Below are positions 1 to 64,000 of a stretch of DNA of 64,000 nucleotides, one piece after another; the first letter of the stretch is position 1; each line of letters begins with the position of its first letter. The stretch is from positions 86,858,139 through 86,922,138 of the forward strand of contig NC_057718.1 in NCBI RefSeq assembly GCF_004010195.1. The letters are read 5' to 3'. The notes beneath the pieces were generated by a model. The model was not told the origin of the DNA. It was given only the letters and a program-made list of their open reading frames with translations, and did no database searches. The translations under genes and the position numbers were made by a program. This DNA is from Chiloscyllium plagiosum (taxonomy: Eukaryota).

Positions 1-735
1 GGCAGTAGGGGTGGCGGAAGTCACTGAGCGTGTGACATCAGCGATAATGTGAGGGGCGGAAGTGATGTCACGTGTGATGCATGAGGAATTGTGAGGGGTG
101 GGAGTGGCCATGATGGGGGCGGAAGTGACATCATCAGTCAGCGTGGGGGTGGCAGCTGCACCAGCCGCATGGCTAATGGCGTCTAAGCAGTTCCAGAGGC
201 CGGGGAAATCTTCTGGAATGTTTGAGAAGTGCTGGTTATGGAGGTGGGTAGATAAAAGTTTGTTGTACTTACAGTTTTTGATGTTTGAGATGGAGTTGCA
301 ATACTGTTTGTTGAGAGTATGAATACTCCTGAGGATGTAGTACAGAGTGGGTCCTTTGCAATTCTGAGAGAGTGTGGCCCTCAGCTGAGAGGACTGTAGA
401 GAGGTTAGGTGCCAGCGCATTGCTGCAAGCGTGGAGGGAAGGATCTTGAAGGAGAACCGTTGCTGGTGTTTTTGAATCTGTAGTCTGTACTGTTTGTCCT
501 GTTCGGGTCCGAACTCTGCTGGTTTAAAGGTGGTCCGGAGTCCGTGTGGGATGAGTTAATTACGGAGGCAGGCACTGAGGAAGCAAATGTGGCTGTGGTA
601 GCGAGTTTGTTTCAGGACGTGGTTGAAGAGCTTCAGGGCAGAGGAAATGACCTGGGAGTTGCAGTGGGAGAGGGTTAGCCTCGGATACTGCCTGAACTGC
701 TGTGCTCTTCCAGCACCACTAATCCAGAAACTGTA
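1..735 (-). mobile_element. Penelope-like retroelement, N-terminal ORF remnant (runs off window start) joined to an inverted pseudo-LTR fragment
   Basis: Minus frame from ~670 reads LSHCNSQVISSALKLFNHVLKQTRYHSHICFLSACLRN*LIPHGLRTTFKP, matching the R..H..FL..C....IP.GL pattern I associate with PLE N-termini. Positions 680-730 on + (ctcggatactgcctgaactgctgtgctcttccagcaccactaatccag) are the same terminal sequence seen at 7335-7412 and 9468-9596. Confidence 0.65.
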
Positions 736-1924
736 ATACCTGTTCATTTTCTCCTTGGCCATAACCTCCAACCCATGGCTTTATGAGAATATTTATCACT
801 GGAGCAGAGAAGGCTGAAGGGAACCTAGATGAGGTGGAGAAAATTTTGACAGGCATGGACAGGGTCGTTAGGAAGCAGCTGCCCCCTTTACTTGAAGAAA
901 TAATTAAAGGGAGCATGATTTTAAGGTGAAGGCAAGAGGTTTAGAAGGGATTGAATTATTTTATTTTCACCCAGAGGGGAAAAAATCACACTGCAGGGGA
1001 ATGTACAGGCAACTTTACAACCTTTGAAAAGTGTTTGGATGAGCACTTGAAATGTTGTAACATTCAAGGCTACGGACCCAGGGCTGGAAAGCAGGGTTCA
1101 TGTAGATTTAGAGAAGTTTTATCAATACAGGGGCCAAAGGGCCTCTTCTGTAATTTGACAGGTTGTATTTTGCTAATGTTGCTTCATAAAACTAGAATTA
1201 ATTTTAATTGCCATTCATCTGTAAACTTGCATTAACGACATTTCCACAATAACTAGGTCACTTAACATTTACAGAAGGGTTAGCTTTGATAGCTTTAATT
1301 AAAGATAAAATCACCAAATATCCAGACAGAGAGAAACAGGTTCGAAGCAGACAGCACAGATTTTGGAGAAATAGATCGTACATAAGAAACCTGATGGCAT
1401 TGTTTGAGGAGCTGAGAGATACGATGGAAGTGGGGCGTGGATTGTTGTCTATATAAACTTAGACAATTCCGTTACAAGGAACCAGACAGGAGTAGATTAA
1501 AGGATATTGAATTAAGAGGAGTATAGCAAGTTGGATTAAAAATTGATATTCAATGGAAAACAGAGCCAAGGAGTTTGGGGCAATTGTTTAGAGTTGTTGG
1601 TAAGTAGTAGTGGTTCTAAAGGGTTCAGTTCTGGAGCCATTCCAATTCACTTGGTATATCAGTGATCAACTCAATATAGAAAACAGATTTCCTCAAAATG
1701 ATCAGTGCCCAAGGGGCCCTGTCAGTTTGAATATGGATTCTCACAATATTGCAATGACAAGATCTTCATGTTTTCATTGCTGACTGACAGTTAGAAGACA
1801 TTGAAAATGACAAGCAATAGGAAATTTACATGAAATTTCACAGAATGTACAACACAGACACAGGCCATTTGCTCCAGCTACTTCTTGCTGATGTTTATGC
1901 AAACGTGTCTATTTTAAGGCAACC

Positions 1925-3390
1925 AGTACCATGGATAAGGGCGACTAACTCAGAGCTTGGATCAGTACTTGAAACTATGATGTTGTTGCCATTACAGAGA
2001 CTTGGATGTTGTGGCCATTACAGAAACTTGAACGCTTGTTGGATGTTCTGGGGTTTAGATGTTTCAAAAGGAATGGGGAGAAAGTAAAAAAGGTAGGGGG
2101 AGGGTGGGGGGAGGCATTGCGAATCAGGGATAGTATCCCAGCTGTACAAAGGGAGATCGTTGAGGAGAGTTTGTCTGCAGAGTCAGTATGGGTGGAAGTC
2201 AGAAACAGGAAAGGAGCAGTCGCTTTATTGTGAGTTTTCTATAGAGCCCCTAATAGCAACAGAGACTTAAAGGAGCAGATTGGGAGGCAGGTTTTGAAAA
2301 TGTGCAGTAACAGGGTTGTTGTCATGGGTGACTTTAACTTCCCTAATATTGATTGGAACATACTTAGTCAAATAGTTTGGATAGAGCAATGTTTGTCAGG
2401 TGTGTCCAGGAAGGGTTCCTGATGCAATATGTAGATAGGCCGACTAGAGGGGAGGCCATATGGGATTTGGTGTTTGGCAATGAACCATGCCTGGTGTCAC
2501 ATCTCCCGGTAGGAGAACATTTCGGTGACAGTGATCACAGCTCCACGACCTTTACTATATTCACCGAGAGGAATAGGAGCAGACGGTATAGGAAAGTATC
2601 TAATTAGGGGAGGGGGAATTCCAATGCTATTTGACAAGAACTGGGGCACCTAAATTGGGAACAGATGTTGTCAGGGATATGCTCAGAAATGTGGAGGTTA
2701 TTTAGGAAGCACCTGCTGTTAGTGCTGGACAGGTTTGTCTATTTGAGGCAAGGATTCTTGGCAGTGTGGAGGAACAGAGACATCTTGGTGTCCATGTCCA
2801 CAGATCCCTTAAAGTTGCCAACCAGGTTGATAGGGGTGTTAAGAACTCATATGGTGTGTTGGCTTTCATTAGCAGGGGGATTGAGTTTAAGAGAAGCAAG
2901 GTTATGCTGCAGCTCCATTTGGAATATTGTGTTTAGTTCTGGTCGCCTCATTATAGGAAGGATGTGGAAGCTTTAGAGAAGATGAAGAGGAGATTTACCA
3001 GGATGCTGCCTGGACTGGAGGGCATGTCTTATGGAGAAAGATTGAGGAAACTAGGGCTTTCTCATTGGAGTGATGAAGGATGAGGGGTGGCTTGTTGGAG
3101 GTGTACAAGAGGTTGAGAAGCATAGACAGAGTGGATAGCCAGGATTTTTTTCCCATGGCAAAAATGTCTATCACGAGGGAGCATAATTTTAAGGTAATTG
3201 GAGGAAGGTTTAGGGGAGATGTCAGAGGTAGGTTCTTTACTCAGAGTGGTGGGTGTGTGGAATGCACTGCCAGCAGTGGTAATAGAGTCAGATGCATTAG
3301 GAACATTTAAGTGACTCGTGGATAGGCACATGGACGTTAGTACAATGAAGGGCCTGTTTCCACACTATGTGGATTCTATGATCCTATGAT
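1925..3390 (+). mobile_element. CR1 LINE fragment: APE endonuclease part fused by internal deletion to RT C-terminus and 3' tail
   Basis: YDVVAITETW and VVMGDFNFPNIDW endonuclease motifs and HFGDSDH; C-terminal LLEVYK and TREHNFK; ends in (ctatgatc)n microsatellite tail; frameshifted. Confidence 0.85.
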
Positions 3391-3849
3391 CCTATGCCAG
3401 CATGGTCCAGTGCTGTCTCAGCTGATGAAGGTACAAAAACTGAGGAGGAAAATGAATAACCTACTCCACTCCACCAACATAACAGCTATCCATCTTATTT
3501 CCAATACCTCACACACATTCTATCTTTGCTTCTTTACCTACCTGTTACTCAGACTCATGCTCTACGGCCCTCATTTCTGCTGCAAAATCTTCTGCTGCTA
3601 AATGAGAATCTTGCCTCAATGCCCAGAACCGTGAACCCTTCCAAATTCACTTCACCTTTTATTCTTTTCATAAGTGGGTGTGGTGAGATACTCACTTGGC
3701 AGTGACAAGATGTCAAATGACAGGGATTAATGTTTATTAAGTGCCTTGTTAGTGCGACAACCTGCCTCATTAGTATTTGGCCTCCCAAACATACCAAGCA
3801 AGCTCAACGTTCGGAAAATGTGGCAAGGAAACCAGATCGAGTGTCGGGC

Positions 3850-5400
3850 AAATTCAGCTCACCACTTCCACATCAGACACTGAGCAACAATATATCAGGA
3901 GATGATCCAGGCACCAGCCGCACACAAACTCTGCCTCTGGAGATTGTCATCTGGGATCTGCCATAGACTGTCACAGCACCTCTCCAATGCACTGGCAGGC
4001 TGCTCAGGAAGCACAGACCAGCATTGCATGGCACATTAGCAACTGGTCTTAAAAGGCTGCAGCAAGGACACTTTGTGCACATGGAGAGTTTGTTCATATG
4101 GAGACTTTGTGCACATGGAAGCTCAGTGCATATGGACACTTTGTGCACATGAGTAGGGACCCAGCTCTCAGAATGGAGCATGCTGGATCCCATGGCTGCT
4201 CACTCACTCTCTTAGCATTCAACTTTGTGTCTACATATACTGGTACTATCCATGCCAATCCTGACCATGCCATGCTTGTTAGAGGGTTGGTGTTTCAGCC
4301 AACTGCTGTTCTGAGATCCTGTTTATTGCAGACAAACTGAGAGGCTGCTTGCCATGCTTGTCAGTACAGAACTGTCCTGTGGGTGGGGTTGAGGGCTCAT
4401 CTTGATGAATAGCACATCAACCTCACACCTTCAATAACTGCTAGCTGCCTGCACAGTGACACACTGCACCAAATGGCCATGTTGGAAACTGGTGAGAGCT
4501 AGTGTCCAACACAGCCAAGATGGGACCTGTCAGTCAGGGGGCTTTGGTACCGTCAGTCACACAATAATCTGCACAGAATCCAGGGACTTCAGCACATTCA
4601 GTCATCCTCTTGGGAATCTCATGGTCAGGGTGTCTGTCCCAGTCTAGCCTGGAGAGTGCTCAGTGGTCAGTCCTATAGGGCCAATCCAAACAATCAGTGG
4701 AACTGTGTATTGTCAGGAAGGGAACTGCAGAGACAGTATTGCTGAAGGGGAGCCATTGTCCAAGTGACTTCCAAGTTGTTTGAGTCTCACAACTTCCAAC
4801 CCTCGCCTAACATGTAATGATTGTGCTGAACGCAGTGTGACCTTTAGTGTTCAATGTGCGTTCAGTAATGGGATTGTGGTGTTCTGTTACTGGCAGTCCC
4901 TTTGCAATGACATGTCTGATACAGACAAATCCCCCAGTACCCATGGTCAGCATCGCTCACTGTGTGATGAAGCTTGCTGGGGACACATCTACAAGGTATG
5001 CCACTGCTGTGAGATCAAAGGAATTCTTTCAGTCCTTCTGTGCCCAGTTTATGTCCTTCCCACTGAACGAGATGGACCCAGCCACTGTTGGGGATATTGT
5101 TCACTGTGGTTGCCTGTCCAAGAACATGAAGGTGGTTACAGGAGATGTAGGACGGACAGCAAGCTCAAGAGCAGCTACAAGCCCCCATGGAGGACCACAT
5201 ATATCCAGCTCAGGGAGAAGGTGAGGTTGTAGCCGCAGGGACCCTCAGGAAACATGACGTGCATAGGTAGGCCCTGGAGATTTTCAGGACTGATTCCATT
5301 TTCCTAGGCGTGAATGAGGCCCTGTGCCAATGCAGCCTCCATTTGTCCTGGGGTACGGCGATATGACTATGCTGGATGATGGAGCAGGACCTGGGGCCTT
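3850..5400. mobile_element. Possible decayed Harbinger/PIF DNA transposon relic
   Basis: 5270-5360 (+) translates ALEIFRTDSIFLGVNEALCQCSLHLSW, loosely resembling the N-terminus of HARBI1-type transposases. No DDE core or TIRs recognised. Confidence 0.3.
4066..4150. repeat. Minisatellite, 5 x 17 bp (consensus ggacactttgtgcacat)
   Basis: Units: ggacactttgtgcacat / ggagagtttgttcatat / ggagactttgtgcacat / ggaagctcagtgcatat / ggacactttgtgcacat. Confidence 0.85.
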
Positions 5401-5529
5401 CAGGAGAAGGAAGTCATTTACTCCCAGCAACTGTGGAAATCACTGCAACACGGTGTTACTGGCTCCTCCACAGGTGACCGGTGTGAGACCTCATTGTCCT
5501 CTAAGTCTGTCAATCGCTTTTTTTTCTCT

Positions 5530-5890
5530 TCCTTCTTTCATGAGAAATGGGTGTCACTGGCCTGCCAACATATGATGCCCATCCCTAATTGCCCTCAATT
5601 TGAGTGGTTTACTTGACCATTTCAGAGGGCAGTTAACCATGATACTGTGGGTCCAGAGTTACAAGTTGTCCAGACCAAGAATGGACTGCTGATTTCCTCT
5701 CATGAAGGACATTAGTGAAGCCAATGGGTTGTTATGACCATTGACAATGATTTCATGATTACCAATACCACAACTAGCATTTGTTTTAAATTCCAGATTT
5801 ATTAAAACAAACTGAAATTCCACTAGCTGTCACAGTGGGATTTGTCTGATCCGTTGGATTATGAGTCCAGCAACTTAACCATCATGCGCC
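5530..5890 (-). mobile_element. tRNA-derived SINE (family with ggttcactaatgtcctttagggaaggaaatctgcc core)
   Basis: Reverse-complement similarity to copies at 41200-41500, 42030-42290 and 49290-49636. Confidence 0.7.
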
Positions 5891-7288
5891 AGAGCCCTTG
5901 TAGATTAATTGATAGAAATGGATTGTTAAGAATAGACAACAACTCAACTGACTGAATCTGAATGAGATGGACCTTGGTCTTTCTCCATCTAGCAATATCT
6001 ATGTTCCCATAGTTAGCAGATACTCATAGAGTTTGTGCTTCCTTTAATTCCTTAGAATGATGTAAGAACTATACCCTATGTAACCGACAGCAATATATGC
6101 ACTGAGACCAACTATAACTGGTTACTAAAATGTTGATTTGAAGAATAAAAAGCACCAGTTCAACAAAAATCATTGTCAGCCTCAAGCTCCGGTTATGATT
6201 GACAAACAGATGTTCCCAAAGGAACAGTAGAAGAACATGTACAAGGATACAAATCTGGTAATATCGTACACCAGAGCGTTCTTGTACAAATAAATTATTC
6301 TAATCAATATGTACTAGACAGATGCAGTAGGCTGTATATTGAAAGTGCAGGACCTTGTCTGTCCAGATCCCTTATTGGGACTCAACATAATATTGATGCA
6401 GATTGAGAGAAGCAGAGGTTCAGATGGAGCATGCCTAAAGATGAGAAGACCAGAAATATTTGGAGGTTAGAGGTCATTTCCTTTGCGAGGGGTCTGCTTG
6501 GGTTATCTTTTGGAGTGAGGAAAGAATAAAGAACCCATCAGGTAACTACAATAAAAGAATCGCCTGAATTTTCTACACCACAGAGGATTCCCTCACCACT
6601 TCATCAGCTGCACTTTATCTTCCCTGGAGTCAGTGATCAGATTTTTGCCTCCCAGTGGAAGTGTGAATTGAGTCACCAAATGCCGAATTTGGTTTGCTGG
6701 ATAAATAATTTTCTTGTGTCTTCCTGACCTCGCACCATTTCCATGTGGTCTTTTGGTGTATCAGCAAGGCCTTGGATGCAAACTCCACCCACAATCCTTC
6801 CAAGGGCAGGATCCTCATTGTGGGGACCACCAGAAAATTGTATTTCCCTGCTGACATGTGCTGGTGCAGATTTTGTAAAGCTTAAAAGAAGAATGCCACC
6901 TTAGAGATTTTATCACCACCAGTGAAAGCCTGCTGTGGAATCAGGAACATTTTGAAAGTGCAAAATGTTTCGATCGCTTCAAATATCACTATTGGATGTT
7001 ACATTGTAATGCAGACATATATTTTAATCCTGTCATTAATCATAGGGATCTGTCCAGCATAGATGATTGACCCTTGCATTGAGCAGCCCTGTGGACTCAT
7101 CCTGATGCAGTATTTTTTTCAATTGTCAAAAGTGCCAAAATGCATTATCAAGTATAAAAGGTTCTGACAATCACAGCTTTCATGTTTTATATTGTAATTT
7201 AAATCAATTGACATCTTGGCTTGTTAAAAACAAAACTGTATTTGAAAGTTGAAAAATTCTTGACACTCATAGATCACCAGACACCCTG

Positions 7289-7565
7289 TTTGAAGCAGGT
7301 CAGAGGAAGTTCACACAACTGATACCTGAGGTGGATCAGTGGTGCTGGAAGAGCACAGCAATTCAGGCAGCATCCGAGGACAGGCAAAATCGACGTTTCG
7401 GGCAAAAGCCCCACTGATACCTGAGGTGGGGGTGCTATGCTATCGGGAGAAGGTGGAGTTTAAAAGAATGAGAGATGATCACACTGAAGCATAATATCCT
7501 GAGGGGACATGACAGGGTGGATGCTGAAAACTAGGTTCCCCTTTTGGGAGAGACAAGAATTAGAA
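7289..7565 (+). repeat. Degenerate CR1 3' fragment; left arm of an inverted duplication with 9801-9978
   Basis: After removing the PLE insert it aligns closely with the reverse complement of 9801-9978. Confidence 0.8.
7335..7412 (-). mobile_element. Short PLE terminal-repeat insertion (truncated hammerhead) with 17-bp TSD
   Basis: Flanked by actgatacctgaggtgg at 7318-7334 and 7413-7429. Minus strand contains GGGC-tttt-GCCC-GAAACGTC but lacks CTGANGA. Confidence 0.8.
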
Positions 7566-8974
7566 ATGGAAATGAGACACAATTCTGTTCTGTCAGTTTC
7601 AGGCAGTGTAACATTACACTTTTGTTAAGAAAACCATAACCATTATAAATGCTTGGGTGAGTTTCAAAAGCTATTAATGGTTTCCAGTCAGTGTTTTCCT
7701 AGTTTTAACTAGGAAAGACTTTAATGTAAACTGTTACCTATTTCTTTATTTTCTACTATTCTATGAAGTAATACTTACTCCTACTACCTCACACCGAAGT
7801 CTTTTTTTATCTAGCTATCTTGATATGTAAGATGGCGTCATGTGTGGCTACATTATACACTTTTCACTGTACTCCTAAAATCTAAAATCTACACCTTATC
7901 TAAGTATTGATTCAAGAACCATCCAAACTTTTAAGAAGTTGTAATAACAGAATGCATCTTTGATGTAGTTAACCATGTGTTTACAAACACAATAGATACA
8001 TAAACTAATACATTTTCTGTTAATCCTAAAGCAGATTTTTTTCTGGTAATGATGATAGAATGCTTTATTTCAAGGTTTTATTAGACTGTTAAAGTTTAAT
8101 CTTTTTCCAGTTTTTAAAAAAATGATTTTCACTGCTATTACTTAGCTCCCAAGGACTATACATAGTGCATGCTGGTGAGTGACTATGGAAGATGATGAAG
8201 GTGATATGGGGATCTGACAGGGTATGGAGATGGCATTTCCCTACCCGAGGGGAAATGGTATGGAAGTGGTGATTGGTGAGTGTTATGGGTAATCTGAAAT
8301 CACATCGGGTGACAGGTGAAGTTAGTGAGGAATGAGAGGGATATAGAGGTGGCATGGGCTATCTGAGGGAGCACTGAGTAGGTCAGAGATGAGAAAGTGA
8401 GGAGTAAGCTTTAGGAGGCTTAATTTTCAGAGCTTGGCTGATATACTGGAAAACGTAGACATGCCTTTGTCACGTCTGCACCTATACTGCCATAATTAAT
8501 TAACTTTAAACCCAAGCCATGTATGAAAGGACACAAACCTAGGGAAGGGTCATTGTGTTGAAAGGTGTAAAAGCACGTGGGCCAGACTTTCCTGAGAGCA
8601 CATACCCAAATCCGTACCCAAGCCCTTCTTGGTCATTGTGTTTCATTGGGAGGCATTAACACCACTCAGTGGAGAAGAATGTTACTAATTGTTTGGCACA
8701 GCAGCCCTTAATCTAACAAGACACTAGCCAGTTTGAGGCTTAGCAAATTAACCATGAGGTGGATCAGTAGTCACAGAGGAAGCAGATAGAATCCAACCCA
8801 GGGCTGGAAATTTCGTTTCGCTATATGACAACAGATCACCACTGCAGAAAAACTTGTTGAGGCAAAATTTTGTACTTCACTTAATTGAAGACGTACTCAG
8901 CCTGACTGACATCATGCTTGATTCCAAGGCGAAGACCAACGCTATCATCTTTGGTTGAAACCTTCTTTTGCCAA

Positions 8975-9077
8975 AGTTGAAAATCACACAACACCAGGTC
9001 ATTGTCCAACAGGTTTAATTGGAAGCACTAGCTTTCAGAGCACCCTCTCCTTCATCAGATGGTTGTCAAGTACTTGC
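8975..9077 (-). mobile_element. Short PLE terminal-repeat insertion (second family) with 10-bp TSD
   Basis: cttttgccaa at 8965-8974 and 9078-9087; same terminal sequence as 33195-33290. Confidence 0.8.
9026..9062 (-). ncRNA. Minimal type I hammerhead ribozyme motif
   Basis: Minus strand: ccat-CTGATGA-A-GGAG-agggtg-CTCT-GAAA-GC-TA-gtg. Core intact, palindromic AGCT in place of helix III, 3-bp helix I (cat/gtg). Confidence 0.65.
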
Positions 9078-9466
9078 CTTTTGCCAAGGTTTTGTGTCCA
9101 TTCTTTAGGAACATCTCCCTCTCAAAATCTATAAGCGTAAGTAGTTTCACTCAGAAATGACACTAAATGATATGGGATAGTGACGCCTGGTTAATATTTA
9201 TTCAAGGTTATGATGTATTCTCTTAACACTGGCAATCGTGTCCCAGTTACATCCTGGAACTTTCACAAATCAGTCTCTCATTTCCATGTAGCAAAAGCAT
9301 TTCTATTCATGTACTGTACAACTGGGTACTAGGTAATTACAAAGTGCTTCACAAAATGCCAATGAATATACAAACATACGGATTGGGCCATTCAGCTCCT
9401 CTAACCCCACTCAGTCTTTCAGCAAGATCGTGGCTGGTCTGATTTTGGCCTCAATATCACATTACC

Positions 9467-9502
9467 ATTCCTGAAGAAGGGCTTATGCCCGAAACGTCGA
9501 TT
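9467..9502 (+). ncRNA. Minimal type I hammerhead ribozyme motif (sense to GRM1 pre-mRNA)
   Basis: CTGAAGA 9471-9477, extra A 9478, stem II GGGC/GCCC 9479-9490 with ttat loop, GAAA 9491-9494, C-GTC with predicted cleavage after 9498; palindromic ACGT in place of helix III. Confidence 0.7.
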
Positions 9503-9596
9503 CTCCTGCTCCTTAGATGCTGCCTGACCTGCTGCGCTTTTCCAGCAACACATTTTTCAGCTCTGATCTCCAGCATCTGCGGTCCTCACTTTCTCC
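9468..9596 (+). mobile_element. 129-bp PLE terminal-repeat insertion with perfect 13-bp TSD
   Basis: tatcacattacca at 9455-9467 and 9597-9609 flanks ttcctgaagaagggcttatgcccgaaacgtcg...ctgcggtcctcactttctcc. Confidence 0.85.
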
Positions 9597-10016
9597 TATC
9601 ACATTACCACTTACCTTGATAACCTTTGACTCTCTTGTTAGTCAATAATCTATCTACCTCTGTCTTAAACCTGTTCAATGACCCTATCTCCATTGATGTC
9701 ATTGAAAGAGAACCCCAAGGACTCATGGCATTCTAAGAGAAATAAAAATCCCCTTAAATTTCTGTCTTAAATGGGAAACCCCTTACTTTCAAACTATGCT
9801 TCTCATTCTTGTCTCTCCCAAAAGAGGAAAGTAGTTTTCAGCATCCACCCTGTCGTGTCCCCTCAGGATATTATGTTTCAGTATGATCATCTCTCATTCT
9901 TTTAAACTCCATCTTCTCTCAGTAGCATAGCACCCCCACCTCAGGTATCAGTTGTGTGAACTTTCTCTGATTTGCTTAAAAAAAAATTAAAAACAGTAGT
10001 CAAAATGGTTTGATGA

Positions 10017-10950
10017 GATACAGTTAGCAAGTTTGCAGATGACACCAAAATTGGAGGTGTAGTGACAGCGAAGAGGGTTACCTCAGATTACAACAGGATC
10101 TGGACCAGATGGGCCAATGGGCTGAGAAGTGGCAGATGGAGTTTAATTCCGATAAATGCGAGGTGCTGCATTTTGGGAAAGCAAACCTTAGCAGGACTTA
10201 TACACTTAATGGTAAGGTCCTAGGGAGTGTTGCTGAACAAAGAAACCTTGGAGTGCAGGTTCATAGCTCCTTGAAAGTGGAGTTGCAGGTAGATAGGATA
10301 GTGAAGAAGACATTTGGTATGCTTTCCTTTATTGGTCAGAGTATTGAGTACAGGAGTTGGGAGATCATGTTGCGGCTGTACAGGACATTGTTTAGGCCAC
10401 TGTTGGTATATTGCGTGCAATTATACTCTCCTTCCTATCGGAAAGATGTTGTGAAACTTGAAAGGGTTCAGAAAGGATTTACAAGGATGTTGCCAGGGTT
10501 GGAGGATTTGAGCGATAGGGAGAGGCTGAACAGGCTGGGGCTGTTTTCCCTGGAGCGTCGGAGGCTGAGGGGTGACCTGAAAGAGGTTTACAAAATTATG
10601 AGGGGCATGGATAGGATAAATAGACAAGGTCTTTTCCCTGGTATCGGGGAGTCCAGAACTAGAGGGCATAGGTTTAGGGTGAGAGGGGAAATATATAAAA
10701 GAGACCTAAGGGGCAAGCTTTTCACGCAGAGGGTGGTGCGTGTATGGAATGAGTTGCCCGAGGAAGTGGTGGAGGCTGGTACAATTGCAACATTTAAGAG
10801 GCATTTGGATGGGTATATGAATAGGAAGGGTTTGGAGGGCTATGGGTCGGGTGCTGGTTGTGGAACTAGATTGGGTTGGGATATCTGGTCGGCATGGACA
10901 TGTTGGACCGAAGGGTCTGTTTCCATGCTGTACATCTCTATGACTGTATG
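10017..10950 (+). mobile_element. Young 5'-truncated CR1 LINE (RT C-terminus + 3' UTR)
   Basis: Starts at SKFADDTKIG; 280-aa uninterrupted ORF 10109-10951 (WQMEFNSDKCEVLHFG...LFSLERRRLRGDL...RVWNELP); ctatgact-type tail. Confidence 0.92.
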
Positions 10951-11590
10951 ACATGTACCTAAGTATAGTGAAAAACTTTGTTTTGCGAGCAGTCCAGGCA
11001 GACCGTAGCAAATAAGGACATACTGATCATGGGGTGTTTAGGCAGAGTGAAGCGTACAGGTTACAGGCACACAAAGCAAAATCAACATTATTTGAAGTTA
11101 GAGAGTCCATTCATCAGTATAATAATGGCAGGGAAGAAGCTGGTGCATGTGTTCAAACTTCTCTGTCTTTTGCCTGATGGAAGAGGTTGTAGGAGGGGTT
11201 GTTGATGATCTTTTCCACATTAACGGGAATTGTAACTGGAGTCCTTAGATGGGAGGTTGGCTTCCGTGATGGTCTGGGCTGTGCACACAACTTTCTGTAC
11301 ATTCTACTGGTCGTGGGCAGAGCAGTTGCCGTACCAAGCTGTTATGTACCCAGACAGTATGCTTTCCATGGTGCATCTGTAAATGTTGATGGGGCTCCTT
11401 ATGGGCATGCCAAAGTTCCTAAGCTGCCTGAGGAAGAAGAGATGTAGTTGGGCCTTCCTGACTGTCGCATCTCCGTGGGAGGTCCAAGATAGGTTGTTGG
11501 TTATCGTCACTCTGAGGAACTTGACGCTTTTGACCCTCTCCACTTCAGCTCCATTGATGTAGGTGAGGGTGTGTCCTCCGGTGGCCTCAC
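10951..11590 (-). mobile_element. Rex1/Babar-like non-LTR retrotransposon 3' fragment
   Basis: ORF 11304-11636(-): INGAEVERVKSVKFL...NNLSWTSH...KAQLHLFFLRQLRNFG...ESILSGYITAWYGNC, typical of Rex1-clade RT C-termini. Confidence 0.75.
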
Positions 11591-12724
11591 CAAACATTCT
11601 TGCAACTGTAGCAAAACATATGATATCCCATTGCAATGAATGTCAATATTCCATTTGCCTTCCCAGTCACTTGCTGTATTTCCATATTAACTTTGGGATT
11701 TAAGTACATGGACTCCCAGATCCTGCTGTACCACAGGGGTATGTCATCACAATTAATCAATCTGAGCACAACAGGATGCCAGCAAGTACAAATGAGGTGA
11801 ATAATCAAGTGCTGTTGTTTAAGAGATAGATGGTTGTGGCCCACACATCTGGGAAACTTCAAATAATGCCACTGAATGCTTGCACTAACTTGAACAAATA
11901 GATAATGGCTTGCTGCTGAAATATGGCATCTTCAATGATGGAGCACTCTTTCTGGTGCACTAAAGTGTCAGTCTATATTATTGCCTTTACTGTGTTGAAG
12001 TGTATAGTGGTTTTTCTATCTGGTGTTCTTATGTGTAACATGTTATTGTGTGTGTAAAGTATTAATAAATGCATAGCCTAGTATTGTGAAAGTGCAGTGT
12101 TATTTTAAGAGCTTGGGAACAGGAGGAGGCTATTTATCCCCTCAAGCCTCTTCCATCATTCAATTCGATCATGATTGACATGTGCCAACTCCATATATTC
12201 ACTTATGCCCTAGATCCATCCCATAGTGCCTTTTGCTAACACAAATCCATCAATTTCAGCTTTAATATTGACAATTGATGCAGCATCTGCAGAAGAGTTT
12301 CAAACTTCTATCACCCCTTGCATGATGAAGTGCTGTCTCATGTCTCTGCTGAACAGTCTGGCTTTAAATTATTTGAGAACATTCCTAATTGTGGACTCCC
12401 CAGTCAGCAGAGCTGGTTTCTCCCAATCTAACATTTGTACCTTAAATTTCAATCAAGTCACCTTTTAACCTACAAAATTCCAAGAATTACATCACTATCC
12501 TTTCAATTTAACCATCGGAATTCATTTGACTCGGCAAAATTTCCCAAAATAAAAATATCATATCTAAGACGTGAAGCTCAAAACTAGTCACATTTGTCAA
12601 GATGTGGTCTAACCAGGGCTTTGTACAGCTAATGCATGACATCTATCCCTTTGTATTCTAGTCCCTACATATAAAGGCCAGAATCCCATTTGCCTTTTGG
12701 ATTATTTACATTAATCTACATTTT

Positions 12725-13090
12725 TGAAAATCCATTTGCAGGATAAGGGCATCGCTGGCTGGACTAACATTTATTGCCCATTCCTAATTACCTACAGGGC
12801 AGTTAACAGTCAACCACATTGCTGTGGGTCTGGAGCCACAAGTAGGTCAGACCGGGTGAGGATGGCAGATTTCCTTCCGGAAAGGACATTAATGAACCCA
12901 TTGGGGTTTTTCTGACGATCGACAGTGGATTATTTGTCATCATTAGATTCTTAATTCCAGATTTTGTTTTCCCTTGAATTCAAATGCCACTATCTGTGGT
13001 GGTGGGATTCAAACCCGGGTCCCCAAAATATTGTCTGGTTCTCCAGATTAACAGTACACAGATAATAGCACTCGGCCATTGCCTCCCCCA
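12725..13090 (-). mobile_element. tRNA-derived SINE, near full length
   Basis: Same family as 5530-5890 and 49290-49636; B-box-like gggtttgaatccc on the minus strand. Confidence 0.75.
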
Positions 13091-14319
13091 TTATTTACAT
13101 TTACATTATTTACATTAAGCCTACATTAAAATCCATTGGACACACTTTTGTCCATTCACTTAATTTACCAGAATCTGTAATGTTACACTTTCTTCATGCT
13201 TACCATGACCCATTGGCAAATTTCTATACGAGACTTTCTACCCCACTATATAATTTACTAATGAATACAGTGAGTAGTTGAGGCATCATACAGATCCCTC
13301 TGAGACACTACAAGTCACTTCCTGCCAACTGAAGCACCCCAACCCATATTCTTACACTCAATCTCCTGTCACTCAGCCAATTCCCTAACCAGGCATGGGT
13401 CTAGTGGAGAACTTCAGCAAAAGTTTCTGAAGTCCAAAAAAAATCCATTGACATTCTCCTGTCTACTACTTCAGCCACCTCCTCAAACATATTTAGTCTG
13501 ATTCATCAGGCATGACCACCACCAAATCCTTGCTAGCTCTCTCTCTCTAATCAGCTGAAAAGTTTCATGTGGTTCAGTCACCCTCTTCTGAATTGTACAA
13601 CTCCAGTTTTTTCAGCAACAGGTGACTAACTAATCTACAATTTTCTCATTTCCCTCTGTCATCTCTCTTATTGAGTGTGTAGTGTAACTATACATGCAAC
13701 GTTGTCTTATATATACAGCATGCATTGTGTGTGCATAATATTGAGTGTAGTTTATTATTCTGAATGTGTAATTTTGATACATGCGTAACATGTTAATTTG
13801 CATGTTCTATGCCGCTAAAACCATGCTGAACTGCGGTAGAAACACAACAAAAGACACCAACTCAGCCACACACCAAACATCCTGTCAGCAAAATCCAAAT
13901 GTGGTCTCTCCAGGACGTTGGTGAGCACTTGCTTTCCCTCGCGTAACTTCCTCCAATGTCAGACAAGTTTGAGCAGCTTGGACTAAGTTTCAAAAGGAGT
14001 AAACATCCTTTCATATAATCACATCACCACTTTAGATCATCTTAACATCTTGAAAATGACCTGTCTGCGTTAATTCATGAGAAAATTATATATCTTAAGC
14101 TTTCTGACCCTTTCCTTCAGTCACTCTTTGTGTGAATTAAACATTCTAGCTAATTATCAGTTAGCTTTAATTCCAGATGTAGCCACACATTTTATCTCTC
14201 CTCCTCTCGCTTCTTTGAGACAATTATCACCCAGAACAGAGACTGTCTCACACCTACGTCATATGTCCCTGTGAAATCCGAAGCAGAAACAGATAAAGCT
14301 AGAAATCTCAACAACAACA

Positions 14320-14760
14320 ATTTTCATTGATATAGCAGCTTTATCATACTAGAAAATCTCACAATACTTCACAGGATCTGTAATAGACAACAATTGACAC
14401 CGAGCCACAAAGAGGAGCATCAGAACCTGAGACAAACCAATGTCAAGGAGCACCTTGTAAAAGGAGAGAGAAGCAGCGAAGTAGGGAGATTTTTAAAAGT
14501 TATATCAGATCTTGGGACACGGGTCTCTAAGGCACAGCTACCAATGGTTTGGCCAAAGAATTGGGGGAATGTGATGTTCTCAGGTTGTTGGAGGGTTAGA
14601 GGAGGTTGCAGAGTTGGGGGGTGGGATGAGGGATGTGAACACAAGGGTAAGAATTTTAAAAATCAAGGCATTGCTGAACCCAGAGCAAATATACGTCCGA
14701 AAGCATCACAGAGACAAGAACATCCCGGTGAAATGGATTGTTTCCCTTTGCGCAGCTGAC
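14320..14760 (-). mobile_element. L2-like LINE 3' fragment
   Basis: (caa)n tail and 3' UTR similar to the + strand copy at 58000-58360. Confidence 0.6.
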
Positions 14761-15917
14761 TGAGGTTTCAGTACCTCTTAATTCAACTGTAAATGATTAG
14801 TACTTTGACATTGCATTTCCCCTGCATTAACCCAACATTTTCTAAAAACTCTCGTGTTGCTTGATTTTAAATGAGGCTGTCTAAAGTGAAAGCATGGATC
14901 ATGGGATGGAATCTTGTGCTGCTCACGGAAATAGGAAGCAAGGTAAGCCAGAGAACTTAATTGCACCAGAGACCAACTTGCACTCTCTAGCGTTTACCCT
15001 TTCAGCCCGTCACATTCTGATGTAGCATCACACTCTATTCTGCATCCTGAAAATTTTTCCCTCAATTAACATTTTATCATGGCATTTGTAATTCTATTTT
15101 CCAGCAGCCCATTTCCCCATATCTCTAAATTCAGAAATTCAGGCAGTCTGTGGAGAATTCCTGCTCCCCCAGAATGAACTCTCTTGGATTTGGAAAAGCG
15201 ATAGTCTTCAACTCAGAAACCTATGTCTGTTTGTCTGTTCCTGAAAGTGTGAAGTCTGTAGGTTGCCTTAGACTGGAGAACCCTTAATCGTATGAATTTC
15301 CTTTGCAGAAGATGGCTGTCCTATTGAAACAGGTGCTTACTTTTTTACACCAGCCTGAGTAGTCATTTTTTCTCTCTTGTTTTGGCCATATGCTAGATCT
15401 GTAAACCTGATCTTCAGTGTGGCTGAATCTGTGGACATTGTTCACCCCATCTCAATATTGCATGGAGTTGGATACACCAACACTTCAACCTGTGTGAGCA
15501 GATTTTTATTTTAAATCTGCCCACAGATCTATATCAAAATGTGTCAGCACTTTACTTCAATGTGTTCATTAGGCTCATTTGCTCACAGTGATCACTTGAC
15601 TTGTGAAGCTCACACATCTACTTCCTCAGTTGTACTACTTGGGGTTCATTTCTTGCTTGTAGGAGTCACGCTATGTAAAATATATGATTAGCATTTTTTT
15701 TGGAATTTAGATTTTTTTAAAAGAGAGACATTTGGACTCAGGTTAGTGCTGTGAAGGTCTGCAACCAAATTGTATTGGTCTGTGGTTGTTTGTTTGTAAA
15801 TAGTTTGCTTCCTTCCTCCATTGAAGAGATTTGGGTCAAACACATATCCACACTCAAGTGTCAGCATTCTTGATTGTGAAATATGTATAAATTCTCTACC
15901 ATCTTTACTCTTTTGGA

Positions 15918-16445
15918 GTTATAGAGTCATACAGCATGGAAACAGACCCTTCAGTCCAAACAGTCCATGCCGAACATATTCCCAAAATAAACTAGTTGCA
16001 CCTGCCTGCGTTTGGCCCATATCCCTCCAAACCTTTCTTTCTCGAGTATTTTTTAAAAATGTCTTTTAAATGTTGTGACTATACCCACAATCATCATTTC
16101 CGCTGGAAGTTCATTCCACACATAAACCACACTGTGTAAAAAATTGCCCCTTGTGTCTTTTTTAAATCTTTCTCCTCTCACCTTGAAAGTATGCCCCCTG
16201 TTCTTGAAATCCGAAACCCTAGGGAAAAGACACCTGCCATTCACCTTATGTATACCCCTCATGATCTTATAAACCTCTAAAAGGTCACCCTTTAACCCCC
16301 TATGCTCCAGTGAAAAATATCTCAGCCTATCCAGCCTCTCCCTATACCTCAAATCTTCCATTCCTGGCAACACCTTTTCTGAATCCTCTTCAGCTTAATA
16401 ATATCCTTTCTATAACAGGGCAACCAGATCTGGACACAGTATTCA
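15918..16445 (-). mobile_element. CR1 LINE 3' fragment
   Basis: ORF 16053-16373(-): MLPGMEDLRYRERLDRL...GDLLEVYKIMRG...WNELP. Confidence 0.88.
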
Positions 16446-17575
16446 AGATGAGGCAGAGCTGTAGCAGAGAAATGTTCGGCGATAAAGTAAAAATTTCTTC
16501 TGAAGTCAATTCTCAATTCTTCTCAACTAAAATTCTGGGGTTTTCTGAAATGGACTGCAAACAGAACTAATGACGTAATGTAATTATGATGCTTGTCATA
16601 ATCCAAAATTATAAATATATTATTCCAGTAACACCTCGAGGGTTTTCCCATGTCATCTGTTTGCAGTCACATGTTTTCTTGAAACTGCTGCACTTAGGTC
16701 ACTTCCAGAATTTCAAGCTGACCTTTTTCAACAAAAGGCTTTACAGAACTTGGTCAAAACTATCTGCTGTAACTTTTACCCCTTGACAAGCTATAACCTC
16801 ATCAGCTACTGTCCCAATTAAAGACAAAAATGTATTAACTTGTTCAGCTTCTCATTAAGTATCTAGTTTGGAAGTAAATCTGTACATTAAGAAATATTTT
16901 CTCCTAGATGTACTATTCTGTGATTGATTCGGCCAACTCTGAAGTCAAATCTTCTAGGCAAAATGATTTCTGCTACCTGTGTTCATAATGTAATTATAAC
17001 TTTTCCTTGCTTTAAAGGTTCTTAGCCCTGTAGTACAACAATGCTGTTACTGTGTCCTGCAGCATTGAGGTTTTTCCTGTGTTTGTGCAGTCAAATGAAG
17101 GAATTCCATTGTTTGCAAGTAAAATGTAGGATTCCCATCTTCTGAAACTACATGGATCGTACCTGTCTTTTTCGTAACTTCTCTAGATGAACCTCCCTGT
17201 TAAACAATTCTTGTTTTCTTAAACACTTTTAACTTAACTAATTTCTTTTTAAAAAGGTGTCTGTTTCATTTTGTTTGATGAGAAACGATATTCAGGGCTT
17301 TTGTATTGCTATTATTTGTGTCATTAAATGACAGAACTCTTTCGCTACTCAGTGCACTTGTGAATGGTATGACAAGGCACTGGGCCTCAGAGTTTCTTAG
17401 TTTTGATTTCTTCTCAATTTTGTACAATTTATTCCACCCAACAGTTGCATGAATTATACCACGACGTGCACAATCTACTTACTGTTTCATTTGCTCCCTG
17501 CCCCCTACACAAGAGAAAAGACATAACAGAAGGAGCCGAATAGGGGATATTTCAACTGGCCTTGTTTTACTTCCT

Positions 17576-17692
17576 AGGCGAAAGTGAGGACTGCAGATGC
17601 TGGAGATCACAGTCAAGATTAGAGTGGTGCTGGAAAAGCACAGCAGGTCAGGCAGCATCCGAGGAGCAGGAGAATCGACGTTTCGGGCAAAA
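17576..17692 (-). mobile_element. PLE terminal-repeat fragment, truncated within hammerhead stem II
   Basis: Reverse complement of the 9468-9596 element up to tttgcccgaaacgtcg. Confidence 0.75.
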
Positions 17693-20230
17693 AAAAACTG
17701 CACTCTTCTAACCGCAGCCACCTGAAAATGCAGCTCCATGACCTCAGCACTCCTCCAGAGCATGCTAGTTACATCCGTGCAAATTAGCTACATGCACCAA
17801 CTACAGATTATTTATCCTTGCTTATACATAGAGCTGGAGCACATGTCTGTGCACTGATTGCTTGTTGACGCCATTGCACCTTGTTATTTTAAATCAGACA
17901 CTTCACTCACATCCCTTTAAATAGACACACGCGTCTAAAAATTTGAACCAGCTGGTGTGTGACCTGCTCTCTGCCTTCTGAAAGGTGTGGAAGTAAAAAC
18001 TGACATGAAGGGAGGTGGGAAGCATGCTGAGTTGGCCACAACTTGGCTCAGTAATAGTCCTCTCTCTCCTAACTTTGGGTTCAAGTTCCATTCAAGCCAA
18101 TCTTGAGCAAATAATCCAGCCCGGTACTCTGTTCCCATATTAAGGGAGTGCCACCCTGGTTGATGTGCAATCTTTTGAATCAGACTTTAAAACAATACCC
18201 CATTGGCTCCCTCAGTTGAACATAAAAGATTCCATGTCTTACAACCAGACCCTGGTTGATGTTGCCCAAGTTAATAGAGTTTCGGACAGGACACCTCAAA
18301 TTGTCAAGCTCTCAGGTAAGGAGGGGTGAATAGGCTCATTGTCTTTATTAATCTACAAACCCCTCAGGCAGTCACAGCAAGATTAATTTACCAAGGTTCC
18401 CCTCCATCATGAATGCCTTTCACTCAGGCCAGATGTATTTATGTTTTCAAAGGAGCCAATATTACAAGGCTTTCATGGGTTACTAAAAGAGTAAATTCAT
18501 TAGCTGCTAAATGCAAAAGTAATAGTAACAAAATACACACACATTTAGAAGTGAGTACAAGAGAAAGATAAAAGTTAAAAGACATACAAGCCAGCCTTTA
18601 TGGGTCATTCATGAAGAGTATGTAGTGGAATTTTGATAGATCAACGGTCAATTTCAGGATTCTTGGTTTTGAAGATTAGATGAAATCCTTTAGTCCTGTT
18701 TCTTGTTGACTCATTTGCTGGCTTCTAGCACTCAGTGCAATGCCAGGGTGTCTAGTGGATGGTTTCAAGTGTGACTTTCACAGCACTGTAGTGTTTGAAC
18801 ATACACTGACAGATACAAGCACCTCAGTTCAGTAACACACCTTCTCCAACTAGCACACACAGACCAAGGTTGAACATTAAAACAAGTCAAAGAACTGCAG
18901 ATCTGTGAATCTGAGAGAAAAAAAACCCAGAAATTATCAGAGAAACTCAGCAACATCTGTGGAGAGAAAGTAGAATTAGCATTTCAAGGCCACTTCTTTA
19001 TACTTTTGCATCTTCTAACTTGCATCACTCATTCAGCTGCTTCCCCCAAACTACTCAACAAACCATTGGCAGTGTGTATTATATAGGTATACATGTTATA
19101 TGTAGAATACTTATATACGTGTGCGTGTATGTGTGTGTGTAATAAGTATTCTACATATAAATGTATACCTGTATAATATACTCTGCCAATGGTTTGTAGA
19201 TTTGTTTGAAAGAAGCAGCTAAATTACTGATGAAGGTTAAAAGATGCAAAAGTCTAGAGTAGAGCTTTCTCCCTCTAATTAACCCTTCCTGCAGTGCTTC
19301 TAATCTTTCCTTGCTAAAGTATGGATCAAGCCTCTCTTTAGATATACCAATACTATTTGATTCCTCTACTCCCCTGAGTGCCGTACGCTCGTCAATATTC
19401 ACATTGAAATTCCTTCTAAATTCTTTATTTGATATTATTTGAGTATCATATATGTACGCCTTTTTGCTTTGGGTTCACTCACAAATAGAAACAATTTCCC
19501 TTTTGTGTTTTTTTCATCCCTTTAAAACTTGTCAAACCTCTATAAGGTTACCTCTAAATATTTTATCCAGGGAAAGGCGAGTATTTCTAGTCAAAATTCT
19601 ATGAATTTATTTTAGACTTCATCCACCCCAAGGATGAGGGTTTCAGTTATACTTGGAGGCTAGCAAATTTAGAAGTGCTCAGCTTCGCTCAGAGAAGGGG
19701 AAGAAGATATTTCATAGCTGGTTAATCTTTTTATGCAATAGGTGGTTCAGAAACGTGAAAGCTTTTTATAAAGTAAATGGCAACAGGTTTGGTAACCAGA
19801 GGGCATGAAGTCAGAATAATTAGCAAAGGAACCAAGGGGAAGAAAATACCTTTTCATGCAGAGGTAATGCAAAACCTGAACTTCCAAAATAAATCATCGG
19901 GCAGGCATTTGAAAGAAAAAGAAGAGTTGTGGGTGAAAGAGCACAAGTGTAAAGTTAATTGGCTAGTTGTTTCAAAACAGATAGCATGGGTATGATGGAT
20001 TAAATGGCCTCCTCTTGTGAATGATGAATGAGTCGATGTTTATTGAACATGCTTGTGCTCCCAGCGGGAAGACTTGCTCAATGAGGGTGTGAGCTAAAGG
20101 CTTGATGCTAATGGAGCGATAGATCTTACTGTCATATTCCCATTGAGTGAAGCTCTCTCTCTCCTGTGGTGGGACCACTACAGTAATCCACACCAAAGAA
20201 TTGCTTGTCCTAGTTAATCCTCTTCTTTGA

Positions 20231-20440
<210 letters not shown>

Positions 20441-20677
20441 TGAAAGGATTGGGCTGGTTGCATTCATTGTGAAGGTCAACCCCCAACTTGTTGAGATTAG
20501 CTATTACCTTCTAAATATTTTCTTCGCTGCCCTTCAGAGAGAGAGAAGGAGCTCTGCTGTTGATGAAAGGTTGTCATCCTGAAATGTCAACTCTCTTTTT
20601 CTCTCCTGACAGCCTGAGTACTCCCCTGCATTTTATTTTCACTTCTATTGATGAGGTTCTCTGTTCTGTTTCCACAG

Positions 20678-20804
20678 GTCATTCGGAAGGGGGAGGTGAG
20701 CTGTTGCTGGATCTGCACAAGTTGCAAAGAGAATGAGTACATGCAGGATGAGTTCACATGCAGGGCCTGTGAGCTGGGCTGGTGGCCGAATGCTGACCTC
20801 ACAG
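20678..20804 (+). CDS. GRM1: GRM1 internal exon (127 bp): cysteine-rich domain
   Basis: ttccacAG acceptor, CAG|GTAAAG donor; VIRKGEVSCCWICTSCKENEYMQDEFTCRACELGWWPNADLT(G). Confidence 0.96.
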
Positions 20805-21677
20805 GTAAAGCCACTTTAGGAAAACTGGCCTGAGATTTGGGTAGCATTCTCATAATTAGATTTTGCTGCTTTGACAAAGAACAGGGCAGTTCTTTTCAGT
20901 GTTGTGGTCAAGGTGTTTCTTGCAAACCAATGTCAGTGAAATAAATTATCTGATTATCCTGTCACCGACTGATATCCTTAAGTGGTCAATTGACAACAAC
21001 TTAAAGATCTCTTCATGCTATAGATTATCTCTGGTCCTGGCAGTTGGAGATGAATGTTATTCACAACTCTTATTTCTAATTCATTTCTTTATTTTTTAAA
21101 TATTTTTTCCCTAAAATTTGTATTTAAGCATCTGTACGGAGGTAGTTTGTACCCAAGATGGTGCCATAAGTGGCAACTTTTAAACTTTTCACTGTATTCC
21201 TGTGAGTACAGGTGACAATAAAGCTAATTCTAATTCTATTGTGATCCGTAAACTGTATGGTCTGCCTGCTGGGTGAGGTGGGCTGTGGTGGAGGCCTTTA
21301 ATCTTTTCCAATCTGTGTTTGTTTGTGGGCACGAAGGACAGAAGCTAACCTTGCCTCCAAGCCCCCTGACACCCCCCATCTCTGCATGGCACCCCACACT
21401 CCCACCACATCATCTCCCCTCCAACCAATTCCCCCACCTCCCATGCCCACAGCTTCTGGACTTCTGTGACTCCAGTTGGCCAGCAGCTTGATTGACCCTG
21501 AGGCAGGAGATCACTATCCCAGTGACCACCTAAGTGCACAATAGGTGCGTGATCTGTTGTGCTTTCCAGTCTGTATTGATGGGAATGAGGGAATCTTGCC
21601 TATTTTACACATACCACCACAGTTAGATCAAAAGTGGAGATTCCATCCAATGTCTTTTGTCTTGACCTTCATGAAAT

Positions 21678-22215
21678 ATTATTGCATGCAATTGTGGTCT
21701 CCTTCCTATCGGAAAGATGTTTTGAAACTTGAAAGGGTTCAGAAAAGATTTACAAGGATGTTGCCAGGGTTGGAGGATTTGAGATATAGGGAGAGGCTGA
21801 ACAGGCTAGGGCTGTTTTCCCTGGAACATCGGAGGCTGGAGGGTGACCTTATAGAGCTTTATAAAATCATGAGGGGCATGGATGGGGTAAATAGACAAAG
21901 TCTTTTCCCTGGGGTGGGGGAGTCCAGAACTAGAGGTCATAGGTTTAGGGTGAGAGGGGAAAGATATAAAAGAGACCTAAGGGGCAAGCTTTTCACGCAG
22001 AGGGTGGTACATGTATGGAATGAGCTGCCAGAGGAAGTGGTGGAGGCTGGTACAATTGCAACATTTAAAAGGCATCTGGATGGGTATATGAATAGGAAGG
22101 GTTTGGAGAGATATGGGCCGGGTGCTGGCAAGTGGGACTAGATTGGGTTGGGATATGTAGTCGGCATGGACAAGTTGGACCAAAAGCTCTGTTTGGATGC
22201 TATACATCTCTATGA
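21678..22215 (+). mobile_element. Young CR1 LINE 3' fragment
   Basis: Very similar to 10410-10940; C-terminal part of ORF 21545-22141. Confidence 0.9.
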
Positions 22216-22570
22216 AAGATGTTAAGGCTGTGTGCTTTTAATATTCCCCAACACCATAATGATAACTTTTGCTGGAGTAATGAATTCATGGCCACCAGCT
22301 GCCCAACTACCCAATTTTCATTTGAGTTATATAGAAGGTTTAGTTTGGGATTATGTTCAACATGGATTGGTTGGATGAAAGGCCTGTTTCTGTGCTGCCT
22401 GACTCTATGACTCTATGTCCAGCACAGGAAACGATCATTGAGCCCAACAGTTTAGTATGTCGATGGTACATCATCGCATATCTATCAACATATCTATTTA
22501 GTCCTTATAGTTGTGAAGCATTCACTTATATGCATCTATTCTAGTCAACTGGTCCACTCCTTGTAGTCAT

Positions 22571-23098
22571 AAAGTGAGGCGCTGGAAAAGCACAGCAAGA
22601 GAAGAGCAAGAGAATTGACATTTCGGACATAAGCCCTTCATCATGAATGTGGGGGCTGAAGGGGGCTGAGAAATAAATAGGAGGGTGGGGTAGGGGAGTG
22701 AGGGAGCAGGGAAAGTGATAGGTAGATGCAGGTGGGCAGTGGTGGTGATAGGTCAGAGGGGAGGATGGAGTGGATAGGTAGGAAGGAAGATGGACAGATA
22801 GAACAGTTCAAACCACTCTCTTGAACATATCTGTCCATCTTCCTTGCCACCTATCCACTCCACCCTCCCCGCCAACATATCACTATCACCCCAACCTGGA
22901 TCTACCTATCACCTTCCCAGCTACCTCACCCCCACCCCTAACCTCCTATTTATATTCCTTTCATGCTCCACATTCCTGATGAAGGGCTTATGTCGTGAAA
23001 CATTGATTCTCCTGCTCCTCAGATGCTGCCTGACCTGCTGTGCTTTCCCAGCGCCATACATTTCAATTCTGATCTCCAGCATCTGCAGTCCTCACTTT
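22571..23098. mobile_element. Foldback element made of two inverted PLE terminal repeats
   Basis: Termini aaagtgagg (22571-22579) and cctcacttt (23090-23098); 18-bp perfect inner arm 22783-22800 vs 22828-22845; degenerate hammerhead in each arm; 13/15 TSD-like match 22553-22567 vs 23101-23115. Confidence 0.8.
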
Positions 23099-23214
23099 GT
23101 TCCACTCCATGCAGTAGCAAGTCTCACATTCTCACAAGTTTTTAGGCAGGAAATAATTTGCTGAATTCCTTACTGGCTTTATTAGTTGCTATCTCCTACA
23201 GTGACCCTCATTTT

Positions 23215-23455
23215 TAGTGGCATGGTGGCTCAGTGATTAGCACTGCTATCTTACAGTGCCAGGGACTCAGGTTCAATCCCTCCTTTGGGCGAGTTTGTTT
23301 ACATGGGTTTCCTCCAGCAGTCCTAGGATGTGCAGATTAGATAAATTAGGCATGGGAAAATACAGGGATAAGGTAAGGGGGATAAGCCTGCATGGGACGC
23401 TGTTCAGAGGGTCAATGTAGACTTGATGGGCCAAATAGCCAGCTGTAGGGATTTT
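23215..23455 (+). mobile_element. HE1/V-domain-type tRNA SINE (internally deleted)
   Basis: A box ggtggctcagtgattag, B box ggttcaatccc; partial V-domain. Confidence 0.75.
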
Positions 23456-23702
23456 ATTTAAAAATAAAATGGGGAAACATCTTCTCCAGGTCCACCCCTT
23501 TCAGATTTCTTCATAATGTTAAAGATCTTGAGTAGGTCTTCACTTTATAGTCTTTTTTTCACTATGTGACATGAAATTTGAATGTACGGGCATCCCAAAG
23601 ATCATGAAGCAGGGATTATTTATTACACTGTTATCAGATCATTGCAAATATGAAGGAATATTAATGTTTAAAGAAGAAGACACAGTATTTACCTAGCTAT
23701 AA

Positions 23703-23997
23703 TGGGCGGCGAGGTGGCTCAGTGATTAGCACTGCTACCTCACAGCACCAGGGACCTGGGTTCAATTCCAGCCTTGGGTGACCGTCTGTGTGGATTTCCT
23801 CCAGGCACTCTGGTTTCCTCCCACAACCCTAAAATGCACAGATTGGGGTGGATTGGCCATGCTAAATTGCCCATAGTGTTCAGGGATGTACAGGTTGGGT
23901 GCATTAGTCAGGGGTTAAATGTAGAGGAATGGATCTGAAGGGTCGGTGTGGACCTGTTGGGCCAAAGGATCTGTTTCCACACTGTAGGGATTCTGTG
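23703..23997 (+). mobile_element. HE1/V-domain-type tRNA SINE
   Basis: gggcggc...gtggctcagtgattagcactgct...ggttcaattcc head; CR1-like tail ctgtttccacactgtagggattct. Confidence 0.85.
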
Positions 23998-24719
23998 ACC
24001 TATCAGGCCTCCTTCCCTGAAAGTCACCCTTTTCTCTTGGGGTAGGGGTGGGGGTTCTGTTTGACTGTTCCAGCTGACCTCCCTCACCAATGCCACCTGC
24101 TGCTGGAGGTCCCATTACATAGCCAGAACAGCCCCAATATTTTTCATATCTCCAGGTGGTTGTAAGCTCTGGTTTTTATAGTGTTTTCACCACAGTTTCC
24201 ATAGTCTTTTCACCATGAACAGCATTACATAAAATCCAAACCTATCCTCATATAATATTCTCACCCTGTTTTGCAAGGATCAGCAGGAAGCAATTAAGTC
24301 ATATTTCTCTCACCATCTGATGTAGCAAGATCAGTTGTAGCAACTTCTGTTGCTGTCCTGGATGAAACTGGCCTCATTTCATATAAAGGCTGACTAATAT
24401 CTGGAACATCCTTGTCACGTACTGGAGGAGTCTCCTTCCAATTTCTTTAATGTCCTCAATAGTTCAATGCACAATGAGCCAGGACATACTTTAACTGATG
24501 AGTGAACAGCAGCCTCCATTTATTTTACCCTTGTCCATTTATTTTCATGAAACTTTGCACTGAATGTTGCTGTGGCTGAGGGCACAGAGTCCTCCACTGG
24601 GCTTGTGGGAATTGTCTGAACAAGGTAAAAAGTAGTGTGCCTCTATAACTGATCAGATTGAAATATTCTGAATTGAACAATGGAGACCAGCGGAAGGCCT
24701 AACCTAGAATAGTGTGTTA

Positions 24720-25275
24720 TTAGTGAAAATCAACATCCCGGGAGATACCATTGGCCAGAAACTGAAATGAATTTGCCACATACAAACTCTGGCTACAAAA
24801 GCAAGTTAGAGGCTAGAATTTCTGCTGCGAGCAACTCACCCATTATTACAACAAAGCCAGTCAAAATACACAAGTCAGGAGTGTTATGGTATACTTCTCA
24901 GTTGCCTGGATGGGTGCAGCTCCATCAACACTCAAGAAGCTTGACTCCCATCCAGGACAAAGCAGCCCATTTGACAGGGATCACATCTACCATCATCAAT
25001 ATTTCCTCCCTTGTTCACCATTGTACAGTAGCAGTAGGGTGTACCATCTACAAGATGCACTACAGTAACACACCAAGGTTCCTTTGACAGCACTTAAACT
25101 GGCATCCTCTACCATCTAAAAGGACTGGAGCAGCAGATGCATGGAAGTACCACCATCTGAAAGTTCCCCTCCAAGTTACATCATTCACCATTCTGACTTG
25201 GAACAATATCACTCTTACTTTACTGTTGTTGGGTCAAAATCCAGGAAATCCCTCCCTGCCATCACTGTGGGTCAT
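24720..25275 (+). mobile_element. Non-LTR retrotransposon (CR1/L2 group) RT C-terminal fragment
   Basis: AWMGAAPSTLKKLD / IQDKAAHL / HHCTVAVGCTIYKMH across shifted frames; related 3' fragment at 56620-56900. Confidence 0.7.
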
Positions 25276-25279
25276 TGTA

Positions 25280-26940
25280 CAGTGTTTCAAGGCAGCTTGG
25301 GGTGCCTAGAACCTTTCAAAGGCATAAGGGAGAAATGTCTAAGGACTATGTCCAAATTATATAAGTGCTCCTTATTGGTCTTCCCTGTTATTAGGACATC
25401 ATAGACAAATGGTGACCTGGGGTTGATGTTGGAAAATGTTCTCCATCGTCCGCTGAAAAATTGCATAAGCTGACAACACCCCAAATGGCAGTCTCATATA
25501 TTGGTACAAACTCTTTTGGGTATTAATTGTAGCATACTTCTGGGAATCCTCATCGAACCGCAACTGCAAGTACACATGGATCAGCTTCATGAAGGACAGC
25601 TACCCTGCCAGTTTTGCGTATAAAAGTTTCTATGCAAGGGATGGAATATTTATCCAGCTGCGAAAAGCGGTTTATCATTTGTTTAAAATCCCCACAAAGG
25701 CGAATCGACCCGTCGGGCTTTACAATTGGTATGATCGGTGCTGCCCATTCTGCAAACTGGACTGGTTTGATGATTCTGTCGCGTTCCAGCCTTCTGATTT
25801 CTGCCTCTACTTTTGCCTGTAAGGCTAATGGCACTGGGCAGGCCTTGCAGAATCATGGAATTGCTTCCTGGTCAACATGCAAGGCAGCCTTGAGTCCTTT
25901 GATTGTCTCAAGACCTTCCTGAAAAACATTCAGGTATTTAATAAGGACTTCACACAGGCAGCCATTTTCTCATCAAAAATTGCTGAGCAAATCTGGGTGA
26001 ATTTTTTCTCAACCAATTGCGACCCATCAAGCTTGGACCCAAACCTTTTACTACAATCAATGGTAATTGAACCAGCTGCTTCTCATAAGAGACCGAAACC
26101 AAAGTTGTACCCTTAATCTGTAAAGAAAATCCCCAGTATACGTTCTCGGTCTAACTGACGTCTTGCACAAACTTAAAGGTTGGAGTCCCGAGTGAATTTT
26201 GTTGAAAACTGGTTCTGTGACCACCAAAACAGCCACGCCAGTATCGACCTCCATTAGAACTGGACAGCCATTGAACCAAACGTTTATTTTGACTGGCTCT
26301 GATTTGGATGTTGCTAAGCAATTTAACTGCTCCAAAACAGGTGTCGGTGGACCTTCCAGGGTGTGTACCTGGGTATATCCCCTTGAAACCTGTCTATGAG
26401 TTCTCTTACTCAATTTTCGTCTCACTGTCTCGAGTCTGCATGCCAGCAGTAATGACAATGGCTTGCCGGCCCAGATTCTGAAGAAACTTTAACCACTTTG
26501 CCCAGGCTTGGCTTTGTTCTGGGGTATTGCTCCAAGCTGACCTAGAATCTCTCTATTCAGTATATGTCCTGAGTGAGGCTATGTAGTTGCTTTCAAGTGG
26601 TGTCCCCATAGTTGGTCCAGTTGGACTGACGAGGGGGTCCATTTCTATTCACTTGCTACGTTTTGCAATGATAAAGCCTGTGTTGTACCTTCCTTAAGTC
26701 CAGTTGGTTACATTATTAATCCCATATATCCAACAGTCTCTCAGCATCTCATAAAGGGTTAAACTAAAGTCACATGCCTCTGCCAATTATCTTAACCTAG
26801 TCATAAAGCTGCAGGTCCACAAGCTGTCAGGGGAATTACTCCTTGCTTTTCATCTGCACCAATGTCATTTAACCTGAAAAAATAACTCGGTTCTTTCCAC
26901 ATACTGGACCCAGTCTTTGGCAGGATCAAACATCAAAATA
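25280..26940 (-). mobile_element. Decayed Gypsy-type LTR retrotransposon: gag-protease-RT
   Basis: Protease NGCPVLMEVDTG; RT KVEAEIRRLE...EWAAPIIPIVKPDGSIRLCGDFK, YQYMRLPFG, YDVLITGKTNKEHLYNL; gag-like start near 26930; multiple frameshifts. Confidence 0.88.
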
Positions 26941-27721
26941 TCTGGTCTCTGACCTCACACACCCAACTTGCATTGCATGGGATTTGCTAACAAGCAATTG
27001 GGCGATAACTATTCACAAATCCCACAAAAACATTAAGCTACTTAAAGTAGAACTCCTGAGCAAACTACAAAATAGGCAGCCAAATGGCAACACCATGATG
27101 CAACTTCAATCATGAAAATATTTGTCACCAGCGATTTATTTTGTGCCTCATTTGCCCAATAGAATTTGCTTTTGCTCTGCCAATGTAAAATGTAGTCCAT
27201 ATATTCCTGGGCTTGACAGGAAAACTGGGAAACTTTGGAAAACTTTTCTCACTTATCATTCAGCCATTTTCTGGGAAAGTGTATACGAGTAGGGTAGTGA
27301 ACTTCAATATTTACAAATATCAGGTGGCTTGTTACTTATTCATAACCCATGGATTACAATTGGATGCTATTGCTCCAATCTTGCTCTCAGGAAATAATCC
27401 AAAGTCCTACCTTCCATTAATTTCATTACTTTCTGGTTCCACTAGAAGTGGGCATTTTTCTTAGCTTTCCAGCATGAAAGAAAATATCAACCATTCCATT
27501 TTACAAACCACCAATATAGTTTGTATGAACCAATGAGTTGCATTTATGTATCTTTAGTACCTATAAGCCTATAGTACATTTGCCCTTGCGTAAACATCAC
27601 AAGTCACTTCCCAAGAGCATTATCAAGTAGACTTTGACGCTGAGCCTCATAAAGAGATGCACGAGGGCCTGACAACCAAACTACTCGTTTTCTGAACCAT
27701 TTTTTTCCTACTTTTCCACAG

Positions 27722-28652
27722 GTTGCAAGAGGATTGATGTGAAGCACTTGAGCTGGAGTGACGTGGAGTCTGCTATCGCTGTTGTCTTCTCCTGTTTAGG
27801 GATCCTAGCCACCATGTTTGTTACCCTTATCTTCGTGTTGTACAGGGACACTCCAGTAGTCAAGTCTTCGAGCCGCGAGCTCTGTTACATCATCCTGGCT
27901 GGCATCTTCCTGGGCTACATCTGTCCATTCACGTTGCTGGCTAAGCCAACCTTGGCCTCCTGCTACTTTCAGAGGATCCTGGTTGGGCTTGCTGCTGCCA
28001 TGTGTTATTCTGCCTTAGTGACTAAAACCAACCGTATTGCTAGGATCCTGGCTGGCAGCAAAAAGAAGATCTGCACTCGCAAGCCAAGGTTCATGAGTGC
28101 TTGGGCTCAGTTGGTGATCGCTTCCATCTTGATCAGCGTCCAGTTGACCATAGTAGTCACACTGTTGATCCTCGAGCCCCCTACCCCTGTCCTCTCCTAC
28201 CCCAGCATCAATGAGGTTTTCCTAATCTGCAACACAAGCAACCTGGGTGTTGTAGCCCCTCTAGGGTACAACGGGCTTCTCATCATGAGTTGCACCTACT
28301 ACGCCTTCAAGACAAGGAACGTTCCTGCAAATTTCAATGAAGCCAAATACATAGCCTTCACCATGTACACAACCTGCATCATATGGCTGGCCTTTGTCCC
28401 CATCTACTTTGGCAGCAACTACAAAATTATCACCACCAGTTTCTCGGTCAGCTTAAGTGTGACAGTGGCTCTGGGCTGCATGTTCACTCCAAAGATCTAC
28501 ATCATCATCGCCAAGCCAGAGCGCAATGTCCGTAGCGCCTTCACCACCTCTGATGTCGTGCGCATGCATGTGGGCGATGGGAAAGCCGCCTGCCGATCTA
28601 ACAGCCTGCTTGATATGTTTAAGAGGAAGAAAACTGTGTCTGGCAATGCAAG
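27722..28652 (+). CDS. GRM1: GRM1 exon (931 bp): complete 7-transmembrane domain and proximal C-tail
   Basis: Polypyrimidine tract + cacAG acceptor, AAG|GTAAGC donor; YRDTPVVKSSSRELCYIILAGIFLGY...KTRNVPANFNEAKYIAFTMYTTCIIWLAF...AKPERNVRSAFTTSDVVRMHVGDGK...KRKK, the mGluR1 signature. Confidence 0.97.
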
Positions 28653-29063
28653 GTAAGCAGCTCCAGGTACGAACCGTTCTGTGCCCGGTAAGTGCCATGT
28701 GGAATCTTATGATTGACAATTGAGAGGGCCATACATTTCATACACGCAACCATCCCTTGCCATGCTCCGCTGAAGGTGTAACCTCTTTGGATAGCCTTCT
28801 GCTCTGGAGCTTCAATGAATGTACGGCACTGTAAGTGATTATTGTTCTGGATTGGTCATTCTAGAAGTTGAGAGGTCTAATCCCATCATGCTAAGTTAGG
28901 AAATTGGCATTTAAGCAATTGTCTAAAACTTACAGCTTATTTTAAAAACCCAGTTCTTTACCATTGTCTTCAACTATGGGACCCCATTTCTCCTACCTAC
29001 TCATATGACCATAGTCCTTAATGCCCACTGAGGAGCAAGTTTGGTGCACACCTCAAAACGTAA

Positions 29064-29700
29064 ATAGAGTCATAACGTTGTACAGCACAGAGACAGGCCC
29101 TTTGGTTCAACCAGTCCATGCCAATCATAATCCCAAAATAAATTAATCCCACCTGCCTGCAGTTGGCCCAAACTTTTCTTATTCATGGACTTAGCCAAAT
29201 GCCTTTTAAATGTTCTAACTGTACCCACATCCACTGCTTCTTCTGGAAGTTCATTTCACATACAAGTCATTTTCTTAAAAAGAGTTGCTCCTCATTTTTT
29301 TAGTAATCTTTCTCCTCTCACCTTAGAAATACAACCCCCCCCCTCCCCCCAACTCATGAGTCATGAAATCCCAAACCCTAGGGAAAAGACCTACTATCCA
29401 CCTTATCTTTAGCCTTCATGATTTTATGAATCTCTGTAAGGTCATCCCTTAACTTCCTATGCTCCAGTGAAAAAAGTCCCAGCCAATTCAGCCACTCCTT
29501 ATGAATTCAACCCTCCAATCCCAACAACATCCAGGTAAATCTTCTCTGAACCCACTGTAGCTTAATATGACATGGCGATCAGAACTGGACACAATACTCC
29601 AGATGAGGCCTCAACAATGTCCTGTATAACCTGAACATGACACCCCAACTATACTCAAACGTCTGAGCAATGAAGACAAACATGCTAAATGCCTTATGAC
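29064..29700 (-). mobile_element. CR1 LINE 3' fragment
   Basis: Reverse complement of the CR1 3' UTR and RT end; same subfamily as 15918-16445. Confidence 0.82.
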
Positions 29701-31246
29701 AAAATCAGTAGAATTTTACAGTGCAAACAAACTTCAATGTGGTCCCAGTGCCACTGGGAAAACACCGCATTTGTATGTATCTCTAGCGTCTGTGTCCCTA
29801 TGAAACTCAAACCCTACCACCACTGATGTCTTTTCAAAATCCCAAGTAAGGTGCTCAATTTTAAATTTGTCTGATTAATGATCTCTAACCTGACTATTCC
29901 CTGTGGCAAAGTGATCCATGCTCCTGCAACCCCTCTGTGAACAAACTTCTCCTCATTTCTTTCTCTTGAAATCTATTTTGAATTAATAACATTTAGACCA
30001 TTGCCTCCAAATCAGTACAAATACCTTTTACTTATTTTTTCACTCTAAGCTGCACAATTTAATGAAAAGTTGTTTCTCAAACTTCTTTACTGCTGTAGAA
30101 ATAGTCCGTGTCTTACGTCTCACTGCATCAACAGCATATGGCAAGTAATCTTCACTTTGCCCATGGCTCTCCAAATGGAAAATTGCAAATGATTTCTCTA
30201 TATCCATTGCTTTTGGGTGAGGCTCCACACTAGCAGGAGAATGCTTGTCCTTTAACAACCACACTACCACTCTATCCCGAAACATGTTGCATTGACATTG
30301 CTAAGTTGTTCTATCCATAGCATGATAAGACTTGCATTTTGGCTAGATAAAGTTGATGAGGACTCTGACAGTCCATCATTTCTTTGCCCAAGTCCCACTT
30401 AAATTATGTGACAGCTTTAACCATTTCTATCTGTTCCACAATCATTTTCTCCAACATTGTGACAAGCTGGATCTTTCTTCTTTGACACTGTTTCAATTTT
30501 TAGCCAGTTAATTTTCTCCCCTTTTCAGTTCTTTAACTGTGAACAACTCATTGCCTGATACTCAAATACAAGTTGTCAACTTTCAGAATTGTCCCCAGTT
30601 TCCCACTGTGGGCCACATACAGCAAGTGTCATATGCACACACAAAGTTTTCAGCAGAGTGACACAGTCTGCTATTAACGCTTTCATGCCATAGTTAGAAA
30701 GATTTCTCTGAATGTGCTTTACAACACTCAAACATTTGAGCAGAATAAGTGCCAATGGTGTGCATGAGAATAAGGGAAAGGTCTGACTCAAATTCCCCTC
30801 AGTTGAACCTGCACCTTTACCGACATTCACATTTACTGGTGATCCATGTCCAGTTCCTATAGACTTCAATAGTCCTTTCGCTAACTCTCATGTATAGAGA
30901 AAATTACAAGAGAGTGATCATAACCAGCCTTGTATATTCACACTCTGTGAAATAAAGCACCTTTGCTGGTCATTATCTGATCTCACTTTACCTACCGTTC
31001 TCTCAGTCCAACTTTGGAAAACATAATGGAGAGATGATGTACAGAAGACATGAATATCCGGTACGCATCACAATGGGGAAGTATTCATGCACCCTCGGTT
31101 ATATTATTAGATGGCACGATGTGCATATTCTGGGCTTTCCCCAAAATGAGAGTCACTCAGGCCACTTCCAAGTGACAAATGCACTTTCTCAAGAGTAAGG
31201 GAAACATTGAGAGAGTAATCCATACCACAGCAGAGCTAAGATGTTT

Positions 31247-31586
31247 GGAGCAGCATGGTGGCTCAGTGGTTAGCTCTGCTGCCTCAAAGTGCCAGAGACC
31301 TGGCTTCGATTCCAGCCTCAGGCAACTGTCTGTGTCGAGTTTGCACATTCTTCCCGTGTCTGCGTGGGTTTCCTCCGAGTGCTCCAGTTTCCTCCCACAA
31401 TCCAAAGATGTGCAGGTTAGGCAAATTGGCCATGCTACATTGCCCATTGTGTTCAGGAATGTGTAGTCAAGAGTAACTGTAGAGTAATAGGGTCGGGGAA
31501 TGAGTCTGGTTGGATTACTGTTCAGAGGATTGATGTGGACATGTTGCGTCGAAGGGCCTGTTTCCACACTGTAGCGATTCTATGAC
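31247..31586 (+). mobile_element. HE1/V-domain-type tRNA SINE, full length
   Basis: A/B boxes; V-domain gagtttgcacattcttcccgtgtctgcgtgggtttcctccgagtgctccagtttcctcccaca; CR1-like tail. Confidence 0.88.
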
Positions 31587-32350
31587 TTCTAAGGTGCAAG
31601 CTGCAACTTACAACTGAAAGACTTGGCAAACTGACATTTCATTAAAATGTATCAACCTAAATAATGACACATGGCCAGTTACTGCCGCATCATACAAACT
31701 GCAGCTTGATTTGACACCAGCATGTATTTCTTCTTGAGGTGGTAACCTCCTGAGAAAAATTTCTTTGCTTACATAATAAATTTGTACACAACGCAAAGAA
31801 GAAGTGGAATTGGAGCAGGTCATAAATCAATGGCTTTTGATGCTCTTTGCGGAGAATACTCTTGGACATCCTTCCATACAAGAACATAGAAGCAATAGGG
31901 GAAAAGTAATGATGTGGAAATCTCCCAAAGTCAGGAGAAGTACCATCCTACTCCATGTCATATTTACCTTCTCACTCAAAAAAGATGTAAGTGTCAGGTA
32001 ACACTGGCACGGCTTGAAGATTACAACCAGCATTCCTTCGGTTGTTCCTTTTCTAACATTGTAGAACTGGAAGAGTCTTCCAGCACCGTCAGTGGCCCAG
32101 GAGGAGACATCCTCTCAAGAACCCAATGTCTCTCTCAGAAGTAGCTTTAAGCACCAACATAGCTATACACATCCTGCTATTGAGCTGTAAGAGGTAACAC
32201 TAAGTAGAATCTTACAGACCAGAAAAAAGCCTTCAGTGCAGCAAGATGGTGTTGGCTTATTAACAGAGATATCGAATTAGTGCCACTCCCTACTCTTCTC
32301 CTATGGCCCTGTTAACTTCACCTTTTCACCAATTCCCTTTTGAAAATCAA

Positions 32351-32499
32351 TATTGAATTTGCTACCATCACCCATTCAGGCTATACCTTCTATCCTACAA
32401 GATAATGGTTCTGAAAGATTTCATATTGAATCTGCTACCATCACCCATTCAAGGCAATGCTTTCTGTCTTATAAGGTAATGGTTCTGAAAGATATCATA
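32351..32499. repeat. Diverged tandem duplication, 2 x ~73 bp
   Basis: tattgaat(t/c)tgctaccatcacccattca...taatggttctgaaagat repeated at 32351 and 32424. Confidence 0.8.
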
Positions 32500-32890
32500 T
32501 TAAAGCTGCATGAAGCTCTACCCAATCTGATGATGTCACATAGTCGCTGGGTGATGAAGAAGAATCCAGTATAAGGTCCTGAGAAAGACAGGTGTATCAT
32601 CTCTGGCTCCTGACTAGTTCGACCTGACGACAATGTAACTCATGCCCATTGCTATCATGGAATAAACTATATCTTGCTAAGTATGGCTGGTGCTTCTTTT
32701 CAATAAGACTTACATTGTACCAGTGCTAATTTGGGTAGGCCCTAATACTCAGAGAAATGAGGATTGGTGGCAGTACTTTACCCCAACCACAAGCCACTAA
32801 TGGTTTGAAACCTTCATCCCTCCTCTTCATCTCCAGTTTGTTTCTTTTACCAATTGGTCAAATATCTGCCCAATGATTATCATCTTCCTG

Positions 32891-35561
32891 ATGTGGAGGC
32901 ACCAGTGTTGGACTGCTCAGGAGTCCGATAACACCAGGTTATAGTCCAACAGGTTTATTTAAAATCACAAGCTTTTGGAGCGATTCTTTGGGTGAAGCAA
33001 AAGAGAAGCACACAGGCACAGAATGTACAGGCAGAGAGACCAATGGGCAGAGAGATCAAAAGATTGCACAAATGGTATGGGTGGAGTGTCAACAGGCTGA
33101 ATAGCAGGTCTCTGCAGGTGATCGAGAGTGCCAGATGGTGTGAGTAAAGTGTCAATAACAAGTGAAGGGATGACCTACAATCTGAGTAAATGAAGTTAAA
33201 AATCACATAGCACCAGGTTATAGGCCAATGGGTTTATTATGAAGTACTAGCTTTTGGAGCACTGCTCCTTCATCAGGTGAGACAGGGTTATAAGACACAG
33301 AATTTATAACAAAAGATTTCAGTGTCATGCAATTGAAATGATATATTGATTCAATAAAGTGCTGCAACATGACCCAAGGTCTTGGTTGAGGCTGTCTTCA
33401 TGGGTACGGAACTTGGCTATCAGTTTCCGCTTGGCAATTCTATATTATTGTGTATCTTGAAGGCTGCCTTGGAGAATGTTTACCCGAAGATCGGGGGCTG
33501 AATGTCCTTGATAGTTGAAGCATTCTCCATCTGGGAGAGAACATTCCTGTCTGATAATTGTTGTCCATTCATCCATTGTTGTTGCATCTGTATGGTCTCA
33601 CCAATATACCATGCCTTGGAGCATCCTTGCCTGCAGCATTTATGAGGTAGACAACATTAGGGTAACATGGTGGCTCAGTGGTTGCACTGCTGCCTTACAG
33701 TACGAGGGACCCAGGTTCAATTCCAGCCTCAGGCGACTGTCTGTGTGGAGTTTGCACATACTCCCAGTGTCTGCATGGTTTTCCTCTGGGTGCTCTGGTT
33801 TCCTACCACAGTCCAAAGATGTGCAGGTTAGGTGACTTGGCCATGCTAAATTGTTCATCATGTTACCTGCATTAGTCAGAGGGAACTGGGTCTGGGTGGG
33901 TTACTCTTCAGAGGGTTGGTGTGGACTTGTTAGGCAGATGGGCCTGTTTCCATGTCATAGGGAATCTAATCTGAAAAAAAATTGGCCAAGTCACGTGACT
34001 ATCTGCCATGTACATGGTGGGTGATGTTCCCACATGTGATGGTAGTATCCATACCGATGATCTGACATGTCTTGCAGCTGTTACTGTGGCAGGGTTGTGT
34101 GGTGTTGTGGTCGATGTTATTCTGAAGGCTGGGTAGTTTGCTGCAAACAATGGTCTGTTTCAGGTTTAGCGGCTGTTTGAAGGTGAGAAGTGAATGTGTA
34201 GGGATGATCTTGGCAAGATGGTCATTATCATCTATGACAGGCTGAAGGCTGTGAAGAACATGGCGTAGTCTCTCTGCTCTGGGGGAGTACTGAACAACGA
34301 AGGAGACTCTATCATTCATGACCTGTATCTGTCTTTTAAGGAGGTCATTGTGGCTTTTTGCTGTGGCATGTCAGAACTAGCAATCAATGAGTTGAGCATT
34401 GAAGCCTATTCTTATGAGAGTGTGCCTGATCTGAGCAAATCCTGTGTATGTGCAGGGCTTGTCCATGGTATAACATGTTGAGGGTGGAAGCTAGAAAAGT
34501 GTAGCATCGTGAGGGTATCTGTGGGATGGAGATGGAGTGAGGTACTGAAGTGTCCATCCTTGATGGAGATGCGTGTGTCCAAGCATGAGATTGATTCTGA
34601 AAGGTAGTCCATGATAAGACTGATGGTGAGATAAATCTTGTTGATATTGCTATGCAATTGATACAGTGATTGCTCACCAAGAGTCTAAAGGAAGAAAATG
34701 TCATCAATGTATCCGGTGTATAGTGTTGGTTGGAGGTCCTGCACAGCAAAGAAGTCTTGTTCGAACATGTGCATGAAAATGATGGCATATTGGGGTGAAA
34801 CTTTGGTCCCCATGGCTGTGTCTGGATGAAGAACTGGTTGTCAAAGGTGAAGAAGTTGTGATTGAGGATGAGGCGGATGAGTTGTAGGATGGTGCCTGGA
34901 GATTGGCAGTTGTTGGTATTGAATACTGAGGCTAATTGCAGCGATGCCGTTATCATGGGGGATGCTGGTGTAGAGTGCTGAAACCTCTATTGTGATGAAG
35001 AATGATCCTGTTTTGAGTGGTCCATGGGTGCTGTGTTTCTGTAAGAAGTCTCAAGTGTAGTGACAGAAGCTGGGGGATCCTTGTACAATGGTTTATTGTC
35101 CTGTTTAGATACTATCACCTTGATAGATTGTTATGATCTCTCTACCTTAATTAGTTTTGTAGAGCTTTGGATTACTTATTACTTTGGTTAGACCCTCGGC
35201 ATGCGACTCTTATAATTATTATGTTATCCCAGTCACCTTATTTTTGTTTTTTTGTAATTATCTTTCTGCCTCATTTAATCAGATTATAGGTCATCCCTTC
35301 ACTTGTTAATCAGCTGTTGACACTTTACTCATACTGTCTGTCACTCTTGATCACCTGCAAAGACCTATTATTCAGCTTGTCGACACTCCACTCAATTGTA
35401 TGATCTTTTGACCTCTCTGCAGATTGGTCTCTCTGCCTATAAATTCTGTGTCTGTGTGCATCTCTCCCACTTAACCTGATGAAGGGGTAATGCTCCAAAA
35501 GCTTGTAATTTCAAATAAACCTGGTAAACTCTAACCTGGGGTTGTGTGACTTCTGACCTTG
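32891..35561 (-). mobile_element. 5'-truncated Penelope-like element (RT + GIY-YIG endonuclease remnants) with inverted terminal pseudo-LTRs and 11-bp TSD
   Basis: RT: ILQLIRLILNHNFFTFDNQFFIQTQ, YIDDIF, ISCLDTRISIKDG. Linker FKQPLNLKQTIV...PCHSNSCKTC. NVVYLI...WYIGET endonuclease. 32920-33190 is the reverse complement of 35270-35550; tcatcttcctg at 32880-32890 and 35562-35572. Confidence 0.88.
33660..33975 (+). mobile_element. HE1/V-domain-type tRNA SINE nested in the PLE endonuclease region
   Basis: Head, V-domain and (aatct)n tail; splits the PLE frame between HVHGR and NVVYLI. Confidence 0.85.
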
Positions 35562-35779
35562 TCATCTTCCTGCCAGTGGAAACAGGCTCTTTTTATTTAC
35601 TTAACAGGATACTTCACAGAATTACCAGTGCTAGTTAGACATTTTCCTGGCGGTTTCATTGCATAACCTACCACAGTCAGTTACCCCATCTCCAATTTTA
35701 TTTAATGTCAAAGCAAACAAACACGAAGGCATTAAACAGGAAATCAGAGTCTCAAGCAGTAGAGTAATACAATAATAAA

Positions 35780-38010
35780 ATAATAAAGAACACCTTTAAT
35801 TATGTGTAACTTTTAATCTGAATGTAGATTGGGCTAATCAAATCAGTAACAATGTCATAGAGGAGGAATTCCTGGAGTGTGCATGAGATTATTTTTCTGG
35901 ATCAATACATTGGTGAACCAACTGTACACAGATCATTTTGGACTCTGCATTGCATAATGAAGAAGAAATAATTGGCAGTCTAGCTATGCAAGACTGCTTA
36001 GGAAAGAGTGACCATAATATGACAGAATTCTTCATTCAGGTGGAGAGTGATGTAGTTGATTTTGAGACCTGGGTCCTGAAATTAAATAAAGGGACCTACG
36101 ATGGAATGAGGTGCAAGCTGGCGATGATAAACTGGGAAATGGTGCTTAAAAGGAATGACGGTGGATTGCCAATGGAGGAACTGCAATGATTGTTCATTCC
36201 TGTCTGGACAAAAATACAATGGGAAAGGTGACCCAACAAAGAACATTAAGGACAGTATTAGATTCAAGGATATGCATAAAAATTGACCAAAAAATGCAGC
36301 AGACGTAAGGATTGGGAGCAGTTTGGACTTCAGCAAAGGAGGACAAAGGAATTGATGAAGAGGTTGGCAAATAGGTTTCGAAATTAAGCTTGTGGAGAAC
36401 ATCCAAACTGATTGTATAAGCTTCTATAGGTAGGTAAACAGAAAACAGATTAGTGAAGACAAATGTAGGTCCCTTACAGTCAAAAAAATAAGTTATCATG
36501 GGGTTCAAAGAGATGGCAAACCAATTAAATATATATTTTGGTTCCGTCTTCACAAAGGATGGCACATATAGTGTCCCACAAATGTTGGAGACCACAGGAA
36601 ATCAGTATTCATAGGGAAACTTTGTTGGGGAAATTGATGGGTTTGAGGGTAATAAATCCCCAAAGTCTAATAATCAACACCCCAGAATACTTAATTAATA
36701 TGTTCAGAAATTATGGATATATTAGTGGTTATGTTTCAAAATTCTACAGATTCTAGATTCTTATGGGTTAAAACATGGCTAAAAAAAAATTTTAAAAGAG
36801 GTAGAGAGCAAACAGGGAATTATAGACCAGTTAGTTTGACATCAGTAGTGGGGAAATGTTAATGACCATTTAAAATATTTCATAGCAGAGCATGTGGAAA
36901 ACAGCAACAAGATCAGACAGAGTCAGCATTGGTTTACAAAAGGGAAATCACGCTGAACAAATATGCTGGAAATTGTCAAGGATGTAACTAATATAGTTGA
37001 TAAGGGGAGAGCAGTGGATGTGGTTTACTTGGACTTGCAGAAGACATTTAATAAGAGATTAGTTTGTAAAATTAAAGAGCATGGATTTGGGGATGGTGTA
37101 CTGCCATTTATAGAAAACTGGGTGGCAGACAGGCAACAAAGAATAGGAATAAACCGGTTTTTTTCTGAGTGCCAGGCAGTCCCCAGTAGCCTGGACACCA
37201 GTCACTCACAATATATATTAATTATTTAGGTGACAGAATTAAGATAATATCTCCATGTTTACAAACAATATAAAGGTGGGTGGGACAGCGAGCTGTGAGG
37301 AGGATGCAGAGATGCGTCAGTGTGGTTTAGACAAGTTGAGTAGAGTCGACAAATGCATGTCAGGTGAAGTACAATATGGATAAATGTGAGGTTGTCCACT
37401 TTAGTAGCAAAAACAGGAAGTTGAGAGGATTCGAGTACAGGAGTGGGGAAGTCTTGCTGCAATTGTACGGCCTTGGTAAGATCACACCTGTGGTAATGTA
37501 AACAGTTTTAGTCTCCTTTTCTGAGGATGTTTCAGCTACAGAGGGAGTTTAACAACTATTTACCAGACTAATTTCTGGGATGCAGGACTGATCTACGAAG
37601 AGAGATTATGTTCACTGGGGTTTGAAATAATTAAGAGAGTCATGTAAAAACCCATAAAATTCTAACAGGAGTAGACCAGACACATGTCAGAAACTTGGGA
37701 GCTCAGAACCGGGATCACAATTTAAGGATATGGAGTGGACCCTTTAGGACTCAGATGAGGAGAAATGTCTTCATCCAGAGAATGGTGAGCCTGTGGAGTT
37801 CTCTGTCACAGAAAGTGGCTGAGGTCCAAACCTTCAGTGTTTTCAAGAAGGAGTTAGATATAGTCCTTATGTCTAAAGGGATCAAAGAGCATAGAGAGAA
37901 AACAGGAACAGGGTATTGAGTTGGCTGATCAGCCATGAGTGTACTGAATGGCTGAGCAGACTCAAAGGGTAAAATGTCCTGCCCCTGTCCCTATTTTCTA
38001 TGTTTCTAAA
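35780..38010 (+). mobile_element. Old, heavily decayed CR1 LINE (endonuclease end to 3' UTR)
   Basis: LGKSDHNM, GNYRPVSLTSVVGK, DKGRAVDVVYLDLQKTF, RMVSLWSSL motifs in broken frames. Confidence 0.85.
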
Positions 38011-40259
38011 CCAATTCAACAAAAGCGAATAAGGCACATAAAACATTTTAATGCCTCTGTAGGATTTTTCTCCTGGATTGCTCCCAGTCATACTCTGGAG
38101 ACTAGTCTTTAACTCCTGGAGACTTCAGAACAACCCTGGAGGGTTGGCACCCCCAGAGCTGAATGAATCACAGTGCGTAGTCAGCAGAACCAAGTAATGG
38201 TGCCAGAGGAGCAGCAGGTTCCTGATCCCTAACTCAGAGGGTTCAATTATGAAGACAGGTTGCTTGAAGTTTGCAGCCTACATGTGAAATGCAGAGGAGT
38301 GAGAATTTCTGAGTTTTGTATTGTACCCATTGTACGTTTTTAACTTGTCTTGTATTTCCTTGCATTTAAATGGAAAAGGTTGATATACTCCAGCTGTTTA
38401 AAATATTGTACGTATTCAATCAGATAAATGAAAAAATATTTTCTCTGATGGAACAATATAGAACAAAGGGCAAACAAAATTAAAATTGGTTCTAGGCTAT
38501 GCAATAATAAATTCAGGAAACACTTTTTTTAAAAAAACACCAGAAGATGAATGAAATGCTGGATGTCTCTTCGCACCTGCCACCCCTTTCCGCCTTCCGC
38601 AAAGACCGTTCCCCAATCCATGCACCCTAACATCCCCCAGAAAAGCTGTTCTGCCTCAAACCAGCAAGGTTGAAATGTGAAGTTGCTAGATTTTTGATGG
38701 AAAGTGTATCAATTGATATTGTATCAGTGTGGATAAATGGAGTTAAGAAAACTATCAGTCATGATCTAATTGAACATCAGATTGGGCTTGAAGAGCTGAA
38801 TTGCCTCCTTTATCTGATGAAAGTCATACTGCTTTCATTAATGGCCTTGGGAAAGGTAGCAGAATGACAACTGACCCAGTTCTGCCAGACTTCTGGTGTT
38901 TTTCAATGGGAGGGGATGACTGTTCTTGCCGTGTTGATATTAGTTTTTTATATGAAAGTATCAATCCACATTTTCAAAAAAGAACTAAAATTTCAAACAA
39001 GACAATTTAAAACTGTGGTAAGATGTATTGGCCTGTTCTTATCTGAATGACGCTAAAGAGTGGTTTAGAAATGGGAAATGTTGAAGTCAGTTACCAGCAG
39101 CAGCATGAAATGGACTTTTGGCAAATTTAGTCTCACACACACACTTTCAGAATTCTGTACAGATGCTGGAAGACCATGTTCATGTAAACCCTCCTTTCCC
39201 ATCAATGAGAAGATGGCCCCATCAGAACAGCTTGTTTTAAAAGCCAAGGGAGCATCTTGTACAATTAATGAGAGTTTCCTTCCTACCCATCCTATGTCAT
39301 AAAGGGCTACAGAATTAGGAAGTACAGTGTGGACTGACAATCCAGAAAATGAGGGCAAGTCTCATTGCAACACTTTGAGAATTTATTTACGAGCAGCAGT
39401 AAATCATTCAGCCCTTGAGCCAACTGCACTATTCAAGGCAATCATGGCTGATCTGTATCGCCACTCCATTTACCCACCTTATTTCATGGCCCTGAATACT
39501 TTTACACAGCAAAAATTGCTATTTCCCAGGTCTTGCTGCATTTTCGAAAGGAAGAATGGCACTATCCTTTCATGTAAAGAAGTGATTCCTGACATCACAT
39601 CAGAATGATCTCGTTCAATTTTTAAGGTGCCCATGTTCTGGACTCCCCAAATGTGAATTCAGGTTGAAAAAAGTCTTAATCAAAAGTTAGCACTAGTAGA
39701 AGTGTTGGTAAAACTGTTATAAAGCCAGCCACTTGCTGATATGCTTTAGGGGAGGAACCCTGTTATCTTCACCTAGCTTTGCATATATGTGACTCTGACG
39801 CATCGTTGGCTACTTTTCTGAAGCCGCTGAAAAAGCGAATTATGTAAAGCAACAAATAGTGTCCTTGCCAGTGAAGCCCACATCCTGAGAGTGATTTTTA
39901 TCTTTAAAAAAAACAAAAATATTAGTCTTTAAGAAATCTGCTAAGGGAAGACAATTCTATACCTATGAGCACCAGTAAAATTTCGACAAACGAGTAAGTC
40001 ATTTTGATGTTTTCTTCATCCTTTCAAGCTGTTTCACAAAGAGAAATAAGAAAATGTTTCAATTATAGTAGCAGAAGGTGACCCAGATTTCAACCTACAA
40101 CAATAGAAGCAGCCCAAGGGATGCACAGCACAAATGGGAACACCCTCGGATGCATGAACTACTTAGAATTCCCAAATGAATATGGAAAGTTTTATGTGCA
40201 ACAGCTCTTGAAGAACAAAATTATTTTTATATATAATATTTTTCATTACCTTAGGACAT

Positions 40260-40650
40260 CTAGCTTTAAAGCTAGAGAAATGTTTTATAGTGGTCACTAC
40301 ACTGTTATAATGTAACAATCACGACAACCAATTTGTACGCAGATATCTATCACAATCAGTCATGGGGTAGACAGACCAATCATCTGTTTTAGAGATGATT
40401 GACCAGGATGGCAGGGAAAATTTCCCCCTTGGCTACTCTAAAATAATTTCATCACACCTTTCACATCCACCTGAGAGGGCAAAGACATTTAGTTTGATGT
40501 CTGACTGGAAAAGAGGGCATCTCCAGCAGTGCAGCATCCCTGCAGTACTGCATTGGAGTGTCAACTTGGATTATATACTCAAGCCTCAGGTGCAAGATTT
40601 GAACCCATGACTATTTGAAGCAAGAGTGTTACCATTGATCCAATGGCTGA
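40260..40650 (-). mobile_element. Deu-domain-type (SacSINE1-like) SINE, degenerate
   Basis: Minus-strand tRNA-like head followed by gacactccaatgcagtactgcagggatgctgcactg; related copies at 42800-43085/45885-45990, 46320-46600 and 55370-55760. Confidence 0.55.
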
Positions 40651-40929
40651 CACCTAACTGTTTCAGAAGGAGGTTGTTTGAGGCAGCATTTTTACATTTT
40701 ATTTTTGACTGCTTTCTTAGGAATGGAGAAGGCTGCAATGCTATGCCACTCAACTGGCACTTACATCACTACCTTCAGTCTTCCAAGCATAGCTACACGC
40801 AGGTCAAAGGTTGTAGAGAAATTAAGAGTTAATAGAGCACAAATGAGCAAAATAAAGTGGCTGCAGAGGTCCAGGTTGCTACTGGCCAGAGGTTCCTATC
40901 ATTGATTCAGCACCAAGGGGTTCATACCT

Positions 40930-41183
40930 TCCAGCCTCGGGCAACTGTCTGTGTGGAGTTTGCACATTCTCCCCGTGTTTGCGTGGGTTTCCTCTGGGTG
41001 CTCCGGTTTCCTCCCACAGTCCAAAGATGCGCAGGTCAGGTGAATTGGCTATGATAAATTGCCCATAGTGTTAGGTGCATTAGTCAGAGGGAAATGGGTC
41101 AGGGTGAGTTACTCTTTGAAGGGTCGGTGTAGACCGGTTGGGCCAAAGGCCTGTTTCCACACTGTAGGGAATCTAATCTAATC
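40930..41183 (+). mobile_element. 5'-truncated HE1/V-domain-type SINE
   Basis: Intact V-domain and (aatct)n tail. Confidence 0.85.
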
Positions 41184-41199
41184 AAACATGGGAAAGGTG

Positions 41200-42290
41200 C
41201 TGGCTTTAGTGGTATTATTATCAGACCTCCTAATCCAGAAACTCAGTTAATGCTCTGGGAACCTGGGTTAAGACCCTACCATGGCAGACAGTGCAGTTTG
41301 AATTCAATTTTTAAAAAGGTCTAGGGAAAGTAAGAATCTACTGATGACCATAAAACCATTGTCAATTGTTAGAAAGGCCCACCTGGCTCCCTAATGTCCT
41401 TCAGGGAAATAAATCTGCCATCCTCATCTGGTCTGGCCTACATTTAACTCCAAACCCACAGCAATGCGGTGGAATCTCAAATGCCCTCTGAAATGGTCTA
41501 GCCAGAGAATTTAAGAGCGGGAAGGTTATACTGGAACAGTATAAGAAATCCGTTAGGCCACAGCTGGATTATTGTATGCAAACCACATTATGGGAGGGAT
41601 GTGATTGTACCAGAGAGGGTGCAGAGGAGATTTACCAGAATGTTGCCTGCAGAGTTTCAGTTGTGAAGAGAGATTGGATAGACTAAGGTTGTTTTCCTTA
41701 CAGCAGAGGAGTTTTAAAATTTATAATTATTAGAAAGGATAAATAGGAAGAAACTTTCCCCTTTGATGGAGGGAACAATGACCAGGGACATAGATTTAAG
41801 GTACGGGAAAGAAGGTTTCAAGGAATGTCAGAAAACACTTTTTCACCCAGAGATTAGTGGGAATCTGGGACTCAATGCCTGTAAGAGTGGTAAAGGCAGA
41901 AACCCTGTTACCATTTAAGAAGTATTTAGATGTGCCAAGGCATTCAAGGCCACGGACCAAGTGCCATTAGATTAGAATAACAGTGTGGGCATGATGGGCC
42001 AAAGGGCTGTAGATCTCTATGACTATGAAAACTAGCCTCAATAATGGTGACTATCAAACCATTGTTGATTGTCATAAAAACCCATCTGATTCACTAATGT
42101 CCTTTAGGAAAGGAAATCTGCTGCCTTTACTTGATCTGGCCTACATGTGACTCCAGACCTTCAGCCATGTGGATAATTCTAAACTTCCCTCTGAAATGGT
42201 CTAGTAAGACTGTCAGTTCAAGAGCAATTAGGGACGGGCAATAAATGTGGTCTTGCCAGTGACATCCACATCCCATTAATGAATAAAAAT
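41200..42290 (+). mobile_element. Cluster: tRNA SINE (41200-41500), CR1 3' fragment (41505-42030), second SINE 3' part (42030-42290)
   Basis: SINE core occurs twice around a CR1 RT-end/3' UTR segment. Confidence 0.7.
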
Positions 42291-43089
42291 ATGGAGAGCA
42301 AAGCCCCCCAGAAACTGGTAAACATAACGTGGGCATCTCAGAAATGCCCCTATTAATATGATGAGCTGTCTTGATCCAGACTGTCTGTTTTCTTGGCCAA
42401 TTTCAGCGTGCTGGGAGATCAGAGGGGGACAGTCTGGCAGCTGGAATTCAAAGGCCTCACATCTGCCATAAGTTCATCACTGTCAGGACAGTGACATGTC
42501 TGAAGTAAGCAGGGTATCGAGGTGATATCACGTGCATCAGACACCTCCCAGGAAATGAATCGGCCAACAATCAATAGGCAATACCAAACCGCAGCACCAG
42601 ACAATGACAGAGTCACCTATAGGTCCTTTGTGGTCTCTACTCCACAGGAGGCTGGGAGCCATCAAAAGTAATATCAGCACGCCATTGGCAAAACCATGAG
42701 ACTAAGTAGCACACTTAATGATTATCTGAGGTTGTTTCGTCATTGGCTATAATGGAGCCAGAGCCTAGGAAAAGCTGATATTTGGTCAAATACATGAAGA
42801 ACTGCATTTATCTAGTGCCTTTCAGGACATAGGAGTGACATAAAGAATTTCACCACCTATGAAGTGCCAATGTTGTCACATGGGAAGCATAGCTGCCAAT
42901 TTGCACAAAGCAAGATCTCATGAAAATGAGACAATGACCTGATAATTTCCTTTATTGATGTTAAATATTGGCCAGAACACAAAGATATTAAATAATTTCC
43001 TCAGTAGTGGCAAGGCATTTTCTATGTTTACCCAAGAGGGCAGGCAGAGGGTTGAAATAACTCTTCAGAGGCCAGCATCCCATCACCAA

Positions 43090-45880
43090 TCACTTTTGTT
43101 TACAAAAGGTTAGCACTTGACAATAGCACTGCCTCCCGCTGAGTCAGGCATTGAGGACCTCAATATCCCTGACAGCAATCCTTTCTTTTGTCAGCCAAGG
43201 CTCCCTGATTGGACCAGATTAACAGCCCCCATCAGGGAACTCATATTCTATGAGTTCCAGCTGGCTGACCTTGTTATATTCAGTACAATCCCCCCCCCCC
43301 CAGTCCACAGACACGAGGTGGTCTGATTGAATAAGAGCCTCCCGAGGCACTTTAACACTGGGTCAGGGACGTACAACTCAGAATCCAACACGTGAGACAT
43401 GTGATAAATGAGAGTTCGCCTCTTGGACTTGGAGCATCTTCACTCCCTTCTTCCAGAGGCAGAAGCATCAAGGCGACTACTTCCGTAATGTCTGTCTCTG
43501 ATTCAGAGGACTCGACAATGTTTGATGGAGAGGGTGAATCTTCGGCTTGCTGAAGTATTTCTGAAGGCTTCAGGAACAGGACACATTTTGCTCCCACGCA
43601 GTCTGTGAACTTGCAGTTTTCAAATGGTCCCCATGCTTATTCAGGGCAGTTGTACCCTACTCAAACTTTATAAGTCACTGATACTGATCTTGCATCGACC
43701 ATACCTCTGATCCAGTTGGGACCATTTCCATCATTTGTGCATCAAATCTTGTCCCCTGTATCAAGCTGTCTCTCTCGCTTGGCAGAGTATTGGATTTGGT
43801 ACTGGAGTTCCTGATGCTGTTTCAGCACTATTGTTCATCCCTCCCCCCTTACCCCCACAGACCAGGAGGATCAGACCTGGCTTGTTGCAGAGTCGTCTCC
43901 CCATTAGCAACTCTGCCTGTGCTATCACTGTAGTTGCATGAGGGGTGGTCCTATAATAAAAAAGAATCATGATAACTGGTACCTAATGAGGCAGTAGGCT
44001 GTTTCTTCAGTCCTATCTTCAAACTATGGATGCTCTTTCTTCCAGGCCATTGGATGATAGATGGCATGGAACTGTCTGAATATCTCGAATCCCATTCAAC
44101 GTTAAAAAAATACCCAAATTCCCTGCTATTATCTGTAACCAATACCTTTGGGACTCAACGTGTCGCAAAAGATGTGCACAATTTTTCTATCGTTGCTCCA
44201 GTGTTTTACAAATAGACCCTATGCATATCCAACTACTGTGTCTATAATGATTAAGAACATTGAACGCATGAAAAGACCTGCATAATTGACGTGTAACTGA
44301 GTCCAAGGTCTACCCAGCTATTCCCATGATGTGGGGGAATTGCTATTGGTAACTTTTGCCCTTGTTGACACTGTGGGCACTGCTCCCCCAACACAGCTCT
44401 GTTCGCATCCAAGCCTGGCCACCAGGCATAACTCCCTCATCAATATCTTCATGATGGAGTCCAGCCAATACTTAACAGCAGCCTTTGCTCAGGACAATCA
44501 CACTCATTCCCTATAACGATATGCCATCCTCTACCACGAGCTGGTCTCCCCAGATCCATAAAGGTTTTAATTCTAGCTGCGACAGCCTTTTGGTTTCCCT
44601 GATTAATACTAATTGTTTCAGTTTTAAAAGGACTGGACCTTGCTGCATCCAAAATCTCATATTGTCAGCTGTGTGATATTATAGCGTGTCCAGAAAATTC
44701 AATATTATAACTGACCCGCTACCTGGCCTCCTGGACAGTGTTCTAATTTTTAATTAGAAGCACTTAGTATTAGAATGCTGAATGCAGCCTGAAGCTATGG
44801 GCAGCACTGCTTTGTCCTCTTTGAGAAACTAAATATAGGTTTGTGCTCTGAGATTATCAAACATTTTCACCCGTAAAGGTATTGATGGAACTTTTTGACT
44901 CCAAATGTGACTGTCAGTCCTTCTTTTTCTACTTGGGCGTATACAATCTGCATTAGCCAAGGTTTTGGATGCATAAGTATTCCTCTCCAGTGGGCTTCCT
45001 ATGAGCTCATACCATTCCAATGCCATATGGGGAGGCTCCTCACGTGTCAATACCAGATCTTTCTTGGGATCATGCTGTGCCAGCACATTAGAGGATGATA
45101 GTGGGCGGCACGGTGGCAAAGTGGGCGGCACGGTGGCACAGTGGTTAGCACTGCTGCCTCACAGCGCTAGAGACCTGGGTTCAATTCCCGACTCAGGCGA
45201 CTGACTGTGTGGAATTTGCACATTCTCCCCGAGGGGAATGGGTGGGTTGCGCTTCGGCGGGTCAGTGTGGACTTGTTGGGATGAAGGGCCTGTTTCGACA
45301 CTGTAAGTAATCTAATCTAATAGTTACTTCTGTACTTCATCGAAAGCTAGGGCCCGTCAGTAAGATGATTTCCAAGGCTGAGCCTTTTTTAGCAGTTGAT
45401 GCAATGGTGCAAGGTTGTAAATGAACTTTCTGTAATCATTTACCAGGCCTAGATATTACCTCAGCTCATTCACAGATGAGGGAGCCAGGGCACCTTTGAT
45501 CAGCCCAGTCTGGTTGGCCCTGGATCCCAAGTAGGTCACTTGAGGGGCCTGGAACACACATTTTCCCTTCTAAGGTGTACGCGTGCCTCAGAAAAATATC
45601 TTCGGACAATATCCAAGTTCTCTAAGTGTTCCTTATTAATTTTCCCTGCTGTCAGGACATCATCCAGGTAAATGTTGACCTGAGATAGACCTTGCAAAAT
45701 GTTCTCCATCATCCAATGAAAAATTGAAAATGCTGAAGATATGCCAAATGGCAGTCTTGTATATCAGTATGAGCTCTAATGGGTTTCATTTGTAGCCTAC
45801 TTCTGAGAATCCTGGTCTAAATCTAATTGCAAGTATGCACAGCTCATGTCCAGCTTTATGTAAGATAAGCCTCCTACCAG
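43090..45880 (-). mobile_element. Decayed Gypsy-type LTR retrotransposon: RT-RNaseH-integrase-PPT-3' LTR
   Basis: RT RLPFGISS...IYLDDVL; RNase H HDPKKDLVLT; integrase YRTTPHATT...AELLMGRRL; minus-strand G12 polypurine tract (43290-43301) then AT and TGT LTR start at 43287. Confidence 0.85.
45103..45320 (+). mobile_element. HE1/V-domain-type SINE nested in the Gypsy element, with duplicated 5' end and internal deletion
   Basis: gtgggcggcacggtggca twice in tandem; (aatct)n tail; atagt on both sides. Confidence 0.8.
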
Positions 45881-47244
45881 CTAAAACAGCTGCACTCCCT
45901 CACTATGAGTGCCAGCTTAGATTGTGTACTCATATCTCTGGCACAGGACTTGGACTCTCAATTTTGTCATTCAAAAGGAATTCCTGAGTGTATTTGGACA
46001 GTATATTCTGCAGATATTTTTTAAATGGTAATACAGGCACTCTCTATATCAGTGTCTGGTACCGTAATCTGCCAGGCTATTCTGTGCAGCCAGATTCCGC
46101 GTTCTCACTTACCATTTTTCTGGCTGCTATGTGGCTGCAGAATGCTGCAGCTCTTCTTGTTCCATGTATCGGTCTCCTTCGAGAATGAAAGCTATAAGGC
46201 TTATGTTTGTTGAGACCTTGTGAGAAGAGCTATGTGGGTATACAACCCCCAATCTCTCACAGCGTTGGGAATTCATCTTCATTACCCAACGGCATTCCCT
46301 GATGGCAGAATAGGCTCTTGCAATTTGCATTTATACAGTGCCTGTCACGACCTCAGGACATCTTGAAATGCCTTCCATCCACTGAAATGCTTTTGAAACG
46401 TAGTCACTACATTTATGTAGGAAGAAACAGATGAGAGTATGTGTACAACAGGATTCCACAACAGTATTGTAGCAATTATCATAGATATCTTTTTCTCACT
46501 ATTCAGAGATAAGTATGGGCCAGCAGGGTAAGGAATGATTTCGTACCCTGCTTTAAAATAGAAGCATGGGATCTTTTTGCATTCACTTGATTGTCTCAAA
46601 GGTATCCGAGAAAGATTGTGCCAAGGCTTGATGATGGTAGACTTGGTTTCCCAGGAAACCACCCTCCTTTTAAAAATAAGGCGAGCATCAAGCAGAAGCA
46701 TTGTGTAAGGATGGAGGCATTGACTTGCTCGATTTGGTGCTGGTGATCAGAATTGAGACTACCATACCAAAGACAAAGTGAAGGTGTTTCTGTATTCTGC
46801 ATAACGCCCAAATACCATATGAATGCAATAAACAACACACACAAACACAAAGCAGGTTATACTGTATAGCCCCTTCATCCTGCTGTTCCTCAGACTTAGA
46901 CTGTACATTAGCACCTCCATGAGATGCAAATTGTTGACCCCTTCCCCCTCATCCTTTGTGACAGTCGAAGGTTCACTGTTCAATGGATGCTAATGGCTGG
47001 TACATCTTGCTAAGTGTCTTACTTCTGCAGTAAGTAGTAGAGCACCAATGATGACTTCCGGAAAGACCTTAGCCTATTAAGGAACTGCTACTGAATCAGC
47101 CTCAAGTAGCTCAAGTAGCAGTGTCAAGACAGTACACAAAATGAGTAGTGAGTAATAGCAACATAAGAACAGGAGTAGGCCAATCAGCCCCTCAAGCTTG
47201 TTCTACCATTCAATGAGATTGCAGTTTATGGCCTAACTCCATAT

Positions 47245-49280
47245 AGACTCATAGAGGCAGAGAGAGGTACAGCACAGAAACACCCCTTTCGGTCCAACTT
47301 GTCCATGCCGATCAGATATCCTAAATTAATCTAGTCCCATTTACCCGCACTTGGCCCATATTCCTCTAAACCCTTCCTAATCATACACCCATCCAGATGC
47401 CTTTTAAATAATACGCTCCAGGGAAAACTACCCTAGTCTATTCAGCCTCTCCCTTTGGCTCAAATCCTCCAACCCTGGCAACATCCTTGTAAATATTTTC
47501 TGAACCCTTTCAAGTTTAGCAACATTCATCCAATAGGAAGGAGACCAGAATTGCACGCAATATTCCAACAGTGACCGAGCCAACATCCTGTACAGCCGCA
47601 ACATTACCTCCCAACTCCTGTACTCAATACTCTGACCAATAAAGGAAACATACCAAACGCCTTCTTCACTGCCCTATCTACCTGCAACTCTACTTTCAAG
47701 GAACTATGAACCTGCACTCCAAGGTCAATTTGTTCAGCAACTCTCCCGAGGACATTACCATTAAGTGTATAAGTCCTGCTAAGATTTGCTTTTTTAAAAT
47801 GCAGCACCTCGCATTTATCTGAATTAAACTCCATCTGCCACTCCTCAGCCCACTGGCCCATCTGATCAAGATCCCATTGTACTCTGAGGTAACCTTCTTC
47901 GATGTCCACTACACCTCCAATTTTGGTGTCATCTGCAAACTATACCTCCTATGTTAATCCAAATCAGTTATATAAATGATGAAAAGTAGTGGACCCAGCA
48001 CTGATCCTTGTGGCACTCCACTCGTCACAGACCTTCAATCTGAAAAATGAACCTCCACCACAACCCTCTACCTTCTACCTTCAAGCCAGTTCTGTATCCA
48101 AATGACTAATTCTCCCTGTATTCCATGAGATCTAAGCTTGCTAATCAGTCTCCCATGGGGAACCTTGTCGAACGCCTTACTGAAGTCCATATAGATCACA
48201 TCTAGTGCTCTTCCCTCATCAATTCTCTTTGTTACTTCTTCAAAAAGCTCAATCACGTTTGTGAGACATGATTTCCCACACACAAAGCCATGTTGACTAT
48301 CCCTAATCAGTCCTTGCCTTTCCAAATACATGTAGATCCTGTCCCTCAGGATTCCCTCCAACAACTTGCCCACCACCTATGTCAGGTTCACTGGTCTATA
48401 GTTCCGTGGCTTGTCCTTACCACCTTTCATAAACAGCGGCACCACATCAGCCAACCAACTTCTGGCACCTCACCTCACCTGTGACTATCAATGATATAAA
48501 TATCTCAGCCAGGGGCCCAGCAATCACTTCCCTAGCTTCCCACAGAGTTCTCAGGTACACCTGATCAGGTCCTGGGGATTTATCCACTTTTATGCTTTTC
48601 AAGACATCCAGCACTTCCTCCTCTGTAATATGGAAATTTTTCAAGATGTCACTATCTATTTCTCAACATTCTATATCTTCATGTCCTTCTCCACAGTAAA
48701 CACTGATGCAAAATACTCGTTTAGTATCTCTCCCATCTCCTGCGGCTCCACACATAGGCTGCCTTGCTGATCTTTGAGGGGCCCTAATCTCTCCATAGTT
48801 ACCCTTTTGTCCTTAATGTATTTATAAAATCCCTTTGCATTCTCCTTAACCCTATTTGCTAAAAATATCTCTTGTCCCCTTTTTGACCTCCTGATTTCCC
48901 TGTTGAGTATACTCCTACTGTCTTTATACTTGGTCTCTGCTGTCTATACCTTCTTTCTCTTAATCAAACCCTCAATTTCTCTCATCATCCGGCATTCCCT
49001 ACACCTACCAGCCTTCCCTTTCACCCGAACAAGAATATACTGTCTCTGGATTCTCGTTTTCTCATTTTTGAAGGCTTCCCGTTTTCCAGCTGTCCCTTTA
49101 CCTGCCATATACCTGCCACAAAAACAGAAATTGCTGGAGAAAATCAGCAGGTTTAGCAGCATTTGTCTTTAGAAATGATCTCCCATGCAGAAAGCCATGC
49201 TGACTATCCTAATCAGTCCTTGCCATTCCAAATACATGTAAATCCAGTCCCTGAGGATTCCCTCCAACAATTTGCCCACA
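47245..49280 (-). mobile_element. CR1 LINE ORF2 (RT domain), fragmented
   Basis: DKSPGPD, SQHGFVCGKSCLTN, DVIYMDFSKAFDKVPH, FADDTK, WQMEFNSDKCEVLHF; 49170-49280 is a second copy of the 48260-48375 segment. Confidence 0.92.
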
Positions 49281-49289
49281 ACACTCCAG

Positions 49290-49636
49290 GTGCAGTGGTG
49301 ATAGCTGAGTAGTATTATCACTGGACTATTAATCCAGAGACCCAGATAAAGTCCAGGGATCCGGGTTTGAATCCTGCCATGGCAGATGATAGAATTTGAA
49401 CTCAATTTTTAAAAATCTGGAATTAAGAGTCTAATGATGACCATGAATCCATTGTTGGGAACAATCTATCTGGTTCCCTAATTCTCTTTAGAGAAGGGAA
49501 CTTCCATCCTTACCTGGTCTGGCCTACATGTGACTCCAGGCCCACTGCAATGTGGTTAACTCTCAAGAGCCCTCTGGGCAATTAGAGATGGGAAATGAAT
49601 GCTAACCAGTGATGCTCTCTTCCTATGAATGAATTA
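49290..49636 (+). mobile_element. tRNA-derived SINE, full length
   Basis: Head with gggtttgaatcc B box, conserved core, (atga)n tail. Confidence 0.78.
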
Positions 49637-50299
49637 AGTGAAGAAAGGTCCAGTGATCCTCTTCAGAAGTAACCGTCCTTTGGCTCATATTCATTAATAC
49701 TCTTGCTTAACAAAAATTTACCCATCTTGGACTTAAAACTAATAACTAATCTAACAACAAATGCCATTTGGATCAGCCAGTTCTGCCGCTGGGATAACTG
49801 ACTGAACTATCCACTTTAAATTTCAATATCCTGAAGGTCTGTGATACAGCAATCCACTAATACAATGCTCAGTTCATATGACCACATCTCCCCCATCAAA
49901 ACGACAGCACTTGTTCAGTGCTATCGAATGTGACACTGCAATCTCTTGACAAACTCAACCAATTTGATATAGGGCTTCACTAGTTCAGGGTTTGGAAACA
50001 TAATGGTTATGTTACTATATCAGGGAGTGCAAGTTTGAATCTGACCATGCCAGTTTGAGGAAATGAATTCCAATTTTTAAAAAAGGACATTAAAGAAAAC
50101 TGGCATCCGCAACAGACCTCCATTTAAAATTCCATTGCCTTATTTTATTTGATTGACATTAAGACAGAAACAGACATTAAATTTTGATTGAGTGACGATT
50201 ATAACATCCTTGGCACCCGCCACACTCTCTATCCTGCTCCCTGGTCACTGTCACAAACTGAATAAGACACAACTAAACACTACATTAAAATCCTAATCC

Positions 50300-50570
50300 T
50301 CTCCATCAAAAAGTCCACTTGGGTCTATCTCGTTATATAATAAAAACCTCCCTTTACTTCAGCCCACCTGTGTTCAAACATGCATTTGTCACCTCAAGAA
50401 TCAACTATTCAAGTTCTCTCCTTGGCCACTTTTCATCAACTTCCTTTCACTCACTTCAAGTCATCCAAAACTCAGCTATTCTTAATATATTCCTGCCAAG
50501 TCTCAATGCTCAATCACTCCCATCCTCAATGATCTACAGGTCCCATAAAATTCAAACTTAAAACTCTTCA
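50300..50570 (+). mobile_element. L2 LINE RT C-terminal fragment
   Basis: HAFVTSRINYSSSLLG...LQVIQNSA matches the L2 pattern HAFVxSRLDYCNSLL...LQxIQNxA. Confidence 0.7.
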
Positions 50571-50689
50571 ATCTAACAAAAACAAAAATGCTTGAAATGT
50601 TCAGCAGGCCAAGCATCTTCTGTGGAAAGAAATGGAGTTGGTTTTTCAAGTTGAGGTGACCTTTCAGCATTCTGGCTGATGAAAACTGG

Positions 50690-51990
50690 CTTTTATCTGA
50701 AAGGATGAGGTTGATTGGAAGAATATTGAGCTGGATAAATGATGGATGTATGGCTGTATCAATTGATCAATGGGTGGTTACATTAACAAATCTGTAGAAG
50801 AAAGGGTAGTTGTCCATGTTGCTGGTTAGACGGTTAGAAGGAAGGATAAGTAGCTGGATGAATGACTGGCTGGCTGGATGATTTGCTTGGAAATTTATTG
50901 TTTGGATAATTGAATAAAAGAATGCCTTGTTGAATTATGCCCATCTGGATTATTGATTAGAAGTAGCCTGTCTATTTGATGTTCTGGTTGGACACCTAGT
51001 TAGACGTCTAGGTGGGTACTGGTCAACTGAATAGTTGGATGTTTGGTTAATTTCTATTTGATTGGTTACTTGGATAATAGGTTAGACTAACGGATACCTA
51101 GATTATAGGTTAGATGAATGTAAGAATTGAAAGGATGAAAAATCCAATAATAAATCACTGGCTGACTGAATAAAGAGTTATCTAGATGTACATACTCCTG
51201 TTATTCTTATTTCATGTATTATTCTCATATGTAGCTTGGCACAGCAAAAGGTTTGGTTTTGCATGCAGTACAGGCAGATCACACCATACAAAGTGCTTTA
51301 GGGTAATAGAACAGAGCAAAGAATGCAATGTTACAGCTGCAGAGAATGTGCACAAAGAATGAGATCAACACTTAAATTTATAATTTGACAAGTCCATTCA
51401 GAAGTCTGATCAAAGCAAGGAAGACGCTGTTCTTGAATCTTTTGGTTCATGTATTTAAGCTTTTGTACCTTCTGCCTGACAGAAGAGGTTGGGAGAGATT
51501 ATAACTGGGCTGGCAGGGGTCTTTGATCATGTTGGCTGCCTTTCCCAGGCAGCGAGAAGGATAAATGAAGGTACAAAAGTATGGATGGAATATAGGTGTT
51601 AACCTGTTTTGATTGAGTGGCTGGGTAATTTGATAGGCTGCTAGCTGATTGGTGGAATGGCTCATTGGCTGGATATAGTGCAGAATGTATTGATGAATAG
51701 ATAGAGATATTGAAGAGAAGATGATTGGTGGTAGGATGTCTGGCCCACTGGCTTGATGAGTAGATGGATCAATTGATATGTGCATCACTGGATAAAGGCT
51801 GATAGGTGTGCCAAATGTTTGGAGAGGTAGATTGCCAGCAAGGTACTTGAATGGCTAGCTACATGAAGATACAGTCTGCTGGATAGATTAATGTCTGGCT
51901 GGTTTAGTGAGAGATTGGATAGATGGAGAGGTAGTTGGTTGGTTTGTTGGGGTGGGGGGGGGGGGAATTGTTGCTTGTTTGGAATAAAAA
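50690..51990. repeat. Degenerate (TGGA/TTGG/TAGA)n low-complexity tract, interrupted by a Rex1-like 3' fragment (~51210-51560, minus)
   Basis: G/T-skewed, roughly 4-nt-periodic sequence; the insert resembles 10951-11300. Confidence 0.55.
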
Positions 51991-52618
51991 TGGGATGACA
52001 CAGCAAATTCTCAAGCTAAACATAAAGGATTTAAGAGGAATGTTCATTTTATTGCAAAGCCAAAGAGTGTATGGCAAAATCAATCAATAAACATTGCTTT
52101 GTTCTCAATGGATAATTTCCCTGATCTCACTGCGCAATAGTTGTTTTTAATGTGATTATTCCAAATATCTTAAGTAATAGCTTAACTTGTATTGAATTAA
52201 TTGTTTTTTCTGATCTCTCAAGTGAATTCTCAACAACTCAGTCCAGCCCCAATAGGCCTAAGCCCACATTACCAATTTGCCCCAGATCAAATTTCATTGG
52301 TTTTTTTAAACACATAGACTATTGCTTTATAAGGGCTATTATTGTCCCTGTGAATACTGGGCATGATATATAACTAATGCAATGAATTGCAATTATATAA
52401 ATTGCACAATGTAATTTGCAACATGAAATCACCATGAACTTTGCATGTGAAACCAATTTATTTTGCTGTTCTTCAATGTGTTTTTTTTCCCCAATCGGAG
52501 TGGCAATCCCATTTTAAAATGCAAGTATAGAGAGGAGAATTGTAAAATCGACTGTGAAAATATTCAGCTGCAGTTTTGGTGCAAAAGGTTTTAACTGGGA
52601 ATTTACATCTTTCCCCAG

Positions 52619-53465
52619 TTCCAATGGGAAGTCTGTGTCATGGTCTGAACCAGGAACTGGACGGCCAGCGAAAGGACAGCACATGTGGCATAGACTGTCC
52701 GTCCATGTGAAGAGCAAAGATGTTGCATCTAATCAGACAGCTGTAATCAAACCCCTGACTAAACCATACCAGAACCAGATCAAAAACCTCAGCTTCTCAG
52801 ATGCAAGCACAAAAGCCCTTTACAATGTTGTGGAAGAAGATGAAAGTGAACCATTGAGACTCGACATTCCCAATAGTCCAGAAATGATGTTGCAGAGACG
52901 AGCAATGTCTATCACACAGCTTAAAGAAATGGAAGATCCCCAGTTCTTCATTTCTGATCAGTTGCAAAAAGATGTTTCTTCACAACAGTCCATAATGGAT
53001 CAGTTGCACGGAGTGGTCAATACATTTACAACTAATATGACTGATCTTAATTCAGTGCTTACTGTGCCCGTGCCAGTGCCTGGGAATGGGGTGACGCCAT
53101 TGTACCAGCTTGACGAACAAGTGCTCCCACTTCAGATGACTACCTTCAATCCTCAACCCATCTCACCTGTTGAGGAGGAGGAGGAGGAGGAGGAGGAGGA
53201 GGACGAGGAGAGTGAAAGGTTCAACCTCATTGACGACTTCATTTATGACAACACTGAGCACCAGGAGGAACTGGTCGTCCCCAACAAACTCATGTTGGAG
53301 GACTCTCCAGCACTCACACCTCCATCCCCCTTCCGAGATTCAGTGGCATCAGGCAGCTCCGTTCCCAGCTCCCCCATCTCTGAATCAGTGCTGTGTACCC
53401 CACCCAATGTAACCTATGCTTCTGTCATTCTGAGAGACTACAAACAAACTTCCTCAACTCTCTGA
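52619..53465 (+). CDS. GRM1: GRM1 terminal coding exon (long mGluR1a-type C-tail)
   Basis: ttccccAG acceptor; phase 2 joins AG+T = Ser. SNGKSVSWSEP...HMWHRLSVHVK...NQTAVIKPLTK...SPALTPPSPFRDSV...VILRDYKQTSSTL*; Homer ligand PPSPF and PDZ ligand SSTL; TGA 53463-53465. Confidence 0.96.
53172..53210 (+). repeat. Coding trinucleotide repeat (GAG)10 GAC (GAG)2, poly-Glu
   Basis: Read directly; SPV-E10-D-EE-SERF. Confidence 0.95.
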
Positions 53466-54239
53466 AGATTTAAGTCATATAATGAGAAGTTGTAGTTTGC
53501 TGGGGATTTCAACATGAAATATTCAAGGGGGGAAGGGGGAGGTGTGGTTGGGGGCACATGCAATGACTAAGTTTTCAAACATTTGAAAATTAAAAAGGAA
53601 AACAGTTTATTATCCCAGTTGTCTGTACAGTCAAGATGCCTGTAATCATGTGATTAGAGTTCCCTTGCTAAGTCCGGGAAACATCTAGATTATGTAGCAA
53701 CTCAGAACAATAGTTTCAGAAACATTATTGTAGAGGTAGGCATGTTAAAATATGCTATTTTATTGCATACTTCTTTCATTTCAAATAGTTATTGTATTAT
53801 AATTGTTGGGCAGTCTGATATTTCACTTTGTGCCAACTTCCAACTGTTAATACCAACTGTCAGGTGAACTGCTGTGTTAGTTATGTGCGTATGTTTATTG
53901 GGTAGCAAAGGCTGTAGCTTCTTATTTGCAAATCAAAACTGGGTCAACAAGATCAACTCATCAACAATAATCTGCAATGTGTTCAAATCCTGGAGTTCTT
54001 TATTCCTCACAGTTTGCCTCACCTGTGACAAGCAACCCATTTAGGGTGGGTCACCGTGTAACATTTATATCTGCTACCTAACAGAAAATGGTGCTTTACC
54101 TGCTTTTAAATACAAATGGCACCCTGTCACAAGAGGACCTGTTATTCTTGCTTCCTCCAGAAATAGGGGCGATAAGCTCTCCACCCATTACAACCATTTC
54201 TTGAGTGCTTCTTCCAAACCTGAGGAATGCCACAGTAGT

Positions 54240-54340
54240 ATAGACAGGAATTGCTGGAGACATGCAGCTGGTCTGGTAACATCGGTGGAGAGAGAAACAA
54301 GTTGAAGTTTCGAGTCCAAAAATGACTCCTCTTCAGAAAC
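54240..54340 (-). mobile_element. PLE-derived short element with hammerhead core, in the putative GRM1 3' UTR (antisense)
   Basis: Minus strand 54338-54301: tt-CTGAAGA-G-GAGTC-atttttg-GACTC-GAAA-CT-TC-aac. Confidence 0.65.
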
Positions 54341-57300
54341 TTGTTTGAAATGCCACAGGAAGTTGGCTCTTGTTGAGATGCTTTCTTTCATACTCAGTGT
54401 TGGAACAGTAGGATCTATTGATGAAACAAAGCTGTGGTTGCCAGATGCATTGGAAAAGCTGCAGAATCTGCAGTTTTACTCTCTGGAGAGCAATGATTAT
54501 AAATAAACTTCTTCTTGAGATATTTTGTGATAATGAACAATCCATAAGATTCAGAATATGGGCCATGATTCAGGCTTGTCACCTTTATTTTCTGAAATAA
54601 ATAACTCAGCATTGATCTACTTTCGGGATGAACTTGAGGTAAAACCAGGGAATAGCTTTGAATTTTCGGCTCTGTTTTTTTTGGAAGATTCCTTTGGCAA
54701 TCTTGCACAAATGGTTAAAAAGCAACATGATCTATGGTGTGCAATAGTGATAGCAGTGGTCAGTGCTTCTTATGTAATTTCCATCTCAGGTACACAAACA
54801 ACCAACGTATCGTTAAATTCCAACGCATTTGACAAAGAAAGATGCAGTTTTTGTTCTCATTTCTGTTTCATTGTTTCTATTTTCTGTCAATCTTAATCAG
54901 TCTGACAATCTGAAACTTGTACTTAGTGCAAAACAAACATACATTTGTAGATATACTTTCTAAGTTTGAAACTGCAACATGAATTTTGCCCAGAAGTACT
55001 TTGTGTTTTCAAATATTCTGCAACGTAAAGCTTGAAGTGTAAATTATAGAAATATTCTGCCTCTGCAGCACCCAATTTCTCAAGCATGAAGTGGCAGGTT
55101 ATTTTAAAAAAACACTCTTATCCCCCTATCCACAATCTTGTGTTAAACACTTCTGAGATCATCTGAAACAGAAACAGAAAATGCTGGAAACATTCAGCAG
55201 GTCACACTCTTTGTCTCTCCACAGATGCTGCTTGACCTGCTGATTACTTCCAGCATCTTCCAGTATTTCAGATTTCCAGAATCCACAGTATTTTGCAAGG
55301 TAGTGATCATGATCCCCATGTGGTACATCACTAGATTCAACACCTACAACATCACATTTTAACCATTTACAGATGCCAGCACCTAGGTTCAGTTAGTAGC
55401 AGTAACACCTCAAGGACAGAAGATTGACTGAGAGAATTAAGCGCATGATCTAGGCTGACATTCCATTCGATATGAGGGAATCTTTCAGATGAAATATTAG
55501 ACTAAAATCCTTCCTATGTGTCCTTTCAAGCTAATCTAACAATCCCTGCAGTATTCAGAAAAGCAGGGGTGTTCTCCTTAATGACACAGCCAATGCTTAT
55601 CTCTCAATCAACATCATGAAGAACAGTCATCAACAACAATTGATATTCGTAGGAGCTTTCTGGACACAAATTGGTTGTTGTGTCTCTGACACTAGCATAG
55701 TCAATACTTCAGGAATACTTCATCATCTGTAAAGTATTCCATGATGATCAGAGGTCATAAAAGGGTCCCTTTTTCTATTGGAACCTTCATAAATCTTGGG
55801 CCAAAGTTATGATAGACAATTGTTCCCAAAGGTGCTCTGTGATAAACTGACCCACTTCATGCTCCCATGGCTGCACTCAGTTAGAATTGTAACACCACTG
55901 AACTTATTCTGCAATTGTGACCAGAAACCATAATTTGAAAACAGCCTTCTACCACAACCTTTGATGTTATTTTTCCATATAAGCTATAGTCCTAAATCTA
56001 AATATACCTCTCCACCTCTTTCCCTTAACCACGTATTTAATCTTCTCTTACATGTTGTTGTAGCCTCAATAAATGTAAGGTGTTCACCTTTGTCACTAAA
56101 ATTAAGACCATGCATTCAGCTTCCTCTGCTGTTTCACTCCTATTAACCCCATCAAGGCAAAGGGTCCCCTACACACAATCTGAACTTGCACCTTTGTCTC
56201 CTCTGTGTCCCCTCATGCCCTCTCTGAGCTCACCTTGTCCATGAACCCTTGATCATATGCCCACCACACTGCTGACTATCTCTACTGATATGATTGCAGT
56301 TCTCTCTCCTGAAAAGATTCTTCCCTCCATATTGGCCATTTTTAAATCTCTCAGAATCATCCATTTTCAAAAGGCTCACCCTTAACCTGTCTATCCATAC
56401 TCATTGCTGACCACCTCCAGCTCCCTTGCCTGGCTGAAGCCTTTTTAATGTTGTATGGCTTACCAGGCTCTCCCAAAGTCACAGTGGTAGCTGGTAGGCA
56501 TTTGCTATGAGAGCTGAGCCTTGCAAAGTTGGCCCTTAAGTACTTAGTGACTTCTTCCAGCTATGCAACAATATTCTCCTGATTAATCCCTCAGTGACGT
56601 TCAGATTCTGCCTTGCGCCGTTCACCAGTTGTGATGCTAACTAGCCTCTGACCTCCACCACCTGGGAGGACAAGGACAGCGGACCCATGGGAACACCACC
56701 ACCTGCAAGTCAACACATTCGACTTAGATGTACATCACCTTCATCGCTTATTGGGTCGACATTGTGGTACTCACTACATATCAGCACTGTGGATGCAGCG
56801 CCACCACATGGACTGCAGCGACTCAAGAAGGTGATGCACCAGCGAATACCGACGGCCATCCAGGATGGGCAATTAACGCCAATAACATTCGCATCCCAAA
56901 AATTGGTAACACAAACCACTGAAGGAGCTTTTGACTTAAGAGGCCAAGTTAACAGCCAGCATCAGAACATTTAAGATGCTTGATCCTGGGGAAAAAAAAC
57001 ATTGAGTCGAGCCTTGACTTTTTCCAAGTTGATTACCTACAGCATAAGGAGCAGTAATTTGTACCGGCTTCCGCTTAGATTTTATCTGTTCCCTTGAAGT
57101 AAAAATTGCCAAGTATTTAAAATTTAATTAAACCAAAGGATGCGGTGACCAGTCTGTGTGAATTGAGAAACTGGTTTAATTCTGACCTAATTGCGTATCC
57201 TGTTATTATTTGTGTTCCACATAAGAAATTCTAGAAGTGCTCCAAGTAAATAAACACTGCGTCCCTGCACTCTCCATCTGGGGCCTTCCACACGCCGCAA

Positions 57301-57824
57301 TGAAGCATTAGGAAATCTAGGACAACTAATTCCAGTGCATCACAATTCTCAGGACTGGGTTCACCTCCTGCAAGCCGCAGCCAATTGCAACGCCATCTGT
57401 GCAAATGAAAACCTACGATCGCCAGCCTGCTCGGTCCTGCATTCCACATTCTGCGTCAGTGTCATATTGACTTTTAGGGAAAAAAAGACTTTTGTGTCTC
57501 CAAGACTGGAGTTGAACTGTTTTAACAACTGAACCAAAACAGCCACAAATCGCAGACCCTGGACGAAAAACACCTTTTAAAATATCACAAGGAAATGTTG
57601 CTTCTAATTTTGGGTTTTTACCCGAATTCAGTTTAGATTTGACTTTTATGTTAATTACATATTTAAGTATTGATAAATTGATCGTAGTTGTGTACTGTTA
57701 ACTATCTGTGTCAAGATTTAAAAAAAAAGATTGTGTGTGTTTTTGGCTGTTCAACTTTTATGAACTTGTAAACTGCAAATGTAAAAATTCTCTAGCGAAA
57801 TAATGTAATTTGACAGCAGATGGC

Positions 57825-57830
57825 AATAAA
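57825..57830 (+). promoter_or_regulatory. Candidate GRM1 polyadenylation signal AATAAA
   Basis: Ends an AU-rich stretch (57560-57900) with no recognisable repeat, with TGTA elements upstream and U-rich sequence downstream. Inference only. Confidence 0.45.
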
Positions 57831-57999
57831 TGAGGTTCCATTTACTCTGGTAAGAAATTTTCTATTGTATAAAAATTTCAACCCAACTTTGTTAGAAAAC
57901 CTCCTTGGCATAGTAAAAGAAAAGTAAATATTTTATGTTTAAATTTGAATTTTTTGTTTGCATTTTAAGAATAACCCTGTGCTTGTCGAGTGATATTGG

Positions 58000-58360
58000 C
58001 TTCCAGTCTGACAATACCTCAATTATAAAATTCTCATTTTTATTTTCAAATCCCTCACGTTGCGTTGTGGATCTCTATCTTGGTAACATCCTCCAGTACT
58101 ACAGCCCACTGTTTCTGGTCTCTTCCACATCCATTTCCGTTTATCTGCTCCGTGCAGCTTTCTCAACCTCAGCTTTAGTGTTTTTTCCCTCCTCATTTAA
58201 GATGCTCCTTCAAACCTACCTCTTCAACCAAGCTTTTGAGAATCTGTTCTAATATATCATGTGGCTTGGTGTCAAATTTTGTTTGATAATACTCCTGGGA
58301 GGTGACTGGATGATTTAAAACTTTAGAGGTGCTATATAAATGCAAGTTATTGTTGTTGTA
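58000..58360 (+). mobile_element. L2-like LINE 3' end
   Basis: ctccttcaaacctacctcttcaaccaagctttt...gctatataaatgcaagttattgttgttg tail. Confidence 0.65.
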
Positions 58361-59274
58361 ACTTATGAAGTATCAAAATTCTGTCATAAGTACCAATTTT
58401 TGATTCAATATGTTAGAATTTGGTTGCAGCAAGACTGGAGGCAAGGACTATTAGATGTCAGTGAATCTGTTATTAACAACTTAATTTGCGATGATATATT
58501 TTGATCCATGAGCTGTAATTAAATAAAGAAGGTGTGAAATATTGGTCTCTTATCATTCAATATATTATTATTATTAGGCCACAGTGTACTGTCTGAATGT
58601 ATAAGATCTGCACCTTGGGAAAGAGGTCAGCATGGCAAGGGTGCTAATGCTAAATCAAGGACGGAAACTTCTCAAAATGACTGTAAGCAAGTTACTGCCC
58701 TGATCTCATTTCCTCTAGAGTTCCAAATGCCTTGATCCCCAACCCCAAACAGATCTGCTGAGTAATTCCAGCATTTGCTGCCCCTATTTCTGATGGATGT
58801 GTGTAATTAGGTGACTGATCAGACATAATCTAACTTAATGACAATAGAAATCAGGTTCCGGAAGGAAATGACATACTCCTGCTCTTGTTTATCTAATGTA
58901 ACCCTGTAGCCATGAGAGTGGCTTGGCTCACCAAATACCAAATGCCTGTGGACCTGCAGCACATGTTCAGTATGATCCTGTCAGTGTTGCAATTCCACAG
59001 TTCCTGTTCTGTGTTTCAGGGCAGTTTCATGGTTGCTCAGATGGTGTGGAACCAAGGTACACAAGGCAGCAAACATCCTACGATGTGTTGAGTCTGGACA
59101 AGTGAGATAGGCATTGTGGTTGGCCTCAGCCTGTAGGGTTAAGGAACAGGCAAACAGCTGTCCCTCCAGTAAACTACGAACACACACACACCCCTACCCA
59201 GCCAAATTGTGCATTCAAGCAGGTTTTGAATTTTGAACTATTTTACAATTTCAGATTTGTTCTGTCATCTCATC

Positions 59275-60046
59275 AAATGATTTGAATATGTAGGAGGTAT
59301 AGTTAGTAAGGTTGCCGATGACACCAAAATGGGAGGTATAGTGGACAGCGATGAAGGTTACCTCAAAGTACAAGAGGATCTTGATCATGGCAGATGGAGT
59401 TTAATTTAGATAAATGTGAGGTGCTGTATTTTGGAAAGGCAATTCAAGGCAGGACTTATACCCTGAATGGTAAGGTCCTGGAGAGTTTTGCTAAACAAAC
59501 AGACCTTGAAGTGCAGGTTCATAGTTCCTTGAAAGTGGAGTCGCAGGTAGATAGGATAGTGAAGCAGGCATTTGGTACTTTCCTTTATTGGTCAGCGTAT
59601 TGAATATAGGAGTTGGGAGGTCGTGTTGCAGCTGTACAGGACATTGGTTAGGTCACTTTTGGAACATTGCATGCAATTCTGCTCTCCATACTATAGGAAG
59701 GATGTTGTGAAACTTGATAGGATTCAGAAAAAATTTACAAGAATGTTGCCAGGGTTGGAGAGTTTGAGCTACAGGGAGAGGCTGAATAGGCTGGGGCTGT
59801 TTTCCCTGGAGCATTAGAGGCTGAGGAGTAACCTTATAGAGGTTCGTAAAATCATGAGGGGTATGGTGGAAACTAGTACAACTACAGCATTTAAAAGGCA
59901 TCTTGATGGGTATATGAATAGGAAGGGTTTAGGGGGATATGGGCCAAATGCTGGCAAAGGGAACTAGAGTAGCTTAGGATATCTGGTCGGCATGGACGAG
60001 TTGGACTGAAGGGTCTGTTTCTGTGCTGTATGTCTCGATGACTCTA
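59275..60046 (+). mobile_element. CR1 LINE 3' fragment with internal deletion
   Basis: ADDTK, MEFNLDKCEVLYFG, RMLPGLESLSYRERLNRLGLFSLE; same family as 10017-10950. Confidence 0.9.
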
Positions 60047-60569
60047 AATCAAGCAGATAGCCACTTCAAAAGCTTCTTCCTGCCTTGAGTGCATATTGAT
60101 GGTTCATCAGTTCATATGGACCAGTTAAATTTGAAACATTATTACCTATGAAGCATAGAGGTAAAGATTATAATAATAATATTTAAGCTCAAAATACCAG
60201 GCCAAAATTATGGGTATGGATGTTTATTTTGGCAGGGCAGTGATGTTTGCCATAGTGTGACCAGTGTACGTAAAATTGTCTGTAGCAAAGAAAGAAGAGA
60301 ACAACAAGTCATGGCCCCCTACCTTTTGTCAGCAGCTACATGAGCCTGTGCTTTTAAAGCTTCAATACCAAAATACCCCTGACAGTGCAGCAAGAGAATT
60401 GACAATCATCAAATCCCTTTAAGTTGCCATGCTGGTGGAATGCATGAACTGGTCCAATGCCTACAGCTGCCTCTATACATTCACTTCCAAGGTACAACGC
60501 CAATGAAAGAAATGAAAGGAGACATGCAAGTATATTGCAGAGAGGATGCTTATAGACACATCGGGACCA

Positions 60570-62370
60570 TAAGACATAGGAGTGGAAGTAAGTCATTCAG
60601 CCCACCGAGTCCACTCCGCCATTCAATCATGGCTGATGGGCATTTCAACGCCAATTACCTGCACTCTCCCCATATTAAGAATGTATCAATCATTGTCTTT
60701 AATGTCCCAACCTCCATTGCACTCCATGGGAATGAATTCCACAGGCCCTCCACTCTTTGGCACCACTCAAGGACAGAATGTATTTGTTTAGAACTAAAAA
60801 AAAAATAGATTTCCCAGTACATTTGGGGAACAGGAAAGCAAGGAACAATCAGACTAAGAATAATTAACAGTGGGAGGGCAGCTTTTATAGGATGAAAACA
60901 AATCCGGCCCAGATAAATTGGCATCAAAGACTGTCGGGCAAACTGTAACCTATCAAAGAAGCTGCTTTTAAAGACAAGATAATTTGGATAACATCAAAGT
61001 ACATTGCCATGATGAGGAAAAGATAGAGATTAAGATGAAACAGAAAGTTTATTTACAACAGACGTCAGGTGGATAATTGAAATTCAGGCTCAATATAGAA
61101 GGTTTAGAGGGGCATTGTAAAGAGAAGCAAAAAGAGAACATGAGAAGAGTCAGGCAGCAAATACAAAGGAAATCCAAAAAAAACTTACATTGACATATTA
61201 AAAGGAGCAGTGGGTCATCTCAGTTAATAATCCAGGGTTTATACATGAAGGTAGAAGCATATCTTAGGCATGAATAATAAGTACTTAACATATATATATA
61301 TATATATATATATACCAAGATGGCCCTTGAGTTATAAAGAGAAAAATAAGACACTCAACGTGTTAAAATTTGATAAGAGGGAGTAGTCAGAAAGGTTGTT
61401 CGTACTTAAGGTTCATAGGTCACCAGGATTTGATGAAATACATCCAAGGTAACGGAGGGAAGATGAAAATTCTTAAGGCATTGACTCTAATTTCTGATTT
61501 TCCCATTATACAGGAATGGTACCGGAGAATTGCAAATGTTACACTTTATTCAAGGGAATCTAATCTAATTTAATCATTATCAGATTAATGTTAATAGCCT
61601 AATAATCAATCACTCATCAAGGATTGATCAACTCCATGGGTTAGTTTATTTAAAACAACAGAACAGATTTAAAGTTACAAAGGAGAAACTCAACATTGTA
61701 TACACACAGCACCTGGAATTCTTAAAGTTGGACTCTTAAAGGGAAGGATAAATTCAGCAATGACAGGTCAGTCAGAATTTGTGGAGAAATTAATGATCAC
61801 TTGGGCAAATATGAATAAATTAAAATATTCATGTTGGATTTCCTTAAGGGCAAATCATGTTTAACTAACTTGCTTGATTTTTTTAATGAGGTCACAGAGA
61901 CAGTAGATGAAGATAATGCCGTTGACACGGACTTCCGAAAAGCATTTGATAAAATGCTGCACTACACACTGTTGAGTACATGGACTAGAAGGGACAGTAA
62001 TGACATGAAATGGATTGTGACAGGCAACAGGGAATAGTGAACAGATTTTTCTTGACTAAAGGAAGATTTATCGTGGTGTCCGTTAGGGTAGCCATGAGGA
62101 CCCTTTACAAACAGAATAATCCTAAAAGGGATTTGGAACAGAAGGATCTGGGGAATATATGTGCACAAACCATTGGAGTTTACAGGGAGGCCGAGAGCAA
62201 TTGATCAATTTTGTATGGTCCTGGATTTTATAAATAGGATCATAAAGTTCAAAAGCAAGGAAGTTACAGTAAACCTGTCAAAATCCGCATCAACAAAAGT
62301 ATTGTACCCAACTTTGTGTGACATACTTTATGAAAGATATGGAGGCTTTGAAACTGTTTCAAAAAAGATT
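60570..62370. mobile_element. Old CR1 fragments (minus 3' end ~60570-60760; plus ORF2 remnants ~60800-62370) with a (TA)n run at 61290-61314
   Basis: GKSCLTNLLDFFNEVT...DFRKAFDK and RIANVT motifs. Confidence 0.7.
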
Positions 62371-62564
62371 CCCACACTTATTTTCTCTCCTCAAACTTCC
62401 TTCCTGTTCTCTTCATCCCCTCAATCCTCTATCTGTCCTTCCCCATCCCTCCTTTCCTTCCTCTTTGCTCACCTCCTTCCCCCTCTCTCCTCCTCTTGCA
62501 ACCATTCCCTTTCAGACCTTTTTCTGCTTCCCAGAAACCTGACCTAGATAGAGAAACAACTCCA

Positions 62565-63064
62565 NNNNNNNNNNNNNNNNNNNNNNNNNNNNNNNNNNNN
62601 NNNNNNNNNNNNNNNNNNNNNNNNNNNNNNNNNNNNNNNNNNNNNNNNNNNNNNNNNNNNNNNNNNNNNNNNNNNNNNNNNNNNNNNNNNNNNNNNNNNN
62701 NNNNNNNNNNNNNNNNNNNNNNNNNNNNNNNNNNNNNNNNNNNNNNNNNNNNNNNNNNNNNNNNNNNNNNNNNNNNNNNNNNNNNNNNNNNNNNNNNNNN
62801 NNNNNNNNNNNNNNNNNNNNNNNNNNNNNNNNNNNNNNNNNNNNNNNNNNNNNNNNNNNNNNNNNNNNNNNNNNNNNNNNNNNNNNNNNNNNNNNNNNNN
62901 NNNNNNNNNNNNNNNNNNNNNNNNNNNNNNNNNNNNNNNNNNNNNNNNNNNNNNNNNNNNNNNNNNNNNNNNNNNNNNNNNNNNNNNNNNNNNNNNNNNN
63001 NNNNNNNNNNNNNNNNNNNNNNNNNNNNNNNNNNNNNNNNNNNNNNNNNNNNNNNNNNNNNNNN
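62565..63064. other. Assembly gap (500 N)
   Basis: Run of exactly 500 N, probably a placeholder length. Confidence 0.99.
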
Positions 63065-63850
63065 GGCTCGGGCTGCCTGTGCGGGAATGCGGAAGCGCTG
63101 AGGGCCGCCCAGAGGCGGCTGGATGGCGGACGCTGTGGAGAGCGGTGCCGGGGGCTCCGAGCATCTCTTCAAGGTGCTGGTGATCGGGGAGCTCGGCGTC
63201 GGCAAGACCAGCATCATCAAGCGGTACGTTCACCGGCTCTTCTCCCACAATTACCGCGCCACCATCGGAGTGGACTTCGCCCTGAAGGTGCTGAACTGGG
63301 ACGCCAGCACCTTGATCCGGCTGCAGCTCTGGGACATCGCAGGTAGGAGCCGGGGGGTGGGGGACAGGGACAGGCTGGGTCACCCTGGGGGGGGTGCAAT
63401 CAAGAATCACGGGAATTGCCTGTTTCCAAGTTCCCTGCTGGACACCAGCAGTGACATGGTTAATCCACGGGGCCCTGGGTTTGTGAAGGATTGCTTTGGG
63501 GGTGGGGGGGGGGAAGAGACAAGCGTGTGCCTTCTCCCGTTAACACTGAGACCGGAGCAGCCTGATACAGTGCACACACACACACACACCCGCCCCAGGG
63601 TGGGCTGTCATTCAGCGTCTCTCTCCCCCGCCCGACTCTCTGCTCGCCCTGGAATTTCCTGGCCGCCTCTCAGCGCGCTTCCCAGCCCCTTTGCACCCAC
63701 CGTCTGAATCTTCACCCGCCCCGGCACTCGGGTTTTACACACGGAATGGTCGCGGAGAACCAACTGGTCCCAGACAGCCGACCGGACAGAGCGGTCACCC
63801 GGGACGCGGATGCAAAGCGAGGGGTCCACCAAGTTCAGCCGCCTTGCGAA
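63065..63850. promoter_or_regulatory. CpG-rich region over the RAB32 5' end
   Basis: Abrupt rise in GC and CpG density relative to the rest of the window. Confidence 0.7.
63123..63342 (+). CDS. RAB32: RAB32 exon 1 (Rab32/38 subfamily small GTPase)
   Basis: ggATGG start; EHLFKVLVIGELGVGKTSIIKRYVH...YRATIGVDFALKVLNWD...RLQLWDIA(G); WDIAG variant of the Rab32/38 family; CAG|GTAGGA donor. GELGVGKTS and the position downstream of GRM1 favour RAB32 over RAB38. Confidence 0.93.
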
Positions 63851-64000
63851 TAGAGGCAGCTTCTCTGCCTGTTTCTTGGCGAGGCCTGTACAGTAAAGTG
63901 CAGGAGCAAAAGCTCTGGAATCTGTACTGGAAACAACAAATGCGGGAGACCACAACTCACTCTCACTCTCACTCTCTCCATCTCCATGGATGCTGCCTGA

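Follow-up and report, generated by a model that had tools for sequence, protein, structure and literature searches.

Hammerhead motifs at a glutamate receptor locus

The window, i.e. the whole stretch of 64,000 nucleotides from Chiloscyllium plagiosum that was analysed, contains exons of a host metabotropic glutamate receptor on the forward strand (20231..53462), with open frames at 20231-20440, 20618-20830, 27673-28653 (7tm_3) and 52518-53462 (GluR_Homer-bdg). Since another receptor exon is found some 4 kb ahead of the window, bases 1-20230 are intron. We take the gene to be GRM1, judging from its C-terminus and a RAB32-like neighbour. All nine stretches that an initial annotation listed as hammerhead motifs are present where it placed them. 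It had counted about ten motifs, but only three of the nine keep the core together with stem II, and the remaining six are relics. Three matches in the window (9471 +, 9058 -, 54336 -) are obtained with a strict descriptor that requires CTGANGA, a single extra base, at least 4 pairs in stem II and GAAA; the mean in 40 dinucleotide shuffles is 0.1 and the maximum 1, which bears out the expectation that such hits exceed those in shuffled sequence. With one mismatch allowed, the window yields 11 matches, some of which are chance hits; shuffles average 2.95 (max 9). A search against Rfam yields no hammerhead family among the 31 window matches up to E = 1.

Only one of the three copies with an intact core, that at 9471, has every feature. 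It belongs to a solo mini-insert of family A (subfamily A1; 9467..9597, + strand), which spans positions -4 to +126 of the element, is flanked by a 13-bp target-site duplication and lies in sense orientation inside an intron of the receptor gene; its complete minimal hammerhead occupies 9467-9502, with the predicted cut between 9498 and 9499. The family B mini-insert (B1; 8972..9073, - strand), bracketed by a duplication of about 10 bp, has an intact core (9058 to 9029) with G.U wobbles at 10.1:11.1 and 2.1:1.1. An old family C pseudo-LTR (54246..54349, - strand) lies antisense about 870 bases past the receptor stop codon; its core is intact (54336 to 54304), and its helix III palindrome is lost and reads ACUU, for which folding computation gives a self-duplex energy of +4.3 kcal/mol versus -1.7 for ACGU. 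The sequence GAAACTTC that had been taken to characterize family C is this kind of mutated copy; the majority sequence is GAAACGTT, and family C thus also has the ACGT palindrome; a helix III palindrome (ACGT or AGCT) is not confined to families A and B, for which it had been proposed.

Among the relics, two family A mini-inserts on the - strand are 5'-truncated and lack CTGANGA: an A2 copy at 7335..7412 (motif 7392-7411) begins at +8, between 17-bp target-site duplications (7318-7334, 7413-7429) and with its empty site preserved in a paralogous stretch at about 9930-9955, and the copy at 17589..17692 (motif 17677-17690) begins at about +12 and keeps the 3' half of the motif only. At 22580..23090, older family A pseudo-LTRs with 3' UTRs form a head-to-head inverted pair with decayed hammerheads at 22644 to 22617 (-; C3 altered) and 22976-23004 (+; stem II disrupted). 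The central hairpin of this pair accounts for Rfam miRNA matches at 22715-22912; these and the matches at 19069-19186 fall below the gathering score, are inverted repeats and were rejected.

A broken, 5'-truncated family B Penelope-like element (PLE) occupies 33193..35094 (- strand). It comprises a reverse transcriptase (RT) relic (34816-34460), a CX4CXXC linker, a GIY-YIG relic split by a SINE at about 33661-33980, a 3' UTR and a pseudo-LTR, and is 70-79% identical to a long family B copy elsewhere in the genome (locus L122). On its 5' side lies an inverted B2 pseudo-LTR (35280..35563, + strand), whose inverted partner is a further B2 relic at 32885..33190 (- strand) that has its 5' core deleted and is absent from the initial list. 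The hammerheads of the element (33276 to 33248, -) and of the inverted pseudo-LTR (35476-35504, +) both read AAAA in place of GAAA; this loss of the catalytic G12 is attributable to CpG decay of C11.1-G12 in family B copies. The window has no tandem array whose units each carry a hammerhead.

Genome-wide load, families and covariation

The pattern CTGANGANG-N9-17-CGAAANNTH has 228,583 matches in the 3.56-Gb genome (64.3 per Mb) versus 740 for the reversed-pattern control, so that the very high load suspected from the window is real. The sampled rate agrees, with 75 matches in 1,165,948 bases (12 blocks of 100 kb). Among these 75, the palindrome is present in 55, and stem II, the palindrome and two helix I pairs are jointly kept in 41, which extrapolates to about 125,000 in the genome. 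The window itself, with two matches to this pattern, is under the genome mean of about 4. Besides families A, B and C we recognize families D, E and F, i.e. at least six families with 14 subfamilies, which share one hammerhead architecture as had been proposed for several repeat families; family E alone has 20,723 exact matches genome-wide, and the reversed-pattern controls are zero for all six family patterns. Families A, C, D and F are homologous, and B and E differ in flanks and open reading frames. Families A and C, previously treated as unrelated, therefore carry homologous pseudo-LTRs, which makes the covariation between them better evidence.

The core CUGANGA...GAAA..UH is the majority sequence of all 14 subfamilies, the core being itself the search criterion. 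The extra base between positions 9 and 10.1, like the G10.1-C11.1 pair, is part of the search descriptor; it is A in families A, B, C, D and F and U in family E, so that the claim of an extra purine is valid in the window but not genome-wide. Positions 15.2-16.2 are palindromic (CG or GC) in 11 of 14 subfamilies. Subfamily C2 (4 copies) has TG, which we read as CpG decay, and E2 and E3 have CA and form an apparent exception; E2 seemingly carries a non-palindromic ACAU in 8 of 10 copies, a misfit to the dimer rule set out below.

Helix I is specified in none of the genome search patterns, while stem II arms are in several. Across the 14 subfamilies, 40 of 42 helix I positions form Watson-Crick pairs, compared with a mean of 14.5 (max 33) in 20,000 shuffles and 5-8 of 42 in slid registers; the compensatory pairs first seen in the window are supported. 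When 11 copies of the homologous A/F/D/C group are aligned, 90.9% of cells pair, five of eight pairs (three of four in helix I) change on both sides, and the covariation score is reached by none of 500 shuffles, counts that refer to related subfamilies and not to independent events. The 15.2:16.2 pair is C-G in one and G-C in the other of families A and B. The fold is weak: helix I contains a U.U mismatch in A1 and A2, the two largest subfamilies, its predicted pair probability is at most 0.02 in the full 9467-9597 insert, and the hammerhead is the minimum-energy fold in A3 alone, while for most copies another fold is predicted to dominate.

Linked genes, insert ends and decay

The proposed link to PLEs is substantiated for families A, B, C, E and F, which lie near RT and/or GIY-YIG sequences, A, B and C immediately behind Neptune-type RT/GIY-YIG genes. 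In family A, open frames that encode DKG, the RT core, the CX4CXXC linker and GIY-YIG precede the hammerhead by about 155-180 nt, and such frames occur at four genomic loci (L183, L188, L189, L192). Family B is linked to RT/GIY-YIG at L122 and in the window relic. A same-strand endonuclease match within 700 nt is present at 5 of 20 loci for family C and 2 of 12 for family F. Family E hammerheads follow a linker-less GIY-YIG (L246, L248); for family D no linked endonuclease was found at any of 14 loci, with one weak match in another search. The RT DKG motif, the CX2-5CxxC linker and, at the C-terminus, a GIY-YIG with CCHH are shared by A, B and C, L067 being one more locus that shows them, and the Pfam RVT_1 and GIY-YIG matches are below the curated cut-offs. 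We assign A, B and C to the Neptune type and E to the Poseidon type, clade names that are based on sequence motifs.

Two 3' ends about 35-45 nt apart delimit a tail in families A, B and E; the long 3' end in family B coincides with the candidate ORF ATG. An inverted neighbour was found for 92 of 195 arms in family A and 32 of 59 in family B, a tally in which every pair figures twice. Duplications of 8-23 bp flank 16 of 60 solo A copies versus 3 of 300 random sites. At the 5' side, 18 of the 60 solo A copies start at -5/-4, which is the 5' edge of helix I; beside this peak the ends scatter from -5 to +20. Only 37 of 195 A arms extend beyond -30, so that short copies far outnumber long ones. The base before ATTCC is G in 2,738 matches and T in 504, against a background of 0.171 to 0.262, an excess of G of about 8-fold; in a sample of 13 solo copies that start at -4, G precedes only five. 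The idea that the -4 boundary is a splice acceptor was rejected, as AG is present in C, D and F but absent from A, B and E.

There is no enrichment of A copies that start at the predicted cut site (3 of 195 at +28/+29). In family B, 5 of 59 copies start at +28 to +30, several of them at inverted junctions, where helix I microhomology accounts for them. An early hint of a fossil record of cleavage in the 5' ends was consequently abandoned, being lost in the larger A sample and weak in B. RNA reads cross the cut site without a pile-up of ends, a test of little power when the poly(A) library is fragmented. Family A sequence occurs in both orientations in these reads (run X19, organism B), which may not derive from this species.

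The comparison of decay used copies whose start is at -3 or earlier (90 of family A, 30 of family B), with bases matched and subfamily-polymorphic columns dropped. Non-CpG changes in core versus flank amount to 31/898 versus 170/3599 in A (p 0.10) and 13/300 versus 60/1320 in B (p 1.0), and G12 decays in 18 of 89 cases versus 19 of 90 for flank CpG. A first estimate of protected core letters (4.4% versus 8.4%) disappeared under this treatment. Because the copies decay neutrally, selection probably acted on the master elements and not on host copies; the earlier claim of selection on the fold is thus tenable for transposing masters but not for the genomic copies. Taken together, the motifs are very probably hammerhead folds of the minimal type-I kind, carried by pseudo-LTRs of several PLEs of the Neptune and Poseidon types, with predicted dimer- or protein-dependent cutting, likely selected in master elements and neutrally decaying after insertion.

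Mechanism, alternatives and known systems

In the dimer scheme, helix III would be built between two copies by their 4-nt palindromes (ACGU or AGCU), and cutting is predicted after GUC, GUU, CUA or CUU. For the copies themselves we consider it an even call that transcripts start at the 5' edge of helix I, that RT primes internally 85-125 nt downstream and that it runs off the capped 5' end, most copies being 85-130-base leader copies. The two tail ends would then be internal priming sites 85-125 nt downstream of the transcript start, and most genomic copies would represent uncut RNA leader, inserted solo or as head-to-head pairs; such a model would account for the large numerical excess of the ribozyme motif over the coding region. 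Sharp starts, target-site duplications and the G excess fit run-off copies of a capped RNA leader, and the G excess could alternatively reflect terminal transferase activity or the centres of inverted pairs rather than a cap. Literature searches for untemplated bases at Penelope-like pseudo-LTRs, and for retrotransposon non-templated G from the cap structure in reverse transcription, found nothing.

The short copies might instead be non-autonomous, SINE-like mini-elements with their own master copies, mobilized in trans by the PLE protein. We regard this as rather unlikely: the sharp ends, the target-site duplications, the numerical preponderance of short copies and a report that pseudo-LTRs alone suffice for trans mobilization (PMC3846280) agree with it, but the short copies share diagnostic letters and both tail ends with ORF-bearing subfamilies, their 5' ends scatter, and neither a promoter of their own nor a poly(A) tail was seen in them. 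It is unlikely, too, that the fold is retained because it serves the pseudo-LTR as a promoter or protein-binding signal, with cutting minor in transposition. Ribozyme mutants of the anole element insert normally in vitro and that element lacks RNA ends at the cut (PMC11167929), and here inserts derive from uncut RNA and helix I is weak in A1 and A2. Against such a signal, all letters of the catalytic core, and U16.1 as well, stay the same in Neptune and Poseidon types, even though the RTs of A and B are only about 39% identical and the helix letters change freely; moreover, the anole ribozyme cuts when its protein is present (PMC11167929).

We find it very improbable that the host keeps the ribozymes to trim or regulate transcripts such as the glutamate receptor pre-mRNA. 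The complete copy at 9471 does lie in sense within an intron and family A sequence is found in RNA reads, yet the core letters change as fast as the flank, base for base, and G12 as fast as CpG sites, six of nine listed copies are dead and reads span the cut site without an end pile-up; this disfavours host use on average across copies, and single domesticated copies may differ. That the matches arose by chance, or that a single repeat family was counted more than once, has a practically negligible probability: some of the one-mismatch hits in the window are due to chance and A, C, D and F are homologous, but the reversed-pattern controls and the distinct flanks and ORFs of B and E refute this reading.

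Our broader interpretation of the PLE hammerheads is tentative, and we hold it at somewhat less than even confidence. The load would be 25 to 57 times the per-genome counts of the class-defining paper because RT primes near the capped 5' end and runs off; about one million short copies would place the start of transcription at the 5' edge of helix I; and the ribozyme would act as a switch to take a capped leader of about 32 bases off the element's mRNA, not as a cutter of tandem transcripts, with only uncut RNA copied. The ends of these insertions would record where Penelope RT starts and stops, and the at least six families with 14 subfamilies provide a clean covariation set for the weakest hammerheads.

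Small PLE hammerhead variants described by Lünse, Weinberg and Breaker in 2017 reportedly cleave as dimers and number about 150,000 over all genomes; the motifs studied here share with them the reduced stem III, the PLE association and a dimer mechanism, here predicted. Canonical hammerheads with helix III and loop-loop contacts differ, and their Rfam models are unmatched in the window. Both the architecture and its occurrence in several families have been published before; new here are the host lineage and a count of record size. Literature searches on hammerhead ribozymes in cartilaginous fish found nothing relevant, and those combining hammerhead ribozyme, Penelope and shark met "shark" only as a shape term.

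Minimal hammerheads in pseudo-LTRs of metazoan PLEs were described by Cervera and De la Peña (2014; PMC4209133), with six consensus families in coelacanth and eight in Xenopus according to the supplement. Common to both sets are the type-I core, the extra base between 9 and 10.1, G10.1-C11.1, the palindromic 15.2-16.2, a short helix I, several compensatory families per genome, and mostly single dispersed motifs with some opposite-strand pairs 100-700 bp apart. Unlike in that study, helix II has only 4-5 bp in families A-D and F; it reports about 4,000 motifs in coelacanth and 9,000 in Xenopus versus our 228,583, with differing descriptors, and no shark appears in the searched parts of the paper.

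The green anole Poseidon element PAc (Frangieh et al. 2024; PMC11167929) resembles our families in its pseudo-LTR hammerhead, uncut-RNA insertion, lack of RNA ends at the cut, and two internal RT start sites that give a 30-40-bp tail. Its ORF starts inside stem II, in contrast to a candidate start about 120 nt behind the core in family B, and the sections of that report consulted do not treat the 5' ends of short copies. With the EN+ PLE clades Neptune and Penelope/Poseidon (Craig et al. 2021; PMC8557442), the present elements have in common the C-terminal GIY-YIG, 5' truncation, inverted 5' copies and the tail; the CX2-5CxxC linker is present in A, B and C but absent in E. The hallmarks of EN+ PLEs, i.e. 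a 30-40-bp tail, an inverted 5'-truncated copy and a target-site duplication, are all found here. Non-LTR retrozymes, recorded in one chondrichthyan, likewise have a PLE pseudo-LTR origin and type-I hammerheads, but form tandem arrays with a ribozyme per unit, whereas the copies here are solo or head-to-head (bioRxiv 10.64898/2026.07.22.740005). The in vivo role of PLE hammerheads is stated as open in PMC8557442 and PMC11167929, and the start-site boundary described here renders one answer directly testable.

Hammerhead motifs of the window and of the genome

The repeats and the gene content of the window suggest a shark genome. On its + strand, the window contains the end of a metabotropic glutamate receptor gene (introns and the last exons) and, further on, a Rab-type exon at 63102. 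The latter is the first exon of a RAB32-like Rab-family gene (63102-63704, +; Pfam Ras/Roc), and lies in GC-rich sequence preceded by an assembly gap (62565-63064). All nine hammerhead-like stretches listed in the initial annotation are present at its coordinates, and the motifs are above chance, with three matches to a strict descriptor versus 0.1 in shuffles. The number of about ten motifs has to be reduced, however: three pass the descriptor, and six listed stretches are relics, of which two are cut off within the motif, two come from old copies of family A whose core or stem is damaged, and two, of family B, lack G12. G12 lies in a CpG, because C11.1 directly precedes it. AAAA and CTCT, proposed as family traits, are products of CpG decay (CG to CA and CG to TG, respectively); GCTCCGAAAGCT is a common B form, with 5,005 exact matches genome-wide. 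The helix III palindrome is found in A and B as claimed, but is not confined to them, since the family C majority also has ACGT. An Rfam search of the window matched none of the minimal motifs. Elsewhere in the window, a MITE-like inverted repeat, AT-rich and some 270 bases long (19069-19186; arms 18993-19094 and 19161-19262), flanks a (TG)n tract; it gives sub-threshold miRNA matches and contains no hammerhead. An open frame at 26060-26488 (-), which has an LMEVDTG motif, resembles the retroviral-type aspartic proteases that LTR retrotransposons encode.

The presumed very high genome-wide ribozyme load is borne out: in the assembly of 3,556,477,427 bases, a generic core pattern has 228,583 matches versus 740 for the reversed control. 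Twelve content-blind 100-kb blocks contain 75 matches in 1,165,948 bases, a density equal to the genome-wide one. Stem II has at least three of four pairs in 74 of these 75, the palindrome is present in 55 and the first two helix I pairs in 57; all three features coincide in 41, which extrapolates to about 125,000 genome-wide. Exact matches to family patterns (A 53,445; E 20,723; B 5,005; D 1,533; F 1,375; C 672; reversed control 0 for all) are lower bounds of differing strictness. When decayed pseudo-LTR pieces are included, 245 in the first 8 blocks (780,325 bases) correspond to about 1.1 million genome-wide, with inverted pairs counted twice. A family A stretch was found in sequencing runs of three organism labels from 7 studies, so that the family is common to related species.

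Covariation between families and decay of copies

We tabulated 14 subfamilies with 2-61 copies each. The proposal of sequence-distinct families with one architecture stands as to the architecture; A and C are not unrelated in sequence, since A, F, D and C have a common, alignable downstream sequence. In an alignment of 11 single copies from these four families, 90.9% of the helix I and II cells are paired, and five of eight pairs display both-sided changes; the covariation score of 0.455 is reached by none of 500 shuffles (slid controls: 0.04-0.13). Helix I provides the clean test, because the stem II arms are part of some search patterns: across the 14 subfamilies, 40 of 42 pairs are Watson-Crick (null mean 14.5; slid registers 5-8 of 42), although the covariation nulls overstate significance, as related subfamilies are not independent events. 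Pair 2.1:1.1 occurs as C-G, U-A or A-U, 2.2:1.2 as U-A, C-G or A-U, and 2.3:1.3 as G-C, C-G or U-A (U.U in A1/A2), while 15.2:16.2 is C-G in A, C1, D, F and E1 and G-C in B. The Poseidon-type subfamilies E2 and E3 (e.g. locus L248) carry a non-palindromic ACAU at helix III, in E2 in 8 of 10 copies, counter to the palindrome rule; the dimer rule may have an exception here at the level of the masters, or else the decay was strand-biased.

Across 90 copies of A and 30 of B, core letters change at the rate of the flanks, base for base, and G12 at that of other CpGs. That the core stays constant from family to family therefore reflects the transposing masters, while host copies drift; the suggested selection on the RNA fold probably acted on the masters, not on the host copies. 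Of 12,955,460 RNA records read, about 2% of run X19, 2,837 carry family A sequence, with both orientations represented, and 985 fall on a young, ORF-bearing element. In this portion of the run, there is no site where many molecules start or stop. The reads fit read-through and intronic transcription, and say little on cleavage.

Parent elements and insertion ends

Long open frames with DKG, the RT core, PCX4CXXC and GIY-YIG/CCHH precede family A hammerheads. The best-kept ones adjoin subfamily A3, in which the 4-bp helix I is perfect and the hammerhead is the predicted minimum-energy fold. A near full-length but broken family B element (locus L122) has pseudo-LTRs at both ends, a linker as in A and a (CA)n tract; in the window, a truncated copy of this element occupies 33193-35094. 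The RTs of A and B are 38.6% identical over 350 residues. An upstream same-strand endonuclease relic was detected at 5 of 20 C loci and 2 of 12 F loci, but at 0 of 14 D loci, and none was found at 20 short B loci queried with the A endonuclease; a GIY-YIG without linker precedes family E. The suggested link to PLEs, through RT and/or endonuclease, is seen for A, B, C, E and F, but not for D. Judged from sequence by the motif criteria of PMC8557442, A, B and C would be Neptune-type and E Penelope/Poseidon-type. A first look of protein searches gave 74,708 (A) and 16,782 (B) candidate RT places, which are not copy numbers. Three family A ORFs (L183, L187, L083) contain in-frame tandem duplications of 14-38 codons, at most dozens of copies (in L187), that are either real expansions or assembly artefacts. 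Window 1-555 (-) holds an open frame like the N-terminal, repeat-containing part of the family A ORF (cf. L073, 6585-7001), followed by a pseudo-LTR fragment at 679-733 (+).

The copies show several hallmarks of PLEs. In families A, B and E, the 3' ends fall at two positions separated by about 35-45 nt. An inverted neighbour accompanies about half of the arms (92/195 in A, 32/59 in B). From 95 non-inverted A copies without upstream assembly gap, 31 long ones and 4 with another 3' UTR were set aside; 16 of the remaining 60 solo copies show duplications of 8-23 bp, versus 3 of 300 by chance. In the window, the family A inserts at 9467-9597 and 7335-7412 are delimited by duplications of 13 bp and 17 bp, respectively, and the empty site of the latter is kept in a local paralog. 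A local inverted duplication, 93% complementary, joins 7413-7565 and 9800-9952. Since one duplicate has the insert and the other represents the empty site, the insert postdates the duplication, or was copied in later.

Eighteen of the 60 solo A copies, in unrelated flanks, begin exactly where helix I does on its 5' side (-5/-4); 7 of 59 B copies begin at -3, the edge of a 3-bp helix I, six of them in inverted pairs. No excess of starts is seen at the predicted cut site. The base before ATTCC is G in 2,738 and T in 504 of 8,639 matches, an approximately 8-fold G excess given the background G:T ratio of 0.65; among the first 100 matches listed, a hand count gave C 49, G 33, A 13 and T 5, C being the element's own letter. 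The extra G may be cap-derived: an RT can add a base opposite the RNA cap; our literature search returned no paper on such addition, nor one for PLEs. Cap-independent terminal transferase activity, or the centres of inverted pairs, could also produce it. The long 3' end of family B coincides with a candidate ATG of the ORF, so that the short copies cover the would-be 5' leader.

Comparison with known Penelope-like elements

In Drosophila Penelope, the pseudo-LTR has been shown to contain an internal promoter (PMC2377424). The two 3' ends of A, B and E match the tail described in PMC11167929, where it is traced to two internal RT start sites. All features in the initial annotation, including several families per genome, are described for metazoan PLEs in PMC4209133. 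What is new is the shark-like host (none was found in the texts searched, though supplements may list one), the direct evidence of neutral decay of genomic copies, and the start-site boundary at the 5' ends of short copies. The count of 228,583 cores, likewise new, is far above the 4,000 and 9,000 reported in PMC4209133. The present motifs share every testable feature of the minimal PLE hammerheads, and self-cleavage is predicted; we infer that they would act as dimer-dependent or protein-assisted type-I hammerheads.

Follow-up and report, generated by a model that had tools for sequence, protein, structure and literature searches.

We find that, judged by its sequence, a 129-bp insert in an intron of the Chiloscyllium plagiosum GRM1 gene belongs to a very abundant Penelope-like element (PLE) of the Neptune type: it is one copy of the end module in which the element carries its hammerhead. 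The explanation that we favour, and consider probable, is that this insert is a run-off cDNA from an internal start of reverse transcription in the front module of a capped, uncleaved element RNA; one copy alone does not tell a front module from a rear one. All coordinates below refer to the window, i.e. the whole 64-kb stretch of DNA that was analysed.

The insert is bounded by an exact 13-bp direct repeat (9455–9467 and 9597–9609, plus strand), in agreement with the perfect target-site duplication described in the initial annotation. While the chance of finding an equal 13-bp repeat anywhere in 1.1 kb is p ~0.015, this one is more than chance because it is placed exactly on the family ends and because 13 bp is the median duplication length in the family (target-site duplications were found in 36 of the 150 non-inverted copies examined). 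We number the family from core C3 (9471 in the window) as +1, so that A 9467 is -3, T 9597 is +126 in reference copy L064, and the predicted cut follows +28 (9498). Since the A or CA that closes the left repeat (9466–9467) and the T that opens the right one (9597) are family end letters as well, serving also as the first one or two letters and the last letter of the unit, the true unit may span 9467–9597, with one to three letters of the duplication representing microhomology. This unit (9467–9597, +, -3 to +126) is a PLE terminal module of the long-end type, i.e. a pLTR core plus tail. It comprises the family 5′ boundary together with the 5′ strand of helix I (9467–9470), the minimal type I hammerhead motif (9471–9498), the 3′ strand of the weak helix I (9499–9502) and an optional tail of ~35 nt (9562–9597, left border approximate) that separates the short zone of 3′ ends (+81 to +95) from the long 3′ end (+121 to +126), all on the plus strand. 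Transcription would start at A 9467, which, read against the initiator consensus, has an initiator-like context in ORF-linked copies.

The best PDB match of the 7TM exon of the host gene is mGlu1 (600 bits, versus 508 for mGlu5), which identifies the gene as GRM1. As its plus-strand exons lie on either side of the insert, ~4 kb before the window (L177) and at ~20.2–20.4 kb, the insert sits in sense within a GRM1 intron of ~24 kb, just as it was first annotated. Downstream of GRM1, positions 63102–63400 (+) hold the first exon of a small GTPase-like frame, which we take to be a Rab-like small GTPase.

The hammerhead core at 9471–9498 is intact. A motif descriptor matched 29 times in our 638-kb genome sample and not once in any of the five shuffles that served as control; an Rfam scan returned no hammerhead family at E<=10, with 7 chance-level matches. 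The features of PLE minimal hammerheads are present, namely the conserved core, an extra base after A9 (here A), the G10.1-C11.1 pair and a palindromic 15-16 region (here ACGT), next to a 4-bp stem II with a tetraloop. Motif and family comparison thus support a minimal, dimer-type hammerhead, as had been suggested at the outset. Helix I, previously called weak, consists of two pairs, a U-U mismatch and one pair, where minimal PLE hammerheads have about 4–5 bp, and is predicted not to close: in ViennaRNA, stem II alone reaches -7.9 kcal/mol in the monomer, compared with -5.2 kcal/mol for the helix-I-closed form, and the best homodimer prediction pairs across the cut site, not through ACGU. Folding of the module as a whole is not unusual (z -0.19).

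As for the covariation of stem II proposed as a check in the initial annotation, no compensatory change was seen within the family, variation being found in N7 and loop II; across the families of this genome, stems differ yet pair, and the palindrome is ACGT in 224 of 301 cases, AGCT in 14 and a CpG-decay form in 46. Pairing stems and the switch of palindrome between families suggest that the fold is kept in the source elements. In 85 older copies the core is more constant than positions +33 to +79 (0.946 versus 0.888, p 0.0009, uncorrected for CpG decay), and there is no such difference in 119 young copies (p 0.41). Other hammerheads were encountered along the way. A decayed copy of a second family, with a 5-bp stem II and an AGCT palindrome, lies at ~8960–9065 (-); by eye, 12 copies of this second family start just before the core and have both short and long ends. 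A hammerhead-like motif at ~54300–54345 (-) is of another type, its helix I being longer and its 15-16 region non-palindromic, and a third type, in which A9 is followed by T and stem II is longer, occurs at five loci (L135, L280, L051, L104 and L009).

The PLE origin proposed for the insert is borne out by related loci. In L064, an 11-bp duplication encloses the module together with a GIY-YIG frame and a 3′ UTR, all of them in sense; the endonuclease scores 23.6 bits against PF01541 (cut-off 22.6), and in L255 it reaches 21 bits, below the cut-off. The parent ORF also has a reverse transcriptase (PF00078, 36.9 bits, L247), motifs of which are found in L280 between two modules as well. A CX4CxxC linker precedes the endonuclease in L248, L254 and L255; according to the accessible text of PMC8557442, a CX2-5CxxC linker is a mark of Neptune and Nematis. 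The Neptune type is assigned here by domains and linker, the latter being a Nematis feature too. As in EN+ PLEs, the family has an optional ~35-nt tail and adjacent inverted copies. The module is also found upstream of the ORF start, where the sequence goes on beyond +126, reaching an ATG near +163 and a long frame (L263, L274, L280 and L284). Modules on both sides of the ORF are seen in separate or N-gapped copies only: N gaps interrupt the long copies, and none of the 15 long loci holds an intact full-length element in one piece. In L263, L204 and L274 the copies follow a front module into the ORF start before jumping to another module, a jump that may reflect a template switch between the two. 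Locus L250 (7027–7682) has a 73-bp linker/endonuclease piece in approximately nine tandem repeats, beside an inverted module. By eye, the window contains two PLE-like ORF remnants on the minus strand, one at 1–555 resembling the N-terminal frame of the insert's family and one at 33999–34986 with RT-like and linker-like motifs.

The family is far from rare. The 30-nt core has 29,143 exact genomic copies (0 for the reversed control). With a natural 645-bp copy as query, we found 113 matching segments in 638,421 non-N bases of a sample made up of the window and 60 further stretches, three of which adjoin the window while the others lie at round coordinates. This amounts to approximately one related segment per 5.6 kb, extrapolating to ~630,000 genome-wide. 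Six related segments, three per orientation, lie within the 64-kb window itself; five older family copies, in both orientations, are located at 683–727, 7328–7411, 17576–17692, 22604–22791 and 22967–23098. The rarity and the relevance to GRM1 implied in the initial annotation are thus not supported, related segments being this frequent and lying in both orientations. Close relatives of the module are also present in sequencing runs from organisms A and B. One other copy, L002, is 99.2% identical to the GRM1-intron copy, and both carry a rare G at 9581.

The copies have fixed ends. Their 5′ ends are mostly at the front edge of the hammerhead rather than at the cut site, and their 3′ ends fall at two sites, which answers the question, raised together with the original claim, of whether genomic copies share their ends. 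On one contig, the first 95 distinct copies with an exact core include 70 that start within -11 to 0 (34 simple inserts and 36 beside an inverted partner), 24 that extend at least 12 bases upstream and one that abuts a gap. The upstream-extended copies, about a quarter, are ordinary truncations. For 95 segments reaching +60 in unselected DNA, 62 starts are within -12 to +9 and 11 further upstream; 7 are at +10 to +25, one is at +26 to +32, 9 are later and 5 are at gaps. Best matches that run into ORF-side sequence start at -3 or later in 28 of 30 cases (one being the query locus), including four at -3 itself; two begin further upstream, at -12 and -23, and none before -23. An extreme random 5′ truncation, one of the two origins considered initially, is at odds with 5′ ends that pile up at one edge. 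Beyond a single G, nothing common was found at this edge by eye in 100 listed contexts, and a splice acceptor or shared upstream exon was rejected. A TATCA target preference in the first 30 loci proved to be a selection bias, since the query had included window flanks, and was gone in unselected copies. In RNA reads there are loose ends at -4 and -3 and an approximately tenfold step in depth at the module; no pile-up of molecule starts or ends was seen in the 2% of a single-cell polyA library that was read, a sample swamped by copies on both strands.

Directly before the first A (-3) there is an excess of G: genome-wide we count 3017 G versus 2016 A+T (0.60, compared with 0.26 expected at 41% GC), a figure inflated by inverted junctions. 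We classified junctions by eye in 100 listed contexts per search, leaving inverted, complex and upstream-extended ones out of the simple class. Among the contexts listed, G precedes -3 at 20 of 38 simple junctions (p 0.0004), compared with 6/24 and 9/32, i.e. 15/56, at the next two junctions (Fisher p 0.016 versus 20/38). G is also present in 11 of the 14 fillers at inverted junctions in the contexts listed, again by eye, where no target DNA is involved, and at 4 of 5 of the listed contig joints back to 9467 the filler ends in G. A copied-cap G is a signature known from L1 work, and a copied cap would explain the extra G seen here. Since the duplication usually includes the G of simple copies (as in 7 of the 8 distinct G-start copies for which a duplication was called), a target preference could contribute to the excess. 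Furthermore, the front edge is not one base sharp, as C is as common as G at -4 in the unselected sample (10 C and 11 G of 25). We infer that the front edge is the transcription start and that the G is a copied cap.

The 3′ ends are bimodal and ~35 nt apart: 38 of the 95 exact-core copies have the long end, 54 the short end and 3 another one. In unselected DNA, 3′ ends cluster at +81 to +95 and +121 to +126, and alignments of an older subfamily end at +111. Among 264 long-end copies, no shared 3′ flank was carried along other than host repeats and ORF-side sequence belonging to the element. Head-to-head pairs mostly combine the two ends. Of 97 such pairs, 19 have an arm too short to class, and among the 78 classifiable ones 74 consist of a long and a short arm (approximately half expected), with 3 long plus long and 1 short plus short. 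Arm identity within 42 young pairs is 96.8%, versus a mean of 94.9% for shuffled partners (best of 500, 95.5%). This greater likeness is expected if both arms have one source, and gene conversion would fit it as well. By analogy with the anole element, we infer that the two 3′ ends are start sites of reverse transcription. According to the accessible text on that element (PMC11167929), its reverse transcription begins at two positions within the RNA that flank the tail and match its ends; both target strands are cut and then extended, and the template is mainly uncleaved RNA. The transcription start of Penelope is located in the pLTR, according to the parts of PMC2377424 available to us.

The run-off explanation would combine these elements as follows. 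The element RNA would start at -3 and carry the module at both ends. The element protein would nick the target and start reverse transcription within the RNA, for the GRM1-intron copy at the +126 site of the front module, and the reverse transcriptase would halt at the RNA 5′ end, probably capped, immediately upstream of the uncut ribozyme. Starting in the rear module, it would produce long copies truncated to varying degrees; starting in the front module, it would run off after about 93 or 130 nt. With a protein dimer priming one site from each nicked strand, a single priming event would give a simple insert such as the GRM1-intron copy, and priming from both nicks would give a long-plus-short inverted pair.

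More tentatively, and as a conjecture that we regard as plausible rather than probable, we propose a two-site insertion rule for PLEs: a dimer would use one nicked strand to prime at the long site and the other to prime at the short site, with capped, uncleaved RNA as the template, and front-module starts would mass-produce units of ~93 and 130 nt. As such starts would yield run-off units en masse, the dispersed single hammerheads in PLE-bearing animal genomes would for the most part not be random truncations but strong-stop-like products, each a record of the transcription start. Retroviral strong-stop DNA is a short cDNA that is primed internally and extended to the 5′ end of the RNA, and L1 twin priming produces inversions through priming on both nicked strands; the likeness is one of analogy only, in that the PLE unit would be target-primed and integrated directly. 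The end statistics of the family bear on how PLEs form tails and inverted repeats, as well as on the job of the hammerhead; they predict a precise transcription start, two reverse transcription start sites with each strand using one of them, and template ends that are not set by the ribozyme.

A self-propagating, non-autonomous family, in which solo or rear modules have a promoter of their own, are transcribed from the same start and are recopied in trans in the manner of SINEs, strikes us as unlikely. It would provide for the fixed ends, the huge copy number and the near-identity of L002 to the insert down to the rare G at 9581, and a rear pLTR is able to drive downstream transcription in D. 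virilis (accessible text of PMC2377424). However, when variant sets (no tree was built) were compared among 200 solo or inverted, 84 rear-type and 16 front-type copies, the solo copies shared loop II and downstream variants with ORF-linked copies and had no common private variant, contrary to the separate non-autonomous lineage that had been entertained at first. The lack of a common 3′ flank among the long-end copies speaks against self-propagation, too.

We give similarly little credence to a truncation hotspot, i.e. that reverse transcription from the rear module stalls or switches at the hammerhead front edge owing to RNA structure, a bound protein or fold-back. Such a hotspot leaves unexplained why the G excess is limited to the position before A -3, and while many junctions at the front edge do use short self-complementary words and 24 of 95 copies do read past it, the copies that run into the ORF start almost never extend upstream (28/30) and the module is not unusually structured. 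That 5′ truncation and inverted copies are general among PLEs, as described in the accessible text of PMC8557442, is nonetheless in its favour.

Starts at the cut site are rare. Junction-pattern matches number 250 at +29 and 130 at +30, of which 58/100 and 34/100, respectively (first 100 each), are true junctions by eye once point mutants are set aside, giving ~145 versus 44; starts at -3 yield 6,080 matches, counted by a different pattern. A minor class of copies from cleaved RNA is possible, with microhomology at +29 as a confounder. That the ribozyme sets the template end, or acts on the GRM1 pre-mRNA, is very improbable: several families of the genome retain the core, stem II and palindrome and starts at +29 are in ~3-fold excess over +30, but only 1/95 unselected copies starts near the cut site, the closed monomer is predicted to be less stable than stem II alone and the homodimer to pair across the cut site, monomers were inactive and dimers weak in the available text of PMC4209133, and copies lie everywhere, in both orientations.

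Under the run-off explanation that we prefer, the GRM1-intron copy itself is likely an inert passenger, given that helix I is predicted to stay open in its monomer and that no same-sense partner lies next to it. No reads fell on its unique flanks in sequencing run X19, which has no bearing on its expression. This single insert is ordinary, and there is no sign of a GRM1-specific role.

Parts of this picture have precedents. Minimal hammerheads in pLTRs and as dispersed single motifs are already on record (PMC4209133), as are one-end tails and inverted copies (PMC8557442), to go by the accessible texts. For shark PLE hammerheads, strong-stop-like PLE products or PLE twin priming we found no paper, in a search that was thin on subscription journals and did without Repbase and Dfam. 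What is new here are the extra-G and long/short-arm counts, with the proviso that the supplements of PMC4209133 and PMC11167929 may hold similar end profiles.

As far as the accessible text of Cervera and De la Pena 2014 (PMC4209133) describes them, the pLTR hammerheads of Neptune, Poseidon and Xena share with the insert family a type I core without helix III, an extra base between 9 and 10.1, the G10.1-C11.1 pair, the palindromic 15-16 region and an occurrence mostly as dispersed single copies with some opposite-strand pairs. The insert family differs in its weaker helix I and 4-bp stem II and, whereas that study takes single motifs for probably truncated PLEs, in its fixed 5′ ends. In PAc Poseidon of Anolis (Frangieh et al. 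2024, PMC11167929; available text), the hammerhead similarly lies ~110–125 nt upstream of two 3′ end sites that bound an optional tail. An uncleaved RNA template and priming of both strands, reported there, are only proposed for the insert family, which in contrast has a Neptune-type linker and a first ATG ~163 nt after the core instead of in stem II; the main text of that paper gives no counts of solo run-off copies or of long/short arm pairing. The EN+ PLEs of Craig et al. 2021 (PMC8557442), as presented in its accessible text, have 5′-truncated copies, an adjacent inverted copy and a 30–40 bp tail often at one end only, just like the insert family, in which, however, module-only copies predominate and the one-tail rule is near strict (74/78). 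Finally, the non-LTR retrozymes (Li et al. 2026, bioRxiv 10.64898/2026.07.22.740005; available text) are likewise non-coding, carry a type I hammerhead and are related to PLE pLTRs, but they are defined as tandem repeats of at least two consecutive units that each have a hammerhead, whereas the insert described here is a single unit between target-site duplications and its paired relatives stand head-to-head.
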